Positions 1-64,000 of a stretch of DNA of 64,000 nucleotides are shown here, in pieces. The stretch covers positions 1-64,000 of the forward strand of contig NW_021836314.1 of the NCBI RefSeq assembly GCF_006345805.1, in the 5' to 3' direction. Source of the stretch: Octopus sinensis. Lineage: Eukaryota. Numbering within the stretch: the first letter of the stretch is position 1; each line of letters starts with the position of its first letter. The notes beneath the pieces were generated by a model, which saw nothing but the letters and a program-made list of their open reading frames with translations, was not told where the DNA came from and did not search any database. The position numbers and the translations under genes were made by a program.

Positions 1-949
1 CATTTAAATTGATGTAATTTTGTATTGTTCAATTAAATTTAGCCGATTGAAACTGCATAACTACTTGATATCCTGTAGATTATTATATATATAATTCTTA
101 TATATATTTTTTTCTATATATTCTTAAAAAACAATAAATAAAATAGAAATAGAGGTGTGTGCATATGTGAATATATATATTTTATATTTTTTCGAGCAAT
201 ATAACTGGTCGGGATATGACTATCAGAATGCTGTCTGTTTCGCGCGGCCTCTATGTTGAATTTCGTCAATATATTGATCACTCTTTAGACATACTGACGG
301 AAGCGCAAAACCTAATGTCCTAGAAATGGGTAGATGTTTATTGATTTGGCGATGGTAAAATGAAATGAATGGAAACGAAGCGAAAATATATCCTTTTCGG
401 CATGGGATATGATTGTTCCTCTCTTATATCTCTTAGACATTGTTTAAAGCGTATAAGCTGTGTGTGTGTATCTATCGTTTCTTATTCAAAAATTAATATG
501 ATCACTTCAAACAAAATGAAATTCCGCCGAGGAAAAATATTTGCAGCATTGAATAATTTTCCTGAGTGAATTAAAGAAAGTACTGGAATGTGTTGAATTA
601 TTCTGCCCAGTAGAGTCTGCATCTTCTACTTCTATACAAAATTAGAAGAAAACATTTTTGCCCTCGGTTAATTGGTATAATTAAAAAGAAACTGAGCAAA
701 GACAAACAGTTCCGTAGGGACAAGAAACGGAAAAGCGCAAAATAAAATGCTTTTTTTTTAAATTATCCAAGCTTTGAGAAAATGTAAATAAATAGTTGTG
801 TGTGAGAGAGAGAGAGAGAGGGAGAGAGTCTGTGTGCTTGGTATCATCTACTGTGGTTGATGATGACGACAACGACGAAGAGGTTGGTGATTGATGAAGC
901 TAATTATGACGGTAATGATGATTAAATTAATAAGAAACACGATACTTAC

Positions 950-1065
950 TTTCATCAATGAATTTCATGTGGCTTTTCTTAACTCCTAAGTTAAGCAATT
1001 CCTGGGAATTGTTCAAAACTGGGAGATATTGCGCCGCAGTTGACTTTCAGTCATTTCGCTAAATA
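950..1065 (-). CDS. Probable exon, SEA-like C-terminal part (1-nt deletion in a T run as assembled)
   Basis: ctgtacag|TA...GAA A|gtaagt; FSEMTESQLRRNISQ[F]LNNSQELLNLGVKKSHMKFIDE if the A4 run at 1015-1018 is A5. Confidence 0.5.
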
Positions 1066-1206
1066 CTGTACAGTAAATAGCAAATATTTTATTTCTGTTT
1101 GAGCTGAAATAAAAAATAAATACATACATGTATGTCGGTATGTATGTATGTATGTAGCTAGCTAGCTAGCTAGAAATATAATACATACTATATAGATATA
1201 TATATA

Positions 1207-1253
<47 letters not shown>

Positions 1254-1254
1254 A

Positions 1255-1300
<46 letters not shown>

Positions 1301-1310
<10 letters not shown>

Positions 1311-1798
1311 ATTCGAGACAAAACCACTATTTTAAAACCAAACAAGGAAAGACTTAATCAATACATAAAATTTTAATATAAATTAAATAAACCGCCACTA
1401 CAAATGTTTCATGTCTGCTCCGACAATCTTCAGGTGGATTTTCGATCTAAAAATAGCAATATTTTAAAATATAATTTAAAATAATTTAAATTAATAAAAC
1501 AATAAAATTATCAATGAAAGAATGTAAAAAAATAAAAATATAATCTATATATAATCTATATATAATCTATATATAATCAATATATAATCTAAAATAATCT
1601 AAAATAAACCCTATAAACAATTGAATATAAAAACCTATTATAAAAGTTCTCATATTTAAAAATGTACAAAAACCAAAACCACAGACATGAAACATTTGTA
1701 GTGGCGGTTTATTTAATTTATATTAAAATTTTATGTATTGATTAAGTCTTTCCTTGTTTGGTTTTAAAATAGTGGTTTTGTCTCGAATTATATTATAT
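1301..1798. mobile_element. Penelope-like terminal fragment with ~117-bp inverted arms (1301-1417 / 1682-1798) next to (TA)n
   Basis: The arms are reverse complements; they contain the hammerhead 3' half; the spacer has an 11-12-bp ATAATCT(A/T)-type tandem. Confidence 0.7.
1395..1437 (-). ncRNA. Minimal type I hammerhead ribozyme (Penelope-type)
   Basis: Minus strand CCAC-CUGAAGA-UUGUC GGAGCA GACAU-GAAAC-AUUU-GUA-GUGG: stem I CCAC/GUGG, intact core, stem II, 2-bp stem III, GUA cleavage triplet. Confidence 0.8.
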
Positions 1799-2386
1799 AA
1801 TATTTTACTATAAATTGGATTTAACCCTAAATCTGATTTTTCCCTATTTTGGATTCATTCCCTAATATTATTATATATATATATATATAATATACATTCG
1901 TTTAAAAGCTGCCCTGTTAATCTTGGGGTCCAACAATGACACCATGCATTGAGTACATATTAAGTTTCATGAAACATGAATATTTCTCAAGCAATGAACA
2001 ATTTTCATCAAAGCAATGATATAATTTGTCGACTCGGAACTTATTGCAAAGCTTCATGATAAACAACAGTACCACCACCATCGCCACCATATCTGCCATA
2101 CACACGCCATCCAGACTTCTGACGCCATCACCATCAATACTTTTCATCACTTCCCCCTCCACAACCATCACCACTGTCTTTCACATCGCTTTCTATCACT
2201 ATATTCAAATATAGCTCAGGATTGGATTATCATAGCTAAAATAACCGCATTCAGTATGGTTGAGAACAGAATTAGTTAAGAAGGCTCGAACTACAAGCGG
2301 GTGACTAAAAGTTGGCCTTAAGAATATATTCGTCCACTAAGAAATCCACATGAAGGTCTTCACTCCCTGCATAAATCTTTAAATAC

Positions 2387-2430
<44 letters not shown>

Positions 2431-3147
2431 CCTGGTTGGTTTTAAATTGCGTGTTAGCCACCTTCAATATTTTATAATCTTCACATTGCCATTTTGTGAA
2501 ATCAGTCCCTAATTCCTATGGCATTCTCAATGATACTGAGAGGCGTGAGTTAGCCTCCACCAGCCGTAATGGAGTGAGCATTGCTGATGAGTATTAACTT
2601 CCTATAAGAAATTACCATGCTAATCTAATCCATCTGGCTTACCGTGGGGAATGTTCTCCCCACTGTCAATGCAAACAGACCATATGTCTTTTTGTGGCTA
2701 AGGAGTCTATGACTAATATTTTCTAATAATGCTGGTGCTCACTGCACTCTTTTCACACTTAGTGACTGTGAATTATTCCTTGTTGGTTTCAAATTGCCGG
2801 TAGCCACCACAATTTATATATATACACACCCATATATATGTGTGTATATATATGTGTGTATATATATTGTGTGATGTTATGTATGTATATATATATACAT
2901 ATATATATATACAGCAATTTAATAAATAAAACATATGCATACATACATACATATATGTACATACCTACATCTATACGTATATATACATATATATATGAGT
3001 ACAGGACACTACAAAAAAGCGTAGAACACAACGAGAAAACATGAAATCAAACAAGGAAACGGACTCTTTTCAACAACGAAAAAACAGAGTACAAGACAAA
3101 CAATACAAGGAACATTCCCCTTCTTCAGCTGCTCCTGTTTCGACTCA

Positions 3148-3201
3148 ATGCGTATGTATGTATATATATGTATATATATATATATAAATATATATATATA
3201 T

Positions 3202-3262
<61 letters not shown>

Positions 3263-3286
3263 GTATGTATGTATATGTATATATGC

Positions 3287-3360
<74 letters not shown>
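3148..3360. repeat. (TA)n microsatellite; many others (e.g. ~1190-1310, 6095-6165, 17478-17560, 53590-53700, 56440-56540, 58225-58390, 61040-61155)
   Basis: Direct reading. Confidence 0.95.
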
Positions 3361-3361
<1 letters not shown>

Positions 3362-3456
3362 CAGTCTCTGTATCTTTATATGGGTTTGTTTGTCCTTTGT
3401 ATAATAAAACATTGATAAAACACTTAAACATTTCATTGAATGTATGAATTAGTATA

Positions 3457-4485
3457 TTGTGGGTCACAAGTACAACACTGTTGATTATTGTGACGTATAA
3501 TACATGCGATGATGCCGCTCTGGTAACACACACAGAAGAAGCCCTCCAAAGGCTCATTAACTGTTTTGAGCAAGCATGTAACGACTTTGGCTTAGCTATC
3601 AGCCTTAAGAAGACCAACATCATGGGTCAGGCTACATCGGACAAGAGGTGGAGAAGTTTACCTATCTGGGCTCTACCGTCACCTACAACCTATCCCTTGA
3701 CGCTGAGCTCAATATACGCATTGGCATTGCAAGGCAGCTGCGCGATGGCCCAACTCTCCAACGGACTTGGGACAACAATAAGCTGACCAAGACCACAAAA
3801 TAAGATCTACCAGGCATGTGTACTCAGCACTCTACTGTATGGAAGCGAGACCTGCGCTATACACACGCCAAGAGCGTCGCCTAAACATCTTTCACCTGCG
3901 CTGCCTCCGAAAAATCCTCCACATCAAATGGCAGAATCATATCCCCAACAAAGATGTCCTCAGGCAAGCAGGAATACACAAGCATGTTTGCACTCCTCAC
4001 ACAAAACGTATGAGATGGCTTGGGCTGTTAGCCGTATGAAAGATGGCAGAATCCCCAAGGACATACTCTAACGGAGAGCTTGCTAGCGGTACCAGGTCTG
4101 TGGGTAGCCGATCTTACGTTACAAGGATGTTTGCAAAAGGGACATGAAGGCCTGCAACATCAACATTAGCGGTTGGGATGCAGTCGCCGGCAACCGTGGA
4201 GAATGGCGTCGTACAGTAAAGAGTATACAGAGGAGTGACAGAAGAGAGAGGAGAAATGGAAAGAAAGGAAGAGACATGAACAAGAGACCATGGCACTACA
4301 ACCAGCCAGGAACAGTCTTCGCTACATTTGCAGTACCTGCCAGAGGGAGTGTTTGTCCAGATAGGACTACACAGCCACAGCAAGAAATGTAACAGGAAAT
4401 AAAATATAACAGCCGGACTAGACCTAGAAAAAAAAAAAATGCGCAACTCCATTGTCTCCCGAGACGAAAGGATGCCAAACAATAC
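3457..4485 (+). mobile_element. RTE (BovB-like) LINE, 5'-truncated and frameshifted
   Basis: [41 protein letters not shown]; RRLNIFHLRCLRKILHIKWQNHIPN; RTE-type 3' end. Confidence 0.9.
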
Positions 4486-4556
4486 ATGCGATAAAATCGA
4501 ATGTTTGGAACAAAAGCAAATAAATTTGAATAAATGTGCTAGAAGCATTTGCTTAC

Positions 4557-4609
4557 CCACAGTCTTCAACTCTAAATGTTCCCGTCACGGTTGAAAGGTC
4601 ATGCTCCAT
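4557..4609 (-). CDS. Probable exon continuing SEA-like domain
   Basis: cttttgcag|ATG...GG|gtaagc, phase 0-2; MEHDLSTVTGTFRVEDCG; the following phase 2-1 exon was not found. Confidence 0.4.
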
Positions 4610-4777
4610 CTGCAAAAGCCGGATGTATATATATATAAATATATTATATATAATATATATATATATATATTATATATATAATATATATATATATATATAA
4701 TATACATACATTAATGAAAGAAACTGAGTTTGATTTAAAAGTCGTTGAGATGTATTGAAAAATAGATAAAGAATATT

Positions 4778-5077
4778 TTATTCTGAAACGCAGGATAATG
4801 CTAATGATATAACGTGAACCGGATGAAATATCCATAATTTGCAGAAAAATCTGTCGGCGGCCAGCTATGTGACTACACCTCACACCCCTGTGATTACGCT
4901 TTAAGTGCTTTACCATTAAGCTAAACTGCGCGAACGACAAATACTTCTGCAAAGTTAGGCTATATACATCTAGCTTTATAAGACGCGTAATCTGGCCGCC
5001 GACAGAGTTTTCGGCAACAGGTGAATACTTTATCCTGTTCATGCTATACTATTAGCATCATCCTGCGTTTGAGAATA
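4778..5077. mobile_element. MITE with ~90-bp imperfect TIRs
   Basis: tattctgaaacgcaggataatgctaat...ctgtcggcggccag versus ctggccgccgacag...attagcatcatcctgcgtttgagaata; TA at both ends. Confidence 0.75.
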
Positions 5078-5598
5078 TAATTATATATAAATATATTAGC
5101 TTGACACTCGGTAAAGTGGGGGAAATGAGAGGGTTTTTAATGTTCCGAGCATATCTCTTTTTCAGAAAGGAAAACGAAAATGTTGAGAAGAAAAATATTA
5201 CCAAAAGGAAGTGTGTGTGTGTGTAAACATAAGATTAGTGATATTTTTGAGTAGGATTTTATTTACTGTCAGAATCGGAAATTATATCACGGAATATATT
5301 AAGACAAAATAGTGGATAGAACAGTCTTTTTATTGACCAGCAAAAATTCAGTAAGTTAAAAAAGAAAGTTTTATGTAATAGTTTACTATCAGTAAATGGA
5401 GTTGAATGTCTGAATTTCATGAAACCTCACTATTTATTTGACGTTTCACATTTCTTCTATAAAATATGCATGTGTGTGTGTGTATGTGTGCGTGAGAGTG
5501 TGTATTTGTATGCATGTTGCGCATGTTCAGTGCATATGTGTGCGCGCATGTGCGTCTGTGTACGGAGAAAGAGAGAGAGAGGGCAGATATCTACTCAC

Positions 5599-5706
5599 GG
5601 CTCTTGATATGTTCTCAGCGGGGATTTTATATTCGTTGAACTTTTTAAAATCAAACGAAATACGAGGGATTTGGTCCAGCCTATGGATTGATATAGAAAA
5701 TAATCT
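5599..5706 (-). CDS. Probable exon, SEA-like domain start
   Basis: gcag|AGA...GCC|gtgagt, 108 bp phase 0-0; RLFSISIHRLDQIPRISFDFKKFNEYKIPAENISRA resembles the SEA beta1/helix by eye; acceptor is weak. Confidence 0.5.
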
Positions 5707-6093
5707 CTGCTTTTATAAATGAGACACACGTCATAGATGCACATAAAACCCACATACGTAGATAAAAATATACATTTATAATCACATATACACTTAAAAT
5801 ACTATATATATATATATATTATTCTTATTCTACCTATTATATACGTTTTTTATTATTATTATTATTATTTGCAATTTACTTAAGCATTGACATTTAATTA
5901 TTATTTATTTTTTATATTTCTATTATATGTAATTTTCTAGATGGTGTAATTTAATTGTTCATTTTGAATTGATAAAAAGTGTTTTTTTTTATTTTATTTT
6001 TTATATACAATCTTATAATGTGTGAAATTTGATTTAGTATTTCTAATTTAATTTTTCCCTTGTAAGTTTGGATTTTATTCACTCAAATAATAT

Positions 6094-6169
<76 letters not shown>

Positions 6170-6171
<2 letters not shown>

Positions 6172-6430
6172 TTATCATTCTTCCCTTCTTCCTGTCGCTC
6201 TCTTCGTGTATCGGCTATCAATGCCTGCACGTGGATGATTGGTTCCATACATCGTTAGGACCTTTCTTGACTTCCTGTCCAACTCCTTTAGCTTCTCCTC
6301 CGTCCACTTCAGTTTTCCAGCATCATTCCGAACTACTGCTACTGACTGCGTGCGAGTTTATCGCCGAAATTATGTTCCAGGCATTCAGCTTTCTAACCAA
6401 TTTTTGCTCACTCGCCAAAAGTGCTCTCTT
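6170..6430 (-). mobile_element. R4/Dong-like (RLE) non-LTR fragment
   Basis: Frameshifted KLNAWNIISAINSHAV...KWTEEKLKELDRKSRKVLTMYG post-RT motif. Confidence 0.7.
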
Positions 6431-6669
6431 TTACTCTTTTCCTTCATGTCGTGGTGTTTATTTCCATCTGTGAGTGTGTGTGTGTGTTAGAGAGAGAGAG
6501 GGGGGGAGAGGGAGAGAGGGAGAGAGAGCATTGCAAACAGTATATATATACACACACACGTATACACATCAAAATATTTTCCCGTATATTAATTACTATA
6601 AATATTCTTATTAACTATCAATTTGTAATAAACTTGTTAGTGTTTATTTAGACAATAAATAACACTTAC

Positions 6670-6852
6670 CAATGAAATCATTCTGTTACACAAGTGTCCG
6701 ACGCAACAACCAGTACAAGACGTGCCATTCGTCCGTTTATTGCATGTAAGGGTATTGTTTCTCATAGCTTCAACACATTTTCTGTATGTGCTGCAGGACC
6801 TTTCAGTCTTCAGTTTAGCACCGTTCATTGATATTGCGAATCGGCATACAGG
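6670..6852 (-). CDS. Ly6/three-finger domain exon, C-terminal half
   Basis: ttacag|CCT...TTG|gtaagt, 183 bp phase 0-0; PVCRFAISMNGAKLKTERSCSTYRKCVEAMRNNTLTCNKRTNGTSCTGCCVGHLCNRMISL with the CxxCCxxxLCN terminal motif. Confidence 0.9.
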
Positions 6853-7114
6853 CTGTAATAATAGATATGAAAATTATACACTACAACAACAATATTTATT
6901 AGGACGATTACTGCTAATTACAGCAACAACAACAGAAACAACACCACTGGGGATGTTTACCATGCAAGTAAGTTTAATCATTGCTTTAAAATACCCAAAA
7001 GCAATAAATGAAACCGTAAAAGAGTTGCCGAATTGTTGAAAGTTAACAGCATAAGTAAAATTCCGTAAAAGTTATTGCTATTTAGTATTCAAAAATCATG
7101 TTTTAAATGCTTAC

Positions 7115-7203
7115 AGTGTCCAAACCTCTCGGATCACAAGGAGATATGGCCATCGGATCACGGTCTGTATCAAAACCGCATCGCACTGTCACCCATTGCC
7201 CAA
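7115..7203 (-). CDS. Candidate alternative exon (phase 1-0, 89 bp)
   Basis: ttttaag|TT GGG CAA...ACT|gtaagc; open frame GQWVTVRCGFDTDRDPMAISPCDPRGLDT; phases fit between the LRRCT exon and the 6670-6852 exon. Confidence 0.4.
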
Positions 7204-8813
7204 CTTAAAATAGGTTAAATTATCCTAATAAAGATGTATCAATTCTCTAAAATTTCTTCTTACTGGAGGAATGCTCAAGAGGAATTTTTCATATAAAATT
7301 TACGGAAAATCATGCGTACAAAACTCACCAACAAGAGAAACTAATATGCCTTTACCCAAAGATGAAAATGAAATATAATTGTCAGATTGAACTCCTCAGT
7401 CCAAGCAAATAAAACAGAAAATACATAAAACGAACACAAGAGAAACTTCGTTTTATTTTGCAAGTATATTTTATATGAAAATACGGTATATTAGTATAAA
7501 ATTTGGAGAGAAAACAACCAAGGTCTTGTTAACTTAATAAGGGACATTCTGAAAACGAAAAATATCAGAAATGGAGAAGAATATTTAAGAAAAGAATCCA
7601 TCACGAAAACGCAATTAATAATCGCAAACACCTAACAATAATAAAAGCAATGAAAATGTAGACATTGAAGTTAGAAATAAGATTTGCATTGCCTTAGTTT
7701 GAAATTGAAACTTGTTTCTTCCAATGTTGGAAAAGTTTTAGAAAGAAAATTGGATCTCCCAAACTGAGTGAGGATGTCATGAAAAAATAACCAATGATAG
7801 TGTCCGAAGGCTGGCGTCTTCAAAAGAGCCAATGGAGTCGGTGATTGCAAATGAATGAATCATTACATAAGCTAACTCAGCTTCAAGAAAACAGAAAGGT
7901 CTGAGATCAGAACAGACAATGAAACAGGCAACAGATTGCAGCCATGCTCTTATGTCACGCTCTATTCTCCTATATTCTCGTAATGTGAAGCATTGATCTG
8001 TGACATTACCGGTGTCTTTTATTGTTTCTCTTGTGTTTCTTTCACCAATGTACAACTGTGTATTCAGAGATATGCCTGACAATTTTAATTTGTGTTTTAG
8101 CTGCGTTTTAAAGTTATAGGTTTTACCTTTCTGTGAAACAATATGACCCCCACCTATTATGTTCTGGAGAGCTTATTGTACTACTTGATGTGAGGGAAGA
8201 TTTAATCTGTTTCGAATATTTCATAACCTCGTATATCAAACAACCTCTTTTGCTATGGCCAGCAGATGAAGGAAAAGTCTCATTTGCTTCTTAACTTATT
8301 CAATCCGCTCCCTGTAATGTTTGCGAACTGGTAGGGCCAGGTTCGACTTCCAGTTACCCCTCTAAGGTTGGTGACCCGAGGTCATTCGACAAGGAACCTT
8401 GATTCCAAGTTGACTTATAGCCACATACATTCATGCATCCTACTCTAAGGACAGCCATGTTTGTCGGAGAAAGGTCACTCTAAGTTCGTGTGTTCGTTTC
8501 TTGAATAGGTATTCCTGGACAGGGTAGAACGTTGCGTCCTTGAACAAGGCACTTCATTTCACTTTGTCCCAGTCTAATCAAGTGAAATGTGTCCCAACCT
8601 AGTGATGTTCATCTATTTCTTCTCTTCAATCGTCACATCCTTCTCGTCCCATTGAGTCATGAATAAGAAGATCGACAGGGTGTGTGTATGTCTACGCAGG
8701 CGCATAAAAAAAACTAGCGAAAGCATAGTACAATCTATGTGGCCTTAATGGCTTTCGAGTGACGGTTGTGGATATATTTTAACGAAAAGGAAGAAAGTAA
8801 TATTCCAGTTTAC

Positions 8814-8903
8814 CTCTGTTCCTGGACAGCTTGTCACTTCATTCATTGCATATGATTCCTGAACATGTTTGACACTGTAAATTCCGTTGAAATAACGAGT
8901 AAT
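8814..8903 (-). CDS. Ly6/three-finger domain exon, N-terminal half (one extra base as assembled)
   Basis: ctgtag|AT... phase 1 matches the LRRCT exon; (N)YSLFQRNLQCQTCSGIICN then, after a 1-nt shift, EVTSCPGTE|gtaaac. Confidence 0.75.
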
Positions 8904-9396
8904 CTACAGAATACAAGTAAATATCTGTATTTATGAACCAAATAATGCAATGCATAGCAATAACAAGAAATATTTTCTTTCAGATGTAAAAACAAATGTA
9001 TGCGTGTTAGTATTGAATCAATACATGTTAGACATATAAAGCAAATTATTAACAAAGACTATAAACCTATTTTCATGTTCATTCGGAAACGTTTCAATAA
9101 TGTCACAAATTCAACTGAGAGAAGCATGAAAGCCACTTGTTGTCCTTTTAGTATTCTGATGTAACAAACACGTGAAAATCGTTGAACAAGTCAAATAAAG
9201 GGATTAAATTTGTAAGTTGCAACCATTGATGCAGTGGGAACTCCCTAATGAAACCTGAGAATCTCATTTAAGTTATGCTGCAATGTCATATAGTATGTGA
9301 AGAAGGCCATAATATGTGAAGTGAGCAAAACAATATTTGGATAAACAATAAAAATTATGATCACTAATATTGTGCTTTTTCCAATATACACACATT

Positions 9397-9472
9397 TATG
9401 TATGTATGTATGTATGTATGTATGTATGTATGTATGTATGTATGTATGTATGTATGTATGTATGTATGTATG

Positions 9473-9500
<28 letters not shown>
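9397..9500. repeat. (TATG)n microsatellite; others at ~10880-11090 and ~59255-59390
   Basis: Direct reading. Confidence 0.95.
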
Positions 9501-9504
<4 letters not shown>

Positions 9505-9559
9505 GGTTTTAGTTGCCAATCCTGTAAAATACATTGTAGATATTTAGCTGGGCTAAAAA

Positions 9560-10760
9560 GTCACATTCGATCACAGCACCAGTAACAGTTAAGCTTCGTC
9601 CAATGGCCATACTCGGTAACAAGGGGGCAGCCATAATAATACATGTATGTATTATGTATGTATGTATGTCATTATTCACTGTTATTTCAAGATTTCTTGG
9701 CAATAGAGAAGGAGAGAGTTTCTATCCTACACCTACGGCTCCTTCATTGGAATTTCAACAACATCAATATTGCCATCATCTCGGAACTTTCTACCAACAT
9801 ATCCATGCATAGTCTCCTGTTTATAGATACTCATCTGTTCATCTAATGATACGTTGCGGTAGAGTCGTGCGACATCTTTGAGCATGTATTCTGTTATCAG
9901 ATAAGGAATGTTGCTCAAGGAGCTGCCTTCCAAGTCATATGAATTATGCAAACTTGGTCAAAGGATGCACTTTGACATTTGTGGTTATAAGATGTTACCG
10001 AAAGGATATGATACGACATTCAAAGACATTTTGCATCGATGTTAAGCCCCTGCCGCCTTGTTTTCGTTTTAAGGAGAGGGGGTCTACTTTACCGTTTATG
10101 TGGAAATTATGTGTACTTGTCAGTATTTTCCGGGTTTTCACATAAACAGCTCGGATCTCATCAAGTGACCAATAAAACAGCCCAAATGTCAGTATGAGTA
10201 CTTGCACAGCAAACACGTTTGTGGGCAATGTTTTATTGAATGCATAGATTTCTGAGGTCGAAATTTTATTTATTCAGCTGTAATGTTCTTTGTTTATACT
10301 TTAATGACACCTGTAAGTTAATGGTACCTGTAAAAAAGCACTTGTTTTGTTACAGGTGCTGTTATGAGATATATTTTCAACCACCCCTAGATATCTGTAA
10401 CATTCCTCTTCAGATATAGGGGAAACTGTCAGGTCATTGATGGCGATGTTGCTAGTCTGGTTTACATTTTTCGCCCTTTTCACAACCATATAACATTTAT
10501 CCTGAACAAACGCCAACCCAACATTTTTTGAGAATGTTGTAACTTGGTCAAGGCTCTTTTTCATCTCATCCATATTCTTTGCATAAAGTTTTTAAGTCAT
10601 TCACAAAGAAACAGCGTTCAATTTTGTAATTTCTGTTTCCTTTTGAACCAATGAGATATCCTTAACATGAATGACATGAGGTTTACAGAAAGTATAAACA
10701 ACATCATAACGAGGTTGTCCCCTTGGAATATGCCTTTGCGATATTGTATTCTGTCAGTGA
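9560..10760 (-). mobile_element. Decayed R4/Dong-like non-LTR retrotransposon, RT region
   Basis: GIFQGD motif near 10735, YRYLGV, and LKRKQGGRGLTS in separate frames. Confidence 0.85.
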
Positions 10761-12286
10761 TAATAGTCACTCTTTGTGTTTAATTTCATGATGGTGGCTC
10801 ACAATGGAATCAGGTCAGCTATGGCTTTGATTATGCCTCACTGGAAATTTACCAAGCTGAAGGACTTCTAGCATCCATGAGTGTGTATGTATGTACGTAT
10901 GTACGTATGTATGTATGTATGTATGTATGTATGTATGTATGTATGTATGTATGTATGTATGTATGTACGTATGTATGTGTATGTACGTATGTATGTATGT
11001 ATATCTGTATGTATGTATGTATGTATATGTATGTATGTATGTATGTATGTCCGTATGTGAAAATGTATGTATGTATGTGTGTGCGTATGTACATACATAT
11101 ACATACTGACTCATATATTTTCTCGAGTGATGTGCTTCATCGGACTCCATTTTAAGTCTGTCATTTGGAACCTTCGCTGTTTATGCCGGATTCTTCTCTG
11201 TTGTAAACAATCAAGGCTGGTCTTTGGTTTCAGGATATCTTCCTACTTTCCCCCAACCAATCACAGCAGCCTTCTGAATGATCATGAGCATTGACTGTCT
11301 TCCTGGCTAAGCGCTAAATATATACTTTACCTCTCTACTTTACTCTCTCTACTTTTTCTTCTCTCTCTCTCTCCTCCGCAGCATCACTCTTACCAACCCA
11401 CATCCTCACATTATTTGTCCCTCCGCCCACATTTACACTTTATACACACTTCACACGCTAGACCACAGTTTCTACCTACACATCTCACTTCGGTAGCACA
11501 GTTACTCTCTGCACACTTTATTACACACAAAGACAAACACACACACACACACACATACACACAACTTTGTCCCATTGGATATTCTACATTTGACACACAC
11601 ATACAAATGCATACACACTCGTACATAGACTCATACATATTCCCTCACGCCACTCACTCTTCAAACACATACACACCTCACACACACATACCCATACTCA
11701 CAAGTGCTGCCCTCACACATTCACTTTTGCACCCAACGTTTTGCTTTGTATCTCTAAACCACTCACTTCTCTCTCTCTCCCTCCTCCTCCTCCTCCTTTT
11801 TCCTCCCACTACTGCTTGGCTCCTACTAACAGTTTACCTCCCCTATACGCACACATACCGCACCCTTCTTCTCTCCCTTTCCATTCGTGTTCACTCTTCT
11901 TCGAATAAAACCACTTTTGCTCTTCTCTCCTTCTTTCGTCAGCCATTTTCTGTCTCTCACTTAACCCATGTGTACCAACCCTTTGCTTGTACAGTTTACA
12001 TTATTTGACCTTCATGAAGTGTGCCATCTTTTTCAGACAATTTACATTACTGAATGTTTTGCCTGCATTTTGCCCTTTCTTGTCTTGGTATTTGATCTTC
12101 TGAAGCAACTTTTCTCTCTTATTCGATTTTTATCCTATAGATTCTACTGCAACTGTCCATGTCACGTTTGCTGACTTTACAGTGTTCCCAGAGCATTGAA
12201 CAGCAGTGATGGTGTCTGAATTGTGGTAACCGTCATGAATTATCATGAATACAGGTTTCTCTCTTCCAATATTTAGATGGCTTTCA

Positions 12287-12495
12287 AGGCGGCAAGCTGG
12301 CAGAAACGTTAACACACCGGGCGCAAAGCTTAGCAGTATTTCGTCTGTTTTTTCACGTTCTGTGTTCAAATTCCACAGAGGTCGACTTTGCTTTTATCCT
12401 TTCGGGGTAGCAGTTGCGTACTGGGGTCGATCCAATCGACTGGCCCTCTCCCCCCAAATTTCATGCCTTGTGCCTAGAGTAGCAAAGAATATTAG
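12287..12495 (+). mobile_element. tRNA-derived SINE (cephalopod-type)
   Basis: ggcggcaagctggcagaaacgttaacacaccgggcg...gttcaaattccacagaggtcgactttgc...ggggtcgat; related copy at ~16240-16400. Confidence 0.8.
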
Positions 12496-13583
12496 ATGGC
12501 TTCCAGTCCGCCATATCAGCTTTTTTCTCAGCTACAACTTTATGCTCTCTAACGCCTTTGCTTACCAATACACTACGTTTTCCTTAATATAATGGGACAT
12601 AAAATCGTTATATTTAATACCGACACTCTGTATATCCATCCATCTACCATCTTCAACGCTCATTATTCCTGGGAGGGTCATGAGGACATCTGGTGCCTCA
12701 GGTACCTCCTGCATAGGGTACTATCAGAGGCAACTGCCAATACGCATACTGATTGGATTCTCAAGCATGACCAAATGAGGCTATGGATATTTTCTAGCTA
12801 TCACTTTTTGGTGGTCTAACTCTACATTCCCTGCTGTTTTTCATCATTTTAAAGAATCGATCTTGCGATTTTGTCATGTGACATCCTAATCGCATGTCCG
12901 CATTACCGGAAATGTAGTGGCACAATACGGAAAAGTACCGACCTGATCTGGAGAGACTCCCTCATCTCCAAGGTACACACTGTGTCGAGTAAGCTACTCC
13001 AGTTTTTTCGGAGGAATCCCATTTCGTCGGCCGCTTCTCTGTTTGAGATCAGACTCTTTCAGTCGTTAGCCAATATTCATGACAACAGATGAGAATGGGC
13101 ACGAAACCCAAACTGAAGATAGTGTGTTTGGCTTTGTTACCAAGTTGTCCTCTTCTGGGGATCGAATACTGGAACATTTTTTTGTATCTCGGGAGGGTCA
13201 TTAAGCCAATAAAAAACACACGTACTGGTTCTATTTCACTCATTCATTATTCGTCACTTTGTTAACAATTTGTTAACGAATTAACTAAATGAATGTTTGA
13301 TTAACCGTTTGGTTAACCTATCAACCAGTTATGGTTGTTAGCGACATTTTGTTGTGTGTGTGTGTGTGTGTGTGCTGTTGATGGTTGTGTGATACAGTTG
13401 AATCTATAAGTTCGTTAGAGAGAAGATGTGAATGTAAAGCGTGCGAATGGTAAAACGTTTATTCCTCATATCTTTATCTATAGTTTCCCTTTCATAAGAC
13501 ATGATATTGCAAGCTTCAGAGAATAACCCGGATTTTCTTAGTATTAATAATAAAAGAAAAGAAGAAACGAGAATTTTACTTAC

Positions 13584-13741
13584 TTTGACATTGCGAATAA
13601 TCCAGTATAGGTATTCGTTTCCCTGAGCCTTCCTGACACGTGCCAGAGACAGCAACAGTTCTGTTATAGACTTTTTTAATATACTTAACGAAGGCTGGCA
13701 AGTGACATCCACACTTCATAAGGTTATTGTTTTCGAGGTAA
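13584..13741 (-). CDS. LRRCT exon
   Basis: ttacag|T...CAA A|gtaagt, phase 2-1; YLENNNLMKCGCHLPAFVKYIKKVYNRTVAVSGTCQEGSGKRIPILDYSQCQ (CxC...C...C cap). Confidence 0.9.
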
Positions 13742-14388
13742 CTGTAATAATAAAGAGAACTCTGAATGCGTTTCAGATCAACAGAGAAATTCCTATGTGA
13801 TTTGACAAGAAACAAAGATTATAAAATTTGAGCAGGTTTATAAACGCTATGGCATTCATTTTTTTAAGTGTTGTTAATAACATCAATATTGCGAAATGGT
13901 TTCTAGTAGAAAGTGGAAGCACTAAGGTTCTTTTCTCTTTTAGCTTAGATATTGAATAATAAAGTACCTTTAAATAAGATTACTAGCCACTTGAAACGAT
14001 TCTATTTTATTGTAGTTTAGGGATATTTTAGTGTCGGGAATTTGGTGGTAGGGATCTTGCGCCGCTCTGTCTGAGAAAACTCGTTTAGACGGGCGGTTTT
14101 GGCGCTAAGAAGGTCGTGTTTATTCTATGTAGCAACTGGTTTTAAAACTAGAGACGTACCAGCGCAGAAACTGAGAGATTACAGTGTTGTACATTTTATA
14201 GCTTCAGCGGTACAGACATGTATAGTAATACTCCTAATTAAGAAGGGGAAAATTAATATTCAATTTTGATATATCAATTTGAATATTTTCAGTCAATAAT
14301 AAATCTCTGAACGAGATGTAAACAGTAACGGCTCGACAACGTAAAGTATAATAGCCATCTCAATGTTGCTAACCACAAAGGGTGGGTG

Positions 14389-14630
14389 TTACTATAGCTT
14401 TTAACCCCAGGAGATCATCGTCAACGCAGGGTATTCACCGGTTTACGATCGTAAACCGGTGATTACCGTGCGTTGACAAGAGGCAAATACCTCGAAACTG
14501 CGGTCCGTGCGTATCACTTAGGCTTATGAGAGAGGGATGACCTCCCTTTGCAAATACCATAAGGGCACAGATAGTGTGCCTAAAGCCAGCTGGAGACGAT
14601 GATCTCCTGGGGTTACAAGCTACAGTAACA
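14389..14630. mobile_element. MITE-like element with TIRs and an internal 28-bp palindrome
   Basis: taaccccaggagatcatcgtc / gacgatgatctcctggggtta; tcaccggtttacgatcgtaaaccggtga at 14435-14462. Confidence 0.7.
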
Positions 14631-14799
14631 CCCACCGTTAGTGGTTAGCCATATTGAGATGGATATTATACAATATTTTCAGTGTTTTTAAAAAAGAGCA
14701 ACAGCAAGAACAACAGCAACAACATCAACAAAAATACAACAAAAACAACAACAACAACAAAAACAACAAAACAATAATAATAATAATTACACAACCATG

Positions 14800-15058
14800 A
14801 CTATTTGAAGTGAGAAATAGAAGGTTGTTGACAATGAAGAGAGTAGAGGTGATACCAGTAGTAATTGGTACATTTGGAAGTATTAGCACTCAACTCCCAG
14901 CATGACTGAAAACAATTGGTACAAGTGTGAAGGTAGAACACCTAAAAGAAATCAGTATTGCTTGGAACGCAAGAATTCTTCGTAGGGTTCTTGAAGTATA
15001 AACAGTAAACAAGTAACACTTTCCATCAAACCCAGAAAAGTAAGCTGTGAGTTTTCAT

Positions 15059-15091
<33 letters not shown>

Positions 15092-15420
15092 ATGATGGTG
15101 ATGATTATGATGGTGATGGTGATGATAATGATGATGATGATGATTATGATGGTGATGATTATGATGATGATGGAGGTGATGATGATGATGATGATGAGGA
15201 GGAGGAATACATTCTTTAAATGAGAATGCATGGACAGTTTGAAAAGAATAAACAGGATGTTAAGGATAATACAGCATCGTGGGCATGGCTTGAGCGAAGT
15301 GATTTGAAGCGTACCACTGAAAGCCTGATCATTGTTGCATAAGACCAGGCTCTCGCTGCCTCATTGGTCTGCCTCATTCGCTGTGTATTGACCAAAACCA
15401 AATAATCCATTGATGAGGAG
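14800..15420 (+). mobile_element. R4/Dong-like LINE 3' fragments around a (GAT)n tract
   Basis: KRVEVIPVVIGTFG...RILRRVLEV (RLE C-terminus) then (GAT)n 15061-15195; MHGQF...WLERSDLKRTTESLI fragment follows. Confidence 0.75.
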
Positions 15421-16092
15421 GTCATCCGATAATCCCTAAAGCCAAAAACCTCTCAGTTCAATTGTCTTATGTCTGAGTAGAAATTAGAGGGAAAATGAAT
15501 AAAAGAAGGTTTAACCTTCTCATTTGACCATTCACATGCAATCATAGACATCTTCATACACATTCAAGCATGAATATGGTAGTAGAAAGTAAAGTTAGAG
15601 TTACAGAGAGAGAGAGAGAGAGAGAGGGGGTATGAATGTAATCCATTCACACCACTCTGTACTACAAACTGCAGTAGATTTATTAGAGAGGAGAAATGAG
15701 AAAATGATAATTGAAAATACAGATACCAAATAAAATTAGGTAGGATGTGGTTAGAGAATATATAAATGGCATACTAGATTTAGAGGATATTCTAGATATA
15801 GATGATATGCTATTGAATTATTGAATATGATTTTCAGAAGAGAATATTCTGAACCTTTTAGGAATTTTGCTACATCGTAATGCAATTCTATAATGTTCTG
15901 ATAAATACAATTTTGAAATAGTCTGCTTGTATACCTCCCAACCTCTAATACTGCGCAAACGTTGTTAGTTTTTTACTATTTGTCTCCCTTAAAAGGTTCT
16001 CCATTCCAAGCAGTGTGGTTAAGCTTTAATAGGGATAGGATCGTGTTAAATTTCCCTCTCTTTCTTTACCTCTCCACACACACGTGTATATA

Positions 16093-16133
<41 letters not shown>

Positions 16134-16235
16134 TAACACAGAAGAATGGAGATATCATACACATTGAATCAGATTGGCAAATCACAAAATCTTGCGATAC
16201 AGTAATACTGCGTATTAATCGGCCCTTTAGTTACA

Positions 16236-16400
16236 GGGTGTTCTCTTTTCATGTTCTGAGTTCAAAATTTGGAGGACGATTTTGCCTTTCATCTTTTTGG
16301 GGTCGATGAATTAAGTACCAGCCGAGCACTAGGGTGGATGTAATCGACAAGCCCCCAGCCACAAAATTGCAGGCCTTGTGCTTATCGTAGAAAGAATATT
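16236..16400 (+). mobile_element. SINE copy (degenerate)
   Basis: gttctgagttcaaaa...ttttgcctttcatc...ggggtcgatgaattaagtaccag...taatcgac, matching the 12287 copy. Confidence 0.7.
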
Positions 16401-16901
16401 TTAGCCCCTTGATTACCAAATTACCAAATGGCTTCGTGGTAGAAAAACAGAGGCAAATACAGCAATCATCAGAAATATTTGAATGGAATTTTTGTGGTTC
16501 TTATTCCTTCTGATAACTCCGTTGTCATAAGGATATAATAAGTAATAACAATATATATATATGTGTGTGTGTGTGTATGCTTATATATGCACATACGCAT
16601 ACACACACAGGAAAATTTATATATGTGTGCATGAAGGTTTGTATGTAGGCCACTCTCTCGACTCCAGTTAATTATGAGTATTTATAAACATGGGGTAAAC
16701 TAGATCAAACCAACCTTCTGATATTTGAACATAATCTTTTCGATAATAAAACACAGTGCTCGGAAATCATGTTGATCCACTGAAATTTAAATCAACTCAT
16801 TGTTGTTTATTACCAACAACATTTAACGAGGAATTGAGAATTTTATGACCTCATTTTTATTTTTTTCATTTTCCTATAACCCAAAAAACTGTTTTGCTTA
16901 C

Positions 16902-16971
16902 ATTTTAACTATGCTGGGAAGAATAAGAAGCGCCATCTTCATATTTTTCTATTGGGTTGCTGTTCAAATAT
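16902..16971 (-). CDS. Terminal LRR exon (70 bp as assembled; 2 nt short of 72)
   Basis: ctttttcag|A TAT TTG AAC AGC AAC CCA...AAA AT|gtaagc; YLNSNPIEKYEDGA[FLF]LPSIVKI after restoring 2 nt in short runs. Confidence 0.8.
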
Positions 16972-17476
16972 CTGAAAAAGAGACAAATATTACACACTTT
17001 AAAATAAGTAAAATTAAATAAATCTGTTTACTCTTGTTCATTTCTAAATTGCTTTTTAGTCAACACTAACAGGGTAAATGCTGATATTACACACTACAAT
17101 TGTTTATTCCTCTTTATATTTCTATGGGAAGTGTTGTTTGAACAAGAATAGGTTCCTTCAATCTAACTTAATTATCCTAACAGAAAACCTGATAACAAAA
17201 CAGCAAAAGATGGAAGGGAATAAAATACAAAAATAAAAAAAAATAACAAGGAGACTTTCTTATGTGCACAATATGGGTTTTAGTCAACATTCTCATCTAT
17301 GGTAGAAATATCTTCCTCCATACAGGCAAGGTTCTGTGGCAGGAAAATTACATCTCACATCCATGGATTCTTTAGTCCAACTGTGTGGCACCTTGGACAA
17401 ATAACATTAACTATAACCTTGGGTCAACTAAGCGTTGTGAGTAAATTTGCTGCAGGAAACTGTGTGGATTCCCTTC

Positions 17477-17543
<67 letters not shown>

Positions 17544-17574
17544 ATATATTATATATATATATGCGAGTGCTTGA

Positions 17575-17730
17575 TAACCAATATTGGTTTGTTTACGTCC
17601 CCCTAACTTAGTGATTCCTCAAAAGGTATCCGACTGATTAAGTGCCAGATTTTAAAAATTCAGTACTAAGGATGATTTGTTCGAGTAAACGCTTGAAGGT
17701 AGTACTCCAGCATGGCCGCAATCTGATAAC
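17575..17730 (+). mobile_element. SINE-like repeat, second family
   Basis: gtttacgtcccc...ctccagcatggccgca...actgaaacaag; a reverse-complement relative lies at ~53905-54075. Confidence 0.6.
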
Positions 17731-18379
17731 TGAAACAAGGAATAGTAAAAGTACATACTCCAGTAGCAGTGTAATGATAAAAAAGGTTTTCAAAACAATA
17801 AAATAATAATTATTGCAATAACATTGACCATCTTCAGACCAGTGCATAACTATCAGAATCCTATTCAAAGTTCATAAAACAATGGTCACCTTTTGGTAGA
17901 AGATAAATACTGGGTACCTATAAATTGACTTTACAATTTGAACACTTCAGAAGACAATGAAGAACAAGGATAACTCATCAAACTTTATTGGAAATCTTTG
18001 GCAAACAAATATCAGAAGCATTAGAACACTTCGACGTGGATTTAATTGTTACCAATTCTACGTCGCTAAAAGCCACACTTCTTTTTTGTCGGTTGAATTT
18101 TATAACGGGATTTTTACTAAAAGAGTCTTCCCAATGAAGACGTTCTTTTAAATTTGATTAATCTACACATTTCCTTTGGAAATAACTGAGATATTTTGAT
18201 TCAAAGTCACTTTTTTGCCTTACGCTGCCATTTTTTACCTCGAAAACTTTGAAATAAATATTTTAAAGAATCAATTTCCAATTATTTTAGCTCCAAATGT
18301 AGCTTACATCTCGATCATCATTGCCAAAACGATGCAATTAATTAGGTTGAGAGCTGAATTACTAATTAAATCATGTAAT

Positions 18380-18720
18380 AGGAGTGGAAGAGCTGCACTC
18401 TGTTGTTCACAGTCTCTAAGTGAAGTTCAGTAACAAGGACGGGGAGTCTATTGTTGGGGTGCCGGGTGGGATAATCTATAGTCACCTTGATACTTTGGTG
18501 GATGGAGTTGGCTACTTGCTGCATGCTCTCCATTATGTTCCTCTCAGTTTCTACATTACCGTTACTAGAGCTGGTCTTAACTGTGATATTAATGCCATCT
18601 ATATACCTACAGTAAATTAGAAGAGTTGTGGACTGTTTTGCCAAGGATTGCTTAGGTTTTCTGATCCACCAGGTCATGAAGAGGCCGGCAATATCTCCAG
18701 ATACACCGACACAAATGGCT
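18380..18720 (-). mobile_element. Penelope-like RT C-terminal fragment
   Basis: YCRYIDG...ANSIHQSIKVTIDYP...RLPVL. Confidence 0.7.
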
Positions 18721-18729
18721 GCACCTTGA

Positions 18730-19170
18730 ACTTACATGTATAGTTTCAAGCATTTGTCTTATGAAGGAAGGCCGAAGACGCACGACCTTTGTTCTCTCGA
18801 AAAACGACGACGCCGTGGTGATCTCATTCTTGGTCACTACATCATAAGCGGAAAGTGTATCCTCTCGAAAGAGCTGTTCTTCACTCCTGCTCCAGAGCGT
18901 CGGCTGCAGGGTCACTCCGAAAAGCTCTATCTACGACGATTTCATCTCAATCGAAGGAGAGGGGCTTTCTCCGTCCGGGTTGCGGATCCGTGGAATAAGC
19001 TGCCGGACGAGATAGTGAAGATGCCGACGACCGCTCGGCGTCAAAGTCTCGCTTGACCAGAAATAGCCTGAACTCTTTGTATGACCACCCTCCCTGTACA
19101 TAACGCCCTGTCCCCCTACATGGCCTTGCTTTTTCTTTTTGAGACAAAAAATTAAACTAAACTAAACTAG
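18730..19170 (+). mobile_element. CR1-type LINE 3' end with (AAACT)n tail
   Basis: SLEKRRRRGDLI...GHSEKLY...RRGAFSVRVADPWNKLP; same family as 61329-63290. Confidence 0.9.
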
Positions 19171-20069
19171 TGATACTTTAGTCTGTGGTTCTCCAAGGTG
19201 GTTCTTACGCTAGCTCCTACTGCCTGTGCAATCATTCCTTTCTCCTAATTGTTGTTCTCAGGGAGTTGGGTGGGTAGGGTCAAGCCACACCAGCGCTCAG
19301 TGGTGCATTTATTTACTGCTGAAGTGATGGTGGGTGGTCTAAGAATCTGTGATCTGGCGGGGTAGAATATATAGTCTAAGAACGAGACACGGATCACGCG
19401 TGTTGACATCACAGAACTACACTTCACATTTCACAGACAATCTCATTACATTATACTCCAGCAAAATCGATGTCAATAGATGGGTAGAGGGAAGCAAGTC
19501 CTTAGTGTCCACTACACAACATGTGAAGAACTTGGAGTGACCAAAAATACTCATTTTATTGAGGATGTCCTCAGTGCTAACAGAAGAAGAAGAAGAAGAA
19601 GAAGAAGAAGAAGAAAAAGAAGAAGAAGAAGAAGAAGAAGAAGAAAAAGAAGAAGAAGAGAAGGAGAAGAAGAAGAAAGGAGAAGAAGAAGAAGAAGAAG
19701 AAAAAGAAGAAGGAGAATAAGGAGGAGAAGAAGAAGGAGAAGAAGAAGAAGAAGAAGAAAGAAGAAGAAGAAGTAGAAGAAGAAGGAGAATAAGGAGGAG
19801 AAGAAGAAGAAGAAGAAGAAGAAGAAGAAGAAGAAGAAGGAGAGAAGAAGAAGGAGAAGAAAAAGAAGAAGAAGAAGAAGAAGAAAAGAAGAAGAAGAAG
19901 GAGAAGAAGAAGAAGAAGAAAAAGAAGAAGAAGAAGAAGAAGAAGAAGAAAAAGAAGAAGTAGAAAAAGAAGAAGGAGAAGAAGAAGAAGGAGAAGAAGA
20001 AGGAGAAGAAGAAGAATAACGGCAATGCGGATAAATAACTGCCAGTCGTTGTCATGTCCAAACACATTC

Positions 20070-20156
20070 AAATAGATATATCATGAATAGAGTCCAGTAG
20101 TTGATTCGTCGATATATTAAGGAAATGCGAAAAAAATGTCATCGTTCAGAAGATAT
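20070..20156 (-). pseudogene. Degenerate LRR pseudo-exon
   Basis: Flank at 20158-20240 is homologous to the A-type acceptor flank, but the acceptor reads cttcat instead of cttcag. Residual YLLND...TGLYS..YL with stops. Confidence 0.5.
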
Positions 20157-20634
20157 ATGAAGCAGGAAGAAACGTTGCTTAGTTTCACATCGTATGTAAT
20201 TGCGAAGAAATATTGAATAATGTTCATTATGTGAAGAAAGAATTTATATGGAAATATAACGAATAAGGGAAGAAGAAGAACAAGAAGAAGAAGAAGAAGA
20301 AGAAATAGAAGAAGAAGAAGAAGAAGAAAAGAAGAAGGAGGAGGAGGAGGAGACGAAGAATAAGAAGAAGAAGAAGAAGAAGGAGAAAAGAAGAAGAATG
20401 AGGAGAAGGAGAAAAAGGAGGAGGAGAAGGAGAAAAAGAAGAAGAAGAAGAAGAAAAACAAGAAGAAGAAGAGGGGGATTTAGGAAGAAGAAGAAGAAGA
20501 AGAAGAAGAAGAAGAAAAGGAAATGAAGGAGAAGGAGAAGAAGAAGAAGAAGGAGAAGAAGAAGGAGAGGGATAATAATAATAATAATAATAAGAAGAAG
20601 AAGAAGAAGAGAAGAAGAAGAAGAAGAAGAAGAA

Positions 20635-20665
<31 letters not shown>

Positions 20666-21054
20666 AAGAAGAAGAAGAAGAAGAAGAACAAAAACTTCAA
20701 CAACAATAACAAAAAAATTATCTCGGTGGAATTGTGGATAAATAACCACACGGCACCACAGAATCAACAGAACAATGTGAAATAAAATAGTAGCTAAAAC
20801 TTATATTAATAGTGCAGATACAGACATACATATGAACATACACATATATTTTCAGGAATAACATTTTTATGCAGACAATTATCAACTGACAGTCATTGAC
20901 ATGTTCAGACTCAATCAAATAAATATAACACGAATATGAGAACTGAATATGATTTACAGTAATAGAGAGTGAGAAAACATGGAAATAAGGGGATATTAAA
21001 TTTAAAGACATAGTATATTCCTCATGTATAAACGACAACATTGAAAGAACTTAC

Positions 21055-21126
21055 AATTCCTCTAAGCTGTGAAGGCCTTGAAACATCTCCTTTTCAATCC
21101 TTGAAATTTTATTGTTGCCAAGGTTT
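21055..21126 (-). CDS. LRR cassette exon A1
   Basis: cttcag|...TT|gtaagt, 72 bp; NLGNNKISRIEKEMFQGLHSLEEL. Confidence 0.95.
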
Positions 21127-24032
21127 CTGAAGCAGGAAACAATATTGGTTAGATTGACATAGTGTGAATTGCGATAACATATTCAATATTGTTCTTTATG
21201 AAAAGGGAAAAAATATAGGAAAATAACACAAGAAGAAGAGGAACAGGAAAGAGATTGAGAAGAAGAAGAAGCCAAAGAAGAAGGGGAGGTGGGGAAGGGG
21301 AAACGGAGAAGACAAGGAGGAAGTGGAGGGGGAGAAGAAGTAGAAGAAGGAGGAGTTGGAGGAGGAGGAACGAAGGAGAGGAAAATGGCTGAGGACGGAG
21401 TAGGACAAGGAGATGAAGGAGGGGTGGGGGAAATAGGAGGAGGAGCAGAGGGTAGAGTAGAAGAAAAAGATGTAAATTATTAAAAAGAGGAGGAGGGTGA
21501 GGAGACGAAGAAGAATAGGCAAAAGAGAAGAAAAAGAAGAAGAAGAGGAAAAAGAAGAAGAAGAAGAAAGCGATGAAGAAGGAGGAGGAAGAGGAGAAGG
21601 AGGGAGAGAATTACAAAAAAGAAGATGAGAAAAAAAAGAAGAAGGAGGAGAAGGAGGAGAAGTAGAAGAAAGTAGAAGTAGGAGTGGAAGAAAAAGAGGA
21701 AGAAGAAAGAGGATAAGGAGGGGGAGGGGAAAGTAAGAATTACAAGAAGGAGGAGGAGGAGGAGAAGAAGAAGAAGAAGAAGAAGAAGAAGCAGAAGAAG
21801 AAAAAGGAGGAGGAGTAGAGGTAGAAGAAGAGGAAGAAGAACAGGAAGCTGTAGAAGAAAGAGAAGACGGAAGAAGAGGCAAGAGGTGGAGGAGGAGGAT
21901 GAAGGGGAAGAAGAAGTTAGAGAAAAGAAAAAAAGAAGAAGAAGGAGGAGGAGAATAACAAAATGAAACTATGAAGAAGAAAGAGCCGAAAGAGGAGAAG
22001 TAGATGAAGAAATAGAAAGTAGAATAAGAAGAAGTAGAGGAAAAAGAAAAATAAGGAGGAAGATGAGGAGGAGAAGTAGAAGAAGAAGAAGAAGAAGAAG
22101 AAGAAGAAGAAGAAGAAGGAGAAGAAGAAGAAGAAGAAGAAGAAGAAGAGGAGGAGGAGGAGGAGGAGAAGAAGAAGAAGTAGAAGTAGAAGAAGAAAGA
22201 AGAAGAAGAAGAAGAAAAGAAGACGAAGAACAAGAAGAAGGAAAAGGAGGAGGATGAAGGGGAAGAAGAAGAGAAAGGAGGAGGATGAGAAGAATATGAA
22301 GAAGTAGAAAGTGTAGAAGAGGTAGAAGACGAAGAAAAAAAGAAGTCGTAGAAAGAGAAGAAGAAAAGGAAAATGATGGAGGAAGACGGGGAACAGAAGT
22401 AGAAGAAGAAGACGAAGAAGGAGAAGAAGAAGGAGAATAAGAATTAGAAGAAGAAGAAGAAAAAGGAGCAAGAGAGGAGAGGGGTGGAGATGGACGAGAA
22501 TTACAAGAAGAAAAAGGAGGGGGTGGGGTGGTGAGAGGAGGAAGTGAATTACAAGAAGTAAATGTAGATGAAGAAGAAGAGAATAAAATTAGAAGAAGAA
22601 AAGAAAGAGGAGGAGGTGGAGGAGGAGAAGAAGAAGAATAGTTTAAAAGAAGGAGAAGAAGAAGAAATTGAAGAAGAGAAGAAAAAGAAGGAGGAGGATG
22701 ATGAGCAGGAGGTGAGGCGGAGGAAGGAGAAGACGAAGAAGAAGAAGAAGAAGAAGAAGAATAGTTTAAAAGAAGAAGGAGAAGAAGAAGAAAATGAAGA
22801 AGAAGAGAAGAAAGTAAGGATAGGAGGAGGCATGAGGTTGGCTAAGGAATAAGAAGAAGGAAGACTAAGACTAAGAATATAAGAAGAAGACGACGACGAC
22901 GAAGAAGAAGAATAAGAAGAAGAAGAGGAGGAAGAAGAAGAAGAATAGAAGAAGAAGAAGAAGAAGAAAAAGACGAAGACGAAGAAGAAGAAAGGAAGAA
23001 GAAGAAGGGGAGTAGAAGAAAAAGAAGAAGAAGAAGAAGAAAGAAGTTATATTGAAAATCATGGTGTTGAAGACGAAACTGAAATTGTTCTTAAAATATC
23101 AGGAAATAATTCAAGGATAGATCGATAAATTTTGGGCGAGAAGACATGGCTGAAAAATCATGGAATATACGGAATCAGAAATCAACATATTCAAATGCAC
23201 TCATACGCATTCTTATATTCATAGTATCAACGACGGAATGCGGTATGCACACTCACATCACACATATTCCCACTCACCCTTGTGGAAATATGGTGAGAGA
23301 GATTATTTCATATCGCTTCATTGTCAGAAGAATATTAGAAAACACACGCTTACAAGAAATATATCAGCAGTTTAATTGTATCAGGCCAAATATTCGAGCT
23401 TACAAGTACAGTATGTATTTCAGGTTTACAGATAGAATGTATGTGACTATATTATTCGAATATATATTTTCCGCTTCCAATTTAGTTGCTCTATTACATA
23501 AATAACGTGAAGTGAATGACAAAATTCGAAGTTGAATGATAATATCGAAACATGAAGGAGAATATTGAAATAGGAAATGGAGGAGGATGTAAAATATAAA
23601 ATAAAGGAATAATATATTCACATTTCACACAGAACTACACTTATATATGAACATACACAAATACTTCAGCTAAAAATATTTGATGCAAACATGTAAACTC
23701 ACAAACGTTACCATTTCTAATACAAATTCATATCAAAATCATTGAAATTGGGGAACAAAATGAGTTATTTAGATGCGAATTGAAACGAAGCAAGTACAAG
23801 AAAGGAACATTATATTTTTCCTATTATTTCACATTTTCTCTCAAATTCTCTCTCTTTCTTTCACATTGTCTCGCTCTCTCATATTCTTTTTGTATATTCC
23901 TAAATCGTGTTGATTCTACAAATTCGAATTGATTTTGTTTGGTGGAGTCTGAAATTTTATACATTTGTGAGCTTATATATCAGCATCAATTATTACATTC
24001 GGAAAATAATATCAAGAAACTGAAGAACTTAC

Positions 24033-24104
24033 AATTCTTTTAAATTGCAAAGCCCCGTGAATACACCTTCTTTGATGGTTGCAATGTTGTTGGAACCAAT
24101 ATTT
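24033..24104 (-). CDS. LRR cassette exon B1
   Basis: ctatag|...TT|gtaagt, 72 bp; NIGSNNIATIKEGVFTGLCNLKEL. Confidence 0.95.
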
Positions 24105-25348
24105 CTATAGCAGTAAAGAAAGAGTAAAATAGATTATATGGAAAATATTTGTGATACGACATCAAACACTGTGACTTCAGAATGAAAGGAAGAAAAAGAA
24201 GAAATATAACGAAGAAGAAAAAGAAGAAGAAGGAGAAGAAGAAGAAAAGAAGAAGAAGAAGAAGGTAGATGAAGAGAAGAAGAAGAATAAAAAGAAGAAT
24301 AAGGAGGAGGAAAAGGAGAAGAAGAAGAAGAAGAAGAAGTAGAAGAAAACGTAGAAGAAGAAAGGAGAAGATAAAGGAGAAGAAGACCTAGAAGAAGAAA
24401 AAGAAGAAGAGGAGGCGGAGGAGGCGGAGGAGGCGGAGGAGGCGGAGGAGGCGGAGGAGTCGGAGGTGGAGGAGAGGTGGGGATGTTAGGAGGAGGACAA
24501 AGGAATGGATGACTGAGGAGGGGCAGCTGGGGATAGCAGCAGAAGGAGCAGGAAGAGCAGGAGGATGAGTATAAGAGGAAGAATTGGAAGAGAATGGAAA
24601 AGAGGGAGACCATTGAAGAAGCAGAAAGTACAGAGAAGAAAAAGAACAAGAAAAAAAGAAGGCAAAGAAGAAGACAAAGAAGAAGTAGAACAGGAAGAAA
24701 AGTAACAAGAAGAAGAAGAAGATGAAGTAGAAGAAGAATAAGAGGAAGAAGAAGAAGAAGAAGACGACGAAGAAGAAGAGGAACATGCAGGAGATGAAGA
24801 AGGAAAGAAGAAGACGAAGAAGATGAAGAAGAAAAATAGAAGAAGAGAAAGAAGAAATTAAAGAAAAAGGAGGATGAGTAGGACGAAGAGGGGAGGTTGA
24901 GGAGAAGAATTGCAATAAGAAGAAGAAGAAAAAGGAGAAGGAGGTGGAGGAGGAGGGGGAATAGGAGAATTACAAGAAGAAGAACAAAACAACAACAATA
25001 ACAAAAAAATTATCTCGGTGGAAGTGTGGATAAATAACCACACGGCACCACAGAATCAACAGAACAATGTGAAATAAAATAGTAGCTAAAACTTATATTA
25101 ATAGTGCAGATACATACATACATATGAACATACACATATATATTTTCAGGAATAACATTTTTATGCAGACAATTATCAACTGACAGTCATTGACATGTTC
25201 AGACTCAATCAAATAAATATAAGACGAATATGAGAACTGAATATGATTTACAGTAATAGAGAGTGAGAAAACATGGAAATAAGGGGATATTAAATTTAAA
25301 GACATAGTATATTCCTCATGTATAAACGACAACATTGAATGAACTTAC

Positions 25349-25420
25349 AATATCTCTAAGTTGTGAAGGCCTTGAAACATCTCTTTTTCAATCCTTGAAA
25401 TTTTATTGAAGGAAAGAGAT
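25349..25420 (-). CDS. LRR cassette exon A2
   Basis: cttcag|...TT|gtaagt, 72 bp; SLSFNKISRIEKEMFQGLHNLEIL. Confidence 0.95.
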
Positions 25421-26454
25421 CTGAAGCAGGAAACAATATTGGTTAGATTGACATAGTGTGAGTTGCGATAACATATTCAATATTGTTCTTTATGAAGAGG
25501 GACAAAATTATAGGAAAATAATACAAGAAGGGGAACAGGAAAGAGATTGAGGAGAAGAAGAAGACAAAGACGAAGGGGAGGAGCGGAAGGGGAAACGGAG
25601 AAGACGAGGAGGAAAAGGAGGGGGGGAGAAGAAATAGGAGGAGTTCGAGGAGGAGGTGGGGAGGAGAAGAAAAAGCTTGAGGTCGGAAGAGGACAAGGAG
25701 ATGCAGGAGGGGTGGGGGAAATAGGAGGAGGAGCAGAGGGTAGAGTAGAAGAAAAAGATGTAAATTATTAAAAAGAGGAGGAGGAGGATGAGGAGACGAA
25801 GAAGAATAGGTAAAAGAAAAAGAAGAAGAAGAGGAAAAAGAAAAAGAAGTAGAAGAAGGCGATGAAGAAGGAAGAGGAAGAGGAGAAGGAGGGAGAGAAT
25901 TACAAAAAAGAAGATGAGGATAAAAAGAACGAGAAGGAGAAGGAGGAGAAGTAGAAGAAAGTAGAAGTGGGTTAGGAAGAAAAAGAAGAAGAAGAAGAAG
26001 GAGAAGTAGAAGAAGAATAAATGAAGTAGAAGAAAGAGAAGTTGAAGAAAAAGAAAAATAAATAGGAAGATGAGGAGGAGAAGTAGAAGAAGAACAACAA
26101 CAACAATAACAAAAAATTTATCCTGGTGGAAGTGTGGATAAATAACCACACGGCACCACAGAATCAACAGAACAATGTGTAAGAAAATAGTAGCTAAAAC
26201 TTGTATTAATAGTGCAGATACATACATACATATGAACATACACATATATTTTCAGGAATAACATTTTGATGCAGACAATTATCAACTGACAGTCATTGAC
26301 ATTTTCAGACTCAATCAAATAAATATAAGACGAATATGAGAACTGAATATGATTTACAGTAATAGAGAGTGAGAAAACATGGAAATAAGGGGATATTAAA
26401 TTTAAAGACATAGTATATTCCTCATGTATAAACGACAACATTGAAAGAACTTAC

Positions 26455-26526
26455 AATTTCTCTAAGTTGTGAAGGCCTTGAAACATCTCTTTTTCAATCC
26501 TTGAAATCTTATTGTTGCGAAGACCT
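26455..26526 (-). CDS. LRR cassette exon A3
   Basis: cttcag|...TT|gtaagt, 72 bp; GLRNNKISRIEKEMFQGLHNLEKL. Confidence 0.95.
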
Positions 26527-29153
26527 CTGAAGCAGGAAACAATATTGGTTAGACTGACATAGTGTGAATTGCGATAACATATTCAATATTGTTCTTTATG
26601 AAAAAGAACAAAATTATAGGAAAATAATATGAGAGGAAGAGGAACAGGAAAGAGATTGAGGAGAAGAAGAAGCCAAAGAAGAAGGGGAGGAGGGGAAGGG
26701 GAAACGGGGAAGACAAGGAGGAAGTGGAGGGGGAAAAGAAGTAGAAGAAGGAGGAGTTGGAGGAGAAGGAACGAAGGGGAGGAAAAAGGCTGAGGACGGA
26801 GTAGAACAAGGAGATGCAGGAGGGGTGAGGGAAATAGGAGGAGGAGCAGAGGGTAGAGTAGAAGAAAAATATGTAAATTATTAAAAAGAGGAGGAGGGTG
26901 AGGAGACGAAGAAGAATAGGTAAAAGAGAAGAAAAAGGAAAAGAAGAGGAAAAAGAAGAAGCAGAAGAAGGCGATGAAGAAGGAGGAGGAAGAGGAGAAG
27001 GAGGGGGAGAATTACAAAAAAGAAGATGAGAAGAAGAAGAAAGAGGATGAGAAGGAGAAGTAGAAGAAAGTAGAAGAAAGAGGATAAGGAGGGGGAGGGG
27101 AAAGGAAGAATTACAAGATGAGGAGAAGAAGAAGAAGAAGCAGAAGAAGAAAAGGAGGAGTAGAGGTAGAAGAAGAAGAAGAAGAACAGGAAGCAGTAGA
27201 AGAAAGAGAAGAAGAAGGAAGAGGGGGCAAGAGGTGGAGGAGGAGGATGAAGGGGAAGAAGAAGTTAGAGAAAAAGAAAAAAAGAAGAAGGAGGAGGAGA
27301 ATAACAAAATGAAAATATGAAGAAGAAAGAGCCGAAAGAGGAGAAGTAGACGAAGAAATAGAAAGTAGAATAAGAAGTAGAAGAAAATGAAATAGAAGAA
27401 AGAGAAGTTGAAGAAAAAGAAAAATAAGGAGGAAGATGAGGAGAAGTACAAGAAGAAGAAGAAGAAGAAGAAGAAGGAGGAGGAGGAGGAAGAGACGTAG
27501 AAGCAGAAGTAGAAAAAGAAGAAAAAGAAGAAGAAAAAAGAAGACGAATAAGAAGAAGGAAGAGGAGGAGGATGAAGGCGAAGAAGAAGAGAAAGGAGGA
27601 GGAGGAGAAGAATATGAAGAAGTATAAAGTGTAGAAGAAGTAGAAGACGAAAAAAAAAGAAGTGGTAGAAAGAGAAGAAGAAAAGGAAAAAGATGGAGGA
27701 AGACGGGGAACAGAAGTAGAAGAAGAAGACGAAGAAGGAGAAGAACAAGGAGAATAAGAATAAGAATTAGAAGAAGAAGAAGAAAAAGGAGCAAGAGAGG
27801 AGAGGGGTGGAGGTGGACGAGAATTACAAGAAGAAAAAGGAGGGGTGGGGTGGTGAGAGGAGGAAGTGAATTACAAGAAGTAAATGTAGATGAAGAAGAA
27901 GAGAATAAAATTAGAAGAAGAAAAGAAAGAGGAGGAGGTGGAGGAGGAGAAGAAGAAGAATAGTTTAAAAGAAGGAGAAGAAGAAGAAATTGAAGAAGAG
28001 AAGAAAAAGAAGGAGGAGGATGATGAGCAGGAGGTGAGGCGGAGGAAGGAGAAGAAGACGAAGAAGAAGAAGAAGAAGAAGAAGAAGAAGACGACGACGA
28101 CGAAGAAGAAGTAAAAGAAGAAGGAGAAGAAGAAAAGAAGAAGAAGAAGAAGAAGAAAGAAGAAGAAGAAGAAGAAGAAGATACATTAAAAATCATTGTC
28201 TTCAAGACGACCCTTAAAATGTTTTCATAATATCAGGAAATAATTCAAGGATAGAATGAAAAATTTTGGGCGAGAAGACATGGCTGAAAAATCATGGAAT
28301 ATACGGAATCAGAAATCAACATATTCAAATGCACTCATACGCATTCTTATATTCACAGTATCAACGACGGAATGCGCTCTGCACACTCACATCACACATA
28401 TTCCCACTCACCCTTGCGGAAATATGGTGAGAGAGATTATTTATTTAATATCGCTTCATTGTCACAAGAATATTAGAAAACACACGCTTACAAGAAATAT
28501 ATCAGCAGTTTAATTGTATCAAGCCAAGTATTCCAGCTTATAAGTACAGTAAGTATTTCAGGTTTACAGATAGATGTATGTGACTATATTATTCGAATAT
28601 ATATTTTCCGCTTCCAATTCAGTTGCTCTATTACATAAATAACGTGAAGTGAATGACAAAATTCGAAGTTGAATGATAATATCGAAACACGAAGGAGAAT
28701 ATTGAAATAAGAAATGGAGGAGGATGTAAAATATAAAATAAAGGAATAATATAGTCACATTTCACACAGAACTACACTTATATATGAACATACACATATA
28801 CTTCAGCTAAAAATGTAACCTCACAAACGTTACCATTTCTAATACAAATTCATATCAAAACCTTTGAAATTTGGGGAACAAAAAAGAGTTAATGAGATGC
28901 GAATTGAAACAAAGCAACTACAAGAAAGGAACATTATATTTTTCCTATTATTTCACTTTCTCTCTCAAATTCTCTCTCTTTCTTTCACATTGTCTCGCTC
29001 TCTCATATTCTCTTTGTATCTTCCTAAATCGTGTTCATTCTTCAAATTCGAATTGATTTTGTTTGGTGCAGTCTGAAATATTATATATTTGTGAGCTTAT
29101 ATATCAGCATCATTACTTTCGGAAAATAATATCAAGAAATTGAACAAACTTAC

Positions 29154-29225
29154 AATGTCTTTAAATTCGAAAGGCCCGTGAATAAACCTTCTTTGATGGT
29201 TGAAATGTTGTTCCATCTCAGATCT
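29154..29225 (-). CDS. LRR cassette exon B2
   Basis: ctatag|...TT|gtaagt, 72 bp; DLRWNNISTIKEGLFTGLSNLKTL. Confidence 0.95.
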
Positions 29226-30390
29226 CTATAGCAGTAAAGAAAGAGTAAAATAGATTATATGGAAAATATATGTGATACGACACCAAACACTGTGATTTCA
29301 GAATGAAAGGAAGAAAAAGAAGAAAGATAACGAAGAAAAAGAAGAAGTAGACGGAGGAGGAGGAGAAGAAGTAGAAGAAGAAGATGAGTAGAAGAAGAAA
29401 GTAGAAGAAGGAGAATTGGGCAGGAGGTGGAGGGGGCGGAAGAGAAGGTGTAGTGGGGAGGTTAGGAGGAGGACCAAGGAATGGATGACTGAGGAGCGGC
29501 AGCTGGGGGTAGAAGCAGAAGGAGCAGGAAGAGCATGAGAATGAGAATAAGAGGAAGAATTGGCAGAGAATGGAAAAGAGGGAGACAAGTGACGGAGCAG
29601 AAAGTACAGAGAAGAAAAAGAAGAAGAAAAAAAGAAGAAGAAGAAGAAGAAGAAGAAGAAGAAGAAAAATAGAAGAAGAATACAAATAAGTAGAAAAATA
29701 AGAAGAAAAAAAGAAGGCAAAGAAGAAGACAAAAAAGAAGTAGAACACGAAGAAAAGTAACAAGAAGAAGAAGTAGATGAAGTAGAAGAAGAAGAAGACG
29801 ACGAAGAAGAAGAGGAACATGTAGGAGATGAAGAGGGAAAGAAGAAGACGAAGAAGATGAAAAAAAAGAAAAATAGAAGAAGAGAAAGAAGAAATTGAAG
29901 AAAGAGTAGGATGAGTAGGACGAAGAGGGGAGGTTGAGGAGGAGAATTGCAATAAGAAGAAGAAAAAGGAGGAGAAGGAGGTGGAGCAGGAGGGAGAATA
30001 GGAGAATTACAAGAAGAAGAACAAAACAACAACAACAACAATAAAAAAAATTTATTTCGGTGGAAGTGTGGATAAATAACCACACGGCACCACAGAATCA
30101 AGAGAACAATGTGTAAGAAAATAGTAGCTAAAACTTATATTAATAGTGCAGATACATACATACATATGAACATACACATATATATTTGCAGGAATTACAT
30201 TTTTATGCAGACAATTATCAACTGACAGTCATTGACATGTTCAGACTCAATCAAATAAATATAAGACGAATATGAGAACTGAATATGATTTACAGTAATA
30301 GAGAGTGAGAAAACATGGAAATAAGGGGATATTAAATTTAAAGACATAGTATATTCCTCATGTATAAACGACAACATTGAATGAACTTAC

Positions 30391-30462
30391 AATTTCTCTA
30401 AGTTGTGAAGGCCTTGAAACATCTCCTTTTCAATCCTTGAAATTTTATTGCTGTCAAGAGAT
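30391..30462 (-). CDS. LRR cassette exon A4
   Basis: cttcag|...TT|gtaagt, 72 bp; SLDSNKISRIEKEMFQGLHNLEKL. Confidence 0.95.
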
Positions 30463-31284
30463 CTGAAGCAGGAAACAATATTGCTTAGATTGACATAGTG
30501 TGAATTGCGATAACATATTCAATATTGTTCTTTATGAAAAGGGACAAAATTATAGGAAAATAATACAAGAGGAACAGGAAAGAGATTGAGGAGAAGAAGA
30601 AGACGAAGAAGGGGATGAGGGGAAGCGGAAAAGAAGAAGACTAGGAGGAAAAGGAGGGGGAGTAGAAGTAGAAGAAGGAAGAGTTGGAGGAGGAGGAGGG
30701 GAGAAGAAGAAGAAGGAGGAGGACTGAAGAGGACAAGGAGATGAAGGAGAGAAAGGAACATAGGAGGAGGATGGGCAGAGGAAAAGAAGACAAAGAAGAA
30801 GAGGAGGAGGGGAAGGGGAAAATAAGAAGACAAGGAGGAAGAGGAGTTGGGAGAAGAAGTAGAAGGAGGAGGAGGAGAAGGATGAGTAGGAGGAGTAGGC
30901 GGAGATGAGGAGAAGTAGGTTGAGGACGGGGGAGGACAATGAGATGCAGGAGGGGGAATAGGAGGAGGAGGAGGAATGGGAGGAGTAGAAGAAGAAGATG
31001 TAGAAGATTAAAAAGAGGAGGAAGAAAAAGAAGATATAGAAGAATGAAGGGGATGGAGAGGAGAAGAATAATAAGAAGAAGAAGCAGGAAAAAGAAGAGG
31101 AAGAAGAAGTAGATGAAGAAGAAGAAGAAGAAGAAAAAGAAGAAGGAGAAGGAAATGGAGGAAAAGAGATGGATGACGAAGAAGGGGAAGGAGAAGAAGG
31201 AGAAGAAGAAGAAGAACAACAACAACAACAAGAATAAGAAGAAGAAGTAGGAGGAAGAGGAGGAGAATAACAAAATGAAGAAGA

Positions 31285-31315
<31 letters not shown>

Positions 31316-32456
31316 AAGGAGGAGGAGGAAAAGTAGAAGAAGAAAAGAACAAAAAGAAGAAGAAGGAGAAGAAGAAGACGACGACGACGAAGAAGAAGTA
31401 GAAGAAGAAGAAGGAGAAGAAGAAGAAGAAGAAGTAAAAGAAGAAGAAGAAGAAGAAGAAGAAGAAGAAGAAGATACGTTGAAAATCATGGTGTTCAAGA
31501 CGAAACTGAAAATGTTGTCATAATATCAGGAAATAATTCAAGGATAGAGCGGTAAATTTTGGGCGAGAAGACATGGCTGAAAAATCAGGGAATATACGGA
31601 ATCAGAAATCAACATATTCAAACGCACTCATTCGCATTCTTATAGTCATAGTATCAACGACGGAATGCGCTATGCACACTTACATCACTCATAATCCCAC
31701 TCACACTTGTGGAAATATGGTGAGAGAGATTATTTATTTCATATCGCTTCATTGTCAGAAGAATATTAGAAAACACACGCTTACAAGAAATATATCAGCA
31801 GTTTAATTGTATCAGGCCAAATATTCCAGCTTACAAGTACAGAAAGTATTTCAGGTTTACAGATAGAATGTATGTGACTATATTATTCGAATATATTTTC
31901 CGCTTCCACTTCAGTTACATAAATAACGTGAAGTGAATGACAAAATTCGAAGTTGAATGATAATATCGAAACACGAAGGAGAATATTGAAATAAGAAATG
32001 GAGGAGGATGTAAAATATAAAATAAAGGAATAATATAGTCACATTTCACACAGAACTACACTTATATATGAACATACACATATACTTCAGCTAAAAGTAT
32101 TTGATGCAAACATGTAAACTCACAAACGTTACCATTTCTAATACAAATTCATATCAAAACCTTTGAAATTTGGGGAACAAAAATGAGTTATTGAGATGCA
32201 AATTGAAACAAAGCAACTACAATAAAGGAACATTGTATTTTTCCTATTATTTCACTTTCTCTCTCAAATTCTCTCTCTTTCTTTCACATTGTCTCGCTCT
32301 CTCATATTCTTTTTGTATCTTCCTAAATCGTATTCATTCTACAAATTCGAATTGATTTTGTTTGGTGCAGTCTGAAAGTTTATACATTTGTGAGCTTATA
32401 TGTCAGCATCAATTATAACTTTCGGAAAATAGTATCAAGAAATTAAACGAACTTAC

Positions 32457-32528
32457 AATTCTTTTAAATTTGAAAGCCCCGTGAATGTACCTTCTTTGAT
32501 GGTTGAAATGTTGTTCTCGTACAGATCT
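32457..32528 (-). CDS. LRR cassette exon B3
   Basis: ctatag|...TT|gtaagt, 72 bp; DLYENNISTIKEGTFTGLSNLKEL. Confidence 0.95.
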
Positions 32529-33830
32529 CTATAGCAGTAAAGAAAGAGTAAAATAGATTATATGGAAAATATTTGTGATTCGATATCAAACACTGTGACT
32601 TCAGAATGAAAGGAAGAAAAAGAAGAAAGATAACGAAGAAGAAGAAGAAGAAGAAGAAGAAGAAGAAGAAGAAGAAGAAGATTAAAACAGGAAAAGAAGA
32701 AGAAGAAGAAAGGAAAAGAAGAAGAAAAAGAAAGAAAAAGGAGAAGAAGAAGCAGTAGTAGAAGAAAAAGAAAAGTAGAAGAAGGGGAATTAGGGACGAG
32801 GTGGAGGATGTGGGGGTGGAGCAGAGGTGGGGAGGTTAGGAGGAGGACAAAGGAAGGGATGCCTGTTCAGGGGGCCGCTGAGGGTAGCAGCTGAAGGAGC
32901 AGGAAGAGCTGGAGACTGAGAATAAGAGGGAGAATTGGCAGAGAATGGAAAAGAGGGAGACCAGTGACGGAGCATAAAGTACAGAGAAGAAAAAGAAGAA
33001 GAAGAAGACAAAGAAGAAGAAGAAGAACAAAATTAGAAGAGGAAGAAGGAGGAGGAGAAGAAGTAGAAGAAGAAGCAGAAGAAGAAGAAAACAAAGAAAA
33101 TTAAGAAGAAGAAGAAAAAAGAAGGCAAAGAAGAAGTAGAACACGAAGAAAAGTAACAAGAAGAAGAATAAGTAGAAGAAGAAGAAGAGGAAGAAGAAGA
33201 AGACAAAGAAAAGAAGAAGAAGAAGAAGAGGAAGAAGAAGAAGACGACGAAGAAAAGGAACATGAAGGAGATGGAGAAGGAAAGAAGAAGACGAAGAAGA
33301 TGAAGAAGAAGAAAAATAGAAGAAGAGGAAAAAGAAATTGAAGAAAAAGGAGGATGAGTAGGACGAAGAGGGCATGTTGAGGAGGAGAATTGCAATAAGA
33401 AGAAGAAAATGAGGAGAAGGAGGTGGAGGAGGAGGGGGAATAGGAGAATTACAAGAAGAAGAACAAAACAACAACAACAACAACAAAAATATTATCTCGG
33501 TGGAAGTGTGGATAAATAACCACACGGCACCACAGAATCAAGAGAACAATGTGTAAGAAAATAGTAGCTAAAACTTATATTAATAGTGCAGATACAGACA
33601 TACATATGAACATACACATATATATTTTCAGGAATAACATTTTTATGCAGACAATTATCAACTGACAGTCATTGACATGTTCAGACTCAATCAAATAAAT
33701 ATAAGACGAATATGAGAACTGAATATGATTTACAGTAATAGAGAGTGAGAAAACATGGAAATAAGGGGATATTAAATTTAAAGACATAGTATATTCCTCA
33801 TGTATAAACGACAACATTGAAAGAACTTAC

Positions 33831-33902
33831 AATTCCTCTAAGCTGTGAAGGCCTTGAAACATCTCCTTTTCAATCCTTGAAATTTTATTGTAGGAAAGAT
33901 CT
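33831..33902 (-). CDS. LRR cassette exon A5
   Basis: cttcag|...TT|gtaagt, 72 bp; DLSYNKISRIEKEMFQGLHSLEEL. Confidence 0.95.
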
Positions 33903-35555
33903 CTGAAGCAGGAAACAATATTGGTTAGATTAACATAGTGTGAATTGCGATAACATATTCAATATTGTTCTTTATGAAGAGGGACAAAATTATAGGAAAA
34001 TAATACAAGAAGAAGGGGAACAGGAAAGAGATTAAGGAGAAGATGAAGAAGAAGAAAGAGAGGAGGGGAAGGGGAAAAGAAGAAGTCAAGGAGGAAGAGT
34101 AGGGGGGAGAAGAAGTAGAAGAAGGAGGAGTTGGAGGAGGAGGAGGAGGAGGGGAGGTGAAGTAGGATGAGGACAGGGAAGGACAAGGAGATGCAGGAGG
34201 GGGAGGAAAATAGGAGGAGGTGCAGAGGGTAGAGTATAAGAAGATATAGAAGATTAAAAGTGGAGGAAGAAAAAGAAGTAGAAGGAAGAGGAGGGTGAAA
34301 AGAAGAAAAAGAAGAAGAAGAAAAAGAAGAAGTAAAACGAGAAGAAGAAGCGGAAAATGAAGAAGAAGTAGAAGCAGGAAAAAAGGAGAAGAAGGAAGAA
34401 GAGAAAAATAGGTGGAGGCGGAGGTGGAAGAGGAAGGGGAAGAAGAAGAAGACAGATGAGAAGGAGGAGGAGGAGGAGGAGGAGGAAGGGGAAGTAGAAG
34501 AAAAAGAAGGAGGAGAAGGAGGAGGAGGAAGAGTAGTAGAAGAAGAAGAATAAGATGAAGAAGAAGAAGATGACACTTTGAATATCATGGTATTCAAGAT
34601 GAATCTGGAAATGTTCTCAAGATATCAGGAAATAATTCAAGGATAGATCGAGAAATTTTGGGCGAGAAGACATGGCTGAAAACTCAGGGAATATACGAAA
34701 TCAGAAATCAACATATTCAAATGCACTCATACGCATTTTTATTTTCATAGTATCAACAACGGAATGCGGTATGCACACTCACATCACACATAATCCCACT
34801 CACACTTGTGGAAATATGGTGAGAGAGATTATTTATTTCATATCGCTTCATTGTCACAAGAATATTAGAAAACACACGCTTACAAGAAATATATCAGCAG
34901 TTTAATTGTATCAGGCCAAATATTCCAGCTTACAAGTACAGAAAGTATTTCAGGTTTACAGATAGAATGTATGTGACTATATTATTCGAATATATATTTT
35001 CCGCTTCCACTTCAGTTACATAAATAACGTGAAGTGAATGACAAAATTCGAAGTTGAATGATAATATCGAAACACGAAGGAGAATATTGAAATAAGAAAT
35101 GGAGGAGGATGTAAAATATAAAATAAAGGAATAATATAGTCACATTTCACACAGAACTACACTTATATATGAACATACACATATACTTCAGCTAAATGTA
35201 TTTGATGCAAACATGTAAACTCACAAACGTTACCATTTCTAATACAAATTCATATCAAAATCATTGGAATTTGGGGGAAAAATGAGTTATTGAGATGCGA
35301 ATTGAAACAAAGCAACTACAATAAAGGAACATTATATTTTTCCTATTATTTCACTTTCTCCCCCAAATTCTCTCTCTTTCTTTCACATTGTCTCGCTTTC
35401 TCCTATTCTCTTTGTATCTTCTTAAATCTTGTTCATTCTACAAATTTGAATTGATTTTGTTTAGTTCAGTCTGAAATTTTATACATTTGTGAGCTTATAT
35501 ATCAGCATCAATTAATACTTTCGGATAATAGTATCAAGAAATTAAACGAACTTAC

Positions 35556-35627
35556 ACTGTTTTTAAATTGGAAAGCCCCGTGAATACACCTTCTTTGATG
35601 GTTGAAATGTTGTTCCCGAAAAGATAT
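35556..35627 (-). CDS. LRR cassette exon B4
   Basis: ctatag|...GT|gtaagt, 72 bp; YLFGNNISTIKEGVFTGLSNLKTV. Confidence 0.95.
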
Positions 35628-37610
35628 CTATAGCAGTAAAGAAAGAGTAAAATAGATTATATGGAAAATATTTGTGATACGACATCAAACACTGTGACAT
35701 CTGAATGAAAGGAAGAAAAAGAAGAAAGATAACGAAGAAGAAAAGGAAGAAGAAGGAGGAGGAGGAGGCGAAGAGGAAGAAAAGTAGAAGAAGAAGAATT
35801 AGTAGAAGAAGAAAGGAGAAGAGGTAGTAGAAGAAAAAGAAGCGAAAGAAGGAATACCTGGAAAAAGGAGGAGGAGGATGATAAAAGGGAAGAAGAAGTA
35901 GAAGAAAAAGTAAAAGAAGAAGAAGAAGGGGATGGGAGGAAAAGAATAACAAGAAGAAGAAGATAAATATAAGAAAGACGAGGAGGAGGAGGAGGAGAAG
36001 TAGGTGAAGAAGTAGAAATAAGAAGAAGAAGAAGGAGAAGAAGAACAACAACAAGTCGAAATAGAAGGAGGATGAGGAGGGGGAGGGGAAGAAGAAATAT
36101 TGCAAGAAGAAGGAAGGAAAGAACAGGAAGAAGAAGATGTAGAAGTAGTAGAAGCAAGAAAAAGAAGAAAGATAACGAAGAAGAAAAGGAAGAAGAAGGA
36201 GGAGGAGGAGGAGGCGAAGAGGAAGAAAAGTAGAAGAAGAAGAATTAGTAGAAGAAGAAAGGAGAAGAGGTAGTAGAAGAAAAAGAAGCGAAAGAAGGAA
36301 TACCTGGAAAAAGGAGGAGGAGGATGATAAAAGGGAAGAAGAAGTAGAAGAAAAAGTAAAAGAAGAAGAAGAAGGGGATGGGAGGAAAAGAATAACAAGA
36401 AGAAGAAGATAAATATAAGAAAGACGAGGAGGAGGAGGAGGAGAAGTAGATGAAGAAGTAGAAATAAGAAGAAGAAGAAGGAGAAGAAGAACAACAACAA
36501 GTCGAAATAGAAGGAGGATGAGGAGGGGGAGGGGAAGAAGAAATATTGCAAGAAGAAGGAAGGAAAGAACAGGAAGAAGAAGATGTAGAAGTAGTAGAAG
36601 CAAGAAAAAGAAGAAGAAGATGAAGGAGGTGGAGGAGAAGGAGATAGAGAATAACAAAAACAGAAGTGAAGAAGAAGAAGGAGGAGGAGGAGGAGTAGAA
36701 GAAGAAGTAGAAAGAAGAAGAGGAAGAAAAAAAGAAAAAGACAAAGAAGAAGAAGAAGGAAGGGGAGGAAAAAGGAGGAGGAGGAGTGTGAAGGAGGAGA
36801 ATAAGTAGGAGAACATGAAAAAGAAGAAGAAGATGAAGGAGGAGGAGGTTGAGAATAACAAAAAGAAGAATATAAGAAGAAGAAAGAGGAGTAGGAGGAG
36901 AAGTAGATGAAGAAGTAGAAAGTAGTGGTAGAAGAAGACATAGAAGAAGAAGAAAAAAGAAGTAGAAGAATGAGAAGAAGAAATGAAAAAGAAGAAGGAA
37001 GGAACAGAAGAAGAAGAATTAGAAGAAGAAGCAGAAGAAGAAGAAAAAGTTGCAGGAGAGGAGGGGAGGAGGAGAATAACAAGAAGAAAAAGGAGGAGGC
37101 GCGGAGAGGATTGGGTAGAAAAAAAGTAGAGGAAAAAAGAAGTAGAAGAAGGAAGAGGAAAAAGGAGGAGGAAGGAGATGAAAGGGAAAAAGTAGGGGTA
37201 GAAGAAAAAGAAGAAGAAGAAGAACAAGGAGGAGGAGGAGGAGGAGGAGTAGATGAAGAAGTTGAAAGTAGAAGAGGAAGAAGTGGAAGAAGAAGAAAAA
37301 AGGAGAAGCGAGAGAAGAAGAAGAAGAAAAAGAAGAAGAAGAAGGAGGAGAAGAAGGTGCAGCAGGAGGAGAGGAACAGAAGGAAGAAGAAGAAAAAGAA
37401 GAAGAAGAAGAAGAAGAAGAAGAAGAACAAAGGAGAAGAAGGAGCAGCAGGAGGAGAGGAAGAGAAGGAAGAAGAAGAAAAAGAAGAAGAAGAAGAAGGA
37501 AAATAAGAAGAAGAAGAAGGAAAAGAAGAAGAAGAAGGCAGAATACGAAATGACAAAAAGATGAAGAAGAAGGCGGAAAAGGAGAAATAGAATAAGAAAA
37601 AGAACAAAAA

Positions 37611-37642
<32 letters not shown>

Positions 37643-38847
37643 AAAATATAAAGCGGGAGAAGAAGAAGAAGAAGAAGAACAACAACAACAACAAAAAGAA
37701 GAAAAAGAGGAAGAAGAAGAAGAAGAAGTGGAAAAAGAAAAAGATAAAGAGGGAGAAGAAGAAGAACAACAGAAGAAGAAAAAGATAAAGAGGGAGAAGA
37801 AGAAGAAGAAGAAGGAGAAGAAAAAGAAGAAGAAAAAGAAGAAGAAGAAGAAGAAGAAGAAGATGACAATTTAAAAATGATGGTGTTCATGATGAAACTG
37901 AAAATGTTCTCATAATATCAGGAAATAATTCAAGGATAGAGCGATAAATTTTGGGCGAGAAGACATGGCTGAAAAATCAGGGAATATACGGAATCAGAAA
38001 TCAACATATTCAAATGCACTCATACGCAATCTTATATTCATAGTATCAACGACGGAATGCGGTATGCACACTTACATCACACATATTCCCACTCACCTTT
38101 GTGGAAACATGGTGAGAGAGATTATTTATTTCATATCGCTTCATTGTCACAAGAATATTAGAAAACACACGCTTACAAGAAATATATCAGCAGTTTAATT
38201 TATCAGGCCAAATATTCCAGCTTACAAGTACAGTAAGTATTTCAGGTTTACAGATAGAATGTATGTGACTATATTATTCGAATATATATTTTCCGCTTCC
38301 ACTTCAGTTACATAAATAACGTGAAGTGAATGACAAAATTCGAAGTTGAATGATAATATCGAAACACGAAGGAGAATATTGAAATAAGAAATGGAGGAGG
38401 ATGTAAAATATAAAATAAAGGAATAATATAGTCACATTTCACACAGAACTACACTTATATATGAACATACACATATACTTCAGGTAAAAATATTTGATGC
38501 AAACATGTAAACTCACAAACGTTACCATTTCTAATACAAATTCATATCAAAATCATTGAAATTTGGGAACAAAAATGAGTTATTGAGATGCGAATTGAAA
38601 CAAAGCAACTACAATAAAGGAACATTATATTTTTCCTATTATTTCACTTTCTCTCTTAAATTCTCTCTCTTTTTTCACATTGTCTCGCTCTCTCCTATTC
38701 TCTTTGTATCTTCCTAAATCGTATTCATTTTACAAATTTGAATTGATTTTGTTCGGTGTAGTCTGAAATATTATACATTTGTGAGCTTATATATCAGCAT
38801 CAATTATTACGTTCGGAAAATAATATCAAGAAACTGAACGAACTTAC

Positions 38848-38919
38848 AATTCTTTTAAATGTGAAAGCCCCGTGAATGCTCCTTCTTTGATGGTTGCAAT
38901 GTTGTTGTTCCACAGTTCT
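38848..38919 (-). CDS. LRR cassette exon B5
   Basis: ctatag|...TT|gtaagt, 72 bp; ELWNNNIATIKEGAFTGLSHLKEL. Confidence 0.95.
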
Positions 38920-39758
38920 CTATAGCAGTAAAGAAAGAGTAAATTAGATTATATGGAAAAAATATGTGATACGACATCAAACACAGTGACATCTGAATGA
39001 AAGGAAGAAAAAGAAGAAAGATAACGAAGAAGAAGAAGAAGAAGAAGAAGAAGGGAAGAAGAAGAAGAAGAAGGAGAAGAAGAAGAAGAAGAAGAAGAAG
39101 AAGAAGAAGAGGAAGTAAAAGAAGACGAAGACAAAGAAAAGGAAGAAGAAGAAGAAGAAGAGGAAATAGAAGAAGACGACAAAGAAGACGGAACATGAAG
39201 GAGATGAAGAAGGAAAGAAGAAGAGGAAGTATAAAAAGAAGAAAAAGAAGAAGAGAAAGAAGAAATTGAAGAAAAAGGAGGATGAGTAGGACGAAGAGGG
39301 GAGGTTGAGGAGGAGAATTGCAATAAGAAGAAGAAAATTAGGAGAAGGAGGTGGACGAGGAGGGGGAATAGGAGAATTACAAGAAGAAGAACAAAAACAA
39401 CAACAACAACAACAAAAATATTATCTCGGTGGAAGTGTGGATAAATAACCACACGGAACCTCAGAATCAACAGAACAATGTGTAAGAAAATAGTAGCTAA
39501 AACTTATATTAATAGTGCAGATACAGACATACATATGAACATACACATATATATTTTCAGGAATAACATTTTTATGCAGACAATTATCAACTGACAGTCA
39601 TTGACATTTCAGACTCAATCAAATAAATATAAGACGAATATGAGAACTGAATATGATTTACAGTAATAGAGAGTGAGAAAACATGGAAATAAGGGGATAT
39701 TAAATTTAAAGACATAGTATATTCCTCATGTATAAACGACAACATTGAAAGAACTTAC

Positions 39759-39830
39759 AATTTCTCTAAGCTGTGAAGGCCTTGAAACATCTCTTTTTCA
39801 ATCCTTGAAATTTTATTGTAGCCAAGATCT
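39759..39830 (-). CDS. LRR cassette exon A6
   Basis: cttcag|...TT|gtaagt, 72 bp, phase 2-2; DLGYNKISRIEKEMFQGLHSLEKL. Confidence 0.95.
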
Positions 39831-41557
39831 CTGAAGCAGGAAACAATATTGGTTAGATTAACATAGTGTGAATTGCGATAACATATTCAATATTGTTCTT
39901 TATGGAAGGAGACAAAATTATAGGAAAATATACAGAAGAAGAGGAACGAAAGAGATTAAGGAGAAGAAGAAGAAGAAGAAGAAGAAGAAGAAGAAGAAGA
40001 AGAAAGAGAGGAGGGGAGGGAAAAGAAGAAGTCAAGGAGGAAGAGAAGGGGGGAGAAGAAGTAGAAGAAGGAGGAGTTGGAGGAGGAGGGGAGGTGAAGA
40101 AGGATGAGGACAGGGAAGGAAAGGAGATGCAGGAGGGGGAGGAAGGGAGGAAAATAGGAGGAGGTGCAGAGGATAGAGTATAAGAAGATATAGAAGATTA
40201 AAAAGTGGAGGAAGAATAAGATGAAGTAGAAGGGAGAAGAAAGGGGAGGAGGAGAAGAAGAGAAGAGGAAGAAGAGAGGAGAAGAAGAAGAAGGAGAGAA
40301 GAGAAAGAAGAAGTAAAAGGAGAAGAAGAGCGGAAGAAAATGAAGAAGAAGAAGAAGCATGAAAAAAGAAGGAGAAAAAGAAAAAGAAGGAGAAGAAGGA
40401 AGAAGAGGAAAATAGGTGGAGGCGGAGGAGTAGGAGGAAGCGGAAGGAGAAGAAGAGGACAAAGGAGAAGGAGGAGGAAGAGAAGTAGGAGAAGAAGAAG
40501 AAGAAGAAGAAGAAGAAGAAGAAGAAGAAGAAGAAGAAGAAGAAGAAAAGAAGAAGAAGAAGATGACACTTTGAATATCATGGTGTTGAAGACGAAACTG
40601 AAATTGTTCTTAAAATATCAGGAAATAATTCAAGGATAGATCGATAAATTTTGGGCGAGAAGACATGGCTGAAAAATCAGGGAATATACGGAATCAGAAA
40701 TCAACATATTCAAATGCACTCATACGCATTCTGATATTCATAGTATCAACGACGGAATGCGGTATGAACACTCACATCACACATATTCCCAATCACACTT
40801 GTGGAAATATGGTGAGAGAGATTATTTATTTCATATCGCTTCATTGTCACAAAAATATTAGAAAACACACGCTTACAAGAAATATATCAGCAGTTTAATT
40901 GTATCAGGCCAAATATTCCAGCTTACATGTACAGTAAGTATTTCAGGTTTACAGATAGAATGTATGTGACTATATTATTCGAATATATATTTCCCGCTTC
41001 CAATTCAGTTGCTCTATTACATAAATAACATGAAGTGAATGATAAAATTCGAAGTTGAATGATAATATCGAAACACGAAGGAGAATATTGAAATAAGAAA
41101 TGGAGGAGGATGCAAAATATAAATAAAGGAATAATATAGTCACATTTCACACAGAACTACACTTATATATGAACATACACATATACTTCAGCTAAAAATA
41201 TTTGATGCAAACATGTAAACTCACAAACGTTACCATTTCTAATACAAATTCATATCAAAATCATTGAAATTTGGGGAACAAAACTGAGTTATTGAGATGC
41301 GAATTGAAACAAAGCAACTACAATAAAGGAACATTATATTTTTCCTATTATTTCACTTTCTCCCCCAAATTCTCTCTCTTTCTTTCACATTGTCTCGCTC
41401 TCTCCTATTCTCTTTGTATCTTCCTAAATCTTGTTCATTCTACAAATTTGAATTGATTTTGTTTGGTTCAGTCTGAAATTTTATACATTTGTGAGCTTAT
41501 ATATCAGCATCAATTAATACTTTTGGATAATAGTATCAAGAAATTAAACGAACTTAC

Positions 41558-41629
41558 ACTTTTTTTTAAATTGGAAAGCCCCGTGAATACACCTTCTTTG
41601 ATGGTTGAATGTTGTTCTCGGAAAGATAT
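41558..41629 (-). CDS. LRR cassette exon B6 (72 bp; compensating -1/+1 homopolymer indels give an in-frame TAA as assembled)
   Basis: ctatag|A...GT|gtaagt; restores to YLSENNISTIKEGVFTGLSNLKKV by comparison with the five sister B exons. Confidence 0.85.
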
Positions 41630-42419
41630 CTATAGCAGTAAAGAAAGAGTAAAATAGATTATATGGAAAATATTTGTGATACGACATCAAACACTGTGAC
41701 TTAAGAATGAAGGAAGAAAGAAAAAGAGAAAGAAGATAACGAAGAAGAAGAAGAAGAAGAAGAGACATGGAAAATGAGGTGTTCAAGATGAAAACCGAAA
41801 AAGGATTGAAGAGAGAAGAAGAAGTAGAAGAAGAAGAAGGAGAAGAAGAAGAAGAAGAAGAAGGAGAAGAAGAAGAGAAGAAGAAGAAGAGAAGAGAAAA
41901 GAAACAGAAGAAGAAAAAAAATAAAAAGGCGTAAAGATGAAGATTACAAGAAAAGAAGAAAAAAGAAGAATACGAAGAAGAAAAAGAAGAAGAAGAAGAG
42001 AGACGAAGAATAATAATAAGAAGAATAAGAAGACCAAGAGGAGAAGAAGAAGAAGAAGAAGAAGAATAGAAGAAGAAGAAAAGAGGAGGAGGAGAGAAGA
42101 AGAAGAAGAAGAAGAAGGAAGAAGAAGAAGAAGAAGAAGACGGAGAAGAAGAGAGAGAAGAAGAAGAGAAGACGAAGAAGAAGAAGAAGAACAAGAGGAA
42201 GAAGACAGAAGATGCAGGAGGAGAAGAATATCTTAATGTGGCAGCAGTTTCATGTTTATTTCTTACTTGACTTGCACAACCTCGAGTATCCGCTTCGCCT
42301 CTCTATGTACCAACACACACATCCACACACATACACGCACATATACGCACATACACACATATATGCTCAGAAATATACACACATATGTATATCTACCTCT
42401 GGGTGCGAGTATGTGTGCG

Positions 42420-43130
42420 AACCTCGTCCCGGTAGTGGTGTTCTTTTTACCTGTCGATATAGTTTATTATCGAATCTAAAGGTGTTGTCTTCTAGTTCCC
42501 GGCGTGTGTCTTTGGAAATGTGTTTTGAAGCGTTCGTCCATCCGTCCGCTATGTTTTTCTACCCAGTGTTTGATTGCTTCCAGGCCCAAAGTGTGATGTA
42601 TTTGTACAAAGATTAGTCAAATCTTTTAAGTATAGTACGTTCTGGGACAGTGGGTGGAATGTGTTTGATGAAATCCATATCGTCTCGGGTATAGCTGGGC
42701 ATTAATGGGCACAACGGTTTGAGGAGTATATCCAAAAGATGGCTCAGTTGTTGTGTTGGGGCTCAGGGTCCAGCAACTGTTGGTCTCAATTTGATGTCAG
42801 TAGGTCTTAGTATTTTTATATGCTGATCCTTGCATTTTGGAGCATTCGCAGATCTTGGGTGATCCATAGAAATTACTCTCTTTCATTACAGAGCTGCATA
42901 AATAATCTTTCTCATTATCTGTGAACGAACGTTGGTATTCATTTATCTGACTTTTGGGTGTATTCATTATTACTTTTTCCGGGTGTCTTGGTTCTTCCTT
43001 GTAGCAGGATTGGTCTGTTTCCAATATTTTATTTTTATAGTAGTCTTGGTCCGTGACTGCTTTCACCCTTCCCTAATCGGTTTCTTTTAGGATGATTGAA
43101 TTGTCATTCTTCAGTTTGTAAGGCTTTCTT
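42420..43130 (-). mobile_element. Decayed Penelope-like RT fragment in the first coding intron
   Basis: DQDYYKNKILE; LSHLLDILLKPLCPLMPSYTRDDMDFIKHIP; NTFRFDNKLYRQVK. Confidence 0.85.
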
Positions 43131-45501
43131 TTCTTCTTCAGGAAGGTTCTGTTCGCTTTACGGATATTTTATTATATATGATATAAAACGGATTTAAGTC
43201 ACCACGTAAAGTATGAATGAAAAACACATATGCATGTAAAATATGAGAAAAGAATGGATGTTCAAAATATTTGTGATTTGAATTAGATTTACAAAGCCTT
43301 CGTTGCAACATCAGTTTTCAGTGGAAGATATTTTTATCATCTCAGAAGTCAGCTTTATTTATAAATATCTTGTTTCTGTCCAATGAGCATTCCATTTGTT
43401 ATTACACTTTGCTGTCAAAAGTAATTTACCTTTGCAAAAGTAAACTCCTTTCCTTTGCTTAGTTGATGCATAAAAGTTCTTCACAAAAATAAACCCCCAA
43501 AACTTCAAGACTGAAATAATAGACTAGGAAGGAAAACATAACAGAAATAGAAAGGGATTTATTAATAGAACTGGTGATGGTAGAGTGGGGAAACCCTGAT
43601 ATAATTTTGAGTCATGTGCTACAAAGGAGAACAACCTTACATGGTGATTTAACTGGCTTAGGGTGTTATTTAAAAAAGGGATGTAATTACATACATTGCC
43701 TTAGTTTTTTAGTCTTTGTTTAGCCCTTTGCTCCTTACTCTTGCTGTATTAAACCTCAGTTTGTTCCCATTATTAACCACCTATGCTAAATCCTTCATCC
43801 CCTAAATAGCATCCCTGTTCATCATTCCTGTAAAGGTTGACCTGCAACAGCTCAAACGGAATATTAATGATATCTGTCTCACAAGTATTGGAGATCTTGC
43901 AGGAGTTAAAAAACTTGTATGATCCTTTCTCCAAAATCGGTAAAATAAAAAGTGTGGGATTTTAACTCAGATCACAAACAACTGGACAATATACTGCAAG
44001 GTGTCATATTCGACGTCCTCATAGTTGCATTTGTTCATTGAACTGTTATGGTTCTTTATTGATCTCGGAAATGAATGACCCAAGGTTGACCTTGGCGGGA
44101 CTTGAAGTCAGATTGCCGAGTGTCAGAACGTGATGTATTCTGCTAGACGGTCAAATGATTTGTGCCAAACCTCGCTCAAGTTATGAACGATGAAAATATC
44201 TAACTTATTAAACAGAACTTCAACTTTACTATTCAACATCTTGAGTTATACGAGATTTAGGAATTCTATTATTGAAACTTTTCTCTTTATTTTACATTAG
44301 GATTTCTCATTTTGTCAAAACGTTCCAAATGTTTTGAGAAATAGATCTGATCGAATGAATTGATCCACTTTAGTATTAGGATATTTGATTAAAACTGAAA
44401 GTTTAAGGTGATTAATGCAATGATGCAAGCCAATTAACTGGAAGTAATCACCTGGAAGAGCAATGTGTTGCAACAGAGTATTTGTTATGATTTATGTATC
44501 AAATAATTACTCTTTTTTATTCTATTCCATTTCTTGAGACGTTAAATTTTAATAATTTACTTAAAAATTGCGTAAGATTTCAGGTGAACGGGGATACATC
44601 AATCAGCCGAAACTTCAAATAACCTTCCATAATTTTGTAATAAGGTTTATTGTGTTCATGATAGGGTAAATTTTTCTGATGACATTCTATCAAAAATAAA
44701 TTCCTCATAATTTGTTAAAATAACACTATTTTGATTTCTTCACTTAGGTATTTTAAGAATTTGGTAATTTAAGCGGATCTCGTCATTATCTGCTGTTTAA
44801 TCCATCTGTTTCATTTTTAATTATAAAAATAATAATTTCTTCCATAGGAACAAACCTGAAATTTTGGGAAAGGGACAAGTCCTTTACATTGATCTCAGAG
44901 ATTAATTGCTATTTATTTTACTGACTCCAAAAGAATGAAAAACAAAGTCAACCTCGACAGAATTTAAAATCGAAACGTAAAGACGAACGAAATACCGCTC
45001 AACATTTTGTCTGGCGTGCACAACGATTCTGATAGCTCGCTGCATATTCTATTATAAAATTAACACAAACAATAATTAACAATTATTCTGTGACACGATC
45101 AACTGATATTATATCATATTACTGTAATAATAAGCAACAATTCAACTAATTAATGATATAATATAACTATGTGGAATACACGTTTTCTTAGCACTAAAGT
45201 TTTTATACTGTCCGTTCATTGAATATACCGTAAGATTTGATAAGTTCAGACAAATGACATCAAAGTCAGATACTAGTCAGATCCAATCACTGTGTATGAG
45301 ATGTTATATATTATAAATTCAATATGGTAAGAAACAGTTTATTTGACTTCACAACAGGTAACATATCGATTTGTTTTACTCTAACATAAGATTGTGCTTA
45401 AGGCTGTGAGATAAACAGCATAAGCGATTAGCTGAGAACATAATCAATGAGAATTTAAAATATTGGATGTGGAAAATACGTAGAAAGTGTCAAATACTTA
45501 C

Positions 45502-45692
45502 AAATATTCAACATTCGTCGGAATTGGTTGTGGAATTGATAGTAAATTGCGACGTGCACAATTTATTCTCGTTGTAAGTGAATTGCAAGTACATATCTTG
45601 CATATATCTGAATCAGCTTGAGTCTCCAAAAACAATATCGTACACAGTATCAACACAAGAGACCGTCTATATGATACTACGTGGTGAAACAT
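45502..45692 (-). CDS. First coding exon of LRR receptor-like gene: signal peptide + LRRNT
   Basis: MFHHVVSYRRSLVLILCTILFLETQA-DSDICKICTCNSLTTRINCARRNLLSIPQPIPTNVEYL: hydrophobic leader plus CxxCxC...C...L..IP..IP LRRNT motif. Acceptor ttttacag ends at 45713 (exon starts 45712); phase-2 donor TT|gtaagt at 45502. Confidence 0.93.
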
Positions 45693-46242
45693 ATTGCCAG
45701 GCGTAGATTTATCTGTAAAAGAAGAAAATAGGAAATGTCAGAGATTTCAATGTTATTAACTTCAAATTGCAGATTCTCCGAAGCAACTAAAATTCACCCC
45801 TGTTCCACATGACAAATATATTTTTGTTTTCGTGATTGGATATTTAAAGCTAAAAAATTAAATTTCGATAAATTAGTGTGAAGAAATTTATAAAAATATT
45901 ATAGCTTTAACGCGTAATAATATCAAAGAAAACACCAAACACACACACACAAACACAAACGCACTCCTACACACATCTGTAACCATCTTCGGGGGTGGGG
46001 TCTAATATATTTACAAAACTAGTGAACCATGAGTTTCGTAGACCCTAAATACGCAGTGGTTGTAAACCCGGTTGGGTCGTTAAATCCGATGGGACCCCAC
46101 AAGCAACTGTATGGTAACAAAGGATTTTTCCTGTACCCCAGTTTTAGAAGCGTTCATACAAAGTTTTCCTTAAATGAACTATCATGATTTCATTTTACTT
46201 ACTTTTTTTTTACTGAAAACAAGAATAAAGCATGAACGTAAA

Positions 46243-47195
46243 TCTATATATATAAAACTCAACTTGTGTGTCTGTCTGTGTATCTGTGTGTGTGTCTGTG
46301 TCTTTTACTTCCCGGCACATCTCCTCCTAGCCAACAAATCGTAGAACCACCAAACATGGGTCACTTAAAGTTTAGGCGAATGAAAATTGAACTGCGCTAT
46401 TTCTGTTCCGAAATTCATCTCGCAAGTGCAAAAATCGATAATGTGTTTGTTTAGGCCTTCTCCCATGCATTGAATAGTGAACTTTACTCAGTCAGCTGTT
46501 TGACGTGAACTGTGTTCACCACGCATGCAAGCATGCGTAAATTGCATGAAAAATAAACAAATCACGATATAAAAACGAATCGCCGTAAACATTGTAGAAA
46601 TTCGGCAAAGAAATGAATTTTCGGGGTGTAGCCTGGAGGGTTTTTTCGTATTAATCGTTGGAACTTTGTGAACTCATACCAATTGTTTTCATAACATTTT
46701 TAACGCTTTGAATTAAATATGACCATTTTGCGTTGAGTCTGCAGTTTGAATCACTAACCAAATTTTAGCAGGCAGGATTTTTGATCATCACAATATATCG
46801 CCAGCGACTCCCTGAAACTCTCCTCTGATATCCTCGTTGAGAAATACTGTTCTAAAAGAATAATTCAACAATGCAATTTTCTGTATGTTATATGTGTTTG
46901 TAAGTCCTGGTGTTTTTGTTATGTATTTGTCTGAATATTTTTTTATCATGCCTAATGCACCTACTATGATAGGAATTGTTTCTGTTTTTAGATTACACAT
47001 TATGGTTACCTCTATTTCTAGGTCTTTGTATTTTGAAAGTTTTTCCGTTTCTTTATTGTTATTATTATTCTTATCTGTGTCCGGTTTTGGAGACTAGTTG
47101 TTCGGAGCTCTAAGTTTTCTTTAGAATTTGTTGTTACAATGTCGTTTTCAAAATTTTATTGACGACAGAACCCACCTCGCTGTAAGCGGGGCTAG
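46243..47195 (+). mobile_element. Putative non-autonomous Helitron with a nested R4-like LINE 3' end (46775-47030, minus)
   Basis: 5' a|TCTATATATATAAAA; 3' hairpin cctcgc-tgtaa-gcgggg then CTAG; nested KTETIPIIVGALGMIKK...IQKIALL. Confidence 0.5.
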
Positions 47196-48199
47196 CTGCA
47201 GTGGCCAGAATTCGCCCCTTAAAGGCGAATTTTGAGTTTTAAAAACTACAATTTAATATTTTATAAAGAAAAAGTTCAGTCTGGCTTCCCAAATCGAGGC
47301 AATAAAGGTTCTTACATCATCCGTTTTGACATTTTGTCACCTCCGCTTGTTAATATTTTTGAGAAACAATGCAAAGACAGCAGCAGCAACAGCAGTAGTA
47401 GCAACAACAACAACAGCATCACAACCATCAGCACCAACAAAAACATAACAGAAAAATGAAGAGGAGGCAAGGAATCAATCCACTTTGACCCTAAAAAAGA
47501 AGACACACCACCAGAAATAGACAGCTGATTCTTGGTGGTAGATGTCCTCTTGGACATATAGGTCAAAACGAGCATCTTACAGATGCGGAAACTTTACAAA
47601 CAAAACTATTCGGGTCAAGGCCTAAAATTGTGGGTGAAAATGGACAGCCAAAGTCTGGACACAATTCCAGATATCATAAATTCACACGTTGGCACCAACC
47701 TCCACGTGGCCTTTGAAAGCTGATGGTTTCGGTATCATCTGTGTGGGAACACAAATCATCTAAAATTCTTCTATTGCCCACAACAAATTAGAGAAAGGAG
47801 CCTCTCAATTTTGCCAACATCATCAACACCACCACCACAGCAACAATAACAACAATAGCAACAGCACCAACAGAGGCAGGTGACCATCGTGGCTACAAAA
47901 TCAAGAATAACAGTAGCAGCAACACTAATCGCAGCAGCACGGGCAGCAGCAAAAACAACAGCATCAACCCCGGTCCCCACCACCAAAAACGCAACAACGT
48001 TATGAATAGGACAACGCCAAAAAGCTCTACAAGATTTGCCCCTCCCCTGTTCGGAGCACTCAGACATACCTTGCGCGGATAGGGACGACGAAAGACCAAA
48101 ATGGCAAGAGGTCGCCTGAACACACAAAAGAAAAAGAAACAGAACCAAAAACACACAGACAATTCAGACATAGACTTGCCCAAATGCATCAATAAATTA

Positions 48200-49329
48200 A
48201 CATTGATATTTTTTCACCGTTGTTGCAATCATCTGAAATGCAACTGTCAAAGCGCGATATTCGAGCAATTTTGCTATTCAACATCAAAAAAGGATGTAAA
48301 GCAGCTGAAACTTCTCACGATGTCAACGAAACGTTTGGTGAGGAAATGACCAGTGAGTGGTCAGTTTGAAAATGGCTTAAACGATTTAGCAGTGGAAACC
48401 TGAAAATCTTGAGCGTAGTGGACGCCCGTCTGTCATCGATGACGGTCAACTGAAGATCGTCATTGAGAAAGACCCACGTAAAACCACTCGAGAACTAGCA
48501 AAAGAACTTCAAGTCAGCCAGAAAATGCCTGAAACCATTTGCATGCGATCGGAAAATCAGAAAAGCTCGACAAATGAATACCACACGATTTGAATGAAAA
48601 TCAGAAAATGTGAACTTATGAAATGTGCTCGTCACTTCTTCGCCGAAACCAGACCGATCCAATTCTTGACCGTATTTGCGATGAAAAGTAGATTCTGTAT
48701 AATAATAGAAAATGTTTTTCGCAGTGGATGGACCCAAATGAAGCACCGAAAAGCTTCCCTAAACCCGATCTCTTCAAAAAAGAGATTATGGTGATTGTTT
48801 AGTGATGTGCCGTTGGACTCATCCACTATAACTTATTAAAACCCAGAAAATCCATTACTGCAGAAACATATTACCAAGAAATTGCCAATGTGAACGAAAA
48901 ACTGCTACTCCTCTGTCTCAGACTGGTCAACAGAAGAGGGCCAATCATTCTTCATGACAATACTCGACCACACGTTTCACTAATGACGCTCCAGAAGTTT
49001 AGGGAATCTGGCTACGAAGTTCTTCCTTACTCAGCCTACTCCCCAGACCTTTCTCCCAACGTCTATCACTTTTTCAAGTATCTTTATGGTTTCCTTCGAG
49101 AGAAGGAGTTCAAAAATCAAACCGATGCTGAAAGCGCGTTCAAAGAGTCCATCAGCTCCAGAACTCCAGATTTTTATGTTAACGGAATAAACAAACTTTG
49201 TAACTCATTGGCAAAAATGTGTTTATAGTAATGGTACAGACTTTGATGAATAAAATTTCCCCATTGCTGGAATACATTGTGATGAATTTCACGTTTCAAA
49301 ACGTTGCTTACTTTTTACTCAGCCTGATA
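48200..49329 (+). mobile_element. Decayed mariner (Tc1/mariner, SETMAR-like) transposon
   Basis: KWLKRFSSGN HTH remnants; CDEK; ILHDNTRPH; YSPDLSPNVYHFF; mariner-like 3' TIR ending cctgata. Confidence 0.93.
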
Positions 49330-49339
49330 TTTATTTCCA

Positions 49340-49560
49340 TGTCAAACGGGAATGAGGGGCGGGGTGGAATGGCAGTGTTGTCCCAGAGACGCCTGGATCT
49401 CAACACAAAGATTATCTTCCTGGACTCAGAAGGTAAGTTGGTGGTCCTGGACGTCGTGAACAGTAGTAACGGAGGTGTCCTCAGTCTGGTGGCTGTTTAT
49501 GCCTCGACACGTTCAGGATAGCTGAACATCTTCAGACGTCTGGAGGTTTTCCTTGGAGTG
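49340..49560 (+). mobile_element. L1/Tx1-type AP-endonuclease fragment
   Basis: GGMAVL...DSEGKLVVLDV...LSLVAVYA. Confidence 0.65.
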
Positions 49561-49567
49561 TCTAGAC

Positions 49568-52500
49568 CAGGTGTCTGTAACCTGTGGCACGCGTGTCATG
49601 TGTAGCACGCGGAACAATTCACAATGGCATGCACACCACTTGGCAAAAAATAAAAGTAAAATTTTATTTATAACTAACTCTGAGGAAGCGACATCATAAT
49701 AATTAAATTACATATCTTTTTTACGATCCATCTATTCTAGCCTAAACTATCTGAAGTTAGTTGTATTTGGTAGTATTACATTTCCTTAAAAATATAGTAC
49801 TACTGAACACAATTTTGATACGAAATTATGAATGTTAGCACAATTAATTTGTTTGTAAGCTGGTGCTGAAAGCATTTCTATGGACTTTATTACTGAAGCC
49901 GGGAGCTAGAGGTGCGAACGCTTATTGTTTCGAACTCGGCTGTATATTTGGTTGACCACTTTACAGCAGCCAGTCTAAATAAAGACACTCTTTAAAATCG
50001 GCTGCTACATTGCGGGTCGTCTATAAGTAGACGCTTTTAAAATTATTCTCACATTTTGGGAAGAAAAAGCGGTAACGAGTAGGGTTTTCAAAAGGAATTA
50101 AACATGAAAAGTCAAAAATTATAGTTATTTTCTTAGGTTTCAATTTCTCCTTCGGAAGTTAAGTTGTCTGATCTTTTGGGTATATATTTTTTTGTTTATA
50201 CATATCATTTATTTTAATCTAATTATTTTATTATTACAAAAATTAATTCATTAAATTAATTTCATTCTTTTTTACTATTTATTTTATTCTAATTATTTTA
50301 TTTAGTTATTTTTATTTGTAGAACCTAATTTAAGGGTTTATACACCTGACATATCAATTATCAATATATAGTGCAGCAAATTGCATAACAAAGGACCAAA
50401 ATTTGACGTTCGTTCATTTCAAGATTTCTGGAGCACTGAGTATGGATTTGTACAACAAAATCATCGAGTTGTGTGTGCGTTCTGCTGTGAATTTGTCGTA
50501 TGTCGTACATCAAGTGTTCAAATACACTATCAAACTAGACACCAGACTATGTCTAAAAACGCTGATGATAAAAGGCAAATCATAAAAAGGGCTATTTCTA
50601 GTTACAAATGAAGGACTTCTGTTTTTGTTCAAATGCTTGGAACCAACAATGAAGCCAAATAATGTAGTTAGACAATTGCTCAATGTATAGTTGAGAAAGG
50701 TAAACCTTTAACAGTCGGAGAATTTATCAAAAAAGATTTTCTGAGAAGTGCAAAACTTTTGTTCAGTGATCAAGCAAACGCTGAATAAATACTGTCTCGA
50801 ATTCAAGAAATACCAACTTCTGCATGATCAGTTGAGAGACGTGTAACTGATATAGCTGAAAACATAATTATAACACAGAAAGTTAGATTACAAAAAGCTG
50901 CTGCATTCAGTGACCCCTATCGATGAAAGTACTCAAGTGAATGACATGGCGCACCTAGCAATTGTTGCAAGATGCTGGGACAATGATCGTATTTACGAAG
51001 AATCATGTTGTTTGATTATTCCTCTTACCAATACATCTACAGGACAGGACATTCTGACTGCATTTCTAAATTATTTCGAAAATCAAGCCATTAATACAAA
51101 TAAAATATTTTGTATTACTACTGGTGGTGCACGTGCAGTGGGTGGAAAGGAAAAAAAGATTTATTAAGCGTCTTGAAAATCACATTTCACGCAGTTTAAT
51201 GTGTTTTAATTGCATTGTACATCAGGAAAATTTAGTTGCAAAACTTTCGTCACAAAGCTTGAGTTCTGTCGTGGAAACTGTTGTTAAAATAGTTAACTTC
51301 ATGGTTTCTTGCTCTTCACTGACTCACAGACAATTTAAGTCTCTTCTGCAGGAACTGGACAGCGAATATGCAGACTTCCCACTTCACAGTAAAGTCCTGC
51401 AGCGTAGACTCGGTTAAAATTTCTCTCTCCCATTTATTATATATACGTGCATTCGAACGTAGAAGGGAACAGCTATCCGGTTGCCGCTATTTGGATCCCG
51501 TTCTGTCCACTACTCTGATTAGTTGGTATTGGCGCAATTTGTCGCGCCAAACTACCGCGTATCACCAGTCGGAGTCAGCCTGTTCTCTACCCCGTTTTGG
51601 CCTACTTCTCCTTATAAAAACTCAGCCTTTTCTCCTGTCGTCTTTTGGTTCCAGACCTTTTAAGGTATAGGCACTGACCACAAAGACACAGCCAGTTCCA
51701 GAGACTTACCAACTTTGTCCAACAGCATTCCAACAACCTCCGAATTCGTCGCCACCACCATGTCCTTAACGTCTTCAACATCATCTCTCTACGTACACAG
51801 CTCTGCAAGCGATGCATCCAGGTTCCAACACTTCACTGTTCGTGAATTACTTCATCATGGGTCAACAACAAATATACAACCAGTATGAACTCCTGTACAA
51901 GTTACCCAGGCAGCAGCATCACAGCCACGACATCACGTTCAACATATACCTGTAATTGTCTCCTACATCTATGAACCCATACGCATACATTCTGTTCTCA
52001 TGACGGCATGTCTATCGTTCAGTATACATGATGCACACACAGACACATCCGTTAACATATCAATAAATCTTCTTTTAATCATTCTACGCGGTTGTCTCCT
52101 TTATCCATCTGGCAAATAGATGGTACTATCAATTTTCTCTTTATTGTAAGGGCTGTGTGATGTGGTACTAAAGAGCCATTCTTGTCAACTCGCATCGCAC
52201 GGTCCTTACAGTCCGTTGGCTTTGTCGGGGTAATGTTTTGAACAGATTTGTATCATGCTTAGAAGAATATTTCTTGAAAGGAAACAGTTGCCAGAATTGA
52301 ACAACGAAGACGGTTTATTTAAACTGATGCTTCTAACTGACAGTCACTTGAATGATTAAAATTTGCATTTACAAGAGAGAGGTCAAACAGTACTTGATGT
52401 TTTTGAATATTGGAAAGGATTTTGTTAAAATCAGATTTTTTTTGCGTGATAAACTTAGCAATACATAAAAATACTTTCCAAATGTAAAAGCTTATTCAAA

Positions 52501-53000
52501 TCGATTTAATATTTAATAAAAACGAACTTCAAAAATATATTGCAACGTTGAAAGAAGAATTTTCCAAGTGAGATAAATATTTCAAAACAAATTCTCCTAT
52601 ATTTTCATTTCTCATCAAACCCGACTTTGAGGGATTTGAAAACGAACCCAATTCATCTATCACTTTTGGGCTCAACAACAAATATACAGGATAGCTTTGA
52701 AGTGGAAATGATTGAATTAACCACTTCAGAATTATGGGGGGAAAATTTATGGAACTACGAAAATCTCTTGAAAGAAGCAGCTTACAGAATTCAGTTGCCA
52801 TCTTCAATCGCTGGGAGACGTTGCCTGAAAGATTCAATTCTTTGAAGAAAATCGCCTCAGCTCGGCTTTCACCCTTTAGCTCAACATATACAGGATTACC
52901 CCAAATCAACAGAACCTATAAAATTTCGGTTTCCCTCTACCAAATCCACTCACAAAGATTTGATCATCCCGAGACTATAGTAGAAAACAATTTCCCAAAA
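49568..53000 (+). mobile_element. Decayed hAT (Charlie/SPIN, GTF2IRD2-like) transposon interrupted by a ~0.7-kb insertion
   Basis: 5' end caggtgtctgtaacctgtggcacgcgtg; BED-like VCAFC...HYQTRH; IDEST; ITTGGA; CIVHQENL; C-terminal pieces at 52.1-53.0 kb. Confidence 0.88.
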
Positions 53001-53200
53001 TGCCATGCAGTGGAAACTGAATCTGGATCTACGTGCTTGCGGAGCAAGTTTCTTACCACACAGCCACGCCTATGCATGTGTGTTTATGTATAAGTCTATA
53101 TATACGATGGACAGGACAAACAAATATTTAAATAATATTTCTGACGTGCGTGTAACAAAGTTATTCTATTACGTTGCATAGTTATAGAAAGATAGAGAGA

Positions 53201-53580
53201 GAGGGAAAAATAAATCATATATACGCGTGTGTGTATAAATGTTAAATCTTAAAAGAAAAGTAACAAAAATTGATTTCACTATTTGCGTTCTGAGTTCCTT
53301 TCCTGTCGAACTCCCCTTTGCCTTTCATTTCTCAGAGGTGCTGAAGTCCAATTACTCGACTTTCGACCTTCCCCACAAAAACACAACCACTGGCCTTGTA
53401 CCTAATCCAGAAACCACTTAGTAGGTGGCAATCTAGGATTTTAGGACAAAGAATTGCTACGCGGTGTCATATGTAATCATGTATGATTATACAAAGATGC
53501 ATGAGGATATATATACATACACAAACGCGCACAAATATGTGTGTGTATGAGTGTGTGTGTGCACATGAGTGTGTGTATCT
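53201..53580 (+). repeat. ~380-bp direct repeat (copy 2 at 56586-56970) containing a degenerate SINE half
   Basis: gagggaaaaataaatcatat...ttgcgttctgagttcctttcctgtcgaactc...gatgcatgaggatatatatacatac occurs twice. Confidence 0.85.
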
Positions 53581-53603
53581 ATGTACATTTGTATATATAT
53601 ATG

Positions 53604-53702
<99 letters not shown>

Positions 53703-54143
53703 GTATGTATGTATATATGTATGTACAAGCGAGCGTGTGTCTACATGCGTGTGTGAATACATGCACATATGTACGAAGCGAAACATTCACACACACACAC
53801 ACACGTATATATATAGGTATATAAATACATAGATATATATTCATACGCATTTAGATGTATACACACGCATATATGTGTATTCTTTTTCTTTAATTCTTTT
53901 ACTTGTTGAAGTCATTTGCCTGCGCCCATGCTGGAGCACTATATCAAAAGCCTTGAAGCCCAATAAATTGACATCAGGGTATATTATTTGTAAGCCAAAT
54001 ACTTATTTTATTGGCCTCTTTTGCCGAACCGCAATGTTAAGGAGGGGAGCGTAAAAAACCTGCTGTCAAGATATGAAAGGGTAACAAACATAGTCGCAAA
54101 GACAGAAACACACATACACAAACAAACTCACACATATATGCAT

Positions 54144-54182
<39 letters not shown>

Positions 54183-54216
54183 TAAGAAAGTTTGTTTGGT
54201 AAAGCACGTGGGTGAA

Positions 54217-55445
54217 TATATAAGAAAATAGTAAAGAGTGAAAAAACGACAGAAGGCTTAAATATTAAAAAATATATATATTTGTGTGAAAATGTCTGGA
54301 GAATATTCGAAAAATTTTTTTCCTTTCCTTAAAATGACATAATTTTATAATTTTTAAAGAAATACCGGTTTCGCGTGTAGCTTTTCAAATTTCTTGTGAC
54401 GTTATGTTTATATTGCATGGAGTTATCGTTGTGTTTATTTTCAGGAGATTTCTAAATAAGGGGAGGTAGTGAGTGATTTCTTCCGGTGTAAGGGAGATAA
54501 TCGCTTAAAAATTTTTTTCCTTTCCCTTGTTAATTTCTCTGTATCAGTATGTTCGGATGGTTGAGTCTGGGTTTGTACTTTTCAATGAAGAATGTTTCCT
54601 TGTTCAGTCTCATTTGTGTTGATAATCCGAAAGCACATTGGTAAAATGGGAAGATTAAAAATTGTGGCAGTAGTTGCTTTGCGCATTTCTCAATGTGCTC
54701 ACTAAAAGGTATCATTCTATATTCTGGGAATGCAATCTGTTGTCGATGCAGTGTGCATCTACGCCTGAGTGATAGTCCCGTGGAACCCACGTAGTCTTGG
54801 TGGCAGCCCGAGCATTTAATGACATAAATTATGTTTTCAGAGGCACAAGTAAAGTTAGATTTGATCTTGAATTTTTGTCCCTCTTTAAAGAGGAATTCTG
54901 ATCCTTCTAGCAGGTTAGGGCATGTTGCACAGTTCGATCTACCATATTTTTTTACTTTTGCATCCGTAGTTTCAGAAGACAATTTTGCCTTTGTGAGAAT
55001 CTTCTTAAGTGATTTAGGCTGTTTGTAGCTTTTAATGATTTGGTGTATGTTTAGAATTTCCTTTAATTTTGGGTTTTTATGAAGTATTGGTAAATTCTGG
55101 GTGATGATGGTGAAGGCTTCTTTGTTTCTGGGGTTGTATGTAGATATATAAGGTAGTATTTTCGGGGAAGGTGTGTTGTTGTGTTGAACTTTTCTTAAAG
55201 TTTCTATGTTGATTTCTGTTGCACGTCTGATCCCATCCTCTAAGAGTTGAGCTGGGTAATGTCTGTCAATTAGGGTGTTTTTGAGTTCTTGCAGTCTAAA
55301 GTTCCTGGTATTTTGTTCTGACACTATTGTGCATATCCTTCTTGCAAGGTTGAAGGGGATGTTTGTTTTAGTGTGTCTTGGGTGGCATGAATTAAAAAGA
55401 AGGTATTGTTTGGCGTCTGTGGCTTTGTAAAAAATGTCTTCAGAA
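54217..55445 (-). mobile_element. Penelope-like element, 5'-truncated, thumb + GIY-YIG ORF (54530-55453)
   Basis: IFYKATDAKQYLLFNSCHP; CGRSNCATC-type Zn motif; IIYVIKC...YVGST (GIY-YIG); open 307-aa frame. Confidence 0.95.
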
Positions 55446-56434
55446 ATCAACATAGAAACTTTAAGAAAAGTTCAACACAACAACACACCTTCCCCGAAAA
55501 TACTACCTTACATATCTACATACAACCCCAGAAACAAAGAAGCCTTCACCATCATCACCCAGAATTTACCAATACTTCATAAAAACCCAAAATTAAAGGA
55601 AATTCTAAACATACACCAAATCATTAAAAGCTACAAACAGCCTAAATCACTTAAGAAGATTCTCACAAAGGCAAAATTGTCTTCTGAAACTACGGATGCA
55701 AAAGTAAAAAAATGTGGTAGATCGAACTGTGCAACATGCCCTAACCTGCTAGAAGGATCAGAGTTCCTCTTTAAAGAGGGACAAAAATTCAAGATCAAAT
55801 CTAACTTTACTTGTGCCTCTGAAAACATAATTTATATCATTAAATGCTCGGGCTGCCACCAAGACTACGTGGGTTCCACGGGACTATCACTCAGGCGTAG
55901 ATGCACACTGCATCGACAACAGATTGCATTCCCAGAATATAGAATGATACCTTTTAGTGAGCACATTGAGAAATGCGCAAAGCAACTACTGCCACAATTT
56001 TTAATCTTCCCATTTTACCAATGTGCTTTCGGATCATCAACACAAATGAGACTGAACAAGGAAACATTCTTCATTGAAAAGTACAAACCCAGACTCAACC
56101 ATCCGAACATACTGATACAGAGAAATTAACAAGGGAAAGGAAAAAAAATTTTAAGCGATTATCTCCCTTACACCGGAAGAAATCACTCACTACCTCCCCT
56201 TATTTAGAAATCTCCTGAAAATAAACACAACGATAACTCCATGCAATATAAACATAACGTCACAAGAAATTTGAAAAGCTACACGCGAAACCGGTATTTC
56301 TTTAAAAATTATAAAATTATGTCATTTTAAGGAAAGGAAAAAAATTTTTCGAATATTCTCCAGACATTTTGACACAAATATATATATTTTTTAACATTTA
56401 AGCCTTCTGTCGTTTCTTCACTCTTTACTATTTT

Positions 56435-56442
<8 letters not shown>
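55441..56442 (+). mobile_element. Inverted second copy of the same Penelope element
   Basis: Reverse complement of 54217-55218 with only scattered substitutions (Y/C, V/I, L/S in the ORFs). Confidence 0.95.
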
Positions 56443-56528
<86 letters not shown>

Positions 56529-58257
56529 GGTATATATATATATAAAGAACATTTTTCCGTTTCCGTCTACCTAATCCACTCGTAAGAGGGAAAAATAAAT
56601 CATATATATATGTGTGTGTGTAGATACAAATGTTAAATTTTAAAAGAAAAGTAACAAAAATTGATTTGTCTATTTGCGTTCTGAGTTCCTTTCCTGTCGA
56701 ACTCACCTTTGCCTTTCACTTCTCAGAGGTGTTGAAGTCCAATTAGTCGACTGTCCACCTCCCCCACAAAAACATAACCACTGGCCTTGTACCTAAGCCA
56801 GAGACAACATTATATGAGCGGCAATCTAGGATTTTAGGACAAAGAATTGCTACGCGGTGTCATATGTAATCATGTATGGTATATAAAGATGCATGAGGAT
56901 ATATATACATACACAAATACGGACAAATATATGAGTGTGTATGAGTGTGTGTACATGAGTGTGTGTATATATGACTTCAGTTTTAATTTTTAAAAGAAAT
57001 TAAATAAGTTTTATCAACTTATCTGAATATTCTATTGCCTCATATAAGTTTTTTGTCTCACGTTCCAGCAGCTATCCGATAAGTATACTGAATGAAATAC
57101 CCGGTGGTAATAATTCTCTATATTTTTTTTAAACGAGAGTGCCAGTATTTTCCCTTGATGTATGTGATTGGCTGAAATTCTTTAATATCCGGAAAATAAA
57201 TCCATTTTCCAGCTATCCACCATTCCTACACGTCAAGTGTTGAAATGGTCACTGTGTAACATGAGATGAAGTGTTCTGCGCACAATACACCTCTCGGTCC
57301 TGTATTTGAAATCACGACCTTGTTATCGTGAATAGCATCCCTAATCACGATTTTCATGTGTTCTCGACTTCTTTTATTTTACCAAAACTTTAATTTTCAT
57401 ATGTCCTGACAACACCCAGAGAATATTCTTATCTACTTGACGCTTTTCTAAAACAAACGCCATTGTTTTTGTCGATTATTGGGATGGCGATATCTGCTCA
57501 AAGACACGACCTCATCTCTCTAGTTACTAAAATGCAAACCCGACGAATTTTCCTCGTTTCCCAGAATATATTTCAGTTGTTTCTAAAGAATGCTTGTTGT
57601 TCACTGGTGACAAGACTATGATCAGAGGAGTTTCGGTCATGATCATCCCGTCGATTCACTTATACTGCAATGTGTGTTGTGTCCTTTCCGTGGTTAAGAC
57701 GGTAGAGAGTGAGACAATGGAATATCATTGTCTCAAATGACTACGACAGGGCTGATAGCGCAAATGTTCAAGTAATGGACATTCATTAGTCCTGAAACCT
57801 ACATCTTCAATAATTATTGTAATACATCACATGATGTGGATGTTAATTTTCATAGCTCTCTCCGAAATATAAGTCCGACCTTACTATCAAGATGAACCAT
57901 CAATTTATTAAATGACATCCAGGACTGAATTATTCTGCTACTTGCAGAAGAATGAAAGTGATATTCTACGTGGTTTACTCTCCATGTGTGTTTAGCATAT
58001 TGTAACTTTCATGTACATGGGTTATCTCAAGTACAACATACCCTCGAATATTTAGGGGCGTCCATTTCACCCTGTGTAACTTGTCGCAGGACTCACACGG
58101 CAGATGCAGGTATTAGAGGGTAAAGACGGTACTAATTCCCTAAGTTGTTCACGTGAGCATCCGCATAACAATTTATTATTATTCCATATACACACAACAG
58201 TTTAGACTGTGTGAGTACGTTTGTGTATATATATATATATATGTAAATTTATATACA

Positions 58258-58377
<120 letters not shown>

Positions 58378-58500
58378 TAATATATGTATATATTAAAGTA
58401 TATGTTGGCGTCTAAGTGAATGTGTGTGTGTGTGAGTACATGCAGAAGTGTACGGCGTTCAACATACACACACAGACACACACACACTCACACGTATATG

Positions 58501-58540
<40 letters not shown>

Positions 58541-58548
58541 CACACATA

Positions 58549-58838
58549 GGCGTAGGAGTGGCTGTGTGGTAAGTAGCTTGTTTACCAACCACATGGTTCA
58601 GGGTTCAGTCCCACTGGGTGGCATCTTGGGCGAGTGTCTTGTACTATAGACTCGGGCGACCAAAGCCTCGTGAGTGGATCTCGTAGATGGAAACTGAAGG
58701 ATGCCCTGTGGTAAATATGTACATGTTTGGCCCGAGGCTATAGTAGAAAACACTTACCCAAGCTGCCACACAGTGGGACTGATCTCGGAACCAGGGGGTT
58801 GGTAAACAAGCTACTTACCATTCAGCCACTCCTACGCC
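58549..58838. mobile_element. Two tRNA-SINE copies in inverted orientation (58549-58705 plus; 58731-58838 minus)
   Basis: ggcgtaggagtggctg...gtaagtagcttgtttaccaacc versus ggttggtaaacaagctacttacc...cagccactcctacgcc. Confidence 0.85.
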
Positions 58839-60765
58839 TACAGTCTCAAAGAATGAAAATTATTTTAGAATTCTCTTTATTATATTTTCCTTACACGCTC
58901 CCATACACACACACACATATATATATAGATATATATAACACCTTTTAGCTGAAGGCAGAGATTTATTGCATAGATTAAATTAAAGTATATGAAGAAGACA
59001 AGCTTTATATTTTTTATTTCAGGAAAAAATTGATTCACAAATTTTGAATTTCCTTGAAATATAAAAATCCAAGACATTTTCTTTCTTTCAAATTTATCAA
59101 CTATTTTTGAGATTCTTTAAAAACATATAAACATTCTCTTCTTGTAAACATACTTGAAATCCTGGACACAATTTTTATTGTTTATAAAATGATTTGAGAA
59201 AACCAGTATATATGTTCGTGTTCATGTATGTATGAATGTATGTTTGTAAGTAAGTATGTATGTATGTATGAATGTATGTATGTATGTTTGTATGTATGTA
59301 TGTATGTATGTATGTATGTTTGTATGTATGTATGTTTGTATGTATGTATGTATGTATGTATATATGTATGTATATATGTATGTATGTGAAGTATATAAAA
59401 ATTTATATAATGAGCAAGCTATAAAAATATTCTATATATAAAAATTAGTGAGAAAAAGGCAGATTTACAGTAAAAATATAATTACACATTTATTGAATGG
59501 CTGTTGATTCTCAAGAGTTCCTCCGACCTTTAACAGGTTGTTTTTTTCATGTCCAATAAACACCCTCCTCACCAAGCAAGCTTGGTGTACGTATGTATGT
59601 ATGTATAGAAAATCCATCATTGAAGCATGCTGTAAATGTGTTAGTACCTGATAAACCTGCTACATTTCCGAATATAGCAGTTCCCCAAATATATACACTT
59701 AAAATATGCGCCAGACCTAGAGAGAAATACTGGGGTTCATATGATCGATCGAACATACCAAGTTAATGCTCCTGGATGGCCACGCTTCAATGATTAAAAC
59801 ATCTGACTCACATATTATATAGCTTGAAATCTCTCCACTGCCACCACCATTTAGTCTGTTAATTTATATCCATCTACAAACGTCACACTCACCCTTCAAT
59901 TCTTATAAATGTCTTTCTTTCTCATCTACAATCTACACTTTTACATAATTATTTCCATTTCTCTTTCAATTCACTGGACAATTCCACAGAATTCATCAAT
60001 AATATTTCGAAATTTAACAAATTATGATAGATTATTTTTTCAAATACAATACTTAAATGTAATCTATAAAACTATAATCTTTTAAAACTTAATTGTATGT
60101 TTAACTTAAGTTAATTTTTATCCAGTAACACTATGACCAAAGGCGTTCTAACCATGACTTTCCCATATTCTTTATAATCTAATATGTTAACCTCGCGCTA
60201 CATTTCAGACACTCCGTTGTTGATTCATATTATTGTTTATAATTATTCAAATTTTAATTAGAATAATTACTTAAAAATATAAACAAAAATGAAATATTTA
60301 CCAGCAAAGTTGATCGTTGAGTTTTAGTTTTAGTTTAATGTATTTGTCACAGGAACGCTTGGTCAGCACCGTTAACTTTAAGAGCAACTGCAATTTAAAA
60401 ATATTCAACGTCATCTCCTCATATAAGAATGCGTGTGTTTATGTGTGTGTGTATGTGTTCGTGTTTGATATCATGTATATCTATATGTCGTAGTGTGTAT
60501 GTAGTCGTGTGCATGTACAATGTAGTGTCTATGTACATATTTGTATGTCACAGAGGGTGTGTATATGTCAGCCAACTACCGCTTGCCTGCTCTCTGTAAA
60601 GAATAACTCCCATGCCAAAACACTTCTAAACATTCCTTCATGTCTGCGTCTCATATTACTATATCACCAACGTCATCACAATCGCTCCGTCATTTGACCC
60701 ATTTTCTTTTCCTTAATTTCTTTTCGTGGAAAAGCATTTGTAACGCACATACAGACACAAACACA

Positions 60766-60796
<31 letters not shown>

Positions 60797-61058
60797 CTGT
60801 GATAAGACTGTACATCATCTTTAAAGAACTTTAATGAACTTTAGAAATCTGTTTAATTATCTACATTACTTCATGAGTATAGCCTCAAACACTAGGATGT
60901 CTAGAGAACTTACATGTATTTTAGCTGATGAGTACGGGACTCGTTTATATGCTGTAATCTTTGCAACTTTTAATAAAACCTGTCCTTGTATGAAACGATC
61001 GTACTAAAAACTATCCATTCTTGTTGCTTCTTTCTCGCGTATATATATATTATATATA

Positions 61059-61092
<34 letters not shown>

Positions 61093-61104
61093 TATGTATA
61101 TATA

Positions 61105-61157
<53 letters not shown>

Positions 61158-61328
61158 ACATACATATTGACACTGCGTGCATATATTCAGAGGTATTGGT
61201 AGATACATGCTCTATACACATACATGCAGACACATACGTGCATACAGACACACATAGACACATAAACACACACACAGACGCACATACACACACAGGCACA
61301 CACACACTCTATCACACACACATACATG

Positions 61329-63290
61329 TTAGTTAGTTAATTTTTTGGCTCAAAAAGCAAAAATCAAGGCCATGTAGGAGGACAGGGAGTTATGTACAGG
61401 GTGGTGTTCATGTAAAGAGTTCAGGCCACTTGTAGTCAAGGGACACTTTGAACCGAACGGTCGTCGGCATCTTCACCATCTCGTCTTGCAGCTTATTCCA
61501 CGGATCCGCAACCCGGACGGAGAAAGCCCCTCTCCTTCGATTGAGATGAAATCGTCGCAGATAGAGCTTTTTGGAGTGACCCTGCACCGACGCTCTGGAG
61601 CAGGAGTGAAGAACAGCTCTTTCGAGAGGTTGCACTTTCCGCTTATGATGTTGTGGGCAAGAATGAGATCACCACGGCGTCGTCGTTTTTCTAGAGAATA
61701 AAGGTCGAGCGTCTTCAGCCTTTCTTCATAAGACAAATTCTTGAGACCAAGAACCATGCGGGTAGCCAGCTTCTGAGGAGATAAGGAGAAGAGGCTTGAA
61801 TCCCGTACTCCAATATGGGTCTCACCAGCGTGACATAGAGCGGTAGGAATATGGCTGCTGTGAGCATTCCGAATGACCGTCGAATCAAGAACAGAACTCC
61901 GCGTGCTTTGTTGGCAGCATAGACGCACTGGGCCGAAGGCGAAAAGGAGGAATCCACCAAGATACCCAGGTCCTTTACCTGATAGGTCATCTCCAGCAGC
62001 AGACGACCCGGCTCGAAATCAAGTTGAGTTGCAGTAGGAGAGCCAACAGGCAGATGACAGCACTTTGACACGTTCAGACACAGGTCCCATTCGTTAGACC
62101 ATCTCCAAGTTTGGTGGAGGCATCGACGAAGATCTTCTATATCACCGCGAGGAGCGACCAGTTTGACATCGTCGGCAAATAGAAGGGCAAGTCATTTATG
62201 AAGACTAAGAACAATAAGGGCCCAAGCACTGAACCTTGAGGCAAGCCACTGCTCGCACTGGAGACGTCGGACCGCGAACCATTAACTTGGACTTGGAAGG
62301 AGCGATCTGAGAGGAAGGCACCAACCCATCGTACAATATCCGGATGGAAACTATATGCTTGAAGCTTGACAAGTAATAGGCGGTGGTTTACCGAGTCAAA
62401 AGCTTTGGCAAAGTCCAATAAAACGATGTCAACAGCATCACTATCATCGAGGATGCGTGTCACCAATTCTTCCATTACCAGTAAGCTGGTCAAGCATGAT
62501 CTTTTCGGCACGAAGCCGTGTTGGGAATCAGAGATAGAGACTGTGTTTTGGAGGTGGAGCATCATACTTTTCTTAAGGATGGTTTCGAACATCTTGCTGA
62601 TTATTGATGTAAGGGAAACCGGTCGGTAGTTAAGCGGGTCTTCGCGGCTCCCTTTCTTGAAAATTGGCCAGATTATAGCTGTTCTCCAGTCCGCAGGTAT
62701 AACACCCGTCGCCAATAACATATTGAATAGACGTGTTAAGGGCTCACAGATGACCGGAGCCAACGCTTTGATAACCCGTGGGTGTATGCCATCAGGGCCG
62801 TGACCCTTGTTGACATCGAGGGCTTGAATAACGCGTTCGACATCGTCCCGCGTAATGACCAATCGAAGCATTGGAGGTAGCGATCTATCAAATGGAGGGG
62901 GTTCACGACCATCATCTTGTTTGAAAATAGTTGAAAAAGCCTCGGCAAATAATTGACTCTGTTGATAAGGGTCCTCAATCGATACGCCTGTTGAGTCTAC
63001 CAACGTTGCAATTTGGTTGTTCAAGCGGGAATTCCGTTGGACATGGGCAAAGAAGGTTTTTGGATTGCTACTGGCATTTGCCGCGATTCTGTATTCATAT
63101 CTGAAGCGTTCTTCCTTTTCAATTTTCACGGCTCGGTCACGTTGAGTTTGTACACCTTAAAAGCTGCAGTCGAATCCAGATTTTTGAATTCAGCCCAAGC
63201 AATATCTCTGAGTCGAAGTTCTCGTTTAACCTTCTTCGTCAGCCAGGGCTTGTGTTTCTTCTTCTTGGGAAGCCTAACGGGAACTAAATA
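61329..63290 (-). mobile_element. CR1-type LINE, RT region to 3' end, frameshifted
   Basis: ORF 62137-63129: NYRPVSLTSIISK, QHGF, LDFAKAFDSVNH, GLPQGSVLGPLLF; 3' end SLEKRRRRGDLI; (TTAG)n tail. Confidence 0.95.
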
Positions 63291-64000
63291 TATATGTAGC
63301 TGGAGGAAATCGATTAGTAAACAATATTATTTTATGTCGGAGTTAGCAGTTGTAACGATAAAAATTATATATAATTGCATACTGTAGGATGTGAAAGATG
63401 AACAATGCATGAAATTTGAAGGAAATATTTATTTACCGTTACGTTACAATACCTTGCCTCGACGAACAGGTTATAATAAATCCAAAAGCATGCGATATAA
63501 AGTTTGTGCTTGTGTCCTCTTCATTGTTTAGTAGTAATTACCGAGAGAGATAGAATGATGTTGTAAGAAAACAGAATTAGAGCTAGTGGGAGTTGTAGCG
63601 TGTTGTCTCACAGTTGCTGACAGTAAACTTCATTTCTCGCTCTGACCAAGGTTCTAGGTGGTCAGCCAGACTTCGTTGTCACCAAAGTGACTAACTGATT
63701 GAGTCGTCACCATATGACTGGACAAGTTGCGTCGTCACCGACTGATTTTTGCTTGGGTATCCTTGCGTTTATCCAGAAGGATAGATATATCATTGGGAAC
63801 AATAGATTTAGTTGGTGCTCTTGTTATCCATATTCTAGCTTTTGGTGATGTAGAATAGGTTAGAAAGGGTCAAGTGATGAAGACATTATTTCGGACTAGC
63901 TAAAGGCATCTGGAAAATGTAAAACTGCTGTCACAGAAAAACCATTGTTCTACTGTGTGGAAAGATCTGTTGCACCGTTAGTTTAAATTGAGTTATGGTG

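What the first reader, a model, noticed from the sequence alone, without database searches (positions are those of the whole stretch)
21055..41629. Hidden array of 12 interchangeable 72-bp LRR exons inside apparent GAA junk: candidate variable LRR receptor system
Seen: twelve exons of exactly 72 bp, each bounded by ag|...|gtaagt, all phase 2-2, each coding one 24-aa LRR. In transcript order they are B-A-B-B-A-B-A-B-A-A-B-A, between a signal peptide/LRRNT exon (45502) and an LRRCT exon (13584). The duplicated unit includes the introns. Established: modular LRR diversification underlies lamprey VLRs, and single-repeat exon shuffling has been described in Ectocarpus ROCO LRR-GTPase and NB-ARC-TPR genes. 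Inference: this is an actively expanding and contracting, repeat-swapping extracellular recognition receptor (immune, allorecognition or gamete recognition) in a cephalopod-like genome.
Basis: partly seen in the sequence, partly recalled or inferred. Interest (0 to 1): 0.95.

Follow-up and report, generated by a model that had tools for sequence, protein, structure and literature searches.

The report
Octopus LRR exon-cassette array, decaying copy
The twelve 72-bp leucine-rich-repeat exons are real, but they form an ordinary germline gene already in the public Octopus sinensis annotation: a truncated copy from an octopus family of cell-surface adhesion receptors, enlarged by exon duplication, with no sign of a rearranging immune-receptor system.

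Summary
Observation confirmed.

The first cassette carries an in-frame TAA. A broken 13th LRR exon (70 nt) lies at 16971-16902. The gene continues to the window start, with four more frame-breaking indels.

The window is about 99% identical to an Octopus sinensis scaffold. RefSeq annotates this gene there as 'slit homolog 1 protein-like', with 13 isoforms in 24-aa steps. Relatives are octopod LRR–GPS–7TM adhesion GPCRs, matching an octopus-specific expansion published in 2019.

Two cassette types were amplified together with their introns. Ligand-facing positions 2, 3, 5, 7 and 8 are hypervariable, while framework codons are conserved.

Both assemblies hold the same 12 cassettes in the same order, with one apparent ~440-bp gene-conversion tract. 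A ~93%-identical O. vulgaris locus has a rearranged array.

So turnover is germline and evolutionary. Nothing points to VLR-like assembly or an immune role. One-LRR-per-72-nt-exon modularity is already known from Slit, NLRs and Ectocarpus ROCO. Verdict: new member of a known kind, moderate-to-low interest.

The parts
45502..45692 (-). Coding part of exon 1: ATG at 45692, signal peptide plus LRRNT (MFHHVVSYRRSLVLILCTILFLETQA|DSDICKICTCNS…NVEYL). It ends with 2 nt of a split codon. The exon's acceptor lies at about 45713/45712, so a 5'UTR exon lies further upstream.
   Evidence: 100% identical to L001 7064-7254
41558..41629 (-). Cassette N1, a pseudo-exon. It is 72 nt with ag|…|gtaagt, but an internal -1 (T run) and +1 (A run) put a TAA in frame. 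In the O. sinensis scaffold it is 73 nt.
39759..39830 (-). Cassette K2 (DLGYNKISRIEKEMFQGLHSLEK)
38848..38919 (-). Cassette N3 (ELWNNNIATIKEGAFTGLSHLKE)
35556..35627 (-). Cassette N4 (YLFGNNISTIKEGVFTGLSNLKT)
33831..33902 (-). Cassette K5 (DLSYNKISRIEKEMFQGLHSLEE). It differs at 9 of 72 nt from the O. sinensis scaffold and sits at the 3' end of a ~440-bp tract of dense differences that looks like gene conversion.
32457..32528 (-). Cassette N6 (DLYENNISTIKEGTFTGLSNLKE)
30391..30462 (-). Cassette K7 (SLDSNKISRIEKEMFQGLHNLEK)
29154..29225 (-). Cassette N8 (DLRWNNISTIKEGLFTGLSNLKT)
26455..26526 (-). Cassette K9 (GLRNNKISRIEKEMFQGLHNLEK)
25349..25420 (-). Cassette K10 (SLSFNKISRIEKEMFQGLHNLEI). It is the last LRR exon used in every retrieved RefSeq isoform.
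24033..24104 (-). Cassette N11 (NIGSNNIATIKEGVFTGLCNLKE). It is intact but absent from every retrieved RefSeq isoform.
21055..21126 (-). Cassette K12 (NLGNNKISRIEKEMFQGLHSLEE). It is intact but absent from every retrieved RefSeq isoform.
16902..16971 (-). 13th LRR exon, a broken pre-LRRCT repeat (YLNSNPIEKYEDGA…). It is 70 nt where the O. vulgaris locus L002 has 72, because of two 1-nt deletions.
13584..13741 (-). LRRCT exon (YLENNNLMKCGCHLPAFVKYIKKVYNRTVAVSGTCQEGSGKRIPILDYSQCQ). Its 3' end is phase 1.
8814..8903 (-). First exon of a 10-cysteine domain of unclassified fold. This haplotype has +4 nt relative to L002 and -2 nt relative to L001, which creates a TGA at 8841-8839. The ORF therefore ends …CSGIICNE*.
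6670..6852 (-). Second exon of the cysteine-rich domain (…CTGCCVGHLCN). A 1-nt deletion near its 3' end (AAC-AGAAT), shared with the O. sinensis scaffold, shifts the frame.
5599..5680 (-). First exon of the following domain, which has a ferredoxin-like (SEA-like?) fold. It carries a 1-nt deletion relative to L002.
4557..4609 (-). Second exon of the ferredoxin-like domain (MEHDLSTVTGTFRVEDCG), intact.
950..1103 (-). Third exon of the ferredoxin-like domain (…NRNKIFAIYCTVFSEMTESQLRRNIS…KFIDE), with a 1-nt deletion relative to L002. The gene then runs off the window start.
41713..42228 (-). (GAA)n on the plus strand, which is (TTC)n on the gene strand, upstream of N1.
40211..40563 (-). (TTC)n tract upstream of K2.
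39004..39264 (-). (TTC)n tract upstream of N3.
35712..37863 (-). (TTC)n tract upstream of N4. It is the longest at 2.15 kb and includes a 446-bp internal duplication.
32985..33336 (-). (TTC)n tract upstream of N6.
30987..31474 (-). (TTC)n tract upstream of K7.
29610..29893 (-). (TTC)n tract upstream of N8.
26904..28181 (-). (TTC)n tract upstream of K9.
24189..24410 (-). (TTC)n tract upstream of N11.
21503..23046 (-). (TTC)n tract upstream of K12.
19582..20688 (-). (TTC)n tract downstream of K12, with no cassette following it.

Best explanation
This is the 5' half of an ordinary, germline-encoded, multi-exon Octopus gene. RefSeq annotates it in O. sinensis as 'slit homolog 1 protein-like'. It belongs to a family, found here almost only in octopods, with the architecture LRRNT-LRR(n)-LRRCT, cysteine-rich domain, ferredoxin-like domain, (HRM), GAIN/GPS, 7TM. 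These are adhesion GPCRs, named 'ADGRG6/GPR126-like' in public annotations.

Shown:
- Each LRR is one 72-nt, phase-2/2 exon.
- Two cassette types (N and K) were amplified in tandem together with their introns.
- Intron flanks and framework codons stay similar between copies.
- The residues that face the ligand on the concave beta-sheet (LRR positions 2, 3, 5, 7 and 8) are strongly diversified.
- Two near-identical assemblies share the same array and differ by one apparent conversion tract.
- A ~93%-identical locus has a rearranged array.
- This copy carries several frame-breaking lesions. The longest possible product in this haplotype is a secreted SP-LRRNT-11 LRR-LRRCT protein of about 400 aa, and only if cassette N1 and the 13th LRR exon are skipped.

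Inferred:
- The mechanism of growth was unequal crossing-over between the homologous cassette introns.
- The (GAA·TTC)n tract in nearly every intron may help this recombination.
- Inter-cassette gene conversion homogenises everything except the binding patch.
- The diversity is evolutionary, with no somatic diversification.
- The locus is a degenerating or 3'-truncated paralogue of a functional adhesion GPCR, and is not a dedicated variable-receptor system.
For: Gene structure and exon phase.

Cassettes include introns. K-type 3' flanks are 97-99% identical within the window, and N-type flanks 90-98%.

Hypervariable patch:
- Pairwise differences per site are 0.39 (N) and 0.28 (K) in exon nt 1-16, against 0.04-0.09 in flanking introns.
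- Variable columns, patch against introns, give Fisher p = 6e-5 (N) and 0.0025 (K).
- K cassettes have dN 0.58 / dS 0.14 at positions 2, 3, 5, 7 and 8, against dN 0.014 / dS 0.10 elsewhere. N cassettes have 0.78/0.71 against 0.085/0.17.
- In the AlphaFold model the LRR part has pLDDT of about 86-98 per 10-residue block, one block at 77. A strand recurs every 24 residues at LRR positions 3-5.

Identity: window 52749→1 aligns colinearly to O. sinensis scaffold VCDQ01004985.1 at 98.9-99.8%. RefSeq isoforms X1-X13 are 409, 385, 361 and 337 aa long.

Family:
- All 38 hits to the post-LRR region are from Octopus.
- Only 31 cluster representatives among 1.84 billion match the cysteine-rich plus ferredoxin-like module.
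- Single chains carry LRR + GPS + 7tm_2, and one also has a Death domain. The eight named clusters are six from O. bimaculoides or O. vulgaris and one from Argonauta, all adhesion GPCRs, plus a weak Nucella hit. One further cluster comes from Logan transcript contigs of unnamed origin.
- This domain set matches the octopus-specific adhesion-GPCR 'group 3' (LRR in 5 of 22 members, Death in one) of PMC6408891.

Stability and turnover: both assemblies have the same 12 cassettes in the same order. The K5 tract runs from -372 to +69, with no difference in the next ~620 nt. O. vulgaris locus L002 has ~93% colinear flanks but 11 cassettes in another order, N/K hybrids, and two cassettes whose flanks are 100% identical.

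Lesions. There are 6 indels in 632 nt of downstream exons, against 2 in 1,213 nt of exon 1 + cassettes + LRRCT (p = 0.02).
Against: - No transcript data could be examined here, so which exons are really spliced, and in which tissues, is unknown.
- RefSeq lists 13 isoforms. If these are real, regulated combinatorial skipping would be more than 'ordinary'.
- Framework codons are under purifying selection (omega about 0.14 for K). The 11 intact cassettes have no lesion, while the downstream exons have six. This could mean the LRR part is still functional as a secreted protein rather than decaying. It could equally mean the cassettes are simply young.
- Only two haplotypes or assemblies were compared, so copy-number polymorphism in populations is untested.
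- The roles of (GAA)n tracts and unequal crossing-over are inferred and not demonstrated.
- Assignment to Ritschard et al.'s 'group 3' rests on matching domain content and not on their sequence list.
Confidence: 0.75

Rival explanations
1. A working diversity generator based on splicing. The phase-symmetric cassettes are skipped or included combinatorially, as with NLRP3 LRR exon skipping or, more loosely, Dscam1. One locus would then give many secreted LRR proteins with different binding surfaces. The long (UUC)n tracts upstream of each exon would act as binding platforms for splicing repressors.
For: - There are 13 RefSeq isoforms at this locus in 24-aa steps, at least 3 more retrieved at a second O. 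sinensis scaffold, and at least 7 at a paralogue.
- All cassettes are 72 nt and phase 2-2, with strong splice sites.
- Framework positions are under purifying selection.
- Exon modularity enabling LRR alternative splicing is documented for human NLRs and discussed for Slit (PMC6642158).
Against: - Five isoforms at this locus (X2, X4, X7, X8, X13) and one at the second scaffold contain hybrid modules. These require GT-AG or AT-AC junctions inside exons, placed within stretches identical between cassettes. That pattern is typical of reverse-transcriptase template switching, read mis-placement on repeats, or a recombinant allele.
- No transcript-derived protein for this locus turned up.
- The locus carries stops and frameshifts, so gene models must skip exons to stay open.
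- No docking/selector-type RNA pairing was seen, only weak AT-rich inverted repeats.
- The proposed role of the (UUC)n tracts is pure inference.
Confidence: 0.12
2. A fully dead pseudogene. The whole locus is a decaying duplicate of an LRR adhesion GPCR. The hypervariable patch was inherited from functional ancestors and from conversion by functional paralogues. The RefSeq isoforms are then byproducts of gene prediction on a repetitive, damaged locus.
For: - There are eight indels in coding exons: an in-frame stop in N1, a broken 13th exon, a premature TGA 21 codons after LRRCT, and three more frameshifts.
- The premature stop lies upstream of several exon junctions, so a spliced transcript would be a nonsense-mediated-decay target. 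This follows from established knowledge and was not tested here.
- Hybrid-junction isoforms.
Against: - The O. sinensis scaffold keeps the cysteine-rich exon 1 open, giving a 409-aa LRR plus Cys-rich product.
- Eleven cassettes, exon 1 and LRRCT are all intact with perfect splice sites.
- Framework omega is 0.14-0.5.
- Every retrieved RefSeq model skips the intact N11 and K12. An ORF-maximising predictor would not do that without evidence.
Confidence: 0.3
3. A VLR-like somatic assembly system. The cassettes would be donor modules copied into an incomplete receptor gene in immune cells.
For: Only the general resemblance: many similar LRR modules at one locus, with variable concave-face residues.
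Against: - The germline gene is complete. SP/LRRNT, cassettes and LRRCT are all in one orientation and in frame.
- Every cassette has canonical ag/gtaagt sites.
- Two independent assemblies have the same array.
- Relatives are adhesion GPCRs.
- By sequence, the LRRs are closest to IGFALS, TLR3, LGR4/5 and LRRC15 rather than to VLRs.
Confidence: 0.02
4. An assembly artefact, meaning an array mis-assembled from a shorter repeat.
For: The region is highly repetitive, with long (GAA)n tracts. Homopolymer-type indels differ between the two assemblies, as in N1.
Against: - An independent O. sinensis scaffold reproduces all 12 cassettes, their distinct binding patches, their order and the intron lengths to within 23 bp.
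- Every cassette has a unique 5' patch.
Confidence: 0.03

Closest known systems
Octopus-specific adhesion-GPCR expansion ('group 3' of Ritschard et al. 2019, PMC6408891; annotated as ADGRG6/GPR126-like)
   Same: - The LRRCT, cysteine-rich and ferredoxin-like exons of this gene are 60-92% identical to Octopus proteins.
- Through overlapping models and single chains (e.g. O. bimaculoides XP_014788728), those proteins carry LRR + GPS + 7tm_2 + Death.
- This is the domain set the paper reports. It also reports co-localised genes and positive selection.
   Different: - This copy has lost the reading frame before the GAIN/GPS/7TM part, which also lies outside the window.
- The paper analysed 7TM sequences of O. 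bimaculoides and C. minor. It did not describe the one-LRR-per-exon cassette arrays or their intron-inclusive amplification.
- Membership of its exact 'group 3' was not checked against its sequence list.
Ectocarpus ROCO LRR-GTPase exon shuffling (Zambounis et al. 2012, PMC3341825; also PMC11378527)
   Same: - Each LRR is one 72-nt (24-aa) exon.
- Both show tandem exon duplication and shuffling.
- Both have inactivated exons and pseudogenes among the loci.
- Positive selection falls on solvent-exposed LRR residues.
   Different: - The Ectocarpus genes are from a brown alga and encode cytoplasmic LRR-Roc-COR proteins, not a metazoan secreted or GPCR ectodomain.
- There is no homology beyond the LRR motif, and the exon register within the LRR differs.
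- In octopus the introns are kilobases long and full of (GAA)n.
Exon-modular LRR genes of animals (Slit, NLRP3 and other NLRs; Hoss et al. 2019, PMC6642158, citing Little et al. 2002)
   Same: Strict exon modularity, with short repeated LRR-encoding exons whose symmetric phase allows in-frame skipping. RefSeq's own names for this gene are 'slit homolog 1/2-like'. The closest solved LRR domains include LGR4/5.
   Different: Those arrays are old and fixed, and their introns are unrelated. Here the cassettes, including their introns, are 90-99% identical, so the array is very young or is being homogenised.
Lamprey/hagfish variable lymphocyte receptors
   Same: An LRRNT, 24-residue LRR modules and an LRRCT, with variation concentrated on the concave-face positions.
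   Different: VLR germline genes are incomplete and are completed somatically by copying from flanking cassettes that are not exons. This description rests on established knowledge. Here the germline gene is complete and conventionally spliced. There is no evidence of somatic change.

Membership tests
Exon-modular LRR array (Slit / NLR / Ectocarpus ROCO type) | One LRR per exon, with exon length a multiple of 3 (72 nt) and identical intron phase on both sides | tested here: met
   Twelve 72-nt exons, all phase 2-2, all ag|…|gtaagt.
Exon-modular LRR array (Slit / NLR / Ectocarpus ROCO type) | Recent tandem duplication or shuffling of single-repeat exons | tested here: met
   Intron flanks are 90-99% identical within a cassette type. 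The array differs between the window and the ~93%-identical locus L002.
Exon-modular LRR array (Slit / NLR / Ectocarpus ROCO type) | Diversifying change at solvent-exposed concave-face residues | tested here: met
   K cassettes have dN 0.58 / dS 0.14 at positions 2, 3, 5, 7 and 8, against 0.014/0.10 elsewhere. The patch is 4-7 times more divergent than the introns. For N cassettes dS is saturated at these positions (omega about 1.1).
Exon-modular LRR array (Slit / NLR / Ectocarpus ROCO type) | Alternative splicing of LRR exons | tested here: inconclusive
   There are 13 RefSeq isoforms in 24-aa steps. Five at this locus rest on intra-exonic junctions within identical stretches, and no reads were available.
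Octopod LRR adhesion GPCR family (ADGRG6/GPR126-like; Ritschard group 3) | Homology of the ectodomain (LRRCT + cysteine-rich + ferredoxin-like module) to family members | tested here: met
   Identity is 86-92% to O. sinensis and O. vulgaris members over the aligned parts. Colinear exons are present in the window.
Octopod LRR adhesion GPCR family (ADGRG6/GPR126-like; Ritschard group 3) | GAIN/GPS autoproteolysis domain and 7TM (7tm_2) in the same gene | tested here: not met
   The window ends in the ferredoxin-like domain. The reading frame is already broken by a TGA at 8841-8839 and by three further 1-nt deletions. Relatives do have GPS + 7tm_2. This copy is therefore a truncated derivative and not a receptor.
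VLR-type somatically assembled LRR receptor | Incomplete germline gene with a non-coding intervening sequence in place of the LRR modules | tested here: not met
   SP/LRRNT, cassettes and LRRCT are colinear, in one orientation and in frame when spliced.
VLR-type somatically assembled LRR receptor | Donor cassettes that are not exons (no splice sites, partial modules, both orientations) | tested here: not met
   All 12 cassettes are full 72-nt modules with canonical splice sites, all on the minus strand.
VLR-type somatically assembled LRR receptor | Somatic, lineage-specific rearrangement dependent on an AID/APOBEC-like deaminase | not testable with these tools
   This needs DNA from different tissues of one animal. 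Two assemblies carry identical arrays.
Dscam-type mutually exclusive exon clusters | Only one exon of a cluster is included per transcript, enforced by docking/selector RNA pairing | tested here: not met
   At this locus the RefSeq isoforms include 5-8 cassettes at once. Only weak (73-79%) AT-rich inverted repeats occur in the array.

The most novel reading that the evidence does not exclude
The N/K cassette arrays at this and the paralogous Octopus loci may together form a germline-plus-splicing diversity system for LRR ectodomains. In that reading:
- Individuals differ in cassette content, through unequal crossing-over and conversion between cassettes and between paralogues.
- Cells choose subsets of the phase-symmetric exons.
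- The result is a large repertoire of adhesion-GPCR or secreted LRR binding surfaces.
- These surfaces would serve recognition, for instance neuronal or sucker chemotactile recognition, or immune recognition.

The hybrid modules in RefSeq models would then reflect real recombinant alleles or real intra-exonic splicing, not artefacts.
Probability: 0.1. Interest if true: 0.75.

Novelty: new member of a known kind. Interest (0 to 1): 0.33.

Why it matters
Taken alone, the locus is a clear animal example of a process better documented in brown algae and plants. An LRR binding surface is built and re-tuned by duplicating single-repeat exons with their introns. Homogenisation acts everywhere except at the ligand-facing residues.

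It also gives a structural reason to revisit the octopus-specific adhesion-GPCR expansion already linked to arm nerve cord, suckers and skin. The variable part of these receptors may be their LRR cassette arrays, which fragmented gene models have hidden so far.

It does not provide evidence for a new kind of immune receptor diversification in cephalopods. This particular copy is damaged.

A practical lesson follows. Near-identical 72-nt exons produce gene models with intra-exonic 'introns', so isoform counts at such loci need long-read, template-switch-controlled confirmation.

Tried and rejected
- Fetching the second O. sinensis scaffold (76,762 bp; isoforms XP_036355417-19, ORF ending …CNE* like the window) failed. 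Only the longest isoform of a gene is indexed, and my reconstructed X1 was not accepted. The same happened for the chromosome-level paralogue of P0001. A three-haplotype comparison was therefore not possible.
- The third homology search, with a pure N-K module query meant to surface transcript-derived fragments, returned nothing at 1e-30. This was probably a filter effect on the repetitive query. It is uninformative.
- Classifying the 10-cysteine domain failed. By eye its CCxxxLCN ending recalls Ly6/uPAR three-finger domains. There is no Pfam hit even at E = 10, no PDB sequence hit, and AlphaFold pLDDT is below 50. I leave it unclassified.
- The next domain gives a confident beta-alpha-beta-beta-alpha-beta model (pLDDT 65-92). 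Foldseek returns only generic ferredoxin-like folds, with nothing at E ≤ 1e-3. 'SEA-like' therefore remains a guess from its position in adhesion-GPCR ectodomains.
- A search for docking/selector-like inverted repeats in the array found only weak AT-rich pairs.
- Literature searches found no paper describing this locus or LRR cassette arrays in cephalopods.
- Assembly artefact was considered and rejected, because an independent scaffold reproduces the array.

Full report
**1.

A pattern search for AG-N72-GTAAGT gives 14 matches in the window. Block-shuffled sequence gives 2.9 on average and 8 at most.

Each translates in one frame to a 24-residue leucine-rich repeat.

There are two types. N is xLxxNNI(S/A)TIKEGxFTGLSNLK. 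K is xLxxNKISRIEKEMFQGLH(S/N)LE.

Every exon begins with the last base and ends with the first two bases of a split codon, so all introns are phase 2. The signal-peptide/LRRNT exon (ATG at 45692, last base 45502) and the LRRCT exon (13741-13584) join the array in frame.

Introns are 839-3,220 nt long. On the plus strand, 49% of 20001-42300 lies in 60-nt windows that are at least 90% purine, against 1% elsewhere. TRF reports eleven (GAA)n tracts of 0.2-2.2 kb, one in nearly every intron. A tBLASTn scan finds no further N/K cassette in the window.

**2.

- The first cassette (41558-41629) has a 1-nt deletion in a T run and a 1-nt insertion in an A run. It keeps its 72 nt, but 14 codons are out of frame and a TAA appears.
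- A 13th LRR exon lies at 16971-16902. It is the 'NPIEKYEDGAFLFLPSIV' repeat that precedes LRRCT in the paralogues. It is 70 nt where the related O. vulgaris locus has 72.
- The gene continues below 13584. Two exons encode a 10-cysteine domain (8903-8814, 6852-6670), and three encode a following domain (5680-5599, 4609-4557, 1103-950). The gene then runs off the window.
- This haplotype has a TGA at 8841-8839, 21 codons after LRRCT. Three further 1-nt deletions follow, in the exons at 6852-6670, 5680-5599 and 1103-950.

Downstream exons carry 6 indels in 632 nt. Exon 1, the cassettes and LRRCT together carry 2 in 1,213 nt (p = 0.02).

**3. Where it comes from, and that it is already annotated**

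The reverse complement of window 52749-1 aligns colinearly, at 98.9-99.8% identity, to the whole of Octopus sinensis scaffold VCDQ01004985.1.

RefSeq annotates one gene there, 'slit homolog 1 protein-like'. It has isoforms X1-X13 of 409, 385, 361 and 337 residues, which are steps of exactly 24 aa.

A second O. sinensis scaffold (76,762 bp) carries three more retrieved isoforms. Their ORF ends …CNE*, like the window. A paralogue on a 28.9-Mb chromosome has at least seven retrieved isoforms of 525, 501 and 477 aa.

So the array is not hidden from automated annotation. I found no paper that describes it.

**4. How much to trust the isoforms**

All 13 isoforms splice K10 directly to LRRCT. None uses the intact N11 and K12 or the broken 13th exon.

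Five contain 'hybrid' modules that exist in neither genome as one exon, for example YLSENNISTIKEG-AFTGLSHLKE. I reproduced each hybrid as the 5' part of one N exon joined to the 3' part of a later N exon.

- For X2, X4, X7 and X13, and for one isoform of the second scaffold, the only canonical option is a GT-AG junction after nt 38 (AAG|GTGTAT … GAAG|G).
- For X8 the only canonical option is an AT-AC junction.

These junctions sit inside stretches that are identical between cassettes. That pattern is expected from three sources: template switching during reverse transcription, mis-placed reads on repeats, or a transcript from a recombinant allele. It is not good evidence for regulated splicing. 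I could not examine reads, so this stays open.

**5. What gene family it is**

The LRR domain is a typical extracellular 24-residue LRR. The best solved relatives by sequence are IGFALS, TLR3, LGR4/5, LRRC15, LRIG1 and LINGO1, not VLRs.

The region after the LRRs finds 38 proteins in the large database, all from O. sinensis, O. vulgaris or O. bimaculoides.

An exhaustive search of 1.84 billion cluster representatives, using the cysteine-rich plus following domain, finds only 31. Single chains among them combine LRR, GPS and 7tm_2, and one also has a Death domain.

The clusters that carry a name are O. bimaculoides and O. vulgaris 'adhesion GPCR G6/GPR126-like' or 'A3'. There is also a weaker Argonauta hit (E = 7e-8) and a marginal gastropod (Nucella) hit (E = 4e-4). 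One further cluster comes from Logan transcript contigs of unnamed origin.

This domain set matches the octopus-specific adhesion-GPCR expansion described by Ritschard et al. 2019. Their 'group 3' has LRR in 5 of 22 members and a Death domain in one. They report co-localised genes, positive selection, and highest expression in axial nerve cord, suckers and skin (PMC6408891). I did not check their sequence list, so this assignment is by architecture.

The cysteine-rich domain could not be classified. The next domain models as a ferredoxin-like beta-alpha-beta-beta-alpha-beta fold, but it has no specific structural match.

**6. How the array evolved**

Within a cassette type, the aligned introns differ at 0.04-0.09 of sites. 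The first 16 nt of the exon differ at 0.28-0.39. By variable columns, Fisher p = 6e-5 for N and 0.0025 for K.

Mapped onto the LRR consensus L1xxL4xL6xxN9, the variable codons are positions 5, 7 and 8 at the exon's 5' end and positions 2 and 3 at its 3' end. One further site lies before the conserved Phe in N cassettes. Positions 2, 3, 5, 7 and 8 are the classical concave-face, ligand-contacting positions. This rests on established knowledge.

The AlphaFold model of the 409-aa O. sinensis product puts a strand every 24 residues at positions 3-5. Its LRR part has pLDDT of about 86-98 per 10-residue block, with one block at 77.

| Cassette type | dN / dS at positions 2, 3, 5, 7, 8 | dN / dS elsewhere |
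|---|---|---|
| K | 0.58 / 0.14 | 0.014 / 0.10 |
| N | 0.78 / 0.71 | 0.085 / 0.17 |

The framework is therefore conserved and the binding patch diversified. The high dS in the N patch is compatible with either of two histories: an old patch kept while the flanks were homogenised, or repeated replacement of the patch.

**7. Stability against turnover**

The O. sinensis scaffold has the same 12 cassettes in the same order. Intron lengths are within 23 bp.

Nine cassettes are identical in sequence between the two. N1 and N11 each differ at one position. K5 differs at 9 of 72 nt.

Around K5 the differences between the two assemblies are packed into about 440 bp, from -372 to +69 relative to the exon start. 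None occur in the next ~620 nt. Many window alleles in this tract match cassette K2 or K12. This looks like an inter-cassette gene-conversion tract.

An O. vulgaris locus (OX597815.1, L002) is colinear with the window at 91-94% through the unique flanks and downstream exons. Its array differs in four ways:

- It holds 11 cassettes in another order.
- It includes N/K hybrid exons.
- It has a 69-nt cassette.
- Two of its cassettes have 300-nt flanks that are 100% identical.

K-type flanks within the window (97-99%) are more alike than the two loci are to each other (~93%). Duplication or homogenisation therefore continued after the loci separated.

Array turnover is real on an evolutionary scale. 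It is not visible between the two near-identical assemblies.

**8. Mechanism (best reading, confidence 0.75)**

This is a conventional germline gene. Its LRR ectodomain grew by unequal crossing-over between homologous cassette introns. It is kept partly homogeneous by gene conversion, while selection maintains different ligand-facing residues in each repeat.

The (GAA·TTC)n tracts are a plausible aid to recombination. On the pre-mRNA they form very long pyrimidine tracts upstream of each exon. Both points are inference.

This particular copy has lost its GAIN/GPS/7TM-encoding continuity. In the window's haplotype the best product is a secreted SP-LRRNT-11 LRR-LRRCT protein of about 400 aa, and only if N1 and the 13th exon are skipped. 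In the O. sinensis scaffold the product also keeps the cysteine-rich domain (409 aa). It may be a soluble derivative or simply a pseudogene in progress.

**9. Rivals**

- Regulated combinatorial exon skipping as a diversity generator: 0.12.
- A fully dead pseudogene: 0.3. This is nested within the main reading as to structure.
- VLR-like somatic assembly: 0.02.
- Assembly artefact: 0.03.

**10. Comparison with known systems, and verdict**

The closest functional analogue is the exon shuffling of Ectocarpus ROCO genes. There too each LRR is a single 72-nt exon, broken exons and pseudogenes are common, and exposed residues are positively selected (PMC3341825).

Exon modularity of animal LRR domains, and its use in alternative splicing, is documented for NLRP3 and noted for Slit (PMC6642158).

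The defining features of VLRs and of Dscam-type clusters were tested and not met.

The feature is a new member of a known kind, already present in automated annotation, and this copy is damaged. Interest is 0.33.

The most novel reading not excluded is a polymorphic, combinatorially spliced LRR repertoire across the paralogous loci. I give it about 0.1 probability.

Noticed in passing
window 16902-16971 (minus strand): A 13th LRR exon (YLNSNPIEKYEDGA…) lies between the array and LRRCT. It is 70 nt where the O. vulgaris locus has 72 (L002 ~28621-28692). The finding did not include it.
   Followed up: yes
window 950-8903 (minus strand): The same gene continues with exons for a 10-cysteine domain and a ferredoxin-like domain. 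They carry a premature TGA (8841-8839) and three 1-nt deletions. The cysteine-rich domain has no Pfam or PDB match and models poorly. It may be an undescribed, mainly octopod domain, since only 31 cluster representatives in 1.84 billion match this module.
   Followed up: partly
L001 (O. sinensis VCDQ01004985.1) 11131-20298 and RefSeq isoforms X2, X4, X7, X8, X13: These RefSeq models contain hybrid LRR modules. They can only be made by GT-AG or AT-AC junctions placed inside two different N exons, within identical sequence. They are either prediction or reverse-transcription artefacts, or traces of recombinant alleles.
   Followed up: partly
window 33831-34274 against L001 ~18500-18947: A ~440-bp patch differs at about 35 sites between two otherwise ~99%-identical assemblies. 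It ends at the 3' end of exon K5, and many window alleles match cassettes K2 or K12. This looks like an inter-cassette gene-conversion tract.
   Followed up: yes
L002 (O. vulgaris OX597815.1) 7732-24905: This colinear locus (~93% identity) has a rearranged array. It has N/K hybrid exons (YLFNNNISRIEKEMFQGLH…), a 69-nt cassette, one cassette with 'aa' in place of the 'ag' acceptor, and two cassettes with 100% identical 300-nt flanks.
   Followed up: partly
window 62137-63129 (-), 3457-3786 (+): These are reverse-transcriptase (RVT_1) ORF fragments of retroelements, at E = 8.8e-22 and 4e-5.
   Followed up: partly
window 54530-55453 (-) and 55434-56129 (+): Two nearly identical ORFs sit head to head as an inverted duplication. 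By eye they carry a GIY-YIG-like motif suggestive of a Penelope-like element, but Pfam did not confirm it.
   Followed up: partly
window 57880-57918 (minus strand): A short ORF, MSFNKLMVHLDSK, resembles the N-terminus of an O. vulgaris paralogue model (P0017). It may be an upstream alternative first exon about 12 kb 5' of exon 1.
   Followed up: no
window 40964-41145: A 38-nt imperfect inverted repeat has arms 106 nt apart in the intron after N1. One arm recurs in other N-type introns. It may be a small MITE-like insertion.
   Followed up: no
window 28477-28548 and 40862-40933 (plus strand): Two AG-N72-GTAAGT matches lie on the opposite strand, inside the duplicated N-type intron. They do not encode LRRs and are chance matches that were duplicated along with the cassette.
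   Followed up: yes

What the first reader, a model, noticed from the sequence alone, without database searches (positions are those of the whole stretch)
21055..41629. Variation is confined to concave-face LRR codons while the rest of each exon is homogenised
Seen: in the six A exons NKISRIEKEMFQGLH is invariant, but the x-L-x-x-N positions read NLGN, SLSF, GLRN, SLDS, DLSY, DLGY. Those changes are at codon positions 1-2; the third-position C is kept in GGC/TCC/CGC/GAC and AAC/TTC/AGC/TAC. B exons read NIGS, DLRW, DLYE, YLFG, ELWN, YLSE. The residue two before (E/I/K/T) also varies. Introns 21127-24032 and 26527-29153 share long near-identical GAA strings (both give MKKKRIKLEEEKKEEEVEEE...), yet their flanking exons differ at these sites. 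Established: the x positions of LxxLxLxxN form the ligand-binding beta-sheet in VLRs and TLRs. Inference: strong diversifying selection on a binding surface.
Basis: partly seen in the sequence, partly recalled or inferred. Interest (0 to 1): 0.88.

Follow-up and report, generated by a model that had tools for sequence, protein, structure and literature searches.

The report
Octopus LRR cassette-exon array, hypervariable face
An uncharacterised octopus gene carries twelve near-identical 72-base exons, each coding one leucine-rich repeat, that differ almost only at the residues expected to touch a ligand and are predicted to be spliced in many combinations, which makes it a candidate diversified recognition protein in a cephalopod.

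Summary
On the minus strand, 41629-21055 holds 12 single-LRR exons. Each is 72 nt, has AG/GTAAGT splice sites and is flanked by phase-2 introns. There are two types, A x6 and B x6.

Exon nt 2-12 (LRR positions 5-8) have pairwise diversity 0.41 (A) and 0.52 (B). The flanking introns have 0.04-0.06, and the exon framework 0.02-0.07. Nonsynonymous change at the canonical concave positions (2,3,5,7,8) is about 10x the intron rate (P<=5e-9). It is 2.8-4.3x the exon-wide synonymous rate (P about 0.01).

The window is Octopus sinensis DNA. It holds a whole gene: signal peptide+LRRNT exon, cassette array, LRRCT, and a Cys-rich Ly6/uPAR-like tail. RefSeq names it 'slit homolog 1-like' and predicts 13 isoforms that differ in steps of 24 aa by cassette use.

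A second contig of the same locus differs at 10 sites within one 75-nt stretch covering one cassette, against 0.33% overall. That looks like a gene-conversion tract.

Best reading: a young, recombining exon array under diversifying selection on the binding face, with combinatorial splicing. The closest known parallel is the brown-algal LRR-ROCO genes.

Caveats: the local dN/dS test is underpowered, the isoforms are computational, and this copy carries frameshifts.

The parts
45502..45692 (-). Exon 1 CDS: signal peptide plus LRRNT cap (MFHH...PTNVEY, ends in phase 2 with TT|GTAAGT)
   Evidence: tblastn 100% to P0001 residues 1-64. Splice sites checked. Pfam LRRNT is weak, E=0.005.
41558..41629 (-). 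Cassette B1 (YLSE). It is 72 nt here, but a 1-nt deletion (TTT>TT) and a 1-nt insertion in an A-run give an in-frame TAA.
   Evidence: The same exon is 73 nt in L001 and an intact 72 nt in L003. All differences are in homopolymer length.
39759..39830 (-). Cassette A1 (DLGY NKISRIEKEMFQGLHSLEK)
   Evidence: Used in RefSeq isoforms X1, X9 and X12.
38848..38919 (-). Cassette B2 (ELWN NNIATIKEGAFTGLSHLKE)
35556..35627 (-). Cassette B3 (YLFG NNISTIKEGVFTGLSNLKT)
33831..33902 (-). Cassette A2 (DLSY...HSLEE). In contig L001 the same exon reads SLSYNYIS...HNLER. There are 9 exon differences plus 1 in the polypyrimidine tract, with identical flanks.
   Evidence: There are 10 mismatches in 75 nt against 0.33% locus-wide.
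32457..32528 (-). Cassette B4 (DLYE)
30391..30462 (-). Cassette A3 (SLDS)
29154..29225 (-). Cassette B5 (DLRW), present in all predicted isoforms
26455..26526 (-). Cassette A4 (GLRN), present in all predicted isoforms
25349..25420 (-). Cassette A5 (SLSF), present in all predicted isoforms. It is spliced directly to the LRRCT exon in every model.
24033..24104 (-). Cassette B6 (NIGS). It is intact with canonical splice sites but is used in none of the 16 predicted isoforms.
21055..21126 (-). Cassette A6 (NLGN). It is intact but used in none of the predicted isoforms.
16902..16971 (-). Dead terminal LRR exon (YLNSNPIEKYEDGA...). It is 70 nt instead of 72, frameshifted with a stop, and identical in the window and L001.
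   Evidence: It is intact in paralogues P0138 and P0149.
13584..13741 (-). LRRCT cap exon (F)YLENNNLMKCGCHLPAF...DYSQCQ
8814..8903 (-). First exon of the Cys-rich Ly6/uPAR-like domain. In this window it is 90 nt, against 92 in L001. A cluster of substitutions and an in-frame TGA give ...CSGIICNE*.
6670..6852 (-). Second exon of the Cys-rich domain (PVCRF...CTGCCVGHLCNRMISL)
5651..5680 (-). Last coding exon of the RefSeq-type model (AGPNPSYFV*)
948..5649 (-). Out-of-frame relics of further C-terminal exons found in longer paralogues. The pieces are FKKFNEYKIPAENISRA at 5649-5596, MEHDLSTVTGTFRVEDCG at 4609-4556, and SNRNKIFAIYCTVF...FIDES at 1105-948.
   Evidence: tblastn with P0138 and P0154.
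19582..42228 (.). Introns of the array. Array-specific unique blocks (about 435 nt after each A exon, about 980 nt after each B exon, 92-95% alike) are separated by 0.5-2 kb (GAA)n-like purine tracts on the + strand. These tracts are pyrimidine-rich in the transcript.

Best explanation
The region is the LRR-coding core of a complete Octopus sinensis gene on the minus strand.

**Architecture.** The gene consists of a signal peptide and LRRNT exon, twelve tandemly duplicated single-LRR cassette exons, an LRRCT exon, and a Cys-rich Ly6/uPAR-like tail.

**Cassettes (shown).** Each cassette is 72 nt and is flanked by phase-2 introns with identical strong splice sites. Any subset can therefore be joined in frame.

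**Evolution of the array (shown and inferred).** The repeat units, exon plus about 0.5-1 kb of intron, are only about 5% diverged. This reflects recent duplication and/or ongoing unequal exchange and gene conversion. The 11-nt patch coding LRR positions 5-8, and the codon for position 3, have changed about 10 times faster, almost entirely by amino-acid-changing substitutions. The inference is that diversifying selection acts on the solvent-exposed residues of the concave beta-sheet. Each cassette then offers a different strip of binding surface on a constant scaffold.

**Splicing (predicted).** Inclusion or skipping of cassettes yields proteins with 5-8 or more LRRs in different combinations.

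**Function (inferred).** The product is most likely a secreted recognition protein, immune or chemosensory/adhesive.
For: **Gene model and organism.**
- Exon 1 is 100% identical and the cassettes 100% identical to O. sinensis XP_ proteins.
- The window is colinear with contig VCDQ01004985.1 at 99.7% substitution identity.
- Exon size, phase and splice sites were checked directly.

**Hypervariable patch against flanks.**
- Pairwise diversity is 0.41/0.52 in the patch against 0.04-0.06 in the flanks.
- Nonsynonymous rate at the a-priori concave positions is about 10x the intron rate and 2.8-4.3x the exon-wide synonymous rate.
- The other codons show a ratio of 0.1-0.4.
- In A exons the third positions of the variable codons are kept (1 of 12 changes, P=0.054).
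- In B units, patch divergence rises with flank divergence (rho 0.64).
- The youngest pairs already show a roughly 5-10x excess. A1-A2 have flank divergence 0.017 and 2/11 patch differences. B1-B3 have 0.034 and 2/11.

**Structure.** The model is a confident LRR solenoid with strands at positions 3-5 every 24 residues. Its structural neighbours are LGR4, LINGO-1, NgR and VLR-A29.

**Exchange between copies.** A 75-nt stretch covering cassette A2 carries 10 differences between two contigs of the same locus, including synonymous ones, with identical flanks.

**Splicing.**
- RefSeq lists 13 isoforms of 409/385/361/337 aa from this locus. There are 3 more from a third contig.
- All of them decompose into subsets of these cassettes.
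- A paralogous locus (P0064 group) shows the same behaviour with five other cassettes.

**Paralogues.** A paralogue (L002) about 6% diverged in the exon-1 region carries completely different patches: YLRN, GLGD and DLSG.
Against: - The classical dN/dS computed only from synonymous sites inside the variable codons is 1.3-2.7 and not significant, because there are only about 2.5 such sites.
- In B exons those local synonymous sites are themselves fast (1.1 per site). Part of the patch divergence could therefore be old sequence that escaped homogenisation.
- The counts come from 12 related cassettes and from a parsimony shortcut, not from a likelihood site model.
- The intron cores may be homogenised or constrained, which would inflate the ratio.
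- B exons also vary outside the concave positions, at 12, 18, 23 and 24.
- The isoforms are Gnomon predictions. I hold no read-level RNA evidence, and reads map ambiguously among near-identical exons.
- Some models contain chimeric B modules that may be artefacts.
- Cassettes B6 and A6 appear in no model.
- This window's copy has a frameshifted B1 exon and a premature stop in the C-terminal domain. It may be a defective allele or carry assembly errors.
- No ligand, tissue or expression data exist.
Confidence: 0.7

Rival explanations
1. Relaxed constraint plus concerted evolution, with no positive selection. On this view the x positions of the LRR strand are simply free to drift. Gene conversion keeps erasing differences everywhere else. 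Once the patch is diverged, it blocks heteroduplex extension and so survives as an island.
For: - Local synonymous sites inside the B-type variable codons are as fast as the nonsynonymous ones: 1.10 against 1.38 per site.
- Exon synonymous sites are 2-3x faster than the introns. This suggests the introns are homogenised rather than a neutral clock.
- A conversion-like tract between the two contigs is seen directly.
Against: - Neutral drift cannot exceed the neutral rate. Yet the nonsynonymous rate at these codons is 2.8-4.3x the exon-wide synonymous rate (P about 0.01) and about 10x the intron rate.
- Conversion tracts that homogenise 60 nt on either side of an 11-nt patch should often include it.
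- In A exons the third codon positions inside the patch stay fixed while positions 1-2 change.
- The Leu-6 codon in the middle of the patch is conserved.
Confidence: 0.15
2. The variable exon ends are splicing-control sequences. On this view the first 12 and last 5 nt of each cassette differ because they tune exon inclusion (exonic enhancers and silencers next to the splice sites), not because of the protein.
For: - The variation sits at both exon ends, next to otherwise identical splice sites.
- Cassettes differ in predicted usage: some are constitutive, some optional, and two are never used.
Against: - The variation respects the codon and LRR pattern. Leu-6, Asn-9 and Leu-1/Leu-4 are untouched inside or next to the variable stretches.
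- In A exons the changes are at codon positions 1-2.
- The variable positions coincide with the canonical ligand-contact positions of LRR proteins.
Confidence: 0.07
3. Assembly artefact. On this view, collapse or short-read polishing of a repetitive long-read assembly made the flanks look more alike than they are. It also created the frameshifts and the 'allelic' patch.
For: - The B1 exon differs among three contigs only in homopolymer length.
- The locus is represented on several unplaced contigs of GCA_006345805.1, two of which end inside the array.
- The window's version of A2 has the consensus framework, as mis-polishing would produce.
Against: - The same twelve cassettes, with the same patches and order, are found in the window and L001. 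The first three are also in L003.
- The flanks still carry about 5% unit-specific differences, which are reproduced between contigs.
- RefSeq transcript-based models contain the same cassette sequences.
Confidence: 0.05

Closest known systems
Brown-algal LRR-ROCO genes (Ectocarpus, Saccharina; Zambounis et al. 2012; PMC11378527)
   Same: Each LRR is coded by a 72-bp exon in phase 2. The genes show exon duplication and shuffling, alternative splicing of LRR exons, and four sites on the concave face under positive selection.
   Different: Those are intracellular ROC-COR GTPases of a stramenopile. This is a secreted animal protein with LRRNT/LRRCT caps and a Cys-rich tail. Its array has two alternating exon types and near-identical introns.
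Variable lymphocyte receptors of lampreys and hagfish
   Same: Both have the capped LRRNT-(24-residue LRR)n-LRRCT architecture with a variable number of modules. Diversity is concentrated on concave beta-strand positions. Hagfish VLR-A29 is a top structural match (TM 0.80 on the target).
   Different: VLR modules are spliceless genomic cassettes copied into an incomplete gene by somatic, cytidine-deaminase-linked gene conversion. Here the modules are ordinary exons of a complete germline gene and are joined by RNA splicing. There is no evidence of somatic DNA change, and the lineage is different.
Slit, LGR and glycoprotein-hormone-receptor LRR genes
   Same: They have one LRR per exon with phase-2 introns (cited in PMC11378527) and LRRNT/LRRCT caps. 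LGR4/5 are top sequence and structure hits. RefSeq labels the gene 'slit homolog 1-like'.
   Different: Those are conserved single-copy orthologues with diverged introns and no hypervariable patch. This protein has one LRR domain and none of Slit's EGF, laminin-G or cystine-knot domains.
Fungal NLR repeat domains (HET-E/D type WD40/ANK/TPR; PMC4986451) and plant R-gene/Cf LRRs (my own knowledge)
   Same: Nearly identical tandem repeats evolve in concert, while a few surface positions are hypervariable and positively selected.
   Different: In those genes the repeats lie inside one exon or ORF, and variation arises by repeat reshuffling in DNA. No exon-level splicing choice is involved.
Arthropod Dscam-hv
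   Same: Tandem arrays of duplicated exons provide alternative recognition surfaces through splicing.
   Different: Dscam uses Ig half-domains and mutually exclusive choice of one exon per cluster. Here the exons are LRR cassettes that are included or skipped additively.
Sea-urchin Sp185/333 (SpTrf) clusters (PMC3091723)
   Same: The diversified units are flanked by purine-rich microsatellites that have been proposed to drive recombination.
   Different: The units there are whole genes rather than exons, and the protein is unrelated.

Membership tests
Extracellular 'typical' LRR proteins with cysteine caps | Tandem 24-residue LxxLxLxxNxI...F..L repeats | tested here: met
   Pfam LRR_8 E=1e-100. 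The model is an LRR solenoid with pLDDT about 90. PDB sequence and fold hits support this.
Extracellular 'typical' LRR proteins with cysteine caps | LRRNT and LRRCT cysteine caps and a signal peptide | tested here: inconclusive
   The cysteine motifs CxxCxCx9C and CxCx(n)Cx(n)C are visible in exon 1 and in the 13741-13584 exon. Pfam LRRNT reaches only E=0.005, below its cut-off, and LRRCT was not reported. The signal peptide is inferred from sequence and from helix 2-26 of the model.
Slit | Four LRR domains followed by EGF repeats, a laminin-G domain and a C-terminal cystine knot | tested here: not met
   The products are 337-409 aa with a single LRR domain and only LRR families in Pfam. The RefSeq name reflects similarity only.
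Variable lymphocyte receptor system | Incomplete germline gene completed by somatic copying of spliceless flanking cassettes | tested here: not met
   The germline gene is complete. Every module has AG...GTAAGT splice sites and lies in transcript order.
Variable lymphocyte receptor system | Somatic diversification and clonal expression | not testable with these tools
   This needs somatic versus germline DNA and single-cell RNA.
Exon-per-repeat, shuffling LRR genes (brown-alga ROCO type) | 72-bp phase-2 LRR exons, duplicated and alternatively spliced, with concave sites under positive selection | tested here: met
   Exon size and phase. Duplication. Predicted isoforms. Rate excess at the concave positions. 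The splicing evidence is computational only.
Exon-per-repeat, shuffling LRR genes (brown-alga ROCO type) | ROC-COR GTPase core | tested here: not met
   No such domain was found in any product.
Ly6/uPAR (three-finger) domain | About 80-90 residues, 8-12 Cys, N-terminal LxCxxC and C-terminal CCxxxxCN, three-finger fold | tested here: inconclusive
   The motifs LQCQTC...CCVGHLCN and 12 conserved Cys are present. NCBI names one relative 'ly6/PLAUR domain-containing protein 1-like'. However, Pfam UPAR_LY6_2 reaches only E=0.14 in 1 of 15 members, and AlphaFold confidence is below 50.
Sites under diversifying selection | Nonsynonymous rate above the neutral rate at defined sites | tested here: met
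   Met against exon-wide synonymous sites (2.8-4.3x, P about 0.01) and against introns (about 10x, P<=5e-9). It is not significant against the about 2.5 synonymous sites within the same codons. No likelihood site model was run.

The most novel reading that the evidence does not exclude
Octopuses may build a repertoire of LRR recognition proteins at the RNA level. Stochastic or regulated inclusion of hypervariable single-LRR cassette exons would give each cell or state a different concave binding surface. Hybrid modules formed at the shared ...IKEG|GT junction inside B exons might add to this. Such a system would be a splicing-based counterpart of lamprey VLR assembly, in an animal thought to have only germline-fixed innate receptors. 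With twelve optional cassettes, up to about 4,000 in-frame combinations per locus are possible, and at least three paralogous loci exist.
Probability: 0.15. Interest if true: 0.85.

Novelty: new variant of a known kind. Interest (0 to 1): 0.62.

Why it matters
Cephalopods have complex, long-lived bodies, but no diversified immune or recognition receptor system is known for them. A 2026 review of immune diversification across animals lists nothing for cephalopods beyond haematopoiesis. My literature searches found no description of this gene family.

This locus combines three hallmarks of diversified recognition genes. It is a tandem array evolving in concert. It has hypervariable ligand-face residues. 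It has frame-neutral modules that can be combined by splicing.

If the isoforms are real and bind different ligands, this would be an animal example of the design so far described in brown algae. It would also be a functional analogue, at RNA level, of the jawless-vertebrate VLR. Even on the conservative reading, it is a clean natural case for studying how an 11-nt patch stays diverse inside sequence that is being homogenised.

Tried and rejected
- **Contig look-ups.** Look-ups for P0001 and P0002 failed because only the longest product of a gene is indexed. P0130 worked. The 76.7-kb contig that encodes P0002 could not be fetched.
- **Local dN/dS.** The ratio within the variable codons alone is 1.3-2.7 and not significant. 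I therefore used exon-wide synonymous sites and intron cores as neutral proxies. No PAML or HyPhy was available.
- **C-terminal domain.** AlphaFold gave pLDDT below 50, both within P0001 and on its own family alignment. No fold search was run on it, and Pfam gave no significant hit. Ly6/uPAR therefore remains a motif-level call.
- **Solvent exposure.** Model coordinates are not exposed by the tools, so the exposure of the variable residues could not be computed.
- **Donor of the A2 patch.** The L001-specific A2 patch and the window-specific patch in the Cys-rich exon have no exact donor in the window or in L001-L004.
- **O. vulgaris relative.** L004 turned out to be a paralogue, 76-80% identical in cassette flanks and carrying only one A-like and one B-like cassette. 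It is not the orthologous array, so no cross-species test was possible.
- **Rejected: Slit orthology.** The domain content does not fit.
- **Rejected: a VLR-type germline configuration.** The cassettes have splice sites and the gene is complete.
- **Rejected: intron blocks as dispersed transposons.** They occur only inside the array.

Full report
**1. What is at the coordinates**

The window has about 36% G+C. Between about 20 and 42 kb the + strand has a strong purine excess (GC skew 0.4-0.8, AT skew 0.35-0.78). This comes from long degenerate (GAA)n tracts.

A scan for AG|72 nt|GT units with an LRR-like translation found eleven exons, and the twelfth was read directly.

- A type: 39830-39759, 33902-33831, 30462-30391, 26526-26455, 25420-25349, 21126-21055.
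- B type: 41629-41558, 38919-38848, 35627-35556, 32528-32457, 29225-29154, 24104-24033.

Every exon is 72 nt. Each is preceded by ...ctgcttcag (A) or ...ctgctatag (B) and followed by gtaagtt. The first base completes a Leu/Val codon begun by the last two bases of the previous exon, so every intron is in phase 2.

In LRR numbering (L1xxL4xL6xxN9xI11...), the exon codes positions 5-24 and 1-3. The order along the transcript is B A B B A B A B A A B A, not strict alternation.

**2. The observation, quantified**

I aligned each exon type with 600 nt of flank on each side.

| Region | Diversity, A | Diversity, B |
|---|---|---|
| Exon nt 2-12 | 0.41 | 0.52 |
| Exon nt 13-57 | 0.02 | 0.07 |
| Intron, 100 nt upstream + 400 nt downstream | 0.04 | 0.06 |

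- Minimum changes per site are 1.09 and 1.55 in the patch against 0.10 and 0.15 in the introns (Poisson P = 4e-9 and 3e-12).
- Pair by pair, flank divergence averages 5.4-5.5%. The patch averages 41-52%. The rest of the exon averages 4.0% (A) and 10% (B).
- 'Homogenised' therefore describes the whole repeat unit, not specifically the exon. The 11-nt patch is the outlier.
The exons they join differ at 6/11 (B5 against B6) and 4/11 (A4 against A6) patch positions.
- The intron blocks are array-specific. Exactly six copies of each exist, and none occur elsewhere in the window.

**3. Selection tests**

The sites of interest were the canonical solvent-exposed strand positions 2, 3, 5, 7 and 8. This is established LRR knowledge, so the sites were not chosen from these data. 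I counted changes per codon on a minimum spanning tree.

| Measure | A | B |
|---|---|---|
| Nonsynonymous changes per nonsynonymous site, concave codons | 1.05 | 1.38 |
| Same, other 18 codons | 0.02 | 0.17 |
| Synonymous changes per synonymous site, whole exon | 0.24 | 0.49 |
| Ratio, concave nonsynonymous to exon-wide synonymous | 4.3 (P=0.011) | 2.8 (P=0.007) |
| Ratio, concave nonsynonymous to intron | about 10 (P=5e-9) | about 9 (P=1e-11) |

- Nei-Gojobori pairwise values agree. pN at the variable codons is 0.51/0.61, against pS elsewhere of 0.09/0.18.
- The test that uses only the about 2.5 synonymous sites inside the variable codons gives 1.3-2.7 and is not significant.
- In A exons the third positions of the variable codons are almost untouched (1 of 12 changes, P=0.054). 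In B exons they are not.
- In B units, patch divergence rises with flank divergence (rho=0.64, P=0.01). The youngest pairs already show a 5-10-fold excess. This favours repeated amino-acid replacement after duplication over purely ancient patches.
- Variation outside the concave set exists: position 24 in A, and positions 6, 12, 18, 23 and 24 in B.

**4. What the gene is**

The concatenated cassettes hit Octopus sinensis proteins at 79-81% identity over partial alignments, and generic LRR proteins otherwise.

tblastn of XP_036355613.1 (P0001) onto the window recovers a complete gene on the minus strand.

- Exon 1 at 45692-45502: signal peptide plus LRRNT, 100% identical.
- The twelve cassettes.
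- The LRRCT exon at 13741-13584.
- A Cys-rich domain in exons 8903-8814 and 6852-6670.
- A short last exon at 5680-5651.

The Cys-rich domain has the Ly6/uPAR signatures LxCxxC...CCxxxxCN and 12 conserved Cys. Neither Pfam nor AlphaFold confirms the fold.

The LRR part models confidently. Strands fall at positions 3-5(6) of each repeat. It resembles LGR4, LINGO-1, Nogo receptor, hagfish VLR-A29, NGL and LRRTM2. It is not a Slit, because it has one LRR domain and no EGF, LamG or CTCK domains.

Relatives were found only in Octopus species. Several continue beyond the Cys-rich domain into further modules. The window retains relics of those modules out of frame at 5649-5572, 4609-4508 and 1105-948. 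A terminal LRR exon that is intact in the paralogues is dead here. It lies at 16971-16902, is 70 nt long with a frameshift and a stop, and is identical in both contigs.

An O. vulgaris paralogue (L004) has just one A-like, one B-like and one terminal LRR exon. The ancestral state was therefore probably A-B-C. In this locus A and B were amplified to twelve, and C was lost (inference).

**5. Alternative use of the cassettes**

The RefSeq gene on contig VCDQ01004985.1 (L001) has 13 predicted isoforms of 409, 385, 361 and 337 aa, in steps of exactly 24 residues. A third contig's gene has three more. Decomposition of the isoforms gives this pattern of use.

- In every model: B5, A4 and A5.
- In nearly all models: B4 and A3.
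- Optional: B1, A1, B2, B3 and A2.
- Never used: B6 and A6.

Six models carry a chimeric B module. Five are joined after ...IKEG, where every B exon has AAG|GT. A canonical GT...AG 'intron' can therefore be drawn from inside one B exon to inside another. The sixth (isoform X8) is joined later in the exon, where I found no GT donor. The chimeras may be cryptic splicing, reverse-transcriptase template switching, or a way for the gene predictor to bypass the 73-nt B1 exon of L001. I cannot tell which.

A paralogous locus (the P0064 group) shows four isoforms, each using four of five other cassettes: TLTW, SLFK, NLGR, SLFE and YLGS. That these variants reflect RNA-seq support is my knowledge of the NCBI pipeline and was not checked here.

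**6. Evidence on exchange between copies**

The window (reverse complement) is colinear with L001 over 52.7 kb with 0.33% mismatches. The only dense cluster of differences in non-microsatellite sequence is 10 mismatches in 75 nt, lying exactly on cassette A2. The window reads DLSYNKIS...HSLEE and L001 reads SLSYNYIS...HNLER. Two of the changes are synonymous, and 230 nt downstream and 60 nt upstream are identical.

This is what a short gene-conversion tract looks like. The window's version carries the array-consensus framework. No donor for the L001 version is in the sequences I hold. Mis-polishing of repeats is an alternative explanation.

A second cluster lies in the first Cys-rich exon. It has four substitutions and a 2-nt length difference, and it creates TGA in the window. 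The window version resembles paralogue P0138 there.

The B1 exon differs among three contigs only in the length of a T-run and an A-run. It is intact in L003, 73 nt in L001, and -1/+1 in the window. That is typical of long-read errors, although real polymorphism is not excluded.

**7. Mechanism proposed**

Shown:
- Frame-neutral single-LRR exons.
- Young or homogenised repeat units.
- A roughly 10-fold rate excess confined mainly to the ligand-face codons.
- A conversion-like tract between the two contigs.
- Predicted combinatorial isoforms.

Inferred:
- Diversifying selection keeps each cassette's strip of the concave surface different, while unequal exchange and conversion keep the scaffold and splice signals uniform.
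- The long purine/pyrimidine tracts between units may favour such exchange, as proposed for Sp185/333 (PMC3091723). In the transcript they would be CU-rich tracts that could bind splicing repressors. This point is speculation.
- Splicing then combines the cassettes into secreted proteins with different surfaces.

Rivals:
- Relaxed constraint plus conversion (0.15).
- Splicing-control sequences (0.07).
- Assembly artefact (0.05).

**8. Comparison and novelty**

The design is known from brown-algal LRR-ROCO genes: 72-bp phase-2 exons, shuffling, alternative splicing and four positively selected concave sites. The combination of concerted evolution with hypervariable sites is known from fungal NLR repeats and plant R genes. 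The one-LRR-per-exon layout is shared with LGR/Slit-type genes.

The new elements are the setting and the sharpness of the contrast. The setting is a secreted, capped LRR protein with a Cys-rich tail in a cephalopod, at several paralogous loci. The contrast is between an 11-nt patch and about 95% identical surroundings. I found no paper describing this gene family.

I rate it a new variant of a known kind, interest 0.62. It would rank higher if long-read RNA shows real combinatorial use.

Noticed in passing
window 41558-41629 (minus strand); L001 11131-11203; L003 14068-14139: The first cassette (YLSE) exists in three states that differ only in homopolymer length. It is an intact 72 nt in L003, 73 nt in L001, and 72 nt with -1/+1 and an in-frame TAA in the window. 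This is likely long-read assembly error, possibly polymorphism.
   Followed up: yes
window 33831-33908 vs L001 18869-18945: There are ten differences in 75 nt on cassette A2 between two contigs of the same locus, which otherwise differ by 0.33%. It looks like a short gene-conversion tract, or else mis-polishing. No donor was found in the sequences held.
   Followed up: yes
window 8814-8903 (minus strand): The first exon of the Cys-rich domain is 2 nt shorter than in L001. It has four clustered substitutions and an in-frame TGA (CSGIICNE*). The window version resembles paralogue P0138. The P0002 group, from a third contig, also ends at ...CNE.
   Followed up: partly
window 16902-16971 (minus strand): A terminal LRR exon (YLNSNPIEKYEDGA...) is intact in paralogues but is 70 nt here, with a frameshift and a stop. 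It is identical in the window and L001 and is skipped by all isoforms.
   Followed up: yes
window 948-1105, 4508-4609, 5572-5649 (minus strand): These are out-of-frame relics of further C-terminal exons present in longer paralogues (P0138, P0154). This gene looks like a truncated derivative of a longer architecture.
   Followed up: partly
RefSeq isoforms X2, X4, X7, X8, X13 of the L001 gene and X3 of the 76.7-kb contig gene: These predicted proteins contain hybrid B modules. Five are joined after ...IKEG, where every B exon has an internal AAG|GT. X8 is joined later in the exon. They could be real cryptic splicing, a template-switch artefact or a predictor work-around.
   Followed up: partly
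window 24033-24104 and 21055-21126 (minus strand): Cassettes B6 (NIGS) and A6 (NLGN) are intact with perfect splice sites but appear in none of the 16 predicted isoforms. In all models A5 is spliced across 11.6 kb to the LRRCT exon.
   Followed up: partly
B cassettes, LRR positions 10-12: B exons carry an N-glycosylation sequon N-I-S at positions 10-12. It is lost (N-I-A) in B2 and B6, so the S/A variation at position 12 would toggle a glycan beside the concave face.
   Followed up: no
window 19582-20688, 21503-23046, 26904-28181, 30987-31474, 35712-37863, 41808-42228: Degenerate (GAA/AGA)n tracts of 0.4-2 kb lie in most array introns and at both ends of the array, in the intron upstream of B1 and the one downstream of A6. 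They are purine-rich on the + strand and so pyrimidine-rich in the transcript. A 446-bp unit at 35709-36615 is repeated twice at 98% identity.
   Followed up: partly
window 62137-63129 and 61473-62071 (minus strand): A fragment of a retrotransposon reverse transcriptase (Pfam RVT_1, E=9e-22) lies upstream of the gene.
   Followed up: partly
window 54530-55453 (-) and 55434-56129 (+): Two ORFs in inverted orientation share a near-identical C-terminal part of about 225 residues. They have a weak GIY-YIG nuclease match (E=0.002, below the cut-off). This is possibly a Penelope-like element remnant.
   Followed up: partly
window 48890-49228 (+): A short ORF has mariner/Tc1-transposase-like motifs (...YSPDLSP...). 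Pfam gave no hit, so the call rests on my own recognition only.
   Followed up: partly
L002 (VCDQ01000433.1, 16245-18927) and L004 (O. vulgaris OX597843.1, 14549-15377): These are paralogous loci with the same exon types but other patches. L002 has YLRN, GLGD and DLSG. O. vulgaris has YLEN and DLDS, with a more diverged framework and only two cassettes.
   Followed up: partly

What the first reader, a model, noticed from the sequence alone, without database searches (positions are those of the whole stretch)
25421..38847. Cassette gain/loss junctions fall inside the (GAA)n polypurine tracts
Seen: regular introns pair an A acceptor-flank with a B core, or the reverse. Intron 25421-26454 has an A flank and an A core (B exon missing). 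Intron 35628-38847 has a B flank and a B core (A exon missing). In both, the switch lies within the GAA tract. Established: long GAA/TTC tracts form triplex/H-DNA and R-loops and promote instability (Friedreich ataxia repeat); purine-rich repeats mark Ig switch regions. Inference: the tracts act as built-in recombination hotspots that shuffle whole LRR exons in frame, possibly also somatically.
Basis: partly seen in the sequence, partly recalled or inferred. Interest (0 to 1): 0.78.

Follow-up and report, generated by a model that had tools for sequence, protein, structure and literature searches.

The report
Octopus LRR exons reshuffled at GAA-tracts
An octopus gene built from twelve near-identical 72-base leucine-rich-repeat exons has gained or lost exons by mis-paired exchange inside the degenerate GAA-rich stretch found in every intron, which looks like ordinary unequal recombination at a shared simple repeat and gives no sign of a programmed or somatic shuffling system.

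Summary
The window holds a minus-strand Octopus gene: signal peptide, LRRNT, twelve 72-nt same-phase LRR exons of two alternating types (A, B), LRRCT and a Cys-rich tail. Along the + strand each intron reads acceptor flank, purine tract, unique core.

- **A|A intron (25421-26454):** it has an A flank and an A core. I mapped the joint to a (GAA)3 run at 26086-26097, at the tract/core edge.
- **B|B intron (35628-38847):** it has a B flank and a B core separated by 2.17 kb of tract. The joint cannot be mapped more finely.
- **Third case:** a decayed 13th cassette (20026-20257) gives another A|A-type intron.

- The tract is the only sequence shared by A>B and B>A introns, so any homology-guided out-of-register event must land there.
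- Random breakage would give the same result with p of about 0.09.
- In-register exchange is frequent throughout the unique cores.
- The tracts are degenerate: at most 19 pure GAA units, and a pyrimidine every 8-15 nt in most tracts.
- The transcript carries UUC, the wrong orientation for FXN-type or switch-region R-loops.
- Nothing indicates somatic events.

More interesting side findings are hypervariable concave-face codons in otherwise homogenised cassettes, and 13 exon-skipping isoforms annotated in O. sinensis.

The parts
45502..45692 (-). Exon 1: start codon, signal peptide and LRRNT. It ends ...GAATATTT|GTAAGT, the same phase as all the cassettes.
   Evidence: tblastn match 100% to O. 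sinensis XP_036355613 residues 1-64; sequence read.
41558..41629 (-). LRR exon B6, 72 nt. It carries an internal -1/+1 frameshift and a stop, so it is a pseudo-exon or a sequencing error.
39759..39830 (-). LRR exon A6
   Evidence: identical to a module of O. sinensis isoform X1
38848..38919 (-). LRR exon B5
35628..38847 (-). The B|B intron (B4>B5 along +). It consists of B acceptor flank 35628-35701, purine tract 35702-37870 and B core 37871-38847.
35709..36615 (.). 446-bp tandem duplication (2.0 copies, 98-100% identical) inside the B|B tract. It starts at the end of the B flank.
35556..35627 (-). LRR exon B4
33831..33902 (-). LRR exon A5. It differs at 4 of 24 residues from the corresponding O. 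sinensis module.
32457..32528 (-). LRR exon B3
30391..30462 (-). LRR exon A4
29154..29225 (-). LRR exon B2
26455..26526 (-). LRR exon A3
25421..26454 (-). The A|A intron (A2>A3 along +). It consists of A acceptor flank 25421-25524, an A>B-type purine tract 25525-26097 and A core 26098-26454. It lacks the ~130-nt purine-rich 'pre-core' that the four ordinary B>A introns carry.
26086..26097 (.). Mapped A|A breakpoint. A GAAGAAGAA run lies between an A>B-tract-specific motif (...GAGGAGGAGAAGTAGAA) and the first bases of the A core (CAACAACAATAAC).
   Evidence: (specific match 25998-26094 to 21993-22087 and 27363-27460)
25349..25420 (-). LRR exon A2. It is spliced directly to LRRCT in all O. sinensis models.
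24033..24104 (-). LRR exon B1. It has intact splice sites but is absent from all O. sinensis models.
21055..21126 (-). LRR exon A1. It has intact splice sites but is absent from all O. sinensis models.
20026..20257 (-). A0psi, a decayed 13th cassette. It holds an A-core fragment (20037-20089, 79-81%) plus the exon tail and A acceptor flank (20134-20260, ~76%). Together with tract 20258-20696 and the A1 core it forms a third A|A-type intron.
19576..42228 (+). The array with its 14 purine-tract pieces; GAA-like on +, so (UUC)n-like in the pre-mRNA. T0a 19576-20025, T0b 20258-20696, T1 21225-23051, T2 24179-24970, T3 25525-26097, T4 26626-28186, T5 29298-30006, T6 30567-31479, T7 32601-33449, T8 34002-34573, T9 35702-37870, T10 38994-39376, T11 39934-40569, T12 41701-42228.
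13582..13741 (-). LRRCT exon (acceptor ...TTATTACAG|T TAC CTC...).
5654..8904 (-). Three C-terminal exons (8904-8814, 6855-6667, 5680-5654) that encode a Cys-rich, probably three-finger/Ly6-like domain and the tail.
   Evidence: domain assignment weak

Best explanation
The locus is a tandem array of single-LRR exon cassettes in an Octopus-specific gene for a signal peptide, LRRNT, LRR(n), LRRCT and Cys-rich protein. In the sense direction each cassette is (UUC)n-like tract, acceptor flank, 72-nt exon, donor-side core. Two cassette types alternate.

The array evolves in the germline in the way tandem repeats usually do. In-register gene conversion keeps flanks and cores 92-100% alike. Occasional out-of-register exchange or replication slippage adds or removes cassettes.

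The degenerate GAA-rich tract is the only sequence that A>B and B>A introns share, and it is slippage-prone. Mis-paired events that break the A/B alternation therefore have their joints in the tract.

Shown:
- The chimeric make-up of the A|A intron, with its joint in a (GAA)3 run.
- Flank + tract + core architecture of the B|B intron and of the relic A0psi>A1 intron.
- The phase symmetry of the exons.
- Mosaic cores and indel-rich tracts.

Inferred:
- That the mechanism was unequal crossing-over or microhomology-mediated slippage.
- Whether each event was a loss of one cassette, a duplication of one cassette, or the joint of a larger A-A-B block duplication. These give the same joint.

On this reading the tracts are passive, convenient substrates and not specialised structure-driven or somatic switch elements.
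For: - Gene model and cassette phase.
- Chimeric A|A intron and (GAA)3 joint.
- B|B intron architecture.
- Relic cassette giving a third A|A-type intron with the same truncated core edge.
- The tract is the only similarity between the intron classes, and A and B exons are only about 70% alike.
- In-register exchange throughout the unique parts (Rm at least 5 and at least 26), with nearest paralogue changing every 100-200 nt at 96-100% identity.
- Colinear tract homology T1~T4, T2~T5, T7~T10 and T8~T11, showing block-wise duplication or conversion.
- Tract indel excess (22 against 1).
- Germline fixation: A3-A2 is adjacent in all 16 O. sinensis RefSeq models from two scaffolds and B5-B4 in X5. 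The window differs from those sequences at several residues, so it is an independent sequence.
Against: - With only two or three junctions, the enrichment in tracts is not significant against random breakage (p about 0.09). The passive-substrate and active-hotspot readings are therefore not separated statistically.
- The B|B joint cannot be mapped.
- The duplication history is not resolved. The left part of T3 is closest to T1/T4 and not to T6, which a simple A-B-A block duplication would predict.
- No reads were available, so the assembly of the 2.2-kb tract and its 446-bp duplication is unverified.
Confidence: 0.7

Rival explanations
1. One reading: the GAA tracts are active, structure-forming (H-DNA/triplex, R-loop) break hotspots that raise the rate of in-frame LRR cassette shuffling, possibly also in somatic cells.
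For: - All parity-breaking joints lie in tracts, and one lies in a pure GAA run.
- The tracts are indel-rich and contain recent internal duplications.
- Short perfect purine mirror repeats of 18-59 nt exist in every tract.
- Long GAA repeats are known to be unstable through triplex formation (PMC6983365).
Against: - The longest pure run is (GAA)19. Most tracts (12 of 14 pieces) have a pyrimidine every 8-15 nt, and GGA/GAG variants break mirror symmetry. Non-mirror purine repeats were more than 10-fold more stable in yeast.
- The transcript is UUC-rich, giving the least stable RNA:DNA hybrid type and the opposite orientation to FXN and Ig switch regions (own knowledge).
- The tract location of the joints is already forced by homology.
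- The junctions are shared with O. sinensis gene models, so they are old and germline.
- There are no data on somatic variation.
Confidence: 0.12
2. The tracts matter mainly at the RNA level. As long (UUC)n-like polypyrimidine stretches 70-105 nt upstream of every cassette acceptor, they bind pyrimidine-tract proteins (PTB-like) and make the cassettes optional. Their role as recombination joints would be incidental.
For: - The tract is pyrimidine-rich on the sense strand and starts 71-104 nt from each 3' splice site.
- RefSeq lists 13 isoforms of the O. sinensis gene that differ only by skipping of 24-aa cassettes.
- All exons share one phase.
Against: - This is inference only. The isoforms are computational models, and some carry chimeric exons that may be alignment artefacts.
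- Each exon has its own ordinary polypyrimidine tract and plausible branch sites in the unique flank.
- No binding or splicing data are available.
- This reading is not exclusive of the best explanation.
Confidence: 0.2
3. The A|A and B|B adjacencies are assembly errors, with a cassette dropped while assembling through low-complexity tracts.
For: - The tracts are long and low in complexity.
- The B|B tract contains a 98-100% identical 446-bp tandem duplication.
- B6 carries compensating 1-nt indels that could be read errors.
- The O. sinensis copies sit on short unplaced scaffolds.
Against: - A3-A2 adjacency appears in all 16 O. sinensis models from two scaffolds, and B5-B4 in X5. The window differs from both scaffolds.
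- The neighbouring exons are clearly different from each other: A2/A3 are 88.9% identical and B4/B5 77.8%.
- The A|A joint is a clean hybrid with specific tract markers right up to the core.
- Exon skipping could, however, mimic adjacency in mRNA models.
Confidence: 0.07

Closest known systems
Exon duplication or deletion by unequal (non-allelic) recombination between intronic repeats, such as Alu-Alu events in human genes; tandem exon duplication generally (own knowledge)
   Same: Same-orientation repeats sit in consecutive introns. The joint is a hybrid of two repeat copies. Symmetric-phase exons keep the frame. Both gain-type and loss-type products are seen.
   Different: The repeat is a degenerate trinucleotide tract and not an interspersed element. 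It is itself part of the duplicated unit. The resolved joint has only about 9-12 nt of identity, which fits slippage or microhomology as well as classical crossing-over.
Friedreich-ataxia-type (GAA)n instability and GAA-stimulated recombination (PMC6983365; other work from own knowledge)
   Same: The motif is a GAA/TTC homopurine-homopyrimidine sequence in an intron, with evident length instability.
   Different: Pure runs reach at most 19 units, against 66 or more in disease and 124 in the yeast assay. The tracts are heavily interrupted and mostly lack mirror symmetry. The sense strand is TTC, so the RNA is UUC.
Immunoglobulin class-switch regions
   Same: Repetitive purine-rich DNA lies in introns upstream of alternative coding units, and deletion between the repeats would join new units.
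   Different: The non-template strand here is pyrimidine-rich, and no G-clusters or AID-type motifs define the tract. Every unit is a normal exon removed or kept by splicing. There is no evidence of somatic deletion.
Lamprey/hagfish VLR genes
   Same: The protein layout is LRRNT, variable 24-aa LRR modules, LRRCT and a C-terminal tail. Variability is concentrated on concave-face residues.
   Different: The germline gene here is complete, and each module is a spliceable GT-AG exon. VLR germline genes are incomplete and are assembled by copy-choice from flanking cassettes that are not exons (own knowledge).
Genes with one LRR per 72-nt exon (SLIT, LGR and glycoprotein-hormone receptor families; own knowledge); RefSeq names this gene 'slit homolog 1 protein-like'
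   Same: Each 24-residue LRR is encoded by one 72-nt exon, with LRRNT and LRRCT caps.
   Different: This is not a SLIT orthologue. It is a short protein with one LRR domain and a Cys-rich tail, and relatives were found only in Octopus. The cassettes are near-identical recent paralogues with homogenised introns.

Membership tests
Repeat-mediated unequal exchange causing tandem exon gain or loss | Similar sequence in direct orientation in the introns that pair out of register | tested here: met
   All 14 tract pieces are GAA-like on the + strand. Tract-to-tract identity is 0.65-0.85 everywhere.
Repeat-mediated unequal exchange causing tandem exon gain or loss | The junction is a hybrid whose left part derives from one intron class and whose right part derives from the other | tested here: met
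   In the A|A intron, A>B-type sequence runs to 26094 and A core starts at about 26098. For the B|B intron only the two ends can be assigned.
Repeat-mediated unequal exchange causing tandem exon gain or loss | The units are exchangeable without breaking the reading frame | tested here: met
   All 12 exons are 72 nt and share one phase. Exon 1 and the LRRCT exon have the same phase.
Repeat-mediated unequal exchange causing tandem exon gain or loss | Copy-number differences between individuals or species | tested here: inconclusive
   O. sinensis models never contain B1 or A1 and use a different A5. No genomic DNA of the orthologue could be fetched.
Friedreich-type structure-forming GAA hotspot | A long uninterrupted mirror-symmetric (GAA)n run | tested here: not met
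   The longest run is 19 units and the longest perfect purine mirror repeat is 18-59 nt. Pyrimidines occur every 8-15 nt in 12 of 14 tract pieces. The mirror-symmetry requirement is from PMC6983365.
Friedreich-type structure-forming GAA hotspot | GAA on the sense strand, giving a purine-rich transcript for stable R-loops | tested here: not met
   The gene is on the minus strand and the tracts are GAA on the + strand, so the RNA is UUC.
Friedreich-type structure-forming GAA hotspot | Measured excess of breaks or rearrangements at the tract | not testable with these tools
   This needs reads, or S1-END-seq or DRIP data.
Ig-switch-like somatic deletional recombination | Somatic DNA differences between cells or tissues | not testable with these tools
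   Only a single assembly was available. The adjacencies shared with O. sinensis models argue for germline structures.
Ig-switch-like somatic deletional recombination | A G-rich non-template strand | tested here: not met
   The non-template (sense) strand is C/T-rich. GC skew on + is +0.36 to +0.82 over the array, and the gene is on the minus strand.
VLR-type LRR cassette assembly | An incomplete germline gene whose modules are non-exonic donor cassettes | tested here: not met
   The gene is complete and every module has canonical splice sites.
VLR-type LRR cassette assembly | Hypervariable concave-face residues in otherwise conserved modules | tested here: met
   Pairwise difference in the first 16 nt of the exon is 0.28 (A) and 0.41 (B), against 0.008-0.043 in the adjacent intron. 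Fisher p=1.8e-5 for A.
Combinatorial cassette-exon splicing array | Several transcripts that differ by whole cassettes | tested here: inconclusive
   Sixteen RefSeq models have 5-8 cassettes. They are computational predictions, and no transcript data could be examined.

The most novel reading that the evidence does not exclude
The symmetric, tract-flanked LRR cassettes could be a diversity-generating receptor locus in a cephalopod. Stochastic cassette choice would be driven by the (UUC)n tracts at the RNA level, or, less likely, by tract-mediated somatic DNA rearrangement. Either would give individual cells different LRR receptors with hypervariable binding faces. That would be a functional parallel to Dscam or VLR.
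Probability: 0.05. Interest if true: 0.9.

Novelty: new member of a known kind. Interest (0 to 1): 0.4.

Why it matters
The locus is a clean, sequence-resolved example of how a simple repeat carried inside a duplicated exon unit lets a repeat-protein gene change its module number in frame. It also shows concerted evolution of introns alongside strong diversification of a few binding-face codons.

The gene family appears to be Octopus-specific and unstudied. If cassette usage proves to be combinatorial in vivo, it would be a candidate recognition-diversity system in a lineage where none is known. The specific claim of a triplex- or R-loop-driven or somatic hotspot has no support in the sequence.

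Tried and rejected
- **Orthologous DNA:** I tried to fetch genomic DNA for the O. sinensis proteins P0001, P0002 and P0064. None is on record, so no cross-species junction comparison was possible.
- **Finer B|B mapping:** window identity profiles, 200-nt painting and rare k-mers gave only non-colinear short matches between about 35830 and 37795. Rare k-mers lean towards A>B-type tracts (4-7:1 against the 2:1 expected from length), which is too weak to place the joint.
- **Simple loss of a B exon:** I considered this for the A|A intron. It is not distinguishable from duplication of one A cassette or from the joint of an A-A-B block duplication. The relic A0psi>A1 intron and the colinear T1~T4 and T2~T5 homology favour a block history. 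However, the left part of T3 resembles T1/T4 more than T6.
- **Decayed B exon inside the A|A intron:** rejected, because no B-core or B-exon remnant is there.
- **Distant branch point created by the tract:** rejected, because AG dinucleotides and branch-like motifs lie in the unique flank.
- **C-terminal domain:** Pfam and PDB sequence searches gave only non-significant three-finger-type hits.
- **Literature:** searches found no description of this gene family.
Full report
**What is there.** The window is eukaryotic, about 35% G+C and rich in microsatellites. Purine skew is strong only between 19.5 and 42.3 kb. In that stretch the minus strand carries twelve exons of exactly 72 nt. They have GTAAGT donors, CAG/TAG acceptors and one shared phase, with a Leu/Phe codon split TT|N.

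Each exon encodes one 24-residue leucine-rich repeat, of two types:
- A: xLxxNKISRIEKEMFQGLHxLExL
- B: xLxxNNI(S/A)TIKEGxFTGLSNLKxL

Along the + strand the order is A1 B1 A2 A3 B2 A4 B3 A5 B4 B5 A6 B6. B6 has a -1/+1 frameshift with a stop.

**The gene and its relatives.**
- Exon 1 (45692-45502) encodes the signal peptide and LRRNT.
- An LRRCT exon lies at 13741-13582.
- Three further exons (8904-5654) encode a Cys-rich tail.
- The best database matches are Octopus sinensis RefSeq proteins named 'slit homolog 1 protein-like'.
- The C-terminal half finds relatives only in O. sinensis, O. vulgaris and O. bimaculoides.
- The window differs from the O. sinensis proteins at several residues and shares 'SGIICN' with an O. 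vulgaris protein. It is therefore an independent sequence from the O. vulgaris/sinensis group.
- The Cys-rich tail gives only non-significant hits to three-finger folds (activin receptor, uPAR/Ly6).

**Intron anatomy.** Read along the + strand, every intron is an acceptor flank (71-104 nt, unique), then a purine tract (383-2169 nt), then a unique core. The core is about 360-380 nt before A exons and about 970-990 nt before B exons. In the sense direction a cassette is therefore (UUC)n-like tract, acceptor flank, exon, core.

The nine regular inter-cassette introns pair an A flank with a B core or a B flank with an A core. The four ordinary B>A introns also carry a conserved purine-rich 'pre-core' of about 130 nt next to the A core.

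**The A|A intron (25421-26454).**
- Its left side, 25421-25996, aligns at 88-100% with the left part of A1>B1 and A3>B2.
- The next 97 nt (25998-26094) match a more distal marker of the same two tracts (21993-22087 and 27363-27460). Bit scores are 110 and 108, against 70 or less for every other tract position.
- From about 26098 (CAACAACAATAAC...) the sequence is A core, 90-100% identical to all A cores.
- The switch is thus confined to a GAAGAAGAA run at 26086-26097.
- In the left-hand relatives the same marker is followed by perfect (GAA)13 and (GAA)8 runs. In the A1 upstream tract a perfect (GAA)17 abuts the core. Ordinary pre-cores end in (GAA)3C.
- The joint is therefore in a pure GAA run, but at the last bases of the tract, and the pre-core is missing.

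**The B|B intron (35628-38847).**
- B-flank-side homology is clear to about 35750-35830, and B-core-side homology starts at about 37795.
- The 2 kb between is tract at background identity.
- It contains a 98-100% identical 446-bp tandem duplication at 35709-36615.
- Rare k-mers do not give a colinear assignment.
- 'In the tract' holds by exclusion only.

**A third case.** The tract upstream of A1 is split by 20026-20257. This piece is a decayed cassette, here called A0psi. It has a fragment of A core (79-81%), the tail of an A exon and an A acceptor flank (~76%). A0psi>A1 is therefore another intron with A flank + tract + A core, and it also lacks the pre-core. It may be a paralogous copy of the same ancestral joint as A2>A3.

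**Is the tract location more than chance?**
- Tract makes up 0.505 of A>B intron sequence and 0.60 of B>A intron sequence.
- Random intronic breaks would put both ends in tract with p=0.30 per event and 0.09 for two events.
- More importantly, the tract is the only similarity between the two intron classes. A and B exons are only about 70% alike, and flanks and cores are unrelated.
- Any homology- or microhomology-guided event that changes A/B parity can therefore only occur in the tract.

**Exchange is not confined to tracts.**
- Informative sites in the unique parts of the cassettes are highly mosaic.
- Four-gamete tests need at least 5 exchange points in 522 nt of A unit and at least 26 in about 1257 nt of B unit.
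- Painting each 200-nt window by its best paralogue shows cores at 96-100% identity, with the nearest copy changing every 100-200 nt. Most tract windows have only background matches.
- Some tracts are colinear paralogues (T1~T4, T2~T5, T7~T10, T8~T11). This shows block-wise duplication or conversion.
- Tracts are much more indel-prone than cores. There are 22 indels of 10 nt or more in about 3.6 kb of paired tracts, against 1 in about 3.1 kb of paired cores.

The picture is concerted evolution of a tandem array with slippage-prone simple repeats.

**Structure-forming potential.**
- The tracts are 88-93% purine. Twelve of the 14 pieces have a pyrimidine every 8-15 nt (T0a has one per 45 nt and T0b one per 19 nt).
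- The longest (GAA)n run is 19 units, and perfect purine mirror repeats reach 18-59 nt.
- In yeast, (GAA)124 instability depended on triplex-forming mirror symmetry. Non-mirror purine repeats such as GAAGGA were more than ten-fold more stable (PMC6983365).
- The gene is transcribed from the minus strand, so the RNA carries UUC and the non-template strand is pyrimidine-rich.
- That is the opposite of FXN and of Ig switch regions, where a purine- or G-rich transcript stabilises R-loops (own knowledge).

**Reality and age of the junctions.**
- Sixteen O. sinensis RefSeq models from two scaffolds all contain A3 followed directly by A2, and isoform X5 contains B5 followed by B4.
- These are computational models, and exon skipping could mimic adjacency.
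- Even so, they agree with the window and indicate old germline structures rather than assembly noise or somatic events.
- No model contains B1 or A1, although both have intact splice sites here. This could be a copy-number difference between lineages, but no orthologous DNA could be fetched.

**Verdict.** The tracts are where out-of-register cassette gain or loss has been resolved, in one case at a pure GAA run. This follows from their being the only shared, slippage-prone sequence. Nothing supports a triplex- or R-loop-driven or somatic mechanism.

It is a new example of a known process, namely repeat-mediated tandem exon duplication or deletion with concerted evolution.

**Side observations.**
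- The first 16 nt of each exon are 10-30 times more divergent than the adjoining intron (0.28 and 0.41 against 0.008-0.043; Fisher p=1.8e-5 for A). They encode the x positions of xLxxN on the concave face.
- Whole exons are also less alike than their flanking introns: 78-94% against 91-98% for the cores. This suggests diversifying selection against a background of homogenisation.
- RefSeq predicts 13 isoforms that differ by whole cassettes.

Together with the sense-strand polypyrimidine tracts, these observations leave open a low-probability but interesting reading as a combinatorial recognition receptor.

Noticed in passing
window, all 12 LRR exons (e.g. 25405-25420, 35612-35627 = first 16 nt in sense): The first 16 nt of each exon (the x positions of xLxxN, on the concave face) are hypervariable. 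Pairwise difference is 0.28 (A) and 0.41 (B), against 0.008-0.043 in the adjacent intron. Whole exons (78-94% identical) are less alike than their intron cores (91-98%). This fits diversifying selection on binding residues within a homogenised array.
   Followed up: partly
window 21055-45692 (-); O. sinensis XP_036355612-623, XP_036355417-419: RefSeq predicts 13 + 3 isoforms that differ only by whole 24-aa cassettes (5-8 per protein). The 3' block B3 A4 B2 A3 A2 is nearly constitutive and the 5' cassettes are optional. No model includes both B4 and the A5-like module.
   Followed up: partly
window 21055-21126 and 24033-24104: Exons A1 and B1 have intact splice sites, but they appear in no O. 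sinensis model, where A2 is always spliced straight to LRRCT. This may be a lineage-specific gain, constitutive skipping, or an incomplete O. sinensis assembly.
   Followed up: no
window 41558-41629: Exon B6 has a 1-nt deletion and a 1-nt insertion about 40 nt apart, giving an internal frameshift and a stop. Several RefSeq models join the head of B6 to the tail of B5 or B3, as if avoiding the same lesion.
   Followed up: partly
window 20026-20257: A decayed 13th cassette (A0psi) lies between two tract pieces. It has an A-core fragment, the exon tail and an A acceptor flank at 76-81% identity. Its divergence is far higher than among the live cassettes, which suggests that the similarity of the live copies reflects ongoing conversion rather than youth.
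   Followed up: yes
window 35709-36615: A 446-bp tandem duplication, 98-100% identical, lies inside the longest tract. It is either a very recent expansion or an assembly artefact.
   Followed up: partly
O. sinensis models X2, X4, X7, X8, X13 and g2-X3: These models contain chimeric B modules (B6 or B4 head joined to a B5 or B3 tail within the shared ACCATCAAAGAAGG stretch). They could be alignment or RT template-switch artefacts, cryptic GT-AG use, or hybrid exons of other alleles.
   Followed up: no
window 5654-8904 (-): The C-terminal Cys-rich domain (about 10 Cys) has only weak similarity to three-finger folds (activin receptor ECD, uPAR/Ly6). Proteins with this LRRCT + Cys-rich tail were found only in Octopus species, some without LRRs.
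   Followed up: partly
O. sinensis XP_036355774-777 (P0064, P0135-P0137): A paralogue shares a 92% identical exon 1 but has only B-like modules (STIKEGAFTGLSNLKEL), again in several cassette-skipping isoforms. B|B adjacency is therefore normal elsewhere in the family.
   Followed up: no
window 1-19000 and 42300-64000: There are many other microsatellites, including (TA)n, (TATG)n, (TGTA)n, (ATG)n and (AC)n, but no GAA-type tract outside the LRR array. The tracts belong to the duplicated unit and are not a general property of the region.
   Followed up: partly
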